A DNA stretch of 64,000 bases from Chiloscyllium plagiosum (taxonomy: Eukaryota), in contig NC_057719.1 of NCBI RefSeq assembly GCF_004010195.1, positions 45,440,658-45,504,657 on the forward strand, in the 5' to 3' direction. A program made the translations under genes and the position numbers. This document shows, in pieces, positions 1-64,000 of the stretch. The notes beneath the pieces were generated by a model, which saw only the letters and a program-made list of their open reading frames with translations, had not been told where the DNA came from and searched no databases. The stretch's first letter is position 1. Every line of letters begins with the position of its first letter.

Positions 1-862
1 TCATTGGAGGGAATCCTGAGGGACAGGATGTACATGTATTTGGAAAGGCAAAGACTGATTTGGGATAGTCAACATGGCTTTGTGTGTGGGAAATCATGTC
101 TCACAAACTTGATTGAGTTTTTTGAAAAAGTAACAAAGAAGATTGATGAGGGCAGAGCAGTAGATGTGATCTATATGGACTTCAGTATGGTGTTCGACAA
201 GGTTCTCCATGGGAGACTGATTAGCGAGGTTAGATCTCATGGAATACAGGGAGAACTGGCCATTTGGATACGGAACAGGCTCAAAGGTAGAAGACAGAGG
301 GTGGTGGTGGAGGGTTGTTTTTCAGACTGGTGGCCTGTGACCAGTGGAGTGCCACAAGGATCGGTGCTAGGCCCTCTACCTTTTGTCATTTACATAAATG
401 ATTTGGATGCGAGCATATGAGGTACAGTTAGTAAGTTTGCAGATGACACCAAAATTGGAGGTGTAGTGGACAGTGAAGAGGGTTACCTCAAATAACAACA
501 GGATTTGGACCAGATGGGCCAATGGGCTGAGAAGTGGCAGATGGAGTTTAATTCAGATAAATGCGAGGTGCTGCATTTTGGGAAAGCAAAACTTAGCAGG
601 ACTTATACATTTAATGGTAAGATCCTAGGGAGTGTTGCTGAACAAAGAGACCTTGGAGTTAAGGTTCATAGCTTCTTGAAAGTGGGGTCGCAGTTAGATA
701 GGATAGTGAAGAAGGCATTTGGTATGCTTTCCTTTATTGGTCAGAGTATTGAGTACAGAAGTTGGGAGAACATGTTGCGGCTGTACAGGACATTGGTTCG
801 GCCACTGTTGGAATTTTGCATGCAATTCTGGTCTCCTTCCTATCGGAAAGATGTTGTGAAAC
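1..862 (+). mobile_element. CR1-clade LINE (HER1-like), RT-region fragment with premature stops
   Basis: Translations [53 protein letters not shown] are typical of CR1 ORF2. Stops abruptly at KDVVK (~862). Confidence 0.95.
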
Positions 863-863
863 A

Positions 864-1747
864 GATGTGGCACCCGATGTAGTTTATTTTCCCCCCTTTC
901 GGCCCTCTTACGTTCGTTACTGTTTACATGGGTTGGTGTGGCCTCAGTAGAGGCCAAGGGAGGGAATGTTGGGGTGATTTCACTGTGGTGTTTAATGTAG
1001 GGCTAGGGAGGGTGACACTAGTTCTGTAACAGACACTTCTAGTTCCAGCCCTGAAATGGTTAACAACAGCCAAGCGAGCTGCTGCTGGCGACTGCATGAC
1101 TACCTGGCTGGGGCTTGTAAGGGATATGCATAATGTTAATTAAATCTTGGAGCCTGTAAATACCAGCCAGTATCAATTGCCCCATCGAAACTTGGGATTA
1201 ATAAAGAAACCGATCGGAATCTGTAACTGTTAGACAAGTGTGAATTGCTCTATCGGAACCTGTAACTATTGAGTGCGAATGTCTCTATTTAAGTCTAAAG
1301 TTGATAAGTGTAATTGTCAATTTAGTTAAACTGAAACTATTGAAAATGGCTAGCCTGTCAGACGCATAGTAATTCCTTGGAACAATGAACTATTGAATAC
1401 GGGATCGGAACCGCTCCCGGGGATGGCTGAGCCATTGTCAAGCACAGCAGGAGTTGGACAGGCACTTCGATGCGGCCAATAGGAGGACGGATCCCCAGTG
1501 CGCGCCGATGAATGGACCAATGGGGAAGGCGAACTGACCTGGGACTCCAGGCAGCGCGAAGTATAATTGTGTCAAGTTTGAACGAGAAGGGAGAACGCCT
1601 TCTCCAACGAATGCATGCTTGTAGATTCGTTGTACCAGTTAAGATTCTGTGAATAAACGGCTGTCTGCGTCTAACCATAGTTGCCAGTGTGAGTCTCTCC
1701 TTCCGAAAGAACATGCAAAGACGGGACCCTGCGGGTCCGTCTTAACA
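864..1747 (+). mobile_element. LTR retroelement remnant: PBS-like site, short internal segment, PPT and one LTR (967-1747)
   Basis: TGGCACCCGATGT at 868-880 (PBS-like); purine tract AAGGGAGGGAA 956-966 directly before TGTT at 967; ends AACA at 1747. Contains CCAAT at 1476 and 1517, TATAA at 1562, AATAAA at 1652. Confidence 0.75.
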
Positions 1748-1862
1748 AGGGATATGGGCCGGGTGCTGGCAGGTGGGACTAGTTTGGGTTGGGATATCTG
1801 GTCGGCATAGATGGGTTGGACCGAAGGGTCTGTTTCTATGCTGTACATCTCTATGACTCTAT
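1748..1862 (+). mobile_element. CR1 LINE 3' end, continuing the 1-862 copy
   Basis: GGGATATGGGCC...GGACCGAAGGGTCTGTTTC...CTCTATGACTCTA matches the 3' ends of other CR1 copies here (e.g. 12420-12482). Confidence 0.9.
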
Positions 1863-2963
1863 TATAGTTGTTGTAATACTACAAATATCTAGGATCAAGC
1901 AAGGATGTAACTTCAACAGAGTCAAATCTGACATCATGTCAAATGACATTCTCATATAATGATACTAATCACGCTGTGACTGATTGCCATAGTACTTTTA
2001 ACTTCATCAGGAAGCTTTGATGGTCAATACATCTGTTGAATTGGAGAGCCCAGACCACATTGAATATCTGTGATAAAGTTCTAATATACTTTATTGTTTT
2101 GTGCATAAACCTTCTAATAGTTGTTGTTAGTAAGAATCATGTCTAAACGTTCAAGATCTCCAGCTAACAGAATGCTACAAGAATACTTCACACTCTCATA
2201 TTTCTGTACTCAGTAGCACCTGACATAAGGAGTGAGCATTGTAGAGCTACCAGATGGCACAAGATGTGCAGATGCTAAGAATGAAATGTCATGTTGTCCT
2301 TGTTGATCTCCTCTGCTATGACAATGTAACAGTTGAATGATAACAGTTGGAAATAAGTAACTTATAAGGCTGGGTTTAATGTTCTGCATGTGCGAGCCAC
2401 GGGTAGATGTGGAAGCAGCTGCACATTCATCGCCATTACATTCTATTAGTTACTTTGAAGCAAGACTTCTTTCTGCATCTTCCAACCACTGAGGTTGCAA
2501 TACTTCAGCAAAGTTGGGGCTAAGCAGGCAGTGCAGCAGGGGAAGAGAGAACTTGGGGGCAAGGGTGTTTCTGATCAAAGCAAAAAGGCATCCTTCCCTT
2601 TTCCCTAGCTGAAGCCCAGGCAGTGTTACTACCAGGTTTTTGACCCATTGGTAATCTCAGACTGCCTGTGGAAACACCAGCAGAAGCAGGGAGTGGCCAC
2701 TTAACAGCTTCAAAGGAGACTAGGGCAGGAAGATTGTCCAATATTACCCCTGCCATTCTTAAAATTGTGAGCAAGCAGGTGAGTGATGAGATGACTGTCC
2801 ATAGCATTTTATAGTTTACCTCCTTCCATCCCACCACTCCACTTAAAAACCTGCCTTCCCAAGAGTATGAAAATGCCCATGGGGTAAGAATGTAGCTTAG
2901 AGTGAAGATGTACCTGGGAGGTATGAGAATGTAATTTAGGATTTACAACTTGTGATATTCTAA

Positions 2964-3156
2964 AATGATGAAATAAAGAACTGCAGATGCCAGAAATCTG
3001 AAACAAAAACGGAAATTGCTGGAGAAACTCTGTAGGTCCAGATGTATCTGTGGAGGGAGAGAGAACAGAATTAATGTTTCAAGCCCAGTGACTTGTCCTA
3101 AAGAAGTCATTTGACTTGAAATGTTGATGAGTTTCTCCAGCAATTTCTGATTTTGT
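2964..3156 (-). mobile_element. Penelope-like pLTR fold-back insertion (family B), degenerate
   Basis: AAACAAAAACGGAAATTGCTGGAGAAACTC is inverted-repeated as GAGTTTCTCCAGCAATTTCTGATTTTGTTT; TSD core TTGTGATAT at 2950-2958 and 3157-3165; similar to 8633-8760 and 44335-44570. Confidence 0.7.
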
Positions 3157-3327
3157 TTGTGATATAGTAACTTGGGGGATGAATATGAAATTTAGGAATT
3201 CTGTAACTTGTATTGAAGTTCTAAATTGGCAGGATTGGAAATCGTTTTGGATTGAGAAAGCTATTTAGGAGGGTGAGTATGAATATGTTGATTTAATAGA
3301 ATGGCATTGTTGGAATTTAGTCAAACT

Positions 3328-4144
3328 GTTGCATCAAGACACTGTTCAAAAGGGCCACAACAGACTGCAGTACACCAGAACTGCAAAAAGAGGAAGAACA
3401 CCTCTACAACGTATTCACCAAAAACGGATACCCCCGCAATTTCATCAACAGATGCCTAAGGGAAAGACAATGGAATGAGGACATGCCACAACCCAAAGGA
3501 CTAGCCACACTACCGTACATCAAAAACATTTCTGAACTGACAGCCAGACTACTGCGACCACTAGGACTCATAACAGCACACAAACCAACAGCCACTCTCA
3601 GACAACAACTCACCAGGACGAAGGATCTGATACCCGGCATGAGCAAAACCAATGTAGTGTACAAAATCCCATGAAAGGACTGCGCAAAACACTACATAGG
3701 ACAAACAGGAAGACAGCTAACAATCCGCATCCATGTACACCAACTAGCCACGAAACGACATGACCAGCTATCCTTAGTAGCCACACACTCAGATTACAAG
3801 CAACATGAGTTCGACTGGGACAACACTACTATTATAGGACAAGCCAAACAGAGAACAGCCAGGGAATTCCTAGAGGCATGGCACTTATCCACAGATTCAA
3901 TCAATAAGCACATTGACCTGGACCCAATATACCGACCACTGCGACAGCTGGAACTGACAACCGGAAGCAGCAGATACAAGTCACTATAAATGCCGGAGGA
4001 AAGATCACAGAAGCGCTTCACAGGAGGCTCCCAAGCACTGAGGATGTCACCTAGACAGGGGACGAAACATCTGCAACACAAATTCCCAGCTCGGCGAACA
4101 GAACCACAACAACAAGCACCCGAGCTACAAATCTTCTCACAAAC
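3328..4144 (+). mobile_element. Penelope-like element (Poseidon-type), 5'-truncated: RT thumb, GIY-YIG endonuclease, 3' pLTR with hammerhead
   Basis: Reads ...FTKNGYP...LPYIKNISE...NVVYKIP*KDCAKHYIGQTGR..IRIHVH...REFLEAWH (GIY-YIG); 11 bp TSD TTAGTCAAACT at 3317-3327 and 4145-4155. Confidence 0.92.
4035..4074 (+). ncRNA. Minimal hammerhead ribozyme motif (PLE family D)
   Basis: GCA-CTGAGGA-T-GTC(A)CCT-AGAC-AGG(G)GAC-GAAACATC-TGC: stem I GCA/TGC, core CUGANGA and GAAA, stem II present. Confidence 0.75.
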
Positions 4145-4224
4145 TTAGTCAAACTAAATCAAGTAACATAATTGATACAAATTCTGCAATCAGACAGAAC
4201 TCTTCTTGGACAGGATTGGGTTTG

Positions 4225-4510
4225 GAGATCTGAGGAACATTCAGGGCCCATGGCATGAATTCATTACTGGGTGTCCTGACTTCAAACATCACCTGTGGAA
4301 TTTTACTTCAGTTAACTGGAATAAATAGTAATTATTGGTGCTGGTGTCTATGTTACTACCAGATAGTTGTGAAACCCCGTGCGGTTCACTAGGGAAGGAA
4401 ATCTGCGGTATTCACTGCCTCTGATTAGAACCACAGCTATCTGAAACTGTTTAGGCCAGGCGACCAGTCAGCGCTGTGACCACACCCATATTCCCGTAAA
4501 TGAATAAAAA
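4225..4510 (+). mobile_element. Degenerate SINE/LINE-tail repeat
   Basis: Ends ...CACCCATATTCCCGTAAATGAATAAAAA; related inverted copies at ~33940-34570 and ~48110-48380. Confidence 0.45.
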
Positions 4511-4786
4511 ACACTATAACGCGGAACCTCCGAGGAAGAGGACTTTATATAACACCATGGAGGAGGACAACACAAGGCACCAGCGTGTGTTGCCCTGAGC
4601 TGCGACTCATGGAAAGGATGCTTTCCCATTAAGGGCAGCGCTCTCTCGGCTCAAACGAAACGTCTCCGCAACTCATTCTCTCAGTGTTGGGTCTGCCTGA
4701 CGGAGTTGACGCGATGTGTTAGGCAGCTAAACGTGGAAAAGAATGGTCCCGCTGAATGAAATTGTCACAGTTGAGAAGTTTATCTC

Positions 4787-5245
4787 GTGAGCAGAGCTGG
4801 GCATATCGGACTGGGACGGGACGGGCTGAGCTGGGTGAGGCTAGGTTGGGTCGGAATAGCCGGAGCTGGGACAAACTGTACTGACCTGGGTCAGGGTGAG
4901 CTGGTTAGGACAGGCTGGGTTAGGTTAGGAGAGAGAGAGAAAGAGACTGGGCAGAGCTGGGTCAGGGTAGACTTGGTTAGGAGTGTCTGGGCAGAGCTGG
5001 GTCGGAGAGATTGGGTTAAAAGAGACTGGGCTGAGCTGGGTCAAGGTAAACTGGGCTGAGCTGGGTAGGGGTAGACCAGGGCTTTTGTCCGAAACGTCGA
5101 TTTTCCTGCTCCTCGGATGCTGCCTGAACTGCTGTGCTTTACCAGCACCACTCTAATCCAGAATCTGGTTTCTGCAGTCATTGTTTTTACCTAGGTTAGG
5201 ACAGGCTGGATTAGGTTGGGAGAGACGGGGCTGAGCTGGGTCTGA
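4787..5245 (+). repeat. Degenerate G-rich pentamer array (GAGCT/GGGCT/GGGTC/AGGTT) upstream of PTGDR
   Basis: Recurrent GGGCTGAGCTGGGT, GGCAGAGCTGGGTC and GGTTAGGACAGGCTGG units with strong G skew. Confidence 0.75.
5078..5191 (+). mobile_element. Penelope pLTR fragment (family A) lacking the CTGATGA half of the hammerhead
   Basis: AGGGCTTTTGTCCGAAACGTCGATTTTCCTGCTCCTCGGATGCTGCCTG...CCAGAATCTGGTTT matches the copy at 27202-27484. Confidence 0.8.
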
Positions 5246-5404
5246 CTTTCGCCCTCCAACACTAAACATCTGAAACTCTGCGGACACCAAAGCCGGACCT
5301 CACCCGGAGTGTCTCCAAACCGCTGGGGGAACCTAATTATTTATTTTAAAGTTCTTTACAAAGACATTTCCCGACTTCTGCTCCCCCGGACAAAGAATAA
5401 AGCG

Positions 5405-6181
5405 ATGGGATCTTGTGAAAATATCCACAATGTCCAAAAGGACAGCAAAGTAGTGACCAGCATCTTGCTGTTCAGCACCGGACTGCTCGGTAACACCATC
5501 GCCCTGGCCATTCTGGGCAAACACAAGTGGGACAGCAAAAAGGTGTCCGTCTTTTACATCCTCGTCACCGGCCTGGTGCTGACTGACCTCTTCGGAAAGT
5601 GCCTCATTAGTCCAGTGGTGTTCGCTTCTTACGCCTCAAACCTCACCTTGAAAGCTATGGGGAGTAACAACACCCTGTGTAACTACTTCTCCTTCTCCAT
5701 GTCCTTCTTCGGCTTATCCTCAATGTTTATCCTGTTCGCCATGGCCCTGGAGTGCTGGCTGTCCATAAGCCACCCGTTCTTTTATCAGGAACACTTCACC
5801 AAGCGCCTGGCAGTCCTCATTTTGCCGGTGGTTTACATTTGCTGCCTACTGTTCTGCTCAATGCCCCTGCTGGGAGTTGGGAGCACAAAGCAGTACTGCC
5901 CGGGTACTTGGTGCTTCTTTAACATGAATAAACCGAACTCGCCTTTTTCAGTGCTGTACGCCACCCTCATGGCCGCTCTCATCGTCGCTGTGATACTCTG
6001 TAACAGTTCCGTTGCTATTAACTTGACCAAAATGTACCGGAGACAAAGGCGGATGAGCAATCCCAACCTGAGCGTGGTTAATCGCTCCCGCCGGCAGTTC
6101 AGTCACTCTGAGGAGATGGAGAATCTCATCCTCTTGGTTCTCATGAGTATCATCTTTCTCATTTGCTCCCTGCCCCTCACG
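5405..6181 (+). CDS. PTGDR: Prostaglandin D2 receptor DP1, coding exon 1 (N-terminus to TM6)
   Basis: ATG at 5405 (GCGATGG). Motifs LFSTGLLGN, TDLFGKCLISP (TM2 Lys typical of DP1), MALECWLS (ECW replaces DRY as in DP1), HPFFY, QYCPGTWCF, CSLPLT. Donor ACG|GTAAGA at 6181/6182 is the conserved prostanoid-receptor intron position at the end of TM6. Confidence 0.93.
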
Positions 6182-6532
6182 GTAAGATCACCTCATTTTC
6201 TGTTTTGTTTTAGTGCGGTTTACTTGTAAAATAAAACACCGTCAAGCGAACAAAAAACTTAACGAGCGAGCTACACAGCAGACCCAGCGGAGCGCACGTT
6301 TTTATAAACGCAACATATTCGCAATTTCAAATGGCGCGAAACTTGGAAAAAAGCGAGGGCGATTGTAACAGACTTCACACTGGCGAAGGCTCGGACTCCA
6401 CGCAGATTTTAGAGGTTCATGCTCATGTTGGTAGATAAGTTATGTAGTAGAATGTAACATTGTCTGCAAGAAAAAAGTATTTTGAAGGTGACAAGATCAT
6501 TTAACTTGCATCCGTGGCTTTGTAGATGGACA

Positions 6533-6640
6533 TGATGAGTTGGTGCCGGTGTTGGAATGGGGTGGACAAAGTTAAAAATGACACAACGCCCAGGTTATCG
6601 TCCAACAGGTTTATTTGGAAGAACTAGCTTTAGGAGCGAA
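6533..6640 (-). mobile_element. Penelope pLTR 3' fragment (family C)
   Basis: GCCGGTGTTGG...ACAAAGTTAAAAATGACACAAC...TCCAACAGGTTTATTTGGAAGAACTAGCTTT matches 57807-57930 and 35316-35395. Confidence 0.8.
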
Positions 6641-6836
6641 GATGGAGACAAAGTTTAAAAAAAAATCGAAGCAGTTTTACATAACAATGGCTGGAAAATT
6701 GTGGCAATCTGCATTTTTCCTGGTATCTGTTTGGAAGGTAACATTGAAAATGTGCGGGCAGGTTAATAAATGTACTTAATGCAGTAAGGTGAGTTACATC
6801 TTTAGATTAAGGACTCCTCGGATGTCACAGGTATTA

Positions 6837-6954
6837 GGAGAGAGTGAGGACTGCAGATGCTAGAGATCAGAGTCTAAAAGTGTGGCCGCTGAAAAAGCAC
6901 AGCCGGTCAGGCGGCATCCGAGCTCGTCTCAGTCTGCTTTTCCAGCGCCACACG
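6837..6954 (-). mobile_element. Penelope pLTR mini fold-back insertion (family A)
   Basis: 13 bp TSD GTCACAGGTATTA at 6824-6836 and 6955-6967; internal inverted arms GTGTGGCCGCTGAAAAAGCA / TGCTTTTCCAGCGCCACAC. Confidence 0.85.
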
Positions 6955-7799
6955 GTCACAGGTATTACCCTGGGAGACTGTTCCAAAACAAGTTTCGCTT
7001 ATGCTTCAGAAACGGGACCGATAGAGGTTAAACAATAATAAAAAAAATCCGGATGATTTGACAATGGAAAAGACCGTTCAGTGATGCATGAAGACATTTC
7101 TGGATATAGAAGGAAAAAAAAGACAAAAAAATCCCAAAACATTTCCTTTTCTCGCAGAAGAATTGCTGGGTTCCACGGCTCGCAGCATGTTTTGTGGCAA
7201 CTGTCATAGCTGTGGGATGGATCATTTCGTTGTTGTGGTTAACTGAAAAAAAAAATGGAATGACTAAAAATGAGATTGCTTGTTTATTACTCATATGAAC
7301 CTCTTCGCTAAAATCTTTGGCAGGAGGAATTTAGCCTTTCCTTTTGACACCAAATATTTCTAGATCATGTGTCCCTTATTATCATTAAGCAAACTGATGA
7401 TGATGATGTCAATCATGGGAATGCATCCTAGAACATTGATTTTTTTTCTGGCAGATTTGTGTGTGAACAATCTGCCAGGCTGTCAAATCTATTGGTATAT
7501 TTGTTAAATGTTTGCACATGAATTATTTAAATTGCCATCAGTACAGATAAATAAGTGCCAGTTCTGATTTTTTACTTTGGCAATCACTCTCCAAGCATCC
7601 ATTGCACCTTTTCCAGATCACCCATCACAGGACCAAGGTTAGCACAGCATTTCAAATGTATCTTAGTCAGTTTTTTTGTACAAACCTATTGCTCTTTTAG
7701 CTTTATATTAGCTACTTTACTTGCCTCATGCCACTAGTTATGCGCTTTCTGAAATTCGGATTATTGATATTCCTGAATCTTTTTCCCACTCATGGTAGG

Positions 7800-8600
7800 A
7801 ACAGTTAGACAGGAGCTTCCAGGCCAATTTGTTTGAGGTTTGTTATAGCGAAGTTTCTAGAATTTGTTATTAGAGACAGAGTAACTGGCAATTCAGTGAC
7901 TATCAACTGACTAGAAGACCCAGCACAGCTTTGAATTGAGTAAACCATGGTTAATGAATCTATTGGATTTAATTTTGATGCAGTAATAAACATAGTAAGT
8001 AAGGTAGTGCCAGTGGATATAATGTGTGGATTTCCAAAAGATATTTGAGATTCAACATAGGAAATAGTTAACAAAATTATGAGCACATTTGAATATGAGG
8101 AAACACATTCGTTTTGATAGAAAATTGAGTAGAAGGTAGGAGTCAGAGAGTCAGGATAATGGGTATGCATTAAATTGATAGTTATGGTTAGCGATGTCAA
8201 CCAAGAATCAATCCTAGGGTATCAATTGTTGACTATATTTAGAAATAATGTGAAGGAGTAGAGATTTTTTTTTAATCTAGGTTTATTGAGAACACTAAGT
8301 GGCAGAGTAAATTGTCTAGATAGGAGCAGAACGTTGCAAGGGAACATTGATAGATTAAGTGTGCAGAACTGTGGCAAATCATTTTCAGCATTTGAAAATG
8401 TCAGTCAATTCATTTTGGATCTAAGAAATGATAAAATATTTCCAAATGGCAAGAAGCTAGAAACTATTGATGAGCAAATGAATTTAAGGGTTCAGGTTAA
8501 GAAGTTATCCGAAAGCTAGTGGACAATGACAAAAAAAATGAAAAGATTGAGTTCAGCCTTAATCTCGAAGTCTAGAATATGGCGAGGTGTACATTATTTC
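7800..8600 (+). mobile_element. Old, highly degenerate CR1 LINE fragment
   Basis: Remnant RT-like segments (GTGGATATAATGTGTGGATTTCCAAAAG; LQGNIDRLS). Confidence 0.55.
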
Positions 8601-8632
8601 ATGTTTGAACAGCAGAATTAGACTTAGTGTAA

Positions 8633-9145
8633 AATAAAAACTGAGGTTGCTGGAGATCTGAAATAAAAACAGAGCATGCTGGAGAAACTTGGGTTTGGCA
8701 GCATCTGTGGAGAGAAAAACAGTTTACATTTCGAGTCCAGTGAATCTTCATCAGAACTGAAGCAGATGGGGAATGGTGGCATTTATTCTGATGACGGTGG
8801 TTGGTGGAGCCTGGGGTTGCTGGTATTGGGCAGCATGGGGAAAGGCATGAGTCGAACATATGGAGATGATGCCCAGAAAGAGGGAGCAAAAAGAAAATGA
8901 GTTACTGATAAGCTAGGAGAGAGACAAGTGCTGAATGGCTGCTAATGGGAAGTGTGAATAGTTGAAAATGGGTTGGCTGTGTTGGGAGTAATCCATACAG
9001 AGCAAGACCTGGAGGAAGGTGTTCATGCTCTGAAGTTGTTAACACAATGTTCAGTTCTGAGGGCTGTAAGATACCTAGTTGGAAGATGAGGTGTTGTTCC
9101 TCCTGATTGCATTGAGCTTTGCTGGAGCACTACAACAGTCAGAAA
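8633..9145 (-). mobile_element. Penelope-like element 3' end (Neptune-type ORF C-terminus plus pLTR, family B) with hammerhead at ~8720-8760
   Basis: Minus strand encodes CSSKAQCNQEEQHLIFQLGILQPSELNI; hammerhead reads CAGTT-CTGATGA-A-GATT..ACTC-GAAATGTA-AACTG with a 5 bp stem I. Confidence 0.8.
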
Positions 9146-10030
9146 CTTTGGCATAAGCATTACTATTGGTTACACAGTCCAGAGAATTTTGACTTTTGGT
9201 CTGTGCTCAATTCGATAATTTCAATGACAGATATGACAATTGGAGTTGGTAGCCTGGAGAACAAAAGATTGGTAGATTTTTACTCTTGGTTGTGATTCAG
9301 TGTGCCTTTCTGAAAGGGAATTTGTGAATACTGAGCAATGAAGTCCTTCTGTGGTTGAAGAGCCTGATGACATTCACTACTTAGGTTTACACATAGAACA
9401 GTGGACATTTGGCTGACTTAGTGGAATGTATTCTGTGTGCAAAGGACATTATCTCAGGATAAATCAGTATATCCAGGGCAGAAAGGGTGAGAGCCAGCAT
9501 AAACATGATGAAGAAAAAAATAATTACGTGGTTGTACATTATTGGAATAAATGACGACACTTACATTTTTCTTGTTTGTTATATTTCATGGAATAAAATC
9601 CTGAAGATCAGATTAGATGATCACCTGATTTGAAACCAATGTTAAACTGTTTCTTATTATACAGAGATTACTATGTGATGTATGGCATTTATCTGTGGAT
9701 TCAGAAATATGATTTTGGCTTCCTGTCTTAGCTGGTAGTGATATTTTTTTCTCTCAAGTGATACATTTTATGAGTCATGAAGAGCAGAGGAAAAACAACT
9801 TTAGCATCCTCTTATGTTTGTGACTTGCTAAAGAATGACCTTATCAATATTCATGAAATTGCCTCTGATTAAATGACTCCATCCCAGAGGCAGACTAAAA
9901 GAGGATAATGAAATGGTGGGGTCTGTCTTTGGATAGGTATGTAAGATTGTAAACTATATGCAAGATGTCAATATGGAATAATTCTTTAAACTGTGAAAAT
10001 CAAGCTCTGAATTTGCAAAAGGTAGGTTTA

Positions 10031-10072
10031 AGATTCGCAATGGAAGATTCGCAATGGAAGATTCGCAATGGA
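10031..10072 (+). repeat. Perfect 14 bp tandem triplication (AGATTCGCAATGGA)x3
   Basis: Read directly from the sequence. Confidence 0.9.
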
Positions 10073-10694
10073 AGACTTTTTAAGTCGAGCAATCAACAAT
10101 TGACACAGAGGTAGCAGCAGTTTTTTGATCAGTAAGGGAATTAAGGATGATGGGGAAAAGGCAGGATCGTAACAGATTGCTGCACAAAGAAAAGATCTTC
10201 TCCACCCCTTTAGTTCTTTAGTCAATTTGCCTAAATCTGTACTCTCTAGCTATTGATGCTCATGCCAATGAAAAATGCATTTCTTTTTTTCCTCTTATCA
10301 AAAGGCCCCATCATTCTGAGCATCTTTATTAAATCTCCCTTTAGCTTTCTTTGTTGTGAAGAAAACAGTTCCAGTTTCTTTCGTCTCTTCCCAGCATAAA
10401 AAGTTAACATCCAAGTTCAGCAGGTAATAGGGAAGGCAAATGGAATCCCAAGAATCACCAAGAAATAATTAGATACAGCAATGAAAGTACAGTATCATTT
10501 TCCAGAATAGGGAGCTATTCGAAGCTGAAAGGCCTTTCATATTCATCAATATCTACTGATCTTGTTATATAGGGTTTTATGTGGGATTGCATGGAGTATC
10601 CATACAATGAAAAAAATTAGATAGTTTGGGTAGAATTTGATCATATAGTTAAAACTGTAAACCCTTGAAATTAAAGCGTATAATTAAAGTAGCT

Positions 10695-12482
10695 AAAATC
10701 AGGAGGGCAAAAAAGGGGACATCAGATAGCTTTGGCAAATAGAGTTAAAGAGAATCCGAAGGACAAAAGCGTAACTAGGGAGAGAATAGGGCCCCTCAAA
10801 GATCGCAAGGTGGCCTTTGTGTGGAGCCGCAGAAAATGGGGGAGATACTAAATGAATATTTTGCATCAGTATTTACTGTGGAAAAGAACATGGAAGATAT
10901 AGAGTGTGGGGAAATAGATGGTGATATCTTGAAAAATGTCTTTATTACAGAGGAGGAAGTGCTGGATGTCTTGAAATGCATAAAAGTGATTAAATCCCCA
11001 GGACCTGAACAGGTGTTCCCTAGCTAGGGAAGTGATTGCTGGACCTCTAACTGAAATATTTGTATCATCAATAGTCACAGGTGAGGTGCCAGAAGATTGG
11101 AGGTTGGCTAACATGGTGCCACTGATTAAGAAAGGTGGTAAAGGCAAGCCAGGGAACTATAGACCAGTGAGCCTAACGTCGGTGGTGGGCAAGTTGTTGA
11201 AGGGAATCCTGAGGGACAGGATGTACATGTATTTGGAAAGGCAAGGACTGAATAGGAATAGTCAACATGCCTTTTGTGTGTGGAAAAGCATGTCTCACAA
11301 ACGTGATTGAGTTTTTTGAAGAAGTAACAAAGAGGATTGATGAGGACAGGGTGGTAGATGTGATCTATATGGACTTCAGTAAGGCAGTTGACCAGGTTTC
11401 CCATGGGAGACTGGTCAGCAAGGTTAGATCTCATGGTATACAGGGAGAACTAGCCATTTGGATACAGAACTGGCTCAAAGGAAGAAGACAGAGGATGGTG
11501 GTAGAGGGTTGTTTTTCAGATTGGAGGCCTGTGACCAGTGGAGTGCCAAAAGAATTGGTGCTAGGTCCACTACTTTCATCATTTTATATAAATGATTTGG
11601 ATGTGAGCATAAGAGGTATAGTTAGTAAGTTTGCAGATGACACCAAAATTGGAGGCGTAGTGGATAGCGAAGAAGGTTACCTCAGAGTGCAACAGGATCT
11701 TGATCAGATGGGCCAATGGGCTGAGAAGTGGCAGATGGAGTCTAATTCAGATAAATGCGAGGTGTTGCATTTTGGGAAAGCAAATCTTAGCAGGACTTAT
11801 GCTCTTAGTGGTAAGGTCCTCGGGTGTGTTGCTAAACAAAGAGACCTTGGAGTGCAGGTAGATAGGATAGTGAAGGTGTTTGGTATGCTTTCCTTTATTG
11901 GTCAGAGTATTGAGTACAGGAGTTGGGAGGTCATGTTGCGGCTGTACAGGACATTAGTTAGGCAACTGTTGGAATATTGCATGCAATTCTGGTCTCCAAG
12001 ATATTGTGAAATTTGAAAGGTTTCAGAAAATATTTACGAGGATGTTGCCAGGGCTGGAGGATTTGAGCTTATAGGGAGAGGCTGAAGAGGCTGTCGCTGT
12101 TTTCCCTGGAGCGTTGGAGGCTGAAGAGTGACCTTATGGAGGTTTATAAAAACATGAGGGGCATGGATAGGATAAATGGACAAAATCTTTTCCCTGGTGT
12201 GGGGAAGTCCAGAACTAGAGGGCATAGGTTTAGGGTGAGAGGGGAAAGATATAAGAGACCTAAGAGGCAATGTCTTCACGCAGAGGGTGGTACGTGTATG
12301 GAATGAGCTGCCAGAGGAAGTGGTGGAGGCTGGTACAATTGCAATTCTGGATGGGTATATGAAAAGGAAGGGTTTGGAGGAATGTGGACCGGGTGCAGGC
12401 AGATGGGATGAGATTGGGTTGGGATATGTGGTCGGCATGGACCGAAGGGCCTGTTTCCGTGCTGTACATCTCTATGACTCTA
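10695..12482 (+). mobile_element. CR1 LINE, 5'-truncated and frameshifted, in the PTGDR intron
   Basis: ORFs with LNEYFASVFT, KSPGP, NYRPVSLTSVVGK, FADDTK; tail CTCTATGACTCTA. Confidence 0.95.
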
Positions 12483-12579
12483 CTGCCTTCATGAGAAATT
12501 AATTTGTCTGCTCTTTTGCCATTCACAATTTTTGAATGTCAGTTGTAACTTAATTGTGAACATTCTCACATTTGAATCA

Positions 12580-12945
12580 AACACATTTGGGGTTTGAGTC
12601 TCACTGCACAACTTGAGCAGAAATGTCTGAGTTGACATTCCAGATCGAACTGACGGAGTGCTATACTGTTGCTTTCAGATGATATGTTAACTATACCCTC
12701 CTTCTCAGGTACACAGAAATGATCACATGGAATTGTTTTGGAGAAAAGCAGAGGAATGTTCCCAGTGTTTCCACCATACTCATTCCTAAATCAACATAAT
12801 AAAAACAAACAACCTAGCCATCATAACATTAGCTGTTCATGGGAATCTGCTGTGTGCAAATTGGCTGCATAATTTCCTACATTACAACAGAAATAATACT
12901 TCATTGATTTAGAGTACTTTGAGACATGGAGTTGATCTTTTGTAG
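12580..12945 (+). mobile_element. Old tRNA-derived SINE (DeuSINE/SacSINE-like)
   Basis: B-box-like GGGTTTGAGTCTCACT; 3' part TGCTGTGTGCAAATTGGCTGC...CCTACATTACAACAG; related pieces near 19020 and 59460. Family name is from recall. Confidence 0.5.
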
Positions 12946-13212
12946 TCTTTGGTTCTGCTTCTGTGAATATAAAACAGTAAGTTATTGTTGTTATGTTACA
13001 AACTAAACAGTGAATACAAAATAACAAGTGGAATTCATTCAGCTTGGAACTGGTTTTTCCAGTGTAGACTAAATGGCAGCAAATTTATTATGTCCAACAA
13101 ATTGACGTGTCAAATTCTAAATTCAACATTACTTATTGATTGGGCGAGTGCTACTTTCATCCGGTTTCAGATCCTGGATTCTGTATTGGGTAATGATCAT
13201 TTCAGTGATAAG

Positions 13213-13865
13213 ACCATAAGTCACGTGGGCAGAAGTAGATCATTCAGCCCATCTAGTCTGCTCTGCGATTCAAGTCTGCTCTGCTCTGCCTGGCTAATCT
13301 GATAATCCTCAACTCCACTTTCCTGCTTTTTCTCTATAACCATTAATTCCCTTACTATTCAAAAATCTGTCTATCTTAGACCCAGTCTCTACAATCCTCT
13401 ATGGTAAAGAATGCCACAGGCTAACTGCCCTCTGACAGAGATATGGTGGAAATTCTTTCGTCAAAAATGGGTGACCCCTTATTCTGAGATTATGTCCAGA
13501 CTCTACCACTAGGGGAACTTTCCACATCTACCCTGACCAGTCCCCAAAGAATTATGAATGTTTTAATAAAGTTGCCTCTCATTTTTCTTGACTCTCGTGA
13601 GTACGGACTAAACCTGTTTGACCTCTCCTCATAAGACAGTCCTTCCATACCTGGAATCAGTCTGGTGAACCTTTTCTGAAGTACCCCCAAAGCCAGCAAA
13701 TCTTTTCTTCAATAAGGGGCCTAAAACTGTTCACAATAATCTAGGTATGGTTTAATTAGGACTTTGTAGAGCAAGACTTGCTTATTTTTATACTCCATTC
13801 CCTTTGAAATAAAGGCCAACACTCAATTCACCTTCTCTATTACCCACTGAATTTGATGAATGATA
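13213..13865 (-). mobile_element. CR1 LINE 3' fragment (second subfamily)
   Basis: Minus-strand ORF LQKRFTRLIPGMEGLSYEER...MRGNFIKTF; AGACCATAAG-type tail. Confidence 0.85.
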
Positions 13866-13867
13866 AA

Positions 13868-14397
13868 TGATTTATTTATTGTTACATATATCCAGGGAGA
13901 TACAGTGAAAAATGTTCTGTTGCCAAAATCCAGCGCCATGTTGAGGTACAAGAAAAGAATAAAAGAAAATACTTAAGTAGAGTTCATCTTCATCAGCTGG
14001 GGTCTCAAACATGACTCCAGGACTTCTACTGTGTGCCCGCTCTGGGCCTAGCACAGTTAGGCATCCCCAATCTGTTACTGCTGCAGCCACACCAGGAGTC
14101 CCCACTGACACCACTCTGGTCTCTCTACAATGTGAGGAAGATGAAGAAAAGAAAAAGAAAAAAAAGGGCCTGGAGTGGATGGGCTCAGTCCAAACACAGC
14201 CTTGCTCACCGGGAGACATGGCTGAGGTGGAGCCACAGCTGGCTTGTCCTGCAGATACTTCCTCCTTACTTGCCACACTCTGAGCTTTAAAGAAAACAAA
14301 GGAAAAAGGAGAGCAAAAGTGACGAGATGAGAAGAAAGAGAACAGGGAGGAGTAGATGAGCTCTGGGCTCAGCCCTGCTACACCACCACCACCTTGA
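13868..14397 (-). mobile_element. Non-coding retroposon with a Rex1/Babar-like 3' terminus
   Basis: On the minus strand it ends TTTTCACTGT...TGTAACAATAAATAAA like the Rex copies and starts CAAGGTGGTGG; no recognisable coding similarity. Confidence 0.5.
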
Positions 14398-15471
14398 ATT
14401 GTAGTAAATTGGATGCTAACGTTTTGTGACATGAAGAGACTAGAAAAGTTGGAATCATTTTTTTGAAGCAAGTAAAGCTAAAGGGAGATGTAATAAAGAT
14501 GCTCAAAATTATAAGGCCTGTTGATAAGAGGAAAAAAGAGATGCATTTTTCACTGGCTGGACAGTCAATAACCAGAGAACATTGATATAGGAAAATTGGC
14601 TTAAAGAAGGGAAGAAGATATTTTTTAGATCTTGATCTCCAGTGCTGATATCATTTCTCACTACAGACTGATTTTTTTCCTTTACTACTTTTGTAAAGTT
14701 CCATCACCTCCTTTTCCTTCCTGCCTATCCAACCAAAACGTTGAGTACCCTTAGATATTCAGTTTCCAAATCTGGTCTCCCTGCAACTATATCTCAGTCA
14801 TCACTACCAAACCATACTCATTTGTCGATATTTACACTCATTAATTTTATTCAAAATGCTTTGTGCATTCAGATAAAAAGACTTTAAGATTGTTTTCTGT
14901 TATCAAATTTCCCTACTGTTGTTGGATTCCTTGGTGCAAAATAATATTTATACATTTGGTCCCTTCCTTTCATTTTCTGTAGCAATCAGGTCATTTTGAA
15001 AAGGATAAGGTTGCTGAAGTATGGGAAGAGAAAATGCAAACAGTCAAAGACCGCAGAAAAGCATAAAATTCTTTACATCAAACTTGATTAATTTTGACCA
15101 AGGTCTTACAGCTCTATATAGGGACCTGAAAGTGTGCCTAATGACAAACAATTCAAGGAACTAAATTGGACATATTCTTCTTTTCTGCCTCTATAACATG
15201 ATAGGAAATTCCTGGAAATGTAACGCTGGAAATTGCAAATATGCAGCCCTTGAACTTCAGTCCATTATTTTTTGAATTACAATTGTGTGATTTTCTGATG
15301 TATGCATCAGAAGAGGTACTGTAATCTGTAATCAGTGAGCATATCACTGTAGAAACCATAAGCTAAAGGCCCCTCAGATACAAAGTCAGTTTCTGTACCA
15401 ATCCCGACCAAACTCAATACCATGAAATTGCAGGTTTTGGGGAACATTCAATGTATGTGTATATCTTAAAC

Positions 15472-16373
15472 TAGAGTCATAGAGATGTACAGCACAGAAG
15501 CAGACTCTTCGGTCCACTTGTCCATGCCAACCAGATAACCTAATCTAGTCCCATTTGTCGGCATTTTGCCTATACCCCTCTAAACTATTCCTATTCATAT
15601 ACACATCCTGATGCCTTTTAAAAGCTGTAATTGTACCAGCCTCCACCACTTCCTCTGGCAACTGATTCCACATATGCACCACCCTCTGTGTGAAAAAGGT
15701 GCCTCTTAGGTCCCTTTTCCCCTCTCACCCTAAACCTATGCCTTCAAGTTCTGGACTCCCCTACCCCAGGGAAAGGACCTTGTCTATTTATCCTATCCAT
15801 GCTCCTCCTGATTTTATAAACATCTATAAGGTAACCCCTCAGCCTCTGATACTCGATGGAAAACAACCTCAGCCTCTTCAGCCTTTCCCTAGAGCTCAAA
15901 TCCTCTAACCTTGGCAGCATCCTTGTAAATCGTTTCTGAACCCTTTCAGGTTTCACAACATCCTTCATATAAGAGGGAGACCGAAATTGCACACAATATT
16001 CCAAAAGTGTCCTAATCAATGAACTGTACAGCCGCAACATGACCTCCCAGCTCCTATACTCAATGCTCTGACCAATAAAGTCAAGCATACTAAACACTTT
16101 CATCACTATCCTATCTACCTGCTACTCTACTTTCAAGGAACTTGCACTCCAAGAATTCATTGTTCAGCAACACTCCCCAGGACCTTACCATTAAGTGTAT
16201 AAGTCCTGCCCTGATTTCCCTTTCCCAAGTGCAGCACCTCACATTTATCTAAATTAAACTCCCTCTGCCACTCCTCGGCCCATTGGTCAATCTGATCCTG
16301 TTGTACTCTGAGATAACGTTCTTCGCTGTCTGCTACACCTCCCATTTTGGCTCATCTGCAAACTTACTAACTA
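15472..16373 (-). mobile_element. CR1 LINE 3' fragment
   Basis: Minus-strand ORFs WAEEWQREFNLDKC and LEYCVQF..ERVQKRFTRM; TAGAGTCATAGAG tail. Confidence 0.93.
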
Positions 16374-17339
16374 CTATTGAATCAAATCTGCAAAATTGGT
16401 CACTTTTGTTCAATGAAAGATGTGCTTTTTAAACTGATTAAAAGCATTTACCTGTGTAAGTATTCAGAGATTCTCAAGGTGTTTATGTAACCAGGTAAAA
16501 CAGCTGAGTGACCAAGTGCAATAATGTACTAGTGCTCTACCAGGATACCAAATCTGCTTCCAGGACACCCTGGAGGGTGAATAGGGATAACAAAGTTCAG
16601 AACTAGTTCTCTATAACTTCCAAAAGGTGGATTTGGTAGCTGATGATGATGCAGGTAATAATTTACTTTCTCAGCACCTAGAATCATAAACAAATTGAAA
16701 GTACCGTCTACTGCTCCCTATCCATTTAATATGGGTCTGTTTTATGAAGGCAGAGGACTTGCAGGTGGCCAGCCATGAGAACCTGTTCAATCCACTACCC
16801 AGTGTATTTAAGATTGTTAAAGAGCTCATTGAAGGAATGTTGAGATTTTGGTTGAGATGCACAAGCTGCACTCTGGGTCGGATTGCTCAGTAGCATGGAG
16901 GTGAATCCATGTGTGAACCAGTCAAGACCACCCCAACAAATGAGGTGAGCACATGAACGAGGGGACAGTCAAGAAGAGCACAGCAGTTGGGCTGGTCATT
17001 GGGGAGCCTCTTTCTGTGGTCAGGAAACAAAAGGCTTGTCAACTAGACCCTCAACTAAAGACCTGTCATCAAGGGGGCATAAAAGAATGGGGCACAACTG
17101 CCAAACACAACTGGGAGACCATCTCAATAGCTGGATTGTGATTCTCAGAGTTTGGATCCAGTGAGGAGGAGCAACATTCTTTGCAAGAAGGGCAGAACTG
17201 GTGACCTCACATCTTACAGTTCATCTCACCGTGCATTGCCAGTAGCTGTCAGGATCAGTGTAACCATGAACATTTTTATCCCTGGCTTCATCAAAGAATT
17301 ATCTGCAGATCCTAGCGGTATCTGACAAACAGCTGCACG

Positions 17340-17570
17340 CTGATGCATCTTGCAGCCCACTGATGACCTGTTTGCCAAAGCTGGGCAAGATATTCAATCT
17401 CAGACAACTGGATCATCTCAGGCAAAGTGAGAGGTATCATTGATTGCACCAAAGTGCCTGTCAAAGAACCCAATGAGAAGCCAGTTGGATCCATCAACAG
17501 AAAGGCCATCCACTCTCTGTGTTCAGATGGTATGTGGCCACAACAACTTTCACAAAGCATGCATGTGTCA
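17340..17570 (+). mobile_element. PIF/Harbinger transposase relic
   Basis: VRGIIDCTKVPVKEP..INRKAIHSL.VQMVC resembles the HARBI1-type motif G.IDCTH...NRKG.HS.NVQ..C. Confidence 0.75.
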
Positions 17571-20415
17571 TCCTCCCCTGTCAGTCCAGGCCAGTTCTGC
17601 ATTCCCGTATAGCTTTCCATGAGGTTGGCTACTTTCTCAATTGAGGGATTCATGCACTCAAAGCCCTGAACCCTGCTGACTTGCCAGCTCAATGGGCCTG
17701 CCCTGTTTCAGGGCATTCCTTCCATCTAAGAATTCCACTTCCTATTTGTGCTCACCATCAAGGATGCCCATTTCGCCTTCCCTAACATGCTCATGGTTGG
17801 CTAGCAATCTCCTTGACTGCCTCCTCCATGGTGGTGATTGTGTACAAGGATGGACTTATTCCAAACATTGGGGACTTTAATAGGCATTGCAAACCAGTTC
17901 TCCCGCAAGGCAAAAATAGGCAGACACAAAGAACTGTTGATCTCAGTGATCAGTGCCTCATTAGAGGCTGCTTGTGCCAGTACTGACAGGTCATCAGCAC
18001 TTTGCACCTGTTTAGGAGTATCATGCAGCCTCAGGTGTGCCTGCTGGAGATTGAATGTTCAGAGGCCTGTCTTGTGGGTCTATTGCATTCCTCTCGACGG
18101 AACAAGTAAGATCATTGAGCCCTTTGTTGCACTGGACCCAGTTCCTTCTCACCACTGTCTGCTCACTGTCTCCGTCACCTTGAATCAATACTGTTTTGAT
18201 GGTAGGGGGGTGGCTTTACTCTGTGCCAATTTTTGGAGCAAAGGACTGTCCTCCTCTTCCTCACTGTTGTGTAGTGATTTTCTAGGTTGGCACCATCAAA
18301 TTGAAGGGCAACTGTGGCCCAGGTTCCTGATGATGAGCTTCAAGGTATGCAGCATTTCAATTGGTAAGCTGGTAGCTGCAGTAATGGCTGACATGTTCTA
18401 TTTAAATTGGACCATCTCTCTTTCAGGCTGCCTCTGTTTCTAGCCCCACAGCCATTAATTGGCTGCCAAGCCTACCCTTAACCGTCTGTCCCCAATAGAA
18501 AATCAGGGGCTATGACCTTTACCCCCTCTCTAGCAGCAAATGGAACATGGAAATCATCTTGAACCTTGATTTCCTGAGTAACAAGGAAAATCAGGCCATG
18601 TCAAAAATTGGTGGGTTCAAGTCCCATTTCAGAGTTTTTCTTTATATTAACTGAGGAACTAGCTCTTCAAGTCCATCATAACAAAAACAAAAGTTCAAAG
18701 AAAACTTAAATTGAAATTAAAATAACATTTTGAGGGGAGATACCACATTCCAGTGCCTGTGGTGCCCATCAGTCATGGAAGGCTTCAAGCATCACAGTTT
18801 ACACTTTGCACACTCGCCACACACACCCAGGCATCCACATAAATATTAAAGACGGTAGGAAGTCAGTGTCATGGCCATGTTGTCTGGGCTTATTCTAGAG
18901 ACTTTGGTCATTCAGGAGGTAGCTGAAAGAGGAAGTCATGCATGTTGTCTCCCTTCTGTTCATTTATCCCTCAACTAACACGAGATGGATGACTTAGTTT
19001 CTCCTATTATCATATTCTTGTTTGGTAATCTGCTGTCTGCAAATTAGTCTCAGTAACTCTTACTATTAGAACTGTGATTGCATTCCAAAAAGTGACTGGT
19101 TAGCATGGTTGGCTAGACAGATGAATTCCACTATAAGGTTATGCCAACCATATGGGTTCAATTCCTGCGCCTCCTGAAGTCACCATAAAAGTCCCAGCTT
19201 CTCAACCTCTCCTGTGCACTTCCACCTAAAATGTGCTGACTTTCAGGTTTAACCACCACCAACTTATAGGAAAATAGGTGATGTCACCTTTTACACTCTG
19301 AAGTAATTCTTTCAGCTATGAAATGCTTTTAGACATGTGAGGTCATAAAAGCTGCAAAATCAAAGTCTTTGCTTTTTTTAAGCATGCCAGTATACTTAAT
19401 GAATAGCAGCAGGAGTAACTTATTTCGCCTGTTGTGCCTACTCCACCCATCAACATGATCATGTCTGATCCTTTTTCTCAATGCCATATGCCTTTCCTTT
19501 GCCATTACTGCTCGACCCCTTTAGCTCCTAGAAATTGATCTCTTTCTGAAACATATTCAGTGTGTTACCCTAAACAGCCTTTTGTGGTAAAGAATTTCAT
19601 AGGTTCACCACCCTATGAATGAAGAAATTTCTCCTCAGCTCAATCTGAAATGATTTACTCTGTATTCTGTCACTAACCTAGCCCTAGCCTTTTATAACTG
19701 TCATGCCCAACGGGTGCATCCACCATGTGGTCAGTGAACTGTAGACTAATATAAACCCCTCTTATTTGTAAGGACTCAAGTTAAAGAAGACCAACTGTCA
19801 AGCTTTTTGTTTAAACAGGGTTAAGGTTAATTTATTACAAGTTATTACTGAAGGTTTATTTAGGGATAAAAAGATGTTAACAGAAATTTCTGATATTGTG
19901 ATTAAAACTTGCACCTATAAGATGAGTCAGTCCCATTACATTTCTGTTAGGGCCTGTTGCCTGTTGGATGAGTTCTTTATTGTTGAAGTGCAAAGATGAA
20001 CATTTAAAGTCAGATCCAGGAGCTGCAATGTTTTCTGTTATTGCATAGTTGCTGTTTTGTTGTGTATATCGAGCAGAAATTCAGAAGATTTTGGAAGAGA
20101 GAAAATACCTGGTTTTTAGTTCTGCAGATGTGGAATTTTTAACAGCCCAGTTTCTTTACACCAAACCAAGAGCTGTTTTCAGATATCTCTCTTTTTCTCT
20201 CTCTTCTTCACTTACTTTCTGACTGATGAGATATTTTCTTCAAGATGGGATCTCCCTTTGTCATCCTTTAGCAAAGGTCCCCTGTGAGGGTAGTTCTCAA
20301 AGGTGCCTTCAAAATGTCTGTTTTTCACTGGGTGTCTCTATGTAGTTCCAAGCTCAAAATGTCAGTCTATTAATTTTGAGGAATCGAGGCTTCCACAAAG
20401 CAAAACAAAATCAGT

Positions 20416-20740
20416 TATAGAACATAGAACAAAGGAAAGTACAGCATAGAACAGGCTCTTCAGCCCACAACATTGTTCCGAGGATTATTCCTAATCTATA
20501 ATAAAATAACCTAACCTATGCATCCCTCAATTCACTGCTGTCCATGTATATGTCCAACAGTCACCTAAATGTCCCTATTGACTCTGCTTCCACCACCACT
20601 GCTGGCAACGCATTCCATGCATTCACTACTCTCTATGTAAAGAACCTACCTCTGATGTCTCCTCTATGCCTTCCTCCTAACACCTTAAAACTATGACCCC
20701 TCGTGCCAGTCAATCCTGCCCTGGGGAAAAATCTCTGGCT
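20416..20740 (-). mobile_element. CR1 LINE 3' end with (ATAGAAC)n tail
   Basis: ATAGAACATAGAAC tail and a CR1 3' sequence resembling the subfamily at 57400-57655. Confidence 0.8.
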
Positions 20741-21142
20741 TTTATGATGAGTCCGTTTGAAGTTCTTTCTCATGTTTCCTATCAAAGAGGAGTAAAGATA
20801 AATCCTGGAACGGTTTTAGAAAGTCAATGTGCCTAATCACCCAGTCACACTTGTAGAATGATGAGTTGTTTCAAATCCATTTTGGTTTAAAAGTAAAACA
20901 TGGAATCTGGTTACTACCTAAATCACTGCAAACTTGTTCTGAATCTATAACCTTTCTCTGGATCAACAAGTCATAATTTGTTCAGTTATTTCTATAAATT
21001 AATTTTAGAATCCAGCTTTTCTTTATTACTTAAGATCTAAAAGACAGCATCATCTAATGTATTTCCTGGTGTCAAGCACATTTAAATTTGATGCTTCATA
21101 TAATGAAAGTTTCTTAAATCATACCTTCTTTCATCTTCATAG

Positions 21143-21346
21143 GTCCGGGCATATATTGGTGCTTTTGCTCCTGATGAAAGCGAAGAAGGAGATCTGATTG
21201 CTCTAAGGCTTGCGTCCGTGAATTCAATCGTTGACCCATGGGTTTTCATCATTTTCAGGACCTCTTTATTTCGAAAGTTACTTCTCATGTGTTGCAAGTT
21301 TTCTCCTCCAACCCTGCGTGTGGAATCTTGGAGTATAAATCACTAA
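21143..21346 (+). CDS. PTGDR: Prostaglandin D2 receptor DP1, coding exon 2 (ECL3, TM7, C-tail, stop)
   Basis: Acceptor TTCTTTCATCTTCATAG|GTC, phase 0; translates VRAYIGAF...[32 protein letters not shown]...NH*, with the prostanoid TM7 Arg and DPW motif. Not in the ORF track because it has no start codon. Confidence 0.93.
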
Positions 21347-23507
21347 AGACTGCTTTAGTCTAATTTTTTTATTGTCTTGTCCTTTGATTTGTCCAATTAC
21401 AGAAAGGCCTATCAAGTAAGACATGAGTGACAAAACCCAATAGCCTAACAAAAAAACCTTTAATGTTATGAATGAAACTTTTCCTATTGGAACTGGAGGA
21501 GAGAAACCTAATATGGCGATTAAATTATATCCTTGTTGCACATCACTTGGAAATTGCAAGATATGTTTTCTGATAGGTTTACGTGCTTAACGCGTGTATG
21601 TTTGTTACCATCAAGTGCATCTAACTGCTGTCCAGAATGCACTGTTGAGGGCCTACATTTGTCTTTAATACATAGAGTCATTCTAAGTTGATTGATATTT
21701 TTTAGGTCAGTCTGAATTTCAAATATAAATGGCACTCTGGACTAAGCTCCTTCTCACTATGATTCATCTGTAGACAAAATTGAAGCTCTAGCCTGCTTTC
21801 AATTCTTAAAGCAGCTACTGTACTTGGAACTCTGTAGTGATGGGAGACTCACAGGAGGACAATGGAAAATTTTAGATATATGTCCTGAAAGCATCCCTAA
21901 AGAGGTCAAAAATTCCACAAACCTATCAAAATGTAATTCATTTGAGAAGGCACTGTGCACTTTGAAAGACTTCATCAAGATCATAGGTAGGCAAAGTCGA
22001 GACACTCAACAGGGTGCACAGATCTCCCAATAACCCAACCCTTCATGAACCACCTGTCCTGCAAATGCGAAATCTGCAGATTGTGTATTAATCTTTTCAA
22101 TCATCTCAGAACCCATCAAACTGGAATGGAAGCAAGTCATCCTGAATACTGAGGGACTGTCTAAGAGATAATCGTTTCATATGCAGTTTTACTGGGGACT
22201 AAAAGCAATGCTAATCCAGAAAATCAAAATTTCGGCAAAATATCTCAGCCCTTTACTGCCCTAGCAAGGCTTGATTCTGGCTACAAAGAGGGTAAAATTC
22301 AGTATGGGGTTGTTCTGTCACAAGAGCTTCAATTTTTACTGGTCACAGAGAGACATTTGGAAATCTTAAATCTTCTCAATGTTCAAATAGTTACACTAGT
22401 GATGTTACTATTGCATCCACATAATATAGATGAATATTTTAATTATTCATTTTGACGAATCTATGTGCTTGACATTCTGTGAAATAGTAAGTGCGCTCTT
22501 TACATGTGGTTTAAAGTCCTTGTTATATCTTATACTTACGTACGTAATTCTAGAGAATATTTGTTGTTATTATGTAGGCACTATATTTACATATTTGTTT
22601 CTTTCTCCAATTTCCATGCCTTTATCTTTCCTTTCTGAAGGCTTTGTGTCATACAAGGGTAAACTTGTGTGTCAATAACTCTCCAATATTTTAACAAAGT
22701 GGCCAGTCTTCATGTGCCCTCATCAATAGGTTCTGGGGGAGGGATTGTAGCAGAAGGAAATCTGTCTTAGTGTCATAGAATTATACAGATGTACAGTACG
22801 GAAACAAACCCTTCAATCCAACTCATCCATGCTGACCAGATATTCTAAATTAATCTGATTCCATTTGCCAGCACGTGGCCCAAATCCCTCTAAACCCTTC
22901 CTATTCATATATCCAACCAGATGTCTTTTAAATGTTGTAATTATACCAGCCTCCATCAGTTCCTCTGGCAGCTCATTCCATACATGCACCAACATTTGCA
23001 CGAAAAAGTTGCCCCTTAGGTCCCTTTCAAATCTTTCCCCTCTCAACCTAAACTTATGCCCTCTAGTTCTGGACTCCCCCACCCCAGGGAAAAGACCTTG
23101 TCTATTTACTCTATCCATGCCTCTCACGATTTCATAAACCTCTGTAAGGTCACCCCTCAGCCTCTTATGCTGCAGGGAAAACAGCCCCAGCCTCTTCAGC
23201 CTCTCCCGATAGATCAAACCCTCCAGCACTGGCAACATCCTTGTAAATCTTTTCTGAATCCTTTCAAGTTTCACAACATCCTTCCTATAAGAGGGAGTGC
23301 AGAATTGCAAGCAATATTTCAAAAGTGGCCTAATCAATATCCTGTACAGCTGCAACATGACCTCCCAACTCCTATACTCAATGTTGTGACCAATGAAGGC
23401 AAGCATACTAAACACTTTCTTCACTATCCTATCTACCTTTGACTCTACTTTCAAGGAACTATGAAGCTGCACTCCCAGGTCTCTTTGTTCAGCAACACTT
23501 CCTAGTA

Positions 23508-23720
23508 GCTGGAAATGTGTTGCTGGAAAAGCGCAGCAGGTCATGCAGCATCTAGGGAACAGGAGAATCGACGTTTCGGGCATTAGCCCTTCTTCAGGAA
23601 GGGCTAATGCCCGAAACGTCGATTCTCCTGTTCCCTAGATGCTGCCTGACCTGCTGCACTTTTCCAGCAACACATTTCCAGCTCTGATCTCCAGCATCTG
23701 CAGACCTCACTTTCTCCTCA
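23508..23720 (+). mobile_element. Penelope pLTR palindromic insertion (family A)
   Basis: 14 bp TSD AACACTTCCTAGTA at 23494-23507 and 23721-23734; 86 bp inverted arms 23507-23592 and 23598-23683; minus strand has CTGAAGA-A-GGGC-TAAT-GCCC-GAAACGTC. Confidence 0.92.
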
Positions 23721-24499
23721 AACACTTCCTAGTACCTTATCATTAAGTGTGATTTGCCTTTCCCAAATGTAACACCTCACATTTATCTAAATTAAACTCC
23801 ATCTGCCACTCCTTGGCCCATCGGCCCATCTGATAAAGATTTTGTTGTACTCTGAGGTAACCTTCTTCTCTGTCCATTACACCTCCAATTTTGGTGTCAC
23901 CTGCAAACTAACTAATTATACTTCCTAGGTTCACATCCAAATTATTTATATAAATGCCAAAAATCAGTGGATCCAGCACCAATCATTGTGGCGCTCCACT
24001 GGTGACAGGCCTCCAGCCTGAAACCAACCCTCCACTACTCTCTATGGCTAGTTCTTCCAGTATTCCATATGATCTAACCTTGCTCACCAGTCTATGATTA
24101 GGAACCTGGTCGAAAGCCTTACTGATGTCCATATAGATCACATCCACTACTCTGCCCCCATCAATTCTCTTTGTTACTTCTTCAAAAAACTCAATTAAGT
24201 TTGTGAGACATGATTTCCCACATACAAAGCCATGTTGACTATCCCTAATCAGTCCTTACCTTTCCAAATACATGGAAATCCTGTCCCTCAGGATTCCCTC
24301 CAACAACTTGTCCACCACTGATGTCAGACGCACTGGTCCAAAGTTCCCTGGCTTTTCCTTACCACATAGTGGCACCACATTAGCCAACCTCTAGTATTCC
24401 AGCACCTCACCTGTGATAATTGATGATCCAAATATCACAGCAAAAAGCCCATCAATCACTTTCCTAGCTTCCCATAGAGTTTTAGGGTACATCTGATCA

Positions 24500-24646
24500 T
24501 GGTCGAGAGTGGGGTGCTTTCCTGATGAAGAGCTCTTGTCTGAAACGGCGATTCTCTTGCTCCTTGGATGCTGCCTGACCTGTTGTGCACTTCCAGCACC
24601 TCATTCATGACTCTGATCTCCAGCATCTGCAGTCCTCACTTTCTCC
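24500..24646 (+). mobile_element. Penelope pLTR insertion (family A) with degenerate hammerhead
   Basis: 12 bp TSD TACATCTGATCA at 24488-24499 and 24647-24658; CTGATGAAGAGCTCTTGTCTGAAAC. Confidence 0.88.
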
Positions 24647-26561
24647 TACATCTGATCAGGTCCTGGGGATTTATCCAACTTTATGCATTTTAAGACATCC
24701 ACCACCCTCTCCTCTGTAATATGGGCATTTTTCAAGTTGTCACCACCTATTGCCCCACATTCTATATCTTCCATCTCCTTCTCCACAGTAAACACAGATG
24801 CAAAATACCTGTTTAGTATCTCCCCCATCTCCTGCAGTCCCACACATAGGCAGCCTTGCTGATCTTTGAGGGGTCCTATTCTCTCCCTAGTTATTCTTTT
24901 ACCCTTCAGGTTTTATATCTCATATTCCATTTTTGCCCTCCTGATTTCCCTCTTAAGTATTTTCCTACAGACTTTACACTCTTCTAAGGATTCACTCGAT
25001 CTCTGCTGTCTATACCTGACATATGCTTCCTTCTTTTTCTTGACCAAAACCTCAATCTCTCTGGTTGTTCAGCTTTCCCTAAACCTACCTTTCACACCAG
25101 CAGGAACATATTGTCTCTGGACTCTCGTTATCTCATTTTTGATAGCTTCCCAATTTCCAGCCTTCCCTTTACCCACAAATATCCGCACCCAATCAACTTT
25201 TGAAAGTTCTTGCCTAATACCGTCAAAATTGGCCTTCCTCCAATTTAGAACTTCAACTTTCAGATCCTTTTTCATCACTATTTTAAAACTAATAGAATTA
25301 TGGTTGCTGGCTCCAAAGTGCTCCCTCACTGACACCTCAGTCACTTGTCCTGCTTTATTTCCCAAAAGTAGGTCAAGTTTTGCACCTTCTCTAGTAGGTA
25401 CATCCACATAATAAATCAGAAAATGCCCTGTACACACTTAACAAATTCCTCTCCATCTAAACCCTTAACACTATGACGATCCTAGTCCATGTTTGGAAAG
25501 TTGAAATCCCTGACCATAACCACCCTATTATTCTTACACATAACTGACATCTCCTTACAAATTTGTTTCTCAATTTCCAGCTGACTATTGGAGGGTGTCT
25601 ATAGCACAATCCAAATAAGGTAATCATCCCTTTCTTATTTCTCAGTTCCATCCAAATAACTTCCCTGGACACATTCCTAGGAATATCCTCTCTAAGTACA
25701 GCCACAATGTTATCCCTTATCAAAAATAGCACTCCCCACTCTCTCTTGTCCCCCTTTCTATCTTTCCTGTAGCATTTGTATCCTGGAACATTAAGCTGCC
25801 AGTCCTGTCCATCCTTGAGCCACGTCTCTATAAGTGCTGTGATATCCCAGTCTCTGTCCTTGACAAATATCATTATTTTCCAACACAGAGCACTATTTTT
25901 GTGAACATTTGAAGGAATATAGGATAGTCTATTCTCCTTCCTGGGCCTAGGTACAGTGAAGAGTATTAGAGATTCCCCATTATCACTCTAGCTGGGTTAG
26001 CTAACTGGACTGAACCACATGGCTATGAAATGTAAATAAATATATTAAGTCACTTGAGAGTCTGCTCAGCTGACAGTTGTAAAAATAAAAGCTAACTAGC
26101 ATGTTATCATTGGCATCAAAGATGTTATATAAAAACGTATAATGTGAAATGAAATGTGAAATCTAATCATTTATATCGTGCTACAACAATTGTTAGGAAA
26201 AAATGTTGGAATCTAAACATGTCACCTGACTCTGCAGGAGATATATAGTTCCCAGCTTTTGAAAATGTTTCAGAGACAGAACTCTCTTTAAGGCTTCATT
26301 GTCATTTAAAAAAAATAAGTAAATGAAATGCATGTGTCCTGTATATATCCATGAATGTTGTCCAACAGGTTACTGAAACTGATCTGTGATTCAGAATTGA
26401 ATGGTTTTGAATATAGCAATCCAGATTTGATGAATAAGTTTATACATAATTGTGAATGTGAATAAATGCATATGCATGTTTAAATAACATCTTGTGTGTA
26501 ACATTGAGACGAAATACAAGAAACATTTTAACTGTTGGCTGCCTGCTTAGTGCAGGTACAA

Positions 26562-26868
26562 TGAGTCGAAAGTGTGGTGTTGGAAAAGCACAGCAGGTCA
26601 GGCAGCATCTGAGGAGCAGGACAATCGATGTTTCGGGCATAAGCCCTTCATCAGGAATGAGACTGGGAGCCGAAGGGGTGGTGAGATAAATGGGTGGGGG
26701 TGGGGCTGGGGGGAAGGTAGTTGAGAAAGCGATAAGTAGATAAGGGTGAGGGAGAAGGTGATAAGTCGGAGAGGACGGAGGAGCAGATAGATGGGACAGG
26801 TCAGGAGGGTGGTGCCAAATTGGTGGATTGGGACTGGGATAATGTGGGGGGACAGGAAATGAGGAGGG
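26562..26868 (-). mobile_element. Penelope pLTR (family A) with intact-core hammerhead at 26624-26658
   Basis: Minus strand reads ATTC-CTGATGA-A-GGGC-TTAT-GCCC-GAAACATC-GATT. Confidence 0.85.
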
Positions 26869-26871
26869 CAG

Positions 26872-27850
26872 AGTACAGCAAGCTGGAATTATATAACACT
26901 CTCTGGAGTATACTGCCAGACACCACCAGAGTGTTTCAAACAATATGAAGCTTGTCTTCAGCAGGCCTATTGTCTGCTCCACCATGGACCTGATGGAAGA
27001 ACATGCTGCATAGTAACGACACTCTGCCTCAGTCAGGATATTGTACAATGGAGTCATGGCCGCAGAGGGTATGTCTTGTCTCCCAGTAACTATCCTTGTA
27101 AGACTTTGAACTCTCACACACAGCAGGAACATGAGAACTCTCAGGGATGTAGGATTGGTGATAGTTCCCAGGGTGCTAAGGCAAGCCTCTAAGAATTGGT
27201 AGGTAAAAACAATGACTGCAGATGCTGGAAACCAGATTCTGGATTAGTGGGGCTGGAAAAGCACAGCAGTTCAGGCAGTATCCGAGGAGCAGTAAAATCG
27301 ATGTTTCGGGCAAAAGCCCTTCATCAGGAATACAGGCAGAGTGCCTGAAGGGTGGAGAGATAAGTAAGAGGAGGGTGGGGGTGAGGAGAAAGTAGCATAG
27401 AGTACAATAGGTGAGTGGGGGAAGGGATGAAGGTGATAGGTCAGGGAGGAGGGTGGAGTGGATAGGTGGAAAAGAAGATAGCCGGAATTGGTACCAACGA
27501 TTACAGATTGATGAAATGGAACCCCTTTCCATTGATGAACTCAACTGTATTATAACATGGCCCTCTCAGAGAGATGTTTGAGCATTGGATGGCACACTGC
27601 ACCCAAGGAAAGCTAGCCTTTTTACCGAAACCCATTGCCTGGGCCACAGCACTGACCTTGTCATGGAGATTGAAATATAGTGGTGTGGTCTAGCACAAAT
27701 GATCCTGGTCATAGTCTTGATATATTGAGAGTAGTGCCTGAGATGTCCCACACACGTCCCCACTGGCCCCCTGAAACAGTCAGTCACATAAAAATTCAAA
27801 GTCACTGTTACTTTTATGGCCACAGGGATACGATGATCATTCTAGATTTT
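26872..27850 (-). mobile_element. PIF/Harbinger transposase relic, interrupted by a PLE pLTR
   Basis: Minus strand AIKVTVTLNFY, FINGKGFH and TEAECRYYAACSSIRSMVEQTIGLLKT resemble HARBI1-type DDE segments. Confidence 0.75.
27202..27484 (-). mobile_element. Penelope pLTR (family A) with intact-core hammerhead at 27297-27331
   Basis: TSD GAATTGGTA at 27193-27201 and 27485-27493; CTGATGA-A-GGGC-TTTT-GCCC-GAAACATC. Confidence 0.87.
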
Positions 27851-27994
27851 TACTCCCACCTTTCCTGGTCCATTGGGTTTACTGTGGATATTGATAACCC
27901 AAAACAATTCTAACAACAGAATATACCTAATGCTCTTTATTAAAGCAAAGTACAATACAAAAATAAAGTAAAACAACAATGCATCATAACCTTC

Positions 27995-28022
27995 ATCACC
28001 TGATGAAGGAGCATCGCTCCAA
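27995..28022 (+). mobile_element. Start of a family C PLE hammerhead running into an assembly gap
   Basis: CAC-CTGATGA-A-GGAGC-ATC-GCTCC followed by N. Confidence 0.65.
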
Positions 28023-28522
28023 NNNNNNNNNNNNNNNNNNNNNNNNNNNNNNNNNNNNNNNNNNNNNNNNNNNNNNNNNNNNNNNNNNNNNNNNNNNNNN
28101 NNNNNNNNNNNNNNNNNNNNNNNNNNNNNNNNNNNNNNNNNNNNNNNNNNNNNNNNNNNNNNNNNNNNNNNNNNNNNNNNNNNNNNNNNNNNNNNNNNNN
28201 NNNNNNNNNNNNNNNNNNNNNNNNNNNNNNNNNNNNNNNNNNNNNNNNNNNNNNNNNNNNNNNNNNNNNNNNNNNNNNNNNNNNNNNNNNNNNNNNNNNN
28301 NNNNNNNNNNNNNNNNNNNNNNNNNNNNNNNNNNNNNNNNNNNNNNNNNNNNNNNNNNNNNNNNNNNNNNNNNNNNNNNNNNNNNNNNNNNNNNNNNNNN
28401 NNNNNNNNNNNNNNNNNNNNNNNNNNNNNNNNNNNNNNNNNNNNNNNNNNNNNNNNNNNNNNNNNNNNNNNNNNNNNNNNNNNNNNNNNNNNNNNNNNNN
28501 NNNNNNNNNNNNNNNNNNNNNN
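28023..28522. other. Assembly gap (500 N)
   Basis: Run of N. Confidence 1.
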
Positions 28523-28691
28523 AATCAACTTCCCATTTGATAGTTGCACAGAACAATGCTGTAATTAAGCACTCTCTGATAAATAGCTTACATTATCATA
28601 TCTGATGTCCTGGCCTGTTTTAACAACCCCCAGCCTCTTAGCATCACTGTGACAATTTAGTTCTTTACTGTCAAGTTACAGTACATAATTT

Positions 28692-29018
28692 TGGGCAGCA
28701 CAGTGGTGAGTACTGTTGCCTAACAGCACCAAGGACCTGGGTTTGATTACAGCCTGGGTGATTGTCTGTGTGAAGTTTGCATGGTTGCCTCATGTCTGCA
28801 TGCTCTGGTTTCCCCCCTTAGTCCAAGATGTGCAGGTTAGGTGGATTTGCCATGCTAAAGTGTTCTATAATGTCCAGGGATGTGCAGGTTAGATGGATTG
28901 GCAATGGTAAACGCAGGGTTAAGGAATGGGGTGGGTTTGGGTAAGATGATGTTTGGAGGATCAGTGCAGAATCAATGGGCCAAATGACTTCTTTCCACAC
29001 TGTGGGGATTCTATGATA
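28692..29018 (+). mobile_element. HE1-type tRNA-derived SINE
   Basis: GGGCAGCACAGTGG (A box), GGGTTTGATT (B box), GATGTGCAGGTTAG core, CR1-like tail CCACACTGTGGGGATTCTATGAT. Confidence 0.8.
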
Positions 29019-29789
29019 ATTAAACACAGACACAGAAATAGATTAAAAGCAGTAATCATCTAGCCATTAACTTTTCAACAGAGCAGTCTCCATATGTTTC
29101 TTCTTCTAATTTCACTTAATTTCATTTTGGCTAACCCAGTAAATTTTAAGTTAATATCCATACTAGCCACCTAATGTTCCCTCTATACTGCACGGCTGTA
29201 CATGCAGCTGCTCCAATGTTCCACACACAATGATCAGTGTCAGCAGCACTGACAGAAGTCCCTGCCCTGCACATAGGCAAAAGCTGCATTCACTCCTTAA
29301 TGTTGCAAGTCCTACTCCAGAAATGGCAGAAGTCAGTCCACAATATCCTTTGACTGTGCCGACACTGTACCTCACTCATATGGAGCAAATGGTTTCAAGG
29401 ATGAAAGACTTATTATATCCTGAGGGGCCCTTCAGCTGCAACCTGTTCATATGGAGGCTGTTTGGGTTTAGCTGGAGGTTGATGCTGCTCATGGGCTTGA
29501 TGGCACATCAATTTTTCCTCTTACATTGCTCTGCATGTTGTTGCATTGCAACAACAGTGATGATCACATCTGTTATGACTGGATCCATCCATCATGTCTG
29601 CAATTACCCTAAATAGGAAGCAGATGAAACAGAACAGGTTCTTAGGCAATACTGATGGTGACCATGTATCACCACCAAAACCCTACCTCTCCACCCCACC
29701 CTGCAGAATCCAATGTTCTTCTATGCACTACTGGCTTCCTCTCAGGTATCAAATGTCCCCCCTTCACTATCCATGTCTACTGACTTCAT

Positions 29790-30520
29790 GTCTATGTTTA
29801 GTGAAAGGGGAATAATGTTTTATTAATTTATTAGAGTTCATCTGAGGAAGTAACAAGCAATTTGGATAAAACAGAACCAGTGGTTGTGATGTAATTGGAT
29901 TTGCAAAAGACACAGTAATACCTCAAAGGCTACTATGCAAAATAAAAGCTCATGGTGTAACGGTAACATGTGGCCTGTATAGAAAGTTAGGGAGCTGACA
30001 TGAAACAGAGTATGCATAAATGAGTCATTTTCAGTTTAGCAAGATGTAACAAGTGGAATCCCACAGGGATCAATGCTGACATAGTGTCTTCAAAGGAAAG
30101 GTTGGATAGGTTGAGTCTGTATCCATCGGAATTTAGAAGAATTAGGTATGGTCTTATTGAAATGTAAGATCTTGAGAGGACTTGAGTAGTTGTATATTGA
30201 ATATATATTGCCACTTGTTGGAGAGACTAGAACTAGAGGACACAGTTTAAAAGTAAATGTATCCCATTTAAGGTGGAGACAAGGAGACATTTTTTTCCTC
30301 TTAGAAGTTTATGTGCCTGTGGAACTCTTTTCACCAAAGAGTGGTGGAAACAAGGTCTTTAAATATTCTTAAAGCAGAGGTAGCTTCTTGAGCAACAAGT
30401 CAACAGTTGTATGCAGGAATAGGGAGATTAAGATGCAATCAGATCAGCCATTATTTTATTGAATGATAAAGCATAGTTAAGGGTGACTGAATATCTACTC
30501 CTGCTCCTAATTCATATATT
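29790..30520 (+). mobile_element. Degenerate CR1 LINE pieces
   Basis: PLVGETRTRGHSLK motif and a CR1 3' UTR-like end. Confidence 0.7.
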
Positions 30521-33500
30521 TGTGTATCCACATGTTCAGATGTCAAATCCAACATTAAAATGATAATGAAATAGATGTTTTAAAATGTCACTTGAAAGTG
30601 TTGAAACTATGATAGTGTATCAAATTGGAAAACATAATCGTTAGTTGTTCCCAATGTTTAACAATGTATAATCATAGCTCATCTAGGTTGGTGCTGGATA
30701 GGACAAGAGTGATCATGCGTCAGTAGAAGTGAGAATCCAGCAACAATAGAGGTTCAATTTTATTGGATTTGAGGCAAATTTTCGGACTACAAGGCAAGAT
30801 TGCAAAACTCAAATTATTGGACTGAGTTTGAACAAAAAACAATTGCGGACTCTTAACAGTAACTCCACAAATGTCTTTCTCAGATAATATGGGAAACATT
30901 TCATAATTTGAAATAATTCCCAGAATCAAAATGGAATACAAAGGAAAGTTAGTGTACTCTACAATGAAAAATGTATTGAAAAAATGGCTTTGGTTGACAA
31001 AGATTGAAAATCTACAAGTGTGTCCAAATTGGTGTTTTTAGTTATTCCACAAACAAGTTCCTTATGCTGGTCTTGGCCTCTAGAGGGTGTGGGAGAATAA
31101 TGTTCTCAAGATCTCCTTACTCAGCATTATATAATTGTCTGCTTTCAATTTTTTCTCTGGCTGATAGCATTCAAAATGATTCATGCAGGCAACCTCTTCA
31201 ATCAAAATACATCATAAAATCAAATTTTGTGCGGTTCTGGGAATATTTTAGTATTTGAACAATCAGAGGCCTCCTCAGCCAGTGCAGTTAAAGCTATATT
31301 GAGGTCAGTATGAATTTCCTTTGATACAAATACTCAAAGAAGCTAAAAATCCAAAGTACCTGAATTCCCAAAGTGTAAGTGTCAGATATTTCCCCCTGCA
31401 TCTCTTTTATGAGTTTTCTGAGAGGTTTTTCAAGTTAAATATCTAAGGTGAATGCAAAGTCTTCTAAGAGTGTATCTGAATAACCTGCCTGTTCCAGAAA
31501 GCCATTAAATGTGACATAGTCAGGCAAGGGAGCAGAACCTGTTGTAAGGCAAAGTGCTGGACTCTGTACGACCAAATTGCATGGCTTACCTGGTTTGAAA
31601 GAAACAAAGAGATGAGAAAACAAATTACCTGGCATGTTTGCAGTCAATGCTGAAATTCAGGCCTAAACTCCAAGATAGGCTCATGAAGGCTGAGAAATTA
31701 CAGTGCTCCAAACCAACACTTCTGTGACAGGTGTGTCTCATTGTACTATTGTGTGTTGGTTTAGAGTTGTTCGAGACTCTGGGCTAGAGTTTCCTCCTGA
31801 GGGAGGGAAATAGGAATTGTGAATGGTTTTGGAGCCAGAAATTGTTTCTAGGCAAAACAGTCTTCACAGGACCCCCCCACTTAATTGGCCTGAAGACAGG
31901 TTCATTGCCCAGTTAAGGGAAGTGCTAGAGAACCAATCAAAAGGTGTCCAGCTTGAGAGAAGCTGCAACCTGTGATGACAGATTGTTTCTTCAATATGGA
32001 GGTATTTTCTCACAACATTAATTCAAGCAATCTTACACCCAGCCATCACAGTAGGTGGAGTGAATGGAGGAGCACAGTGACAAGTGCCTGCTCTCATACT
32101 ATTGTGAGCCTGTAGACCCGGATGGAATCTTGGCACCCTGGCCTCGTGAAGGTGGTTGCCTTCTGACATCCAAACTAGCCCCTGATGGTACAGGCAACTG
32201 AAGAATCACTAGAAAATTCAATTTCACTTCATTTAATGTAGGAAACAATGTTAATAATGGGTGTGATCAGCCACCCATTTGGTGGAGGCAGGCAGCCCTG
32301 CCAGCTGTGGAAAAAGTTTTGATGTCGGGAACACCTATGGGAAATCAATATTCCAACTGGTGCTGGGATTTCCTCATTGGCCTCTGTTCTCACCCCCAAA
32401 GAGGTATAAGCCCTCATCCTTTATGTCTTGTAAGTCTTTGTAATCACTCTGAGGGAATGCAGAATTCAAAGCAGTGGGACTCCGGTCAATTTGTGGTTCA
32501 TTTTCCAAAACTATAGTGGGAATATGGCTTTATGTTTCAGCTCTCATCTTATTATTTCATTATAAACAAAATTAATAACCTCATTTATTGGTTTAGAAAG
32601 TAACTAGTTGGCTCGTTATCAAATTGTTCGACATGATTTCCAAACATGTTTCAGTTTTTTCTAACAGACATTCTTCTATTTTATTTTTAAGAATCTTTTT
32701 ATGAAATAATTGTTAAATCACTGAATTATATTTCTTTTGCCAGTTCTCTTTTTTTTAATGTCACACGTGCCTAGATACTGTTTGTAAATAATTTGCTGTG
32801 GCGGTGGGAACCAGTGAGCAAGTATGACTGAACCCAAAATAGCAGCAATGGCCTTGCTTTAATCTCCCAGTTTCTGCAGGGCTGATTGTAGCCACACTGT
32901 AATTAGCTTTGTCCCTGCAGAATAAAATAACAAGATTCATCAGAATTCCCAGAGCTCACTCGTAGCTAAAATGTTATGAGCTGAATGCTCCTCAATTTAA
33001 CGTTCAACTGACTTTTTAACCAATACACTGTGCTCAGAATCATAGAATGCAACTGCACAAAAATGGCAAGACAAGTCCATCTATTCTGCATTTGTGCTTC
33101 CCACCACATCAAGTTGCTTTGAACGCAAATATTCTGACTTGACCAAATTTAACCACTTCAATTCACTTTATATCTGAATCCAAAGGAAGGAGCCTATTTC
33201 AGATCTATCAGTGTCTCAAGTGAATTTTTCACTTTTTTTCACATCTTTTGAATTTGACTATACAAATATAGTGCAATTGTATTTTCTTCACATATGTACA
33301 TCTGAACGCAAACACAGAAGCAGCCTGAGAAGAGCAGAAAATTCTGGAAGGATTGCGACACCAACAACTATTTCATTTTCTGGGAGAGATGATACTCTAT
33401 AATAGTCAAGGCCAATTAAGGGTTAGAACTTCAAAATTGCAGCCCTCCAGGGATCAATTTGGTCTCAGCTATCTATAATTCATATCAATAGCTTCAAAGA

Positions 33501-34139
33501 GGGAATAAGCTTGCTGATAATACAAATCTAATATGAAAGAACTTGTGTGCATGAGATATAAAGTGATTGGCAAGAAGATAGAAAAAAGAGTGGAGAAGTG
33601 TTAAACACTGGCATAAATATTGAAAAGTAGGATATCTTGAGTGAATGATAGTATCATTTAGGATTTGTGGTCCTTGTAAACAGATCACAGAAAGGTAACA
33701 TTTAAATGTACTAAGAAATTTTGAAGGCTAATGTTAGTTTTTCTTGCAAGAGGGCTGGAATAAAGAAGTTTCGCTGAAGCTATGTTGGGTTTTGGTGAAA
33801 CCACATCTGAATGACTTCTGATGGCAGGATCCTGCTATTCTGTTGGGAACAGGCAGTGACGGCAAGCATTCATTAAATGTTTTCCTGGATAGAGATGGTT
33901 TTCTTATCAGGAAGGAGGGATTGGGTAGAATGCTTTAATTTATTCCTTCATGGAATATGGGCATCCCTAGCCAGGCCAACATTTATTACCCATTCCTAGT
34001 TGTCCACAGGTTAATTAAGGGTCAACCACATTGCTGTGGGTCTTGAGTCACAGGTAAGAACAGCTGTTTCCTTCCTTAAAGGACATTAGTGAACCAGACG
34101 TATTTTTCTGACAATCGACAATGTTTTCGTAATTTCGAT

Positions 34140-34468
34140 TATTAGATTAGATTAGGTTCCCTACAGTGTGGAAACAGGCCCTTCAGCCCAACAAGTCCAC
34201 ACCAACCCTCCGAAGAGTAACCCACCCAGACCCATTTCCCTCTGATTAATGCATCTAACACTATGGACAACTTAGCATTGCCAATTCACCTAATCTGCAC
34301 ATCTTTTTTGGACTGTGGGAGGAAACCTGAGCACCCAGATGAAACCCACTCAGAGACACAGGGAGAATGTGCAAACTCCACACAGACAGTCATCCAAGGC
34401 TGAAATCGAACCTGGGACCCTGGTGCTGTGTGGCAGCAGTGCTAACCACTGAGCCACCGTGCCGCCCA
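34140..34468 (-). mobile_element. HE1-type SINE, well preserved, with (TCTAA)n tail
   Basis: Minus strand starts GGGCGGCACGGTGGCTCAGTGGTTAGCACTGCTGCC...GGTTCGATTTC (A and B boxes). Confidence 0.9.
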
Positions 34469-34674
34469 ACTATGAATCAATAGATTTCTAATTCCAAATA
34501 TTTATTGAATTCAAATTCCATGATCTGCCATGGCAGAATTTGAATCCAGGTCCCCAGAATATTACCAAGATGTCTAGATGAATAATCCAATTAAAATACT
34601 TCTTTCACACATGTCTCTATACCTTGAAAGAACTAAATGTGACTTAACTGATACGTTGAAAATTCTTGGTGGGT

Positions 34675-34795
34675 TAGAACATAGAACATAGAACATAGAA
34701 GAATACAGCGCAGTACAGGCCCTTTGGCCCTCGATGTTGCGCCGATCCAAGCCCACCTAACCTATACTAACCCACTATCCTCCATATACCTATCC
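34675..34795 (-). mobile_element. Short CR1 3' end with (ATAGAAC)n tail
   Basis: TAGAACATAGAACATAGAACATAGAA followed by CAGGCCCTTTGGCCC; resembles 57590-57655 in reverse. Confidence 0.85.
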
Positions 34796-35314
34796 AGTCT
34801 CTCATCATTGACAGAGTAAATGATGAGAGACTATTCTCCCTGCCTGGACAGTCTAGAACTCGGAGTTGTAGTGTTGGAATAAGGATTCAGCCCTGTTAGG
34901 ACTGAGGTGTGGAAGAATTATTTGCTCAGTTGATTGTAAATGTTAAGAATTATCTACTCCCGAAGGCCCTTGATACTCAGTTGATGAGTATATTGAAGAC
35001 TCAGATCAAAAGGAACCAATGTATAATGCCAGAAAATTGATGTTCAGCCATGATCTCATTAAACATCCGAGAAGGCATGAGGGGAAGACACAACTGACTT
35101 CTATATCCATATCTTATGTTCTTATTTTAAAACTCAGTACAAAAAAAAATTGCGTTGATTACTTTTACCATTTTATTGGCACTGATTTTTATTTTGCTTA
35201 TAGTTATAAAATAAACCCATGAATGACTCATTCCATTCCAACTTGCACTTCAAAAGAAGGAATGTGTTCATCTTTTCCCAAAGAACTATGTCTCTGTGAT
35301 CTCTATAGATAGTG

Positions 35315-37166
35315 GTAAAAATCACACAACATGAGGTCCAACAGGTTTATTTGTAAGTACTAGCTTTCAGAGCACTGCTCCTTCATCAGGTAACTAGAGG
35401 GGCAGGATCACAAGACACAGAATTTATAGCAAAAGATCAATGTCATGCAATTAAAATGATATATTAAGCAAACCTAGACTGCTGTTAAGTCTTCCATCTT
35501 TTAGAATGGTTGCAGGTTTCAGTTCATTAATATGTAAATCCCAGAACTTCTTCTAAATCATATTCTTGAGATAACTTAAGGTTTTATATTTTAAAAAAGT
35601 GACATCTCAGCTTAGACAATGTATTAAAGGTGTGAGGTTAGAATCTGTCTGTATCCCAATCTTGAGTCAGACTCAAGTAGGAGTCTTGAGTCAGACTCAA
35701 CTCCAAATTGGGAGTTTATAAAAAGTCACATGGATTAACTGCCTGCATTGGCAGCTTGCAGGTTGTGTGCTTTTTGAGCAAAAATAGAATGCATCTGCAA
35801 ATACAAATTCACCCTATAGAATTGTGTGTGTGTGTGTGTACATGTGAGGGAGAGAGATTGTGAGTGTGTGCTTGTGAGTGTGAGTGCACATGAGAGATTG
35901 TGTGTTTGCGTGGGTGTGGGGGGTATATGTGTGTGTGTGTCTGAGAGAGCGTGCGTATGAGGGAGGGTCTGCGTGAGTGTGTAAGTATGTAAGAGTGTGT
36001 GTGTGTATACAATGTAGTGAGGTCACCTATAATGTAACGGTGGTATCCATGTGGATGCCATCATTACATGTGGGGATATTACCCACCATGCAAATGGCAG
36101 GTACTCATGTGACTTGGCCAACTTGTCTATCTCATACACTATAGGAAAGGATGCCCAAGGCATGTTATATTGGCGAGACCATGCAGAGGCTACGATAATA
36201 GATGAATGGACACCATGCAACAATCACCAGACAGGAATGTTCCCTCCCAGTCGGTGAACGCTTCAGCGGTCAGGGACGTTTGGCCTCAGATCTTTGGGGG
36301 ACAGGCAACAATGCAAAGTGGCCAAGCAGAGGCTTATAGCCGAGTTCAGTACCCATGAGGACGGCCTTAACTGGGACTTTGGGTTTATGTCACACTACAG
36401 TTGACCCCACTACTCTGTACACTTTCTCACACACACACAAGCAGACATACGCATACACATTCTTACATACTCACTCACTCATGCAGACCCTCTCTCGTAC
36501 ATTCGCTCTCTCAAACTCACACATATACACACCCCCATACTCACACCCACGCACAAGTTTGTACGCTGTCACACTCACGCACACACTCTACCAAGCATGC
36601 ACACACACACACTCTCTCATGTACACTCACTCTCACACTCATGTGCACACGACTATGCACACACACACACAAGGCGATGGGGTGAATTTGCATTTACAGA
36701 GCTGTATTTGCAGATACATTTTAGCACACAACCTGCAGGCAGTCAATGCAGACAGTCAATCTATATTTTATAAATTCCTGCTTTGGAGATAGAACCAGTC
36801 TGACGTAAGATTGGGATACAGACAGATTCTAACCGCACACCTTTAATACATTGTCTGAGCTGAGATGTCACTATTTTTTATAAAACCTTAAGTTATCTTG
36901 AGAATGTAACTTTTAAAAAGTTCTGGGATTTATATATTAATGAACTGAAGCCTGCAACCCATTCTAAAAGATAGAAGACTTAACAGCAATCTAGCCGAAT
37001 ATATCTTTTTAATTGCATAACACTGTGATCTTATGATCCTGCCCCATAGTTACCAGATGTAGGAGCAGTGTCCTGAAAGCTAGTAGTTCCAAATAAACCT
37101 GTTGGGACTATAACCTGGTGGTGTGTGATTTTTAACTTTGTCCAACACTGGCACATCCAGATCACA
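35315..37166 (+). mobile_element. Penelope-like element (Neptune-type, family C): inverted pLTR, GIY-YIG remnant, pLTR
   Basis: TSD TCTATAGA(T/C)AGTG at 35302-35314 and 37167-37179; ~700 bp inverted arms (35316-~36030 and ~36390-37134) with CA/TG-rich tracts; centre encodes GRYSCDLAN..YIGETMQRL...SLPVGERFSGQG...HEDGLN. Confidence 0.9.
35357..35393 (-). ncRNA. Minimal hammerhead ribozyme motif (family C), core intact
   Basis: TAC-CTGATGA-A-GGAGC-AGT-GCTCT-GAAAGCTA-GTA with stem I TAC/GTA. Confidence 0.75.
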
Positions 37167-37599
37167 TCTATAGACAGTGTAATGGAGCTTTCAGCAGGCG
37201 GTGAAGGTGAGGGAAGACACCAAGCATGTGAATTAGGTAGACCTTCTCTGAGGGAAAATATGGTGACGGACAACGGATTCTTCAACCAAGATATAATGAC
37301 ACACTCAATTCCATGTAAATATTTTATTTTCCTCATTTTAACCCCATTGTTTATAAAGACCTGATGTCAGTTGAATAAAGAATCCTCATTTCATGATCTT
37401 TAGCCATCCAAGCCTTTTCCATCTCTGGTACAGTTGACAGGATTCCAGAGCCTACTAAGGAAGTTATGGTGGTCGAGATTGAAAAACCCCAGGCCAGGAT
37501 GGAACTCATCTGGAGATGAAACTCGCAATATCCATGAGGGAGGCCAAAACTGCTTCGGTGTCATTGGCAGCACATGCATTTGTGAAGCAAATCAGGCCT

Positions 37600-38735
37600 C
37601 TCAGTCAAAGCTGGGCCAGAGATTCCCCATCTGTGTTCCTGTGCTGTTACGGAGGAAGGAAAGCAGAGTTTCTGGTCAGTTCTTTTACTTGCCAATATAG
37701 AAAGCTGGATAGATTCTAGGGAAGACGGAAAATAGCTGGTGATCAGAGTCTGAAGCTCGGATTGTGGATGCACAGCGGGTTATAGTATGTAGGAATCTCA
37801 ACGTAAGCATGCAGGTGAACATCTGTGCAGAGAATCTCATGAGGAAATACAGGGAAAATGTACACATATTCAAAGAGGGTCTGCAGTGGATCTAGGTACT
37901 GACAAAGATTTTGGGGTCAGCAGTGGTTTGTCATAGCTACAGCTGAAATTTTATGAGGACAGGCAAGCCAATAGAGAGAGTCTGGTCTCTGGTTCTGGGA
38001 GTTGGAGAAGTTGTTTGACAACACCACCTTCCTGCATCCACCCTTCAAATTGACCAGGTACACACAGCTGAAGCAGTGAGGGATGGGAATGTTCAGAATG
38101 AATTGAGGAGATTTAATAATGGCAAACCTCAATTGTCTTTCTTTGGTCACATTATCCATATCATGGGGAAAGATTAGTTTCCTCATATTCAGACTAAGAT
38201 TCAGAGATGTGTCACCAATGCATCAATGAGTGAAATCCAAATCAGGTCCAGAGAGGTAGAATCAGGTATGATTTCACCTTTACCAATTATCTCAAAAGAG
38301 GACCTTAAAATGCTTGCATTCAATACAGTTTAATTTGATGCAGACATCAATAGATTGCATCACTACTAATAGGCCCACCAACCAGCATGGAAATTGTTGA
38401 GGTGCTGGAAGATGATCAGGAAGAGGATGGAGTCCTCTGTCAGCTGGTTCATGACAATGAGAGAGAGCAGAAGCAACACATCCTTCCCAACAGTCTCAAG
38501 TGTTAACTGTTGGTAATGGTTTATGATCTGCATGGACAACAAGTCATGAAAGAGATGATTGCTGACCAAACAGCAGTATTGCTGGCCCAGGATGGCTTCT
38601 GATACTGATGACTAAGTTGAAATTATGAGAGGTGTGCTTTGGCCAAAGCAGAGGAGCAACCTCATCCGAGAATTCAATCCCCGGTTGCCAAGAGACTCCT
38701 AGCAGCTATCACAATGGATATTTCAGTCCTTGACC
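37600..38735 (+). mobile_element. Highly degraded Gypsy-type pol relic (RT start and integrase zinc-binding region)
   Basis: PVLLRRKES..CQYRKLD resembles P.VLVRKKDG..CVDYRKLN; DLHGQQ..KQQYCWPRMASD..ERCALAK and RLLAAITMDISVL resemble the integrase H2C2 region and core start. Confidence 0.55.
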
Positions 38736-41700
38736 CCAGATCTGTGATGCAAGAAGAGAACACTCCCACTAAATAGTTATTTCTGCAATTAGCACCTTTA
38801 GGAGGTACTGTAAGTTGTGTTTAACGTCACTCCGAATTACATGTGCTAACAGATTTCTTGGGGCTTGTGAAACTGACCATAGCAAATGAGATGAGATTAA
38901 GCAGCAATTCATTAGGTAGTTAAACTTGTTGTTGTCTCAACTTGGTCAAAGATTATTTAGGGCATTTGAGTTGCAGTTTCCTTTGGTAAATGTTTGGCAA
39001 AAAAAAACATTTTTGGAAGTAGCTTCTTGCTACTTTCAAAGCTTTCCAACTGACAAGGTCTGACTTAGAGTTGCTTTCGATGTAATTGATAGCACAGCAA
39101 AGGAGATTAACATTATCATCTATGGGAATGTTGATGTTCTCTGTGAGATCCATCATGCACAAGGTAAAGGTTGACAGAAGGATGACTGAAGTTGGTGGCA
39201 CTACCAAATCATGGGATCTACAGGCAAAAGCTCTATTTCCTTAACCTCTCAGAATAGCAATGCCAGCAGTGCATGCAGTCTCCTAGAGTAAGGCCAGCTC
39301 ATTGCTGGGCCTACTGGTAATGTTTTAAAAGCAGTTACGAAAGTAACAACTGCTTTTAATTTTTTTTTGGCTTCAGTCCCTTCCAAAATGCTACTGGGTT
39401 CAGATTAAGATTCTCAGAGTCAGCCGGACATAAACGCTTAAGGCAAGTCACCAAAGATTATTTGTCAGTATAACAAATATACAACTTTCCCATGAGAGAA
39501 CAGTAGACAATTTGCTTGACTATTTGTCACAGGCAGCCAGTCTCCAGTTCTCTACCTCTTCCTTCTGTTTTTAATCTTCTTCTCCGTTAATGGCTGAGAA
39601 TACAGACATATAAATGAAAATCAAGAACACACCAGATGGACATGCATTTGGGCACGATGACAATAAGACTGATAACTTACATTGCAGAAGGATTAGGGCT
39701 GAATGGCAATGGTGAATGGATGAATATGGGGTTAATGAAGTGTATCAATGAAAACGGGAGATGCTGAAGGTTGTGTTGGTGTGAGGAGTAATGGGACAGA
39801 GAGTGTGGGAATGGGGACTTAATGCACAGAATGTAGTTGGATCAACAGGGGGACTCATTTTTATAATTTGACTAGGCTACTGACTCACTTCCAATGTTGC
39901 ATCAAAAGCCAGTAATTCCACTGACTTGGGATGCTGCCCTTATTCAATGTCCACAATCTATCCTAAATGTCTCCAATTTCTATTTGTACACTGTCCCTTT
40001 ACATCTGTGGTTGTACCAGGTAAATATGCATCACACCAACTGCATAGTTAGGAACAATAGACCCCAGAAATCAAAATTAAAATTTATATTCTTGATACAT
40101 TCCAAAAGTTTCAACCTCATTAGTATCATGAAGTGGCACCGAAGCACTCTGAAATAAGAGATGACTGTTTGAGTGTGTGAGTGCTTTCTAAGATGTTTTC
40201 TACCCATCAGTATCATATTTGTAGAACCTTAATCACTGAGAAACCAGAAAAGATAGTAAAAATCAAATTTATTGGACTGTCCATTTCCTTCACATTCCTC
40301 TCCTGGAACATCTTAACCAAATAACTGACCATTAGCCTTTTAATATTTCCATTAAATGTCTTTAAACAACTCAGAATGCGATGAGTAATCTTTAAATCTA
40401 CTTCAACATTTCATCAAAAATGCTTTCAGTTCTGTTACTCACAAAGCTAATTTTGATTTGAAAGATATATTTTTAAGTCAAAAGCTGAGAAATGTCTTGA
40501 TGTTACATTACATCCTCAGCATTACTTTGCTGGAACATTAATTGAAATCCAGTTTCTGCCATATTTCTGGCCATGTGATGCCAATGAGATGTAGCATCCT
40601 TGAGGAACTCCCTATCCATAATATTTCCTTGGGATTTATTTTCCTTTCACTATGTTGTCAGTTTTTTTTTAGTGGTTCATAAGCTTGATGAAAAGGCCAC
40701 AATGCGATTTCTACAAATAATAAGTATTACAAACCTCAATCATGGTAGTAAGTTATAATTTATAAGTTCAGCAAATTGAAATAATAAAAAAAGACTTTTG
40801 AGCATGTTTATTCTATTCAGTTCCATGAGGGTATCAAACAGATATAGCTATCCTATTTGGTTCCCATGGGATACCAGTCCTTACATACTTGTGGCTGTAA
40901 CGTTTGCAGCACTTTACAACATACACCATTTCCCACTGTCACCAAGATGGAGTTTCCCTCACCACTTCACTGTTACCCTGCCCTGACGTTCAGGAGTCGC
41001 CAGAATAAGGAACTATATCAGGGTTTCTGGGCAGGGCCTGGTGTGAGTAGATTTGATTCAAGAAGAGAAAAAGCTGGCTGGAGATGGGGTCAGAGAGGGG
41101 TGTCAAGAAATTGGGACTCAGGGAGGTTGACAATGGGAGATTTGGGAGGTCAGATAAAGGGTAAAGGCTCGGGGAATGAGTGTTATTGAAGAGCACTTTA
41201 GAGACTGAGGGAATAGATTTAAAGTTGGAACTCAGGGGAGAAGTGAAAAGCTGTGGATTGAAGGATTGGAGAGTGGGAAATGGTTGGAGTGGCGTCATTC
41301 AGGCACAGCAATGGTGTGTGAAAGAGGTGACTCGAGGAGAACATTCAGTCAATGTTTGACTGAAACCTGGGGACTTTATTCCAGCTGCATAATGAGAGAT
41401 TGTTTCCACTGATGAAAAATTCACTGGTTAGGTGAATTAGAGGACAATTTATAGGGACTGAGATCATCACGACACATAGGGAGCTTCAGATCCTGATTTT
41501 ACATCTCTAAATATAAAACATGCAGAAGTGAGATTCAGGAGAACTGAATACAGGTTTGCAGCAGCTATTGTAGGGCTCTGATACACAAAAGGTAAAGAAA
41601 ATAAATGGTCTATCATTTCTTAGATTATTGTGCTCAAAATAAGATGTTGGAGCTGCACACCTCATGCTGCATCAAGTTTTTCATCCATTTTGCAGAAGAA

Positions 41701-41887
41701 TCTAGAAGCAAGTGCAGAATTGTTAATTTCTAGATTTAATTTGATCCAATCTAATTTTGAGCAGTCACAGTTAAACGTAAAAGTCATAATAGGATTTTGA
41801 ACCGTAGGAATTTAATCATGGTCATTCAGATTAAGAAACTTATATATGTTACATCAGTTTTAAATCCACAAAATGAGAAAACTGTTC

Positions 41888-42325
41888 CATTCAAGATTGG
41901 AGACGGTTACAGAGAGTGGTGAACTCGGCCCTGACAATCACAAAGGCCAACCTCCCATCTATAGAATCCATCTACCAGGCCCGCTGTCAAGGAAAGCCTG
42001 CCAGCATTCTTAAAAATCCAAACCACCCTGGCAATGTTTTTCTACAACCTTTACTATCGGAGAGAAGGTACAGAAGCCTGAACACACACACCAGCCGGTT
42101 TCGTAACAGTTTCTGCCCTACTGTTGTTAGAATACTGAATGGACTCTCAAACTCTTAACATTTGCCTGTAACTGTGTTTTTGTTTTTGCTGCTGTTTACC
42201 TATTATTTATAATCTATGCTACTTTACTATGTGATCTGCCTGTGCTGCTCGCAAGACATAGCTTTTCACTGTGCCTTGGTACATGTGACAATAAATTCAA
42301 TTCAATTTGATTCAATTCAATTCAA
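41888..42325 (+). mobile_element. Rex1/Babar-type LINE 3' end with (ATTCA)n tail
   Basis: LQRVVNSA.TITKANLPSIESIYQARC..ILKNPNHPG..RRYRSL.T.TSRFRNSF.P.VVRILN; ends AATAAATTCAATTCAA. Confidence 0.85.
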
Positions 42326-42520
42326 AATTAAATGTGGAATTTTAACAAGGAGCAGCATTTGGATTTAGTTGCCAGTAAGGAGGTAGAGTGACTGAAAATA
42401 GGAGCGGCTTGGGAAATTGCCCCAACATTTCAACATCTGTTAACTTGGTCACATCAGACTGAAGGAAAAGTGGGGTGATGATTTAATTATTGTAATCACT
42501 CATGTGGAGTGTATGAAGAT

Positions 42521-42845
42521 GGGTGGCATGGTGGCTCAGTGGTTAGCAATGTTAACCGAACAGTGCCAGGGGCCTGGGTACAATGTGGAGTCAGTACATT
42601 CTCCCTGTGTATGTGTGGGTTTCCTCTGGGTGTTCTGGTTTCCTCCCAGAGATCAATGATATGAAGGTTAGGTGGACTGGCCATGCTAAATTGCGCATAA
42701 TATCCTGGGATGTGCAGGCTAGGTGGGTTGGCCATGGGAAATGCAAGGTTATAGGTTTAAGGGGGGGTGGGTCTGGGTGGGGTGCTCTTCACAGGGTCAG
42801 TGGAGACTTGATGGCCGAATGGCCTGCTTCCACACTGTAAAAATT
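42521..42845 (+). mobile_element. HE1-type SINE
   Basis: GGGTGGCATGGTGGCTCAGTGGTTAGCA start; CR1-like tail GGCCTGCTTCCACACTGT. Confidence 0.82.
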
Positions 42846-43381
42846 CCACGTCGCCCCACTATCAAACTGACCTGTGTAACCATGGGTTTTCTAAGCTTTC
42901 TGAAGCTCATTGTTTAAGCCAAGCTGAGATCACAACAGGAATTCATAAAAGTCATACAGATATTGCAATGAATGTTCAATGATCACAATTGCTTTCTTAC
43001 ATACTAGCGGAAAAACGTTTTCTCAGAAGCTTCAGCTGAGGGTTTACTTTCTACACTTTAGATAATCAGATTAGTATATATAGCACTTACTGCCTTAGAT
43101 TGGATTTCCAATAAGGAACAGTATGATTAGCAGTAGTAGTTTACCATTGACTGCCATGTAATCAAATAGTAACATCTGCTTTTAACAAGAAACAGGATGC
43201 TGCAGGAGTCATAATAAATAATAACCTGGTTAAAAGTTGATAAGACTGAAATATTAGTAAAGGTGGTAAAGTCAATAAGCCACCAGGACTGAATGGGATG
43301 GCTCTGAGGATGTTAAGAGGATATCGAGGAGGTACAGACCTTAATCAGCAAATCTTCTTTAGCTATTAAAGATATTCTGTC

Positions 43382-44215
43382 CAAGATGGCAGCAAAATAG
43401 GAGCTTGTCTATTCTGACTGCTTTTATTTTTCTTTCTCTTCTATCTTTTCTTTCTTTACTACTTATCGTCCTGAGCTTGAACACATTGGCAGTGACGAGA
43501 GCCCAGCGGCAGACTTCAAGAAGACACAACATGTGGACTTCTAGCAGACCACACAGTGCATGGACCTTGGGTGGTCTCAAACTGAGCCCAGGGCACAGAC
43601 CTCAGGTGGGCCTAACACTGACCTCGGGTGGGCCTAACACAGACCTCAGGTGGGCCTAACACAGACCTCAAGTGGGCCCAGCATGGAGGAGAGTTAGTCT
43701 CTGCTTATTTTTCCAGAGCAAGCACAGGGCCTCGAATCAGTGGCTGCTACATCATCAGAGGCGATGTCAGTGAGGTAGGCTCAGTGGCAAAAGGTGGTGT
43801 CTGAGGATTGGCAACTTCAATGTTGGTTATGTTCAGTGCTGGCAGTGGCAAAGCGGTGGCAGACGGACATCACAGCAACATCAATGAGCTGGGCTCAGTG
43901 GTGAGAGGCACAATCCTGATGAAGGTTGGTCCGGTGTGGGCAGTGGCAAAGCAGTGACAGAGGAATATTAGCCCAGCAGCAAAGATGGCACCTGAAGATT
44001 GGTGATTTCGACATTGGTTGGGTCTAGTGTAAACAGTGACAAAGGGGATGGCAGTGCAGGTATCATAAGTTGGTTCAGGACTGATAGACTCTCTTCAACC
44101 TATAACTTTCTTTTTTGTCCTTATTCTTAAATTATTCAAATTGGCGACATATTGTGTCAATAAAAGGAAGCTTTTCACAGTATTTTATTATATTCTTATT
44201 GTAAAGTACACATAA
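43382..44215 (+). mobile_element. Non-coding retroposon-like element starting CAAGATGGC, with an internal minisatellite
   Basis: 5' CAAGATGGCAGC, CT-rich tract, 3' CAAATTGGCG...CTTTTCACAGT; same layout as 13868-14397. Confidence 0.45.
43594..43681 (+). repeat. 22 bp minisatellite x4 (CACAGACCTCAGGTGGGCCTAA)
   Basis: Four adjacent units with up to 3 mismatches each. Confidence 0.9.
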
Positions 44216-44334
44216 AATCGAAGTTTTAGAATAGTGCGAAAGAAGTGGAACTTTGTAACTATTACAGAGTTACTCAAAAAAGGGTGTAAGGATAAAGCTA
44301 GCAACTACAGACCAATCAGCTTCACTCCAATAGT

Positions 44335-44570
44335 AAAAACAGACATTGCTGGAAAAGCTCAGCAGGTCTGGCAGTATCTGCGGAGGGAAATCAGAGTGAA
44401 TGCTTCCAGTCAGAGTGACCCATCCTCAGAACTGTTCTGAGCTAAGAAATCTCGACCCAAAATGTTAACTATGATTTCTTCCCACAAATGCTGCCAAACC
44501 TGCTGATCTATTCCAGCAAAGTCTGTTTTTGTTTCTGACTCACAGCATCGGCAGTTCTTTCGGGTTTTTT
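44335..44570 (+). mobile_element. Penelope pLTR fold-back insertion (family B-related)
   Basis: AAAAACAGACATTGCTGGAA...TTCCAGCAAAGTCTGTTTTT inverted arms centred on TCAGAACTGTTCTGA. Confidence 0.75.
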
Positions 44571-45621
44571 TTAGTTTCATGCCAGTGATAGGAAAGATAT
44601 TAAAAGCAAGAATCCTGAATAAAATTATGAGTTACTTTGACAAGCACAGATTAAACAAAGCAAGCCACAAATGACTTGTTAAGGACAAATATTTTTCAAG
44701 CAATTTCCTATGTGGGACATGGCCTTTACTAGCAAAACTGGCATTTATTGTCCATCCCTGATTGCCCTGAAACGGAGTGCCTTGCTGTGCCATTTTAGAG
44801 GTTAGACAGAGTAAGACACAATAGCAGTTTCCAGAAACTTTAAACATTTCCAGTTAACAAATTGTTAAATATTCTAAAAGGATCATATTCTATAATAAAT
44901 AAGAAAAAATATTTCCAGAAATCTGCTCAAACTGTTTGCATTGATTGGCTTTGGGATTCAAACAAATTATACAGTTTCATATGCTTGTGAGCAGCCCACT
45001 GGCCAATGATTTCGCGAAGGCTTGGTATTCATCACTGAAAACTGTATATTGATCTGACAAGTTATAATTCTTTGATATTCCTTCTAACTTAACCCTTAAC
45101 TGTGTCTGTCTGTGTGTGAGAGGGACTATGATTAAAAATGATTAAGCTTTAGATCATAGATATAAATTAGATTATCTTGTAACTTTATCTGTGTTCTATT
45201 AATATTACATTACAAGACCATAAGACCATAAGAAATAGGCACAGCAATAAGTCACTCAGCCCCTTGAGCCTGCACTGCCATTCAACAAGATCATCGCTGA
45301 GCTCACATTCATCAAGTTCACTTCCCTGTAACCCTTGATTCCTTAAATGGTCAAAGATCTATCTATCTCAGCCTTTAGTATACACAAGATCTCTGCTCCC
45401 ATACTCTAGGTGTCAAAGACTTCCAGAGTTTCACAATCCTCTGAGTGAAGAAATTCCTCTTCATCTTTGAATAACTCTTCAGAAACTGGCATCCCATCAC
45501 CAATCACCCTTTATTTACCAATGGCATAGCCTTTCACAATAGCACTGCCTCTTGATGAGTCTGGCATTCACACTCAAAATCCTGGGCATTCATCCTTTTA
45601 TGTCAGACATACTTTTATGTG

Positions 45622-45935
45622 AGAGGTAATGGTGATAGGTCGGAGAGGAGGGCGGAGCAGATAGGTGGGAAGAAAGATTGTCAGGTGGAACAGGTCCTGA
45701 GGATGGTGCTGTGCTGGAATGTTGGAGCTGGGGTAAGATGGGGGAGGGCAAATGAGGAAACTGGTGAAGTCCACATTGATGCCATGGGGTTGAAGGGTTC
45801 CAAGGTGGAAGATGAGGCACCTCATCTTCCACCTTGGATTTTCCTGCTCCTTGGATGCTGCCTGACCTGCTGTCTTTTCCAGCACTACTCTAATCTTGAC
45901 TCTAATCTCCAGCATCTGCAGTACCCACTTTCGCC
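45622..45935. mobile_element. Penelope (family A) rearranged piece: inverted ORF end plus pLTR tail
   Basis: Minus strand CLIFHLGTLQPHGINVDFTSF (Neptune-type C-terminus); local palindrome CCAAGGTGGAAGATGAG-GCAC-CTCATCTTCCACCTTGG; then + strand pLTR end. Confidence 0.78.
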
Positions 45936-46445
45936 TATCTCTTTATCTGAAACTATGCCCTGTGCCCCCTCAGCGCTTAGCCTGCCAAGCCCCTTAACAA
46001 TCCTATATGTTTCAATGAGATCACCTCTCATTCTTTTAAACTCCAGTGAGTATAGTCCCAATCTGTTTAACCTTTGTTAATAAGATAATCACTCTACACC
46101 AGGAACATCCTAGTGAACCTTCTCTATGTCCAATGAAATTACACATTTCTTTAAAAAGGGATCTAAACCTGTTCACAGATGTGGTCTCACCAGTATCTTG
46201 ATAGTTGCAGCAAGATTTCCCAACACTTATATTGCAATCCCTTTGAAACAAGGGTCAAGATTCCATTGCCTTCCTGATTACTTGCTGTACCTATGTTCTA
46301 ACTTCCTGTGTTTTGTGTACAAGTACCCCAAATCCCTTTGTGTAGCAGCTTACTGCAGTTTTTCTGTATTTAACTAATATTCTGCTCTTTTGTTCTCCCT
46401 TCCAAATGAACAACTTCACATTTTCCCACATTATCCTCTGCCAAT

Positions 46446-46539
46446 ATTCTTGATGAACGGCTTACACCCGAAGCATCGATTCTCCTGCTCCTCAGATGCT
46501 GCCTGACCTGCTGTGCTTTTCCAGACCCATCCTTTTTGA
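46446..46539 (+). mobile_element. Penelope pLTR fragment (family A) with degenerate hammerhead
   Basis: TSD CTCTGCCAAT at 46436-46445 and 46540-46549. Confidence 0.8.
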
Positions 46540-46562
46540 CTCTGCCAATGTTTTGCCTATTT

Positions 46563-47215
46563 ATTGAATTGAATTGAATTTATTGTCACATGTATCGAGG
46601 CACAGTGAAAAGCTTTATCTTGCAAGCAATACAAGCAGATCACAGCAGATCACAGAGTTAAATAGTATAGATAGGTAAATATTAGGTAAGCAGCAGCAAA
46701 AACAAACACAGGTATAGGCGAATGTTAAGAGTTTGTGAGTCCATTCAGTATTCTAACAACAGTAGAGTAGAAATTGTTGCAAAACTGGCTGGTACATTTG
46801 TTCAGGCTTCTGTACATTCTTCCCGATGGTAGAAAAACATTGCCAGGGTGGGATAATCTTAGACAATGCCGGTGGCCTTTCCTTGACAGCGGGCCTGGTA
46901 GATGGATTCTATAGATGGGAGGTTGGCCTTTGTGATTGTCTGAGCCGAGTTCACTACTCTCTGTAATGGTCTCTGATCTTGAATGTTACATTGCCATACC
47001 AGATAGTGATACACCAGGACAGAATGCTCTCGATGGTGCACCTATAAAAGTTGGCAAGGATATTCGCCATCATGCCAAATTTCCTCAGCTGCCTGAGGAA
47101 GAAGAGAATTTGTTGGAGCTTTGTAACCAGTGCGTCCACATGAAGTGTCCAAGAAAGCCTGTTGTGGATGACTGCTCCCAGGAGCTTGGCACTCTCCACT
47201 CGTTGCACCTCTGGC
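46563..47215 (-). mobile_element. Rex1/Babar-type LINE 3' part
   Basis: Minus ORFs RVESAKLLG..LSWTLH..LFFLRQLRKF..FYRCTIESIL and LQRVVNSAQTIT; (TGAAT)n tail. Confidence 0.88.
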
Positions 47216-48479
47216 TACATTTTATTCACTTCCTTCTTCTAAGTCATTAATATATTGTAAACAGTTGCATTCCCAGCACTGATCCCTGGTGAACCTCACT
47301 GGTCATGGGTCTCCAACCTGAAAATGAACCTCTTATCCCCACACACTATTTCCTGTCCATGAGGCAATTCTCTATCCACGCAAATATTCTACCTCCAATA
47401 CCATGGGCTCTTATCTTGTAACTTTACCTTTTGTGAGATACCTTGCCTTCTGGAAATTTAAACACAAGACATCCTCTGGTTCCCTTCTATCCATTCAGGG
47501 TTGTAACTTCATTGAAAAACTCTAATAAATTAATCACAAACATGATTTGCCTTTCATGAAGCCAAGCTGACTTTGCTTTATTAGATTATGATTTTACAAA
47601 TCTTCTGCTGTTATTTCCTTAATAATTTATTCCAACACTTTTCCAACAAAGATGATTGGCTAATTGACCTATAGATACCCATTTTTGTCTCCCTCCGTAT
47701 TATTAGAACATTCGAAGTATCTTCCACCACAACATCTGATTCACTCCTTTACAGTGGGATATTGATTAAGCTCATTAATAAGCCAATGCCACCAATTATC
47801 ACTGAGCCTAGCAAAATGTAACGGTGGCTCAGGAGTCAAATGGGCATCACATGGTTTTCTTGTGCCACCTTGAGGCCTGCTGGTCAAATCAGTGTCTCCA
47901 AATCATGCTCAAGCTGTGCAGCTGAACAAAAAAACAATGATGCTTCATCACCGAGGAAGTAAGCTGACCTCACTGAAGTTCTAAGGCTGCACCCCCAGCA
48001 TCACTTGCAGATGGACAGACGTCAATCATGATCACACATTGGGTTATTAATATATATGAAGAAAAAAGGTATTGTACTACAGCCTGTGGAAATTGTTAAT
48101 TTTTTTTCCTCAGGTGTAGGCATCTTTGTAGCAAATCGCAAATAGCCCTTGCATTGAGTGGCTTGCTTCGCCACTTCAGAGTGTAGTTAGAAGTCAGTTA
48201 TTTTGTTGTGGCTATGGTGTCACATGTAGACCAGACCGCGTGAAGATTGCAGATTTCCTTCTCTAAATGACATTAGTGTACGAGAGGGATACTTACAGCA
48301 ATCAATGATAATTTAATATCATAATTACTGAGAGTAGCACTTTATTCCAATTTATTAACTGAATTTAAATTCCATCACCTTTTTCTGGCAAACCCTGTTA
48401 CACGCAACCTTCAAAAATCCTTTTGGACAAAATTAATCACATTACCCTTTTTAATGCTCTCTGCATTCTCCTAGACTGC

Positions 48480-50560
48480 AGGTTTTGTTTTAAATCATGG
48501 GGTATGGGTGACACTGGCTGGACTAGCATTTATTGTCCTTTCCAGTTCTGTTTAGGAATGGTTGGGAGCTTCCTTCTTGAACCACTCCAGTCTATTGGAT
48601 GTAGGTAGACTCACTATGTCGTTAAGGTTGGAGTTCCAGGAATTTGGTTCAATCACATTGAGGAAACAATAATATACAGTATTTCCAAGTCAGTTCATCT
48701 ACACTGCTTCTACTAAGTGTCAGTGGAGGGAGTGAAGGTTTTGGATGTGGTGCCAAGCAAGCAGACCACTTTATCCTGGATGATATCAAGCTCCTTGAGC
48801 ATTGTCGGAGCTGCACCCATCCAGGCAAGTGGGGAGCAGTCTATCATATTTCTGCCTTGGTGTTCTGTACATAAGAGGCATGCTTGTGAGAATCAGGAAA
48901 TTAGTTACTTGCTGCAAAACTTCCCAGCCTCTGACCTGCTTTTGGAACCACAGTATTCATATGACTAATCCAGTTCAATTTCTGGTCAGTGGTAATCACA
49001 AGCATGATTCAAAAATGATGACACCATTGACTGTCAAAGGGTGATTGTCAGATTCTCTCTTACTGAGGATCATAATTGACCTACTTGTGTGGTGCAAATA
49101 TTATTTGCTACTTGTCAACTCCAGCCTGAATATTGTTTAGGTTTTGCTGCATTTGGACATAGATTGCTTCAGTCTCTGATGAGTTGTGAAAAGTTTCTTA
49201 ATATTGCATAATCATCAATGAACATCCCCGCTTCTATCCTTTTGTTGGAGGCAAGTCATTGATGAAGCAGCTAAAGATGGTTTGACCAAGGGTACTATCC
49301 TGAGGAATTCCTGCAGAAGCATCCTGGAACTGAGAAGACTGATCTCCAGCAATTGTAATCATCTACCATCTTCTTTTGAGCATGGTGTGACCAGCAGAGC
49401 ATTTTCTCCCAATTCCTATTGACTCCAGTTTTGCTAGGACTTCTGGATACTAAACTCAGTCAAATTGGCCGTGATATCAAGGACAGTCACTCTCAGCACC
49501 CCTCTGGAATTCAGCTCTTTTGTCTGTGCTTCTTAAATAAGTTTGTAGTGGGGTGAGGAGCTGAGTGGTCTTAGGCATCAAACTTGGTGCCAGTGAGCAA
49601 ATTATTGCTAACCAAATGCTCCTTGATAAAACTGTCATAGAGCCATAGAGTCATACAGCATGGAAATACACCCTTTAGTCCAACCAGTCCATGCTGACCA
49701 TAATCCCAAAGCAAGCTAGTCCCATTTGCCTGCGTTGAGCCCATATCCCTCCAAACCTTTCCTATTCATGCACATGACGCGTTCTATCGTTTTACTGATA
49801 ATCAAGAGTAGATAGATGGGGCAGTAATTGGTGAATTTGTCCTGCTTTGTGTGTTAAAGGAATCTGGGTAATTTTGCACATCATCAAATGGATACCAGTA
49901 CTGGAGGAGCAAATTATTGCAGATGCTGGAATCTGTACTGAAAACACAAAATGCTGATGAAGAATCATCTACTCGAAACGTTAGCTTGCTCTTTCACCAT
50001 GGATGCTGCCTGGCCCACTGTGATCTCCAGCATATTTTGTTTTCAGTATAGATGCCAGTACTGGAACAGCTTGGCTGGGTAAACATAAAGCTCCTGGACT
50101 ACAAGTCGTCAGTATTGCCAAAATGTTGTCAGGGTCCATACCCTTTGCAATGTCTGATAGCTTCAACTGTTTCTTGATATCATGTGGAGTGAATTGTTTG
50201 AGCTAAAGACAGGCATCTATGATGATGGAGACCTCTGCAGGAGGCTGAGCTGGATCGTCCACTCAGCACTTATGGCTAAATATTGTTGCAAATACTTCAG
50301 CCTTATCGCTGATATGCTGGTCTCCCTCATGACGGAGGCTGGGGATATTTGTAGTCTCTTCCTCCAGTGAGTTGTTTAATTTTTCACCAACATAAATGGC
50401 TGATGGTGAGAGGGCTGCAGAGCTAAGATCTAGTTTGTTGATTATGAGATCACTTAACTCTGTCATTTGCTGCTTATGCTGTTTAGCATGCAGGTATTCC
50501 TGCTTTGTAGCATCACCAGGTTAATACCTTATTATTAGGTATGTTTGGTTCTGCAAGCAT
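48480..50560 (-). mobile_element. Old LINE fragments (CR1/L2-clade), interrupted by a CR1 3' end (~49640-49772) and a PLE insertion
   Basis: Minus strand SDKAEVFATIFSHKC and KGMDPDNI; 3' end shared with the element at 62475-62960. Confidence 0.6.
49906..50050. mobile_element. Penelope pLTR fold-back insertion (family B) with + strand hammerhead at ~49952-49985
   Basis: 15 bp TSD GAT(A/G)CCAGTACTGGA at 49891-49905 and 50051-50065; CTGATGA-A-GAAT-CATCT-ACTC-GAAACGTT. Confidence 0.85.
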
Positions 50561-52770
50561 ACCTAACTGTAATACTGAATACTAAACACAATAATAAAAA
50601 AAATGATAAAATCAGGTAAGAGCTCACAGCTCCTGGTTCTGCTGTTCTGATTTTAACATTTTAGGTCAGTCCTGGTCTGTGTCGTGATATTGGATTCCTC
50701 TCTCTAATGTGGAAGCATTATTACACACACATATAGGGGACCAACTGTCCACCTTCATTATGCATAAATGGCTTTCATTAACTAGATGGCAGGTTCAAAA
50801 TCCCCTGCTTTTGTGGGTATATGTTGATACTGGTTGCCTGAATATTTAAACAATTACAGTAAGGAGCAACTCAGTGAGAGATGGGTCTGTAATAAGAGTA
50901 TGTGGGATAACAACCCTGAAAATGAAAATGTGGTTTCATTGTTTCTTCATGAAGCAGTGTCACAATAATTCCTGAGAATCCCAGTGTTTTGAAATATCTT
51001 GTCTGTCTTCTGGGAAAAATTACACAACTCTCAAACAGTCATGTATCGCTGAAAAAAGAATGAGATTAAGATCATGCAAATTGCCAGAGGCTCCAAATAC
51101 AATGAAAATGCTGTTTATACAATGGGAGGTTTTCCAAGCAAGTATAACTACATAGAATGTCCTATGAAGACAGCTGAAATAAAAAAAAATCCCAAATGCT
51201 TGCCTAGGGCTCTTCTGATGTTTATCAACATGTATGCTTAAACATTCTGACTCTCATAATGATAAGGATTTGACTTCTATTTCTTTCATGTTGGATCCCT
51301 TTAGTCTTGGATTGTTATCAATTCAGTGAATACCTGCTTACTATCTTAAGCAACTTGTTAATTATTTTTCAGACATCTTTGTGTGTGTAATTCTGTCCCT
51401 TCCACTGCACTATGCTCTATGTCTTCCTGTCAGTTGTTTATCCATAGTATCTTTCAAATTTGACAAAGGGTTACAGTTGAAATACTAACTTTTTCTTTTG
51501 TCTTAATTGCTGTCTAAACATTTTGCTGGTTACATGATTTTGATTCTGTTTCTAATTTTTAAAACCTCAAGTATATTTATTTCTGTTTTACTACTTCAAC
51601 AAATTAATAATCTGTATATAACACCGTAACACAACTGAGTTTATGATACAACAGCAGTAAGAACAACTTACCTACAATGTTCATATATATAATGCTTAAC
51701 ATGTTAACATTTCTGTTATTTTTGTGCAAGTCTATTTATCTCAAACTTTGCTGAATTTGGCATCAAAAGGTGCATGAATGCTGCATTAGAAAGTTAATTA
51801 TTCATCCATGAACAGGAATGATTTGCCTGAAGGTCTCAGCATAATAAATTTAATTCACTTTCACATTAGAACACTGACAGCTGTTTTCTTAAGCTTCACA
51901 TCTGGCTGAAGCTGATCAATTGAGTCCTAAAATTCACAGGAATAGATTTGTCCACTTGTTTTCATTGATGATGCTATTAGTGCACATTTCCTGGATTTTT
52001 CAGCTTATTCTAATGAGAGTAAGATCCAAAGGTACATGTGGATCCAACTGGGAAAGGTAACTTCACACTATTATGGTTCACCATGGGAAGCAAGACCTAT
52101 ACCTGCAAGTTGTCATTGTAAAGGAATGGAACACTAATAGTGATTTAATAGTACACTAGCTGTATTCTAATGATAGACTAATTGCAATAGTCTATTAATA
52201 GAACCAGATTTACACAAAGCATTATGCATTCATAATAAACTAACAGCACTCTAATGGCACTGTATATTAGTACCAATTAGTTTTTCATGGTGTCTTCAAT
52301 AATCTAGAAGCAATTGCTTAAAACCTGCAGATGTGGTCAATGCCACTGGTAGGCGGAGCACGATGTGGCATGTTAAAAATCCTATCGCTTCATATTTAGG
52401 TGGCTGATACAGTAGGTTGCTGCATGCCCAGACTCATTCAGAATAGTCAAAGGACTGAACCTTACATTTTTTGGCTAAGTGTGAGATGATTCACATTTCT
52501 TGAGAGTTTGCTGTTATGAGGCCTACAAGACTACTCACCAAATCTTACCGAAGGTGCCTCAGTAACTACTTATTCCACCTCTATGGCATCTCTCTTGTCT
52601 GATTCTAATCCCATCCTCCCACACGCTGTTCCTGGAACAGCTCACCACTCAATGGATATTCGCTGAAAGACCTGGCACCATCCCCTGTATAAAAGGCCAC
52701 TGTGCACCAGCATTCTGAAGCTGCCCTGCTCAGTGACAGACACAGTGTGTATATATTGGAGAAGGAGTCT

Positions 52771-53780
52771 ATGGCAATGCGATTCTCTGACAGGGATTTG
52801 GAAGTCCTGCTGGAGGGGTTGGTGCAGAAGAAAATCACCATCTTCCCAGATGATTGGCAGAGGAGACCGCAATACCAGACCCTGGCAGCCTAGTTTGGGT
52901 CAGCACTTGGGTCAGTGCCATCTCCATGGTGCAAAGGAATGGCCAGCAGTGCCACAAAAAGGTTGATAAGTTTCTCTCCTCTACCACAGTAAGTGTAACA
53001 CTTCTCTTTAACTCACACACGGTTTATGTCTGGTTCTGCACCTATCTCCCACCAAGATTCACATTCTGCCACTTTCAGTAATGCAGCATACTTCCTTACT
53101 CGCTCTCATTTCCCTGACCCCCAGCCTCCCACACTGCTAACCCAACACGGTTGCTGAGTTGCCTCCTCACTCACTCAAGATACCTCATCAACACTAACAG
53201 CTGTTTGATCCACTTACAGCTCACATGATCCCTGCCTCCTCCACCTTCAAATCCAAGCCACCCAACACCCGGAGGAGGAATGCCTCATCTTCTGCCTTGG
53301 GACCCTTCAAGCACACAGGATCAACATCGATTTCACCAGTTTCCTCATCTTCCCTCCCCCCACTTCATCCAATATCCAACTCCCAACCTGGCACTGCTGT
53401 CTTGAACTGTCCCACCTGTCCGTCTTCCTTCCCACCTATGCACCCCACCCTTCTCTCCGACCTGTCACCATCAACCCCACCTGCATCTACCTATTGCCTT
53501 CCCAGCTACCTTCCCTCCAACCCCAACCTACTATTTATCTCTCAGCCCCCTTCCCCACCCCCTCATTCCTGATGAAAGGCTTATGAAACATCAATTCTCT
53601 TGCTCCTCAGATGCTGCCTGACCTGTTGATCCCTCCCTTTCTTCATTACAGGAGAAAACAGTGCACATTAGGGCAAAAAAAGCCTGGACAAGAGGAAGGT
53701 ACCTGACATCAAACTCCTCACCCCATATGAGGAGAGAATGCTCTCCCTTGCTGGAGGAAATTGGGACCACTCCCACAGGG
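52771..53780 (+). pseudogene. Harbinger-associated Myb/SANT-like gene relic with an intron
   Basis: MRFSDRDLEVLLEGL..IFP..RRP..W..VSA.S.V.RN..QC.KK; donor GTAAGT at 52989; acceptor TTACAG at 53651 then EKTVHIRA; disrupted by a stop and frameshift. Confidence 0.65.
53234..53626 (+). mobile_element. Penelope (family A) ORF end plus pLTR inside the Myb-relic intron
   Basis: EEECLIFCLGTLQAHRINIDFTSF; CATTCCTGATGAAAGGCTTATGAAACATC; TGATCCCT repeated at both flanks. Confidence 0.8.
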
Positions 53781-53903
53781 ATGCCAAGATATCCATGTAA
53801 CACCAAACGAATAAGTAGTACTCTCCATTCCCCTTCAACTCACACCTTAACCCCACTGTCAGTCTCATTCATTTCACATTATTTCTAACCATTAGCCACA
53901 ATG

Positions 53904-53906
<3 letters not shown>

Positions 53907-53938
<32 letters not shown>
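53907..53938 (+). repeat. (TC)n microsatellite
   Basis: Read directly from the sequence. Confidence 0.95.
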
Positions 53939-53940
<2 letters not shown>

Positions 53941-54478
53941 GTCTTGCAGTACCAGTGGGATGTCCACAACACCTGGGGAGAGATGCCTTGGTGAGCCAAA
54001 CACTGTCTCCTTGACTTCTGAGGACAAGATTATTGGGACCACTGAAGATACATTGGCAGGTTGCTTCCTGCAGCTCCCAGCAGCTCAGACAATGACACCT
54101 TGTGGTAACATCAGCTTTAGAACATTTGGGTGCACAAGCTGGTCAGCCCCTCAATGCAACAGCTGGCCAAAGAAAAAATGATCCAGGCTGCTGGCTCTGT
54201 GAGGACAGCTGGAGACCAGGCTCCTGCTCATGGCCATGTAGGAGAGGACCCAGTGGGTCAGCAACCAGGGACTTCATCTACATACACAGGGAGGGACAGG
54301 GGCAGCAGACAGGGATGTGGGACACAATAGCCCTCATTGCACAGAAACCACCTGCACATGGTGGAATGAGTTCAGCTTTATTATGGGGCCCCATGCTGGG
54401 TCTCAGGCATGCAACTGTCTGGCTGCCTCCAGGGGCAGATTGGCAGTTGCCATGGTAAACCAAGTCCAGTACTCTCAG

Positions 54479-54705
54479 AAAACAAATAATGCTAGAGATC
54501 ACAGAGGGTCAGACCACATCCGTGGAGAGAGAGAGCAAGCTAGCATGTTAAGTTTAGACAATTCTTCATCTGAGCTTTACATGAAGAGTCAGCTAGACTC
54601 AAAATGTCAGCTTGCTCTGTCTCCACAGCTGCTGCCTGACCCGCTATGATTTTCAGAATTTTTGTGTTTTCAGTACAGACTCCAACATCAGCAGCCATTT
54701 GGTCC
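54479..54705 (+). mobile_element. Penelope pLTR fold-back insertion (family B)
   Basis: 14 bp TSD TCCAGT(A/C)CTCTCAG at 54465-54478 and 54706-54719; imperfect inverted arms around TCTTCATC..ATGAAGA. Confidence 0.82.
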
Positions 54706-56317
54706 TCCAGTCCTCTCAGTTTCTGTTAGAGAGCACACACACACTCGCATTTCATCACCCTAGCCCTTGGTTCTTAGGACCAAAGACATAATGATGGGAG
54801 GGGTTGGGAACATGCTGTGCACTCCAGGTGCCCCTTCCTCAGAAGGAGACAGGGAAATGCCAGAAGATACACAAAGGGCACTTCAGAGTTGGCCAGCCTT
54901 TCACCTGTAGCCTGTCCACCTCCTTCTGACCCTTGGAAATTCAAGCTAAAGCCTTTAGAATTCTTGGACCATTCAGATATAGATTCCCCCCACCACCTCC
55001 CAACGATGGTCATCCCATCACACCTCCTGGACTAACAGGTTATAGTCATAGAGTCATAGAGATGTACAGAATGGAAACAGACCCTTTGGTCCAATTTGTT
55101 CATGCCAAACAGATATCCTAAATTCATCTAGCCCCATTTGCCAAAATTTGGTCCATATCCCTCCAAACCCTTCTTATTCATATCCCATCCAGATGCCTTT
55201 TAAATGCTATAATTGTATCAGCCTCCATCACCTCCTGTGGCAGCTCATTCCATAGCCGTACCACCCTCTCTTTGAAAACGTTGCACCTTAGGTCTCTTTT
55301 ATATCTTTCCCCTCGCCCTAAACCTATGCCCTCTAGTTCTGGACTCACCTACTCCAGGGAAAATACCTTGTCTATTTATCATATCCATGCCCCTCATGAT
55401 GTTATAAACCTCTATCAGGTTTCCCCTCAGCCTCCGACGCTCCAGGGAAAATAGTCCCAGCCTATACAGCCTTTCCCTATAGTTCAAGTCCTCAAACCCT
55501 GGCATCATCCTTGTAAATCTTTTCTGAACCCTTTCAAATTTCACAACATCCTTCCAATAGGAAGGAGACCAGAACTGCACGCAATATTCTAAAAATGGCC
55601 TAACCAATGTCTTGTACAGCTGCAACATGACTTCCCAGCTCCTATACGCAGTGCTCTAACCAATAAAGGAAAGCATACCAAACATCTTCTTCACTCTCCT
55701 ATCTACCTGCGACTCTACTTTCAGGGAGCTTTGAACCTGCACTCCAAGGTCTCTTTGTTCAGTAACATACCCCAGGACCTTACCATTCAGAGTATAAGTC
55801 CTGCTAAGTTTTGCTTTCCCAAAATGCAGCATCTGGCATTTATCTAAATTAAACTCCATCTGCCACTCCTCAGCCCAATGGCACATCTAATCAAGATCCC
55901 ATTGTACTCTGAGGTAATCTTCTTCACTGTCCATTACACCTCCAATGTTGGTGTCATCTGCGAACTTACTAATTATACCTCCTATGTTCACATCCAAATC
56001 ATTTATATAAATATTGAAAAGTTGTGGACTCAGCACTGATCCTTATGGTACTCCACTGGTCACAGGCCTCCAGTCTGAAAAGCAACTCTCCACCACCACC
56101 CTCTGTCTTCTACCTTCAAGCCAGTTCTGTATCCAAATGGCTAGTTCTCCCTGTATTCCATGAGATCTAACCCTGCTAACTAGTCTCCCATGGAGAACTT
56201 TGTTGAATGCCTTACTGAAGTCAATATAGGTCACATTCACCGCTCTGCCCTCATCAATCCTCTTTGTTACTTCTTCAAAAAACCCAATCAAGTTCATGAG
56301 ACATGATTTCCTCCATA

Positions 56318-57655
56318 TAAAGGCATTTGATAAGGTTCCCCATGGTAGGCTTATGTGGAAAGTCAGGAGGCATGGGATAGAGGGAAATTTGGCCAATTGG
56401 ATAGAAAACTGGCTAACCGGTCGACGGCAGAGAGTGGTGGTAGATGGTAAATATTCAGCCTGGAGCCCAGTTACAAGTGGAGTTCCGCAGGGATCAGTTC
56501 TGGGTCCTCTGCTGTTTGTAATTTTGATTAATGACTTAGATGAGGGAGTCGAAGGGTGGGTCAGTAAATTTGCAGATGATACGAAGATAGGTGGAGTTGT
56601 GGACAGTGAGGAGGGCTGTTGTCGGCTGCAGAGGGACTTAGATATGATGCAGAGCTGGGCTGAGGAGTGGCAGATGGAGTTCAACCCTGCCAAGTGTGAG
56701 GTTGTCCATTTTGGAAGAACAAATAAGAATGCGGAATACAGGGTTAATGGTAGGGTTCTTAGTCAGGTGGAGGAACAGAGGGATCTTGGGGTCTATGTAC
56801 ATAGATCTTTGAAGGTTGCCACTCAGGTGGATAGAGTTTGTAAGAAGGCCTATGGAGTATTATCGTTCATTAGCAGAGAGATTGAATTCNNNNNNNNNNN
56901 NNNNNNNNNNNNNNNNNNNNNNNNNNNNNNNNNNNNNNNNNNNNNNNNNNNNNNNNNNNNNNNNNNNNNNNNNNNNNNNNNNNNNNNNNNNNNNNNNNNN
57001 NNNNNNNNNNNNNNNNNNNNNNNNNNNNNNNNNNNNNNNNNNNNNNNNNNNNNNNNNNNNNNNNNNNNNNNNNNNNNNNNNNNNNNNNNNNNNNNNNNNN
57101 NNNNNNNNNNNNNNNNNNNNNNNNNNNNNNNNNNNNNNNNNNNNNNNNNNNNNNNNNNNNNNNNNNNNNNNNNNNNNNNNNNNNNNNNNNNNNNNNNNNN
57201 NNNNNNNNNNNNNNNNNNNNNNNNNNNNNNNNNNNNNNNNNNNNNNNNNNNNNNNNNNNNNNNNNNNNNNNNNNNNNNNNNNNNNNNNNNNNNNNNNNNA
57301 AGGATGAGGGGTGACTTGATGGAGGTTTATAAGATGATCAGAGGAATAGATAGAGTAGACAGTCAGAAACTTTTTCTCCGGGTACAACAGAGTGTTACAA
57401 GGGGACATAAATTTAAGGTGAAGGGTGGAAGGTATAGGGGAGATGTCAGGGGTGGGTTCTTTACCCAGAGAGTGGTGGGGGCATGGAATGCGCTGCCCGT
57501 GGGAGTGGTAGAGTCGGAATCATTGGCGACCTTTAAGCGGCATTTGGATAGGTACATGGATGGGTACTTAATCTAGGTTAGAAGTTCGGCACAACATCGT
57601 GGGCCGAAGGGCCTGTTCTGTGCTGTATTGTTCTATGTTCTATGTTCTATGTTCT
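56318..57655 (+). mobile_element. Young CR1 LINE (open RT frame on both sides of an N gap) with (GTTCTAT)n tail
   Basis: [24 protein letters not shown] uninterrupted; TAAAG repeated at both junctions (56318-56322 and 57655-57659). Confidence 0.93.
56890..57299. other. Assembly gap (410 N)
   Basis: Run of N. Confidence 1.
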
Positions 57656-57806
57656 AAAGCCATGCTGACTATCACTAATCAGTCCTTGCCTTTCAAATTA
57701 CATGTAAATCCTGTCCCTCAGGATTCCCTTCAACAACTTGCACACCACCGATGTCAGGCTCACCGGTCTATAGTTCCCTAACTTTTCCTTACTGTTCTTT
57801 TACTGA

Positions 57807-58077
57807 TTTGGAGATGCCGGTGTTGGACGGGGGCATACAAAGTTAAAAATCACACAACACCAGGTTATAGTCCAACAGGTTTAATTGGAAGCACACTAGC
57901 TTTCGGAGCGTCGCTCCTTCATTAGGTGGTAGTGGAGGGCTCAATCCTAACACACAGAATTTATACCAAAATTTACAGTGTGATGTAACTGAAATTATAC
58001 ATTGAAAAATTGATTGTCTGTTAAGCCTTTCATCTGTTAGAATACCGTGAAGTGAAACGATGTGTGATTTTTAACTT
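57807..58077 (-). mobile_element. Penelope pLTR insertion (family C) with a short inverted arm; hammerhead core mutated (CTAATGA)
   Basis: TSD TGTTCTTTT(A/G)CTGA at 57793-57806 and 58078-58091; ACAAAGTTAAAAATCACACA inverted as TGTGTGATTTTTAACTTTGT. Confidence 0.87.
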
Positions 58078-61000
58078 TGTTCTTTTGCTGAGCAGTCTCC
58101 CTCAACTCCAGCTACGGAAGCAAGGACAACATTAAGACATAATGGGAGGAAAAGAATGAAATAAAATGATCAAAGGCACTTTGGCGGCATGGATGCTAAT
58201 GCAGTATATATGAGATATCACATCATCCTGCTAATGTAGCATTATCCCTGTCACTGGTAATGTTAACTCTTCTTTGAGAGACAGAGGATTGAAATATTAT
58301 TCTTGAACTTATATCAGCATATCATCTGACAAAAGAAATCCAATCTTTTATATAAATTTACTCAGTGGTCAGTTTGCTTTTTCAACAATTCCAGTTAAGG
58401 ATCCAATAATGGGTTCAGGGCATTAAACTGCATAAATTGTTCTCAGTTTCACCTTCTACGACAAATTTTGCCAATACGAATCTTCTGAATTTTCCTCAGT
58501 GATGATGGGAATGGTAAACATTTGTACCAGTCCTGTAAAATCTGTTATCTTTTCTCCTGTTTACATATGGAACAATACTGTTAAGCCAACGTAGGTAATC
58601 ACAGTAGCTTCTTTTAGTTTAGGTTCCACCATGAGTTGAGGAAGCCCAGTGAAATCTTCGACCATTTCTGCCTTCACCAGTCTTTTGGCAATGGTTTGTT
58701 TCTGAACCAGTTGTTATGGATATTGATGTCAAATGTGACTAAAAGTGGAAGTCTTCATGGTGAATTACTTAAGTTAATTTGAATAGCTTTTTTCCAACTC
58801 AATTTTCTTTGGCAAAGTCTCACCGAGAATTCCAAAAACAATGTAACTATTAAATTGTACAACATGATGTATTACCAAGGGGTGGGAACTTCAGCAGCAC
58901 AATAGCCCACTGGGCAAGCCAATTAAAGTTCACTTCCCATATTTGCTGGCATTTTATCAGCTTCTGGAGGTGACAGACCGCTGCTGGAAAGTGCCCTCAC
59001 GATTGTCAGGATTTGCTTACTTGGCTTTGCAAGAGTAAGAAAATAAAAGCTCCAGGGTGCTTCAGCACAAAGGTGCTCTCCTTTTTTCTGCTGTCGCCAC
59101 AGCAACCCTGCTGAGGTCTCTCAGCCTCCCTGATTGGGCTCACAACTCTGGGAGTAGGCCAGACCACAGTTCTTAACTGGATGGCACTCCTGGTGTTTGG
59201 TTTTAAATTGGCCATCACTAGTAAAACGCCATCCAGGATCCCCCCTAACAGCCTCAGGTCAAGTACTGTCAGAATTATGGTGTTTAATTTTTTATGAATT
59301 ATTAAGCTGGATTTTCGACTGACAGAAATCATACTTTTGTAAGCCAATATCGGGGCTAAAAGTTGAGGGTTCTTTATTTTTATATAGTTGTTGTACTGTG
59401 TGCAACTTAATGACAGAGAAAAGGCATGATGTAGTTACTTTTAATCAGCCACGATTTCCCAATCAAGTCCCACTTCAGTACTGAGGGAATACGATTCTGA
59501 CAAGACGTATCATCTTAAAAGAAAGCTGGGTAAATGTAACGTTTTTAAAGTTAACTGTGATACTGTTTTCTGATGAGAATTGAAACTGAGGCCCTATCTG
59601 CTGAGCTTTAAAATTCTCTGGTTGACCTCCCTGCTATCCTTGTGCACTACCCATGAAGGCCTCCAATTTGTCAGTGCAACAGATCAGGCCTAGGCTGGCC
59701 AGCCCATCCTTCCCCCAGTTGAGACCCTTCAGTAGGTAAATAATGACCAATTCAGGACCATTTGTCTCCAGGCCCCTATTTTCAGCTAGGATGAGGAGTT
59801 CAGGAGCTCAGCGGGGCACCGTGCACAGATCTCAGCCAAAAAGGAGGATTGCTTCCTTCAATAGCTTCCTTTCTACATTGGGTACTCCTCCATAACAAGG
59901 TTTGCCCCGATGGAGATATCTCACCTCCAGACTCCCATTTCTCTTGTAACACCTCGCTGATCCTCATCTCCCTACCTCATTACAAGACTATCTGTCCTGA
60001 CTTAGCCCTGAGTCTCTATCTAGAGATCGCTTGTGGTCCTAGTTCTAGCCATTGTCCTTGTGGCGTTATTGTGACTACGGTATTGCCAACCAATCTGATT
60101 GGCCAGCAGTTCTCTGAGGTAGGATTTCCTCTTGACTGTGGGGTGGTAGTCCAACTTTGAACCATTGTTGCCCCTGGGAATGTAACTGGCTGCGGAACAT
60201 CAGTTTCCATGAATCCCCTCATAGCAAGGTGGGAAATCCTGCCAGCCAAAAAATAAATTGGTGATACGAATTGTTTGCTGTGCTTAGCCACTTAATATTG
60301 ACTACATCTCACTTGCTATTCTGAGATATCTGATGATCATATAAAAAGCCTTATAAAGGTAACCTTTTTAAAGTAAATAGTGACACTATTTCCTGACCTT
60401 ATTGAATCCAGTAGGGGTAAATCTGAAAGTATGTTTGATTAACTGTCCTATTTTCCCTTGCTCCTGTGAAACCGTTGGTTTCTCAGTCATGCTACTAAGG
60501 ATTTCAATCTTAGCTTGTGCTTGTATCAACAGTCATATGGAATGTGTGTGTATATGTGTGTGTGTGTGTGCAGGGAGTGGTATTGGGGTCATGGGAAGCT
60601 GCAATTTCATTGCTCTGTGGTGCATTGATGTCAATGAACTAAGATTGTATATTTTTAAGTGTTCTGCTTTTCCTATTTTTGATTAATGGAATAATTATGA
60701 ACATTTCAAACAATTCTGTTTATTCCAACAAAGCAAAAGCACTAGCCTATGTGAAGTCGTTCCACCACTCAGCCTTTAGTGGGCTGAAGCCAGGTTGCTG
60801 TCAGAGGTGGCATTGCTCTTTAAGGTACAGGTTGAAATTATCCCTGTGATTGCTGTCACTTACCTTTTTTGGTAAATATAAATGAGCTATATCATCTAGA
60901 ATATCTTTACATCATTTGGTACTAATGAGATCTTATTTACATTGAACTTCCCTATTGCCATAAACTCCTGATAAAAATATAATTTTAATTGGGCATTTTC

Positions 61001-61264
61001 AAAACTTCTTGGAAAAATCTATCTTTAATTTACTTGGATCTAATGTATATTTAAGATAACTGTAACTATAACCAGAACAACAAGAGGGGGTCAGAGACTG
61101 GGAATTTTATGGCAAATAACTCACTTCCTGTCTTTCCAAGCCTGTCCACAATCTACAAGGACAAGTCAGGAGTGTGATGGAACATTTTTGACTTACCAGG
61201 ATAGGTGTAGCTTCAACAATATTCAACAACCCTGATAAATCTGCAAGAATTGTTTGAGGAATTA

Positions 61265-62472
61265 ACAAGCAGGTTATACCAAGGAGCACCAATAGATGTT
61301 ATCTACCTGGGCTGGAAGAAGGCCTTTATTGCACAGGAGGCTTCTGAGTAAAATAAGGGCCATGGTGTCAAAGGCAATGTGCTAACATGGATAGAAGATT
61401 GGCTATCTGGCAGAAAACAAAGAGTGGGGATAAAAGGGTCTTTCTCAGGATGGCAGCAGGTAACAAGTGGTGTTCTGCAAGGCTCAGTGTTGGGACCACA
61501 GCCTCTCACTTTATACATTAACGACCAAGATGAAGGAACTGAGGGCATTCTGGCTAGGTTTGCAAATGATACAAAGATAGGTAAAGGTATAGGTAGTATT
61601 GAGGAGGCAGGGAGGCTGCAGAAGGCTTTGGACAGGTTAGGACAGTGGGCAAAGAAGTGGCAGATGGAGTACAACATGGGAAAGTGTGAGGTCTTGCACT
61701 TTGGTAGGAAGAATAGAGGCATGGACTATTTTCTAAATGGGGAGAAAGTTTAGAAGTCTGAAGTGCAAGGGACTTGTGAGTTCTAGTCCAGGATTCTCTC
61801 AAGGTAAACTTGCAGGGTGAGTCAGTAGTTAGGAAAGCAAATGCAATTATAGCATTCATTTTCAGAGGACTTGAAGATAAGAGGAGGGATGTGCTTCTGA
61901 GGCTCTATAAGGCACTGGTCAAACCACATTTAGAGTATTGTGTGCAGTTTTGGGCCCCATATCTCAGAAAGGATTTACTGGCCCTAGAATGTGTTCAGAG
62001 AAGGTTCATGAGAATGGTCCCAGGAATGAAAAGCTTAACATATGAGGAACACTTCAGGACATTGGGTTTATATACGATAAAGTTTAGAAGGATGAAGGGG
62101 CATCAAATTGAGACTTACAGAATACTGAATGATCTGGACAGAGTGGTTATTGGGAAGATCTTTCCATTAGTGGGAGAGACTAGGACCCAGGGACACAGCC
62201 TTAGACTAAAGGGAAGATCTTTTAGAATGGAGAAAGAAGAAACTTCTTTAGCTACGGAGTGGTGAATCTATGGAAGTCACTGCCACAGAAGACTGTGGAG
62301 GCCAGATCATTGAGTATACTTAACATGGAGATAGATAGATTCTTAATTGTAAGGAAATCAAGGGTTATGGGGAGAAAGTGGGAAAATGGGATTGAGAAAT
62401 GTATCAGACATGATTGAATGGTGGGCTGATAGCCTAATTTCTGCTCCTCTGTCTTATGATCTAATGGTCTAA
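61265..62472 (+). mobile_element. CR1 LINE 3' half nested in an older LINE (61080-61260 and 62475-62960)
   Basis: WIEDWLSGRKQRV..GVLQGSVLGP..FANDTK..WAKKWQMEYN; PHLEYCVQFWAP. Confidence 0.9.
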
Positions 62473-64000
62473 CCTCATGACCATACAGGGTAAAGCAGCT
62501 CATTTGATTCACACTCCATCCATCACCTTCAACATTCACTCCTGTCACCACTGATGCACAATGGCAGCTGTGTGTACACTGCAGGAAATCAGCTAAGCTC
62601 CTTCAACAGCACTTTCCAAACTGGTGACATCTACAAACCTAGAATGACAAGCGTCATAAAGTCAAGGAGGTCTACAGCACAGGAAAAGGCCCTTTGGCCC
62701 AGCCAATTCGTAAGAACACCCCAATACACAGAGGTTCCCACTAAAGCCAATACTACCCTGAGTTGTAAGTATATCACTGCCCCTTCAGTGTCACAGGGCC
62801 AAAATCCTGGAATTCCTTCCTTGGCAGCATAATGGATGTACCTCCAACTCAAAGACTGCAGAGGTTCATAAAGACACCTGATCACCACCTTCTCCAGAAC
62901 AATTATGGGTGGTAATAAATGCTGGTTAGTTAGCAATACCGACTTCCCATGAATGAATAGAGCAAACTAACACTTACAGGGCTGAAGCCAAGGACTGTAA
63001 ACATTTTCAGACAAGGTTATTTGTACAGTTCAGTGCATTAGCAGCTGGCAGTCTTTTCTCCAATGGGAATTTTATCACATCAAAACTTCATCAAATTTCT
63101 TCAGTGGCATGAAATTATTTGCTTAAATTTATGTTCCACTTCAGAATTTGTCCTTATTACTGAAATGATAAACTGTTGTTAAATTCTATCATTCAGGAAA
63201 TCTGTACAATCAGCACTGTGATCACAAAACTTAAGGGAGAAACCAGATCTAATCCTGAGCATTGTTTCAACATAAACATCTAAAGAAAATACAGATTCAA
63301 TCTGGACTACAATTACAATAACTTTTCAACATTTAAATATATCAGGGATAGTCTGCTGTAAGGGAAGAGGATTTCAATCTAGAGTTAATGAAGACATTAT
63401 TCCAAGTCAGATGGTGTGTGACTTGGAGGGGAATTTATACATGGTAGTTTTCCAATTTACCTTGACCTCTAATTAATAATGTTTGTGGATTTGGAAGTTG
63501 TCATCAAAGGAGACCTGGAGAGTTGCTGCAGTGTATCTTGTATATGGCGCTGAGTCCCTTGATTGATTTTGGAGGAGCATTCACCCACGCAGTTGTGAAG
63601 TATTCTATCACACTCTTGGCTTGGACAATGAAGATGTTGAGCTAGATTTGAGGAGTCAGCAGATGAGTTGTTTTCTAACTTCTGAACTGTTCTTGGAGTC
63701 TTGGAGTCACTGCATTGAAATAATGGTTCCAGTTAAGTTACTGATTATCCCTGGAATGTTCCAATAGTAATGCCATTTAATGTCAAGCTGAGAAGGGTAG
63801 GATCTCTCTTGTTGCAGACTGCAATTGCTGAGCAATTGTGTGGCATTAATATTACTCATCATTGCCCTTTGTTTAAAAACCCCATGGAACTGAAATCCTA
63901 CTTATTACCTTGGTTGCATATTTAAAGCTGCTTTTGAGCAATGGATTATTTTTCACAACACAGGAATGCCAGCCTACAGCTCCCTGCACATATCTGGTTT

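What the first reader, a model, noticed from the sequence alone, without database searches (positions are those of the whole stretch)
2964..58077. Dense population of hammerhead-ribozyme-bearing, fold-back Penelope mini-insertions
Seen: about 18 short insertions (2964, 5078, 6533, 6837, 8633, 23508, 24500, 26562, 27202, 27995, 35315, 44335, 45622, 46446, 49906, 53234, 54479, 57807, plus the 3328 element) share CTGANGA-stem-GAAA motifs or the adjoining pLTR sequence. Many are self-complementary and flanked by 9-15 bp TSDs. Established: PLEs carry minimal hammerheads in their pLTRs and often have an inverted 5' pLTR. Inference: here the main insertion product is an ORF-less ribozyme hairpin of 100-300 bp, roughly one per 3-4 kb. 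These are either extremely truncated PLE products or a non-autonomous, retrozyme-like class in sharks. I cannot tell from the window whether these shark families are already catalogued.
Basis: partly seen in the sequence, partly recalled or inferred. Interest (0 to 1): 0.72.

Follow-up and report, generated by a model that had tools for sequence, protein, structure and literature searches.

The report
Truncated Penelope retroelement ends, shark
These short inserts are cut-down, often mirror-imaged tail ends of five families of Penelope-type jumping genes, mostly with decayed ribozymes; this is a known pattern, though many copies start right at the front edge of the ribozyme.

Summary
Real, but mostly a known phenomenon. 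All 19 named sites are Penelope-like element (PLE) insertions, one per 3.3 kb, in five families. 12 of 18 testable sites have target-site duplications, and 11 of 19 have two inverted arms. In 9 of 9 scorable cases one arm has the 'tail' and the other lacks it, the published PLE insertion signature.

They are not a separate ORF-less class. The '35315' copy is the left arm of a 1.85-kb insertion holding a Neptune-type GIY-YIG end, and six more named copies also run far upstream. Every junction differs, short copies are closest to long ones (6 of 6), and no tandem arrays exist, so these are not retrozymes. Only 5 of 19 keep a complete minimal hammerhead, and 2 keep the palindromic stem III.

One feature I did not find in print: 9 of 18 insertions begin within -5..+7 of the hammerhead core, not at its cut site. 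The best guess (about 45%) is run-off cDNA reaching an RNA 5' end at that point. This scan has already reported the same elements and clustering on other pieces of this genome.

The parts
2959..3156 (.). Family B two-armed insertion: tail-bearing arm on -, short internally deleted arm on +; decayed hammerhead; TSD 2950-2958/3157-3165
3328..4141 (+). Family E, Penelope/Poseidon-type 5'-truncated PLE: ORF end (GIY-YIG region 3675-3989), minimal hammerhead with C3 at 4038; TSD 3314-3327/4142-4155
5078..5193 (+). Family A (subfamily A2) single arm starting at +7, tail end, no core; no clear TSD (sits in a tandem repeat)
6540..6638 (-). Family D single arm starting in stem II (+17), tail end; no significant TSD
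6837..6954 (.). Family A two-armed insertion, both arms downstream of the hammerhead (about +41); TSD 6824-6836/6955-6967
8633..9130 (-). Family B long copy: tail, decayed hammerhead, 3' UTR and ORF-end-like peptide near 9040-9129; far boundary and TSD not found
23507..23720 (.). Family A fold-back insertion, arms 98% complementary over 86 nt; left arm starts at -3 with an intact minimal hammerhead (C3 at 23597, - strand), right arm starts at +5 and has the tail; TSD 23494-23506/23721-23733; empty sites in two host-repeat paralogues
24500..24646 (.). Family A: main arm (+) from -3 to tail, about 19-nt inverted short-end arm; TSD 24488-24499/24647-24658; host-repeat paralogue lacks the insert
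26562..26870 (-). Family A long single arm (3' UTR, hammerhead C3 at 26654, short end); left junction shared with a second species label
27202..27484 (-). Family A2 long single arm (3' UTR, hammerhead C3 at 27327, tail); TSD 27193-27201/27485-27493; right junction shared with a second species label
27990..28022 (.). Family D fold-back at the hammerhead core (arms start at -3 and +1), cut by the assembly gap
35315..37166 (.). Family D 1.85-kb two-armed insertion: left arm (-) with intact hammerhead (C3 at 35389) and short end; right arm (+) with broken Neptune-type GIY-YIG end (36045-36407), CA-rich 3' UTR, decayed hammerhead and tail; TSD 35302-35314/37167-37179
44335..44565 (.). Family B fold-back, arms start at -5 and about -3, both hammerheads decayed; no significant TSD
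45622..45937 (.). Family A complex insertion: inverted ORF-end/3' UTR arm, 18-nt fold-back, then a right arm starting at the first base after the predicted cleavage site (+28) and running to the tail
46446..46539 (+). Family A single arm from about -4 to the short end; decayed hammerhead; TSD 46436-46445/46540-46549
49906..50050 (.). Family C two-armed insertion, non-nested arms (short-ended arm starts at 0, tail arm at about +73); TSD 49891-49905/50051-50065
53234..53626 (+). Family A long single arm: ORF-end-like peptide, 3' UTR, hammerhead with stem II deletion; TSD 53226-53233/53627-53634
54479..54705 (.). Family C fold-back, arms start at -4 and +3, decayed hammerheads; TSD 54465-54478/54706-54719
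57807..58077 (.). Family D: long tail-bearing arm (-) with one core mutation, 20-nt inverted short-end arm; TSD 57793-57806/58078-58091

Best explanation
These are ordinary insertion products of five endonuclease-bearing PLE families (D Neptune-type, E Poseidon-type, A/B/C related to each other), 5'-truncated to different degrees and made anew at each insertion. Shown in the sequence: TSDs, a shared hammerhead-plus-tail end module, long ORF-bearing members, one tail end plus one short end per two-armed copy, and unique junctions. Inferred from the published PAc biochemistry: the RT-GIY-YIG protein nicks both target strands with a 9-17 bp stagger, and each 3' end primes cDNA at one of two internal RNA start sites about 30-40 nt apart, downstream of the hammerhead. 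The two cDNAs are joined head to head, in the copies I could read by eye over 1-3 nt of shared sequence. Inferred, about 45%: the many copies that begin at -5..+7 are run-off products from the upstream pLTR start sites to an RNA 5' end at the front of hammerhead stem I, like an integrated strong-stop cDNA. The template was uncleaved, so ribozyme cleavage did not set these ends. Most genomic hammerheads are now dead.
For: TSDs at 12 of 18 and empty sites in paralogous host repeats. The D piece is 79% identical to a catshark protein with a CX4CXXC linker, and its relatives give weak GIY-YIG hits below Pfam's cut-off. Four of the E piece's longer relatives carry RVT_1, three also GIY-YIG, and none of the four checked has the zinc linker. 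One long plus one short end in 9 of 9, p=0.002 if the ends were independent at 50:50; this matches Craig 2021 Fig. 2 and A. vaga Pen2a. PAc extends both strands, starts at two internal sites that bound the tail, gives shorter products from 5'-shortened RNA, and inserts without HHR cleavage. 9 of 18 begin at -5..+7, p=2e-5 at an assumed 0.1 per copy, and the cluster recurs in four families. All 6 opposite-strand joints among the 15 shown in public contigs have a side at -3..-7. Only 1 of 28 arms (45622 right) starts at the cleavage site. In 4 of 9 two-armed copies neither arm is contained in the other, which simple cDNA fold-back cannot make.
Against: No RNA 5' end was seen: the one RNA run that mapped showed no begin/end pile-up and both strands about equally, though a poly(A) single-cell library is a poor test. 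In D. virilis Penelope the start site lies about 120 nt upstream of the hammerhead (46 nt plus a 75-nt intron). The public-contig joints may hide up to 40 unshown letters, and subfamilies diverge just upstream of -4, so they place the hot spot only roughly. The -5..+7 window was chosen after seeing the data, and five arm starts were read by eye. Non-nested arms could arise later by deletion or flipping of a palindrome centre. The A/B ORF-end peptide aligns to the endonuclease end only weakly (hhalign E=0.045, probability 1.2%), and no ORF was seen for C.
Confidence: 0.8

Rival explanations
1. Same PLE origin, but the hairpins come from self-priming of an antisense RNA (or of a single cDNA) whose end folds back at the small TTC...GAA palindrome around the hammerhead core; the endonuclease then trims one arm to give the tail asymmetry (model of Arkhipova 2013 and Craig 2021).
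For: Arkhipova 2013 reads junction palindromes as self-priming on an antisense template. 23508 has exactly a 3-bp stem with a 5-nt loop at its tip, and 27995, 6837 and 44335 have palindromic tips.
Against: It does not explain the single-armed copies (46446, 5078) or the copies with a distant second arm (24500, 49906) that start at the same place without a hairpin tip. PAc primes on nicked target DNA with sense RNA in vitro.
Confidence: 0.2
2. The hot spot is an RT stall or drop-off at the folded (possibly dimeric) hammerhead in a long template, not an RNA end.
For: The position tracks the ribozyme in four families with different upstream sequences. Upstream sequence does continue in many genomic copies (loose end at 27481 in 93 and 155 contigs).
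Against: A structural block is expected at the 3' base of the fold (about +28 to +32), where RT first meets it (inference); observed ends lie on the far side. The predicted monomer folds are weak, about -8 kcal/mol.
Confidence: 0.2
3. A separate non-autonomous, SINE- or retrozyme-like class of about 125-nt hammerhead-headed elements with their own master copies, mobilised by PLE proteins.
For: Clustered 5' ends; very high abundance of the end module, with depth falling upstream of the hammerhead (about 2-4 fold on 27202). Non-autonomous PLE derivatives exist (MRC1; non-LTR retrozymes, one chondrichthyan included).
Against: No tandem HHR units; boundaries are not at cleavage sites; all junctions differ; 6 of 6 short family-A arms are nearest to a long copy, and 5078 is 93% identical to 27202; the same boundary in four families would need four independent masters.
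Confidence: 0.1
4. Miniature inverted-repeat DNA transposons (MITEs) that happen to contain hammerhead-like words.
For: Short, self-complementary and TSD-flanked.
Against: TSD length varies (9-17 bp), the two ends are asymmetric, 8 of 19 copies are single-armed, and the module is joined to RT-family endonuclease sequence.
Confidence: 0.02

Closest known systems
Complex insertions of EN+ PLEs: 5'-truncated copy, adjacent inverted copy, tail at one end, TSD (Craig 2021 PMC8557442 Fig. 2 text; Arkhipova 2013 PMC3846280, Pen2a_Av)
   Same: Head-to-head inverted arms, 30-40 nt tail at one end only, 8-10 bp TSDs there and 9-17 bp here, small palindromes or overlaps at the junction.
   Different: Here most units are shrunk to 95-320 bp and occur every 3.3 kb; the passages I read do not describe a pile-up of 5' ends at the hammerhead.
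[quoted passage not shown]
   Same: Short helix I, an extra base between A9 and 10.1, G10.1-C11.1, palindromic 15.2-16.2; mostly solo motifs attributed to truncated PLEs, and dual motifs 100-700 bp apart on opposite strands in Schistosoma; thousands per genome in coelacanth and Xenopus.
   Different: No shark is named in the Results section or in the two supplements I could search (one file not searchable); helix II is 3-5 bp here; activity untested.
PAc, Poseidon element of Anolis carolinensis (Frangieh 2024, PMC11167929)
   Same: Two adjacent internal RT start sites bounding the tail, both target strands extended, uncleaved RNA as the main template.
   Different: Different clade for family D (Neptune-type); in vitro system; it does not describe mini fold-back insertions in the main text I read.
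Non-LTR retrozymes (Li, Clavereau, Pollet 2026, 10.64898/2026.07.22.740005)
   Same: pLTR-derived, type I hammerhead, protein-free, dispersed monomers described.
   Different: Defined by tandem repeats with at least two consecutive complete hammerheads; none here. The copies are head-to-head or single, with the PLE tail signature.

Membership tests
EN+ Penelope-like elements | C-terminal GIY-YIG endonuclease sequence upstream of the terminal repeat | tested here: met
   Families D and E: (most Pfam GIY-YIG scores are below the curated cut-off; assignment rests on the RT+GIY-YIG relatives)
EN+ Penelope-like elements | Same endonuclease link for families A, B and C | tested here: inconclusive
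   Shared ORF-end peptide in A and B aligns in register to the endonuclease end at E=0.045 only; database searches blank; no ORF seen for C, which is tied to A/B by DNA profile
EN+ Penelope-like elements | Telomerase-like RT domain in the same ORF | not testable with these tools
   No copy in the window reaches the RT core and no genome is held; relatives of E carry RVT_1
EN+ Penelope-like elements | 5' truncation, adjacent inverted copy, tail at one end, variable TSD | tested here: met
   11 of 19 two-armed, 9 of 9 with one tail, TSD at 12 of 18
EN+ Penelope-like elements | Partial tandem forming direct pLTRs around a full ORF | not testable with these tools
   No full-length copy in the window; collection scans found no outside locus
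Neptune clade (family D) | CX2-5CXXC zinc-finger linker before the endonuclease | tested here: met
   Present in the 79%-identical relative P0001; the window copy is truncated just after it. Nematis shares this linker and was not excluded by a tree
Penelope/Poseidon clade (family E) | RT + GIY-YIG without the zinc linker | tested here: met
   No CX2-5CXXC in the four relatives checked or in the window translation; no RT tree built
Minimal type I hammerhead of PLEs | CUGANGA, extra base, stem II with G-C closing pair, GAAA, palindromic pair, UH, short stem I | tested here: met
   5 full matches vs 0 in 12 controls; 2 with intact palindrome; stems I and II differ in sequence but pair in each family (family comparison by eye)
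Minimal type I hammerhead of PLEs | Self-cleavage as dimer or with protein help | not testable with these tools
   Needs an in vitro assay; no read ends piled at the site in one poly(A) run, a weak test
Non-LTR retrozymes | Tandem repeat with two or more consecutive complete hammerheads | tested here: not met
   None of 10 TRF rows contains a hammerhead unit; definition
Non-LTR retrozymes | Circular RNA monomers bounded by cleavage sites | tested here: inconclusive
   Only 1 of 28 arms starts at the cleavage site; circular RNA not testable
Independent non-autonomous lineage (SINE-like) | Shared internal junction and own clade | tested here: not met
   All junctions differ; 629 joints; short copies nearest to long ones 6 of 6 (small sample, distance only)
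Catalogued Dfam/Repbase shark Penelope families | Match to an existing consensus | not testable with these tools
   No repeat library is on hand; whale shark papers report Penelope-like expansion without family detail in the passages read

The most novel reading that the evidence does not exclude
In sharks the dominant PLE product is an integrated 'strong-stop' cDNA. The transcript starts at the front edge of the hammerhead, the protein primes both target strands from the two internal sites in the upstream terminal repeat, and about 125-nt ribozyme-headed copies, single or head to head, are laid down in very large numbers. The genomic fossils would then map the PLE transcription start and show two-strand priming in vivo, across four families.
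Probability: 0.4. Interest if true: 0.55.

Novelty: new member of a known kind. Interest (0 to 1): 0.3.

Why it matters
As a class this is ordinary: truncated and inverted PLE ends with minimal hammerheads are described in flatworms, rotifers, fish and amphibians, and Penelope expansion is reported for the whale shark. The value lies in the numbers. A genome with such a dense record of insertions lets one map where reverse transcription starts and stops, and so test open points of the PLE cycle: how the inverted arm and tail form, and whether the hammerhead ever cuts the template. The data here say it usually does not. They also warn that most genomic 'ribozyme' hits in sharks are decayed relics.

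Tried and rejected
No genome is held for this window, so there is no genome-wide census.

A family A/B motif found nothing in metagenome or prokaryote genome contigs. Rfam gave no hammerhead hit, only miRNA-like chance matches to the 23508 hairpin.

Pfam found no significant family in the four window ORF pieces. Homologue searches for the A and B ORF ends were blank: one search was in the wrong frame, one search had no hit, one search gave no alignment, and one search scored below 0.9.

Sequencing-run search: no RNA holder listed. Run X22 laid 0 reads, so it is no test. The 26621 side of several joints was set aside as a probable artefact of a private base change in the reference at 26622. The 57-fold depth drop upstream of the hammerhead on 26562 was set aside because that upstream region is subfamily-specific. 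Summed contig depth is not a copy number.

A pair count across families was dropped because the alignment put families A and D out of register. The predicted dimer fold of 23508 paired through stem III but did not form the full ribozyme, and that of 35315 did not; neither is used as evidence.

MITE and retrozyme readings were rejected as set out under rivals. A spliced-RNA origin for the 5' cluster was considered, because the D. virilis intron ends at helix I, and not adopted: no shared upstream exon is seen on the short copies, and family A has no acceptor at that position (by eye).


Full report
OBSERVATION. All 19 named sites hold insertions with a shared end module. They sort into five families: A (5078, 6837, 23508, 24500, 26562, 27202, 45622, 46446, 53234), B (2964, 8633, 44335), C (49906, 54479), D (6533, 27995, 35315, 57807) and E (3328). 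Profiles built from A-D found no further insertion; the only addition was a right arm at 36961-37166. Density is one per 3.3 kb of non-N sequence and 10% of the window. The host is shark-like: the three named protein hits were all Scyliorhinus torazame.

HAMMERHEADS. A strict minimal type I descriptor gave 5 hits (C3 at 4038+, 23597-, 26654-, 27327-, 35389-) and none in 12 resampled controls. At one mismatch it gave 7 against a mean of 0.4. Only 23508 and 35315 keep the self-complementary pair needed for the dimeric stem III; the other three have a G-to-A change there, consistent with CpG decay (inference). Stems I and II differ in sequence between families yet pair in each (by eye). The design matches the min-HHR consensus of Cervera and de la Pena (PMC4209133; abstract, Results and Discussion read). 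So the motif is real at family level, but 14 of 19 copies are decayed, cut or lack it.

INSERTION MARKS. TSDs of 9-17 bp were found at 12 of 18 testable sites, each p<=0.02 against 400 random pairs; six had none and 27995 is cut by a gap. The 23508 insert sits in a host repeat whose paralogues at 16169-16180 and 625-636 hold one copy of the target, and a paralogue of the 24500 site lacks the insert. Contigs of a run under a second species label (22 differences in 569 bases) cross junctions of 26562, 27202 and 27995, so these three are shared and not recent.

NOT AN ORF-LESS CLASS. The '35315' site is the left arm of a 1,851-bp head-to-head insertion with a 13-bp TSD. Its right arm holds a broken endonuclease end, 79% identical to a 374-residue catshark protein with a CX4CXXC linker, the mark of Neptune/Nematis elements (PMC8557442, passages). 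The 3328 piece has 1,142 relatives at E<=0.001. Of 7 scanned, 4 carry RVT_1 and 3 of these also GIY-YIG; the 4 checked lack the linker, so it is Poseidon-type. 8633, 45622 and 53234 share an ORF-end-like peptide, whose link to the endonuclease end is weak (E=0.045). Seven of 18 A-D insertions extend well upstream of the hammerhead. In family A all 6 short arms have a long copy as nearest neighbour, and 5078 is 93% identical to 27202.

ARM ANATOMY. Eleven of 19 insertions have two arms, head to head. In all 9 scorable cases one arm ends at the long end (about +110 to +125 from C3) and the other some 25-40 nt earlier; 27995 (gap) and 45622 (left arm never reaches the module) were not scored. This is the 'inverted copy plus tail at one end' structure of PMC8557442 and PMC3846280 (passages, abstract of the latter). 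All 11 junctions differ. Laying public data on 26450-28020 gave 629 distinct joints, 15 shown, the best with 17 contigs; the tool warns that some were not counted. In four cases (23508, 44335, 49906, 54479) the tail-less arm reaches further 5' than the tail arm, so neither arm is a copy of the other, unless the centre was later deleted or flipped.

THE 5' CLUSTER. Nine of 18 insertions begin at -5..+7 of C3 (2964, 5078, 23508, 24500, 27995, 44335, 46446, 49906, 54479), 2 begin downstream and 7 far upstream. At an assumed 0.1 per copy p=2e-5, at 0.15 p=5e-4, with the window chosen after the fact (five arm starts read by eye). Only 1 of 28 arms starts at the predicted cleavage site, +28. All 6 opposite-strand joints among the 15 shown have one side at -3..-7 (49 contigs in X3, 54 in X16), but hidden letters and subfamily divergence blur this. 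Depth on 27202 falls about 2-4 fold upstream of the hammerhead in the two DNA runs and about 4 fold in the RNA run. Summed depth over the module is about 10 million against about 23 on unique flanks in X3: very abundant, though not a copy number. The RNA run X21 (3,224 reads laid) covered both strands about equally, 97% of reads ran on into other sequence, and no ends piled up; this fits passive read-through and is a weak test.

MECHANISM. Frangieh et al. (PMC11167929; parts 1-2 of 4 read, main text and start of Methods, plus passages) showed that a Poseidon protein cuts and extends both strands, starts at two internal RNA sites that bound the tail, makes shorter products from 5'-shortened RNA, and does not need hammerhead cleavage. 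Applied here (inference), two cDNAs primed from the two target ends at the two start sites give one tail end and one short end, and their meeting gives the head-to-head junction. If priming is in the upstream terminal repeat, the product ends at the RNA 5' end, which would explain a family-independent cluster at the ribozyme's front edge (about 45%). Against this, the D. virilis start site is about 120 nt further upstream (PMC2377424, passages), and I saw no RNA end. Rivals are antisense or cDNA self-priming (20%), stalling at the fold (20%) and independent short masters (10%).

COMPARISON. Cervera 2014 already reports mostly solo min-HHRs from truncated PLEs, and pairs 100-700 bp apart on opposite strands. 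Non-LTR retrozymes (10.64898/2026.07.22.740005; parts 1-3 of 5 read; supplements closed and may list the chondrichthyan families) require tandem units, absent here. Penelope-like expansion is reported for the whale shark (10.1101/443036 and PMC8455134, passages). PMC6155905 was seen as passages. Searches listed no paper on shark mini-insertions or on 5' ends clustering at the hammerhead; the library lacks most subscription journals, and Dfam and Repbase could not be checked. The labels 'CR1' for the host repeats and 'prostanoid receptor' for the gene are recalled and come from no call.

EARLIER SCAN NOTES. Notes on other pieces of this genome describe the same elements and the same cluster; 103 notes fit that look-up. 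My run-off reading was written down before I saw them. They are not independent support; one gave me the lead to PMC3846280.

VERDICT. Real, dense, explained as truncated and inverted PLE insertions; new members of a known kind, with one testable mechanistic detail. Interest 0.3.

Noticed in passing
window 5405-6183: First coding exon of a rhodopsin-family GPCR (7tm_1, E=2.4e-24; looks like a prostanoid receptor, name recalled). The 5078 insertion lies about 210 bp upstream of its ATG, inside a short GC-rich tandem repeat.
   Followed up: partly
window 49891-49905 and 54465-54478: Both family C target duplications contain the same 8-mer, CCAGTACT, which resembles the element's own short-end sequence; a possible target preference or primer-template microhomology (n=2).
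   Followed up: no
tail modules, e.g. window 23650-23670, 37120-37150, 44520-44545; and just upstream of the core at 8758-8775, 35390-35405: By eye, several of these stretches look like 3' splice sites (branch-point-like word, pyrimidine tract, AG). PLEs have 5' UTR introns; no spliced joint was listed in the RNA run on the one stretch laid.
   Followed up: no
window 35820-36010 and 36420-36670: The TG/CA-rich tracts are part of the family D 3' UTR, present in both arms of the 1.85-kb insertion, not independent microsatellites.
   Followed up: yes
window 45793-45843: An 18-nt fold-back in the ORF end followed by a jump to the first base after the predicted hammerhead cut site; the one arm that could derive from a cleaved RNA.
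   Followed up: partly
proteins P0002, P0004: Catshark gene models for septin 5a and IQ-domain protein K include a piece of the family D endonuclease, either exonised PLE sequence or annotation artefacts.
   Followed up: no
window 79-790, 10857-11950, 15470-16340, 22770-24900, 55040-56720 and others: Many fragments of one or more LINE-like host repeats (CR1-type, label recalled), 72-89% alike; 23508 and 24500 are inserted in one of them.
   Followed up: partly
window 28023-28522 and 56890-57299: Assembly gaps; the first begins inside the 27995 fold-back element, as expected if hairpins break assemblies.
   Followed up: no
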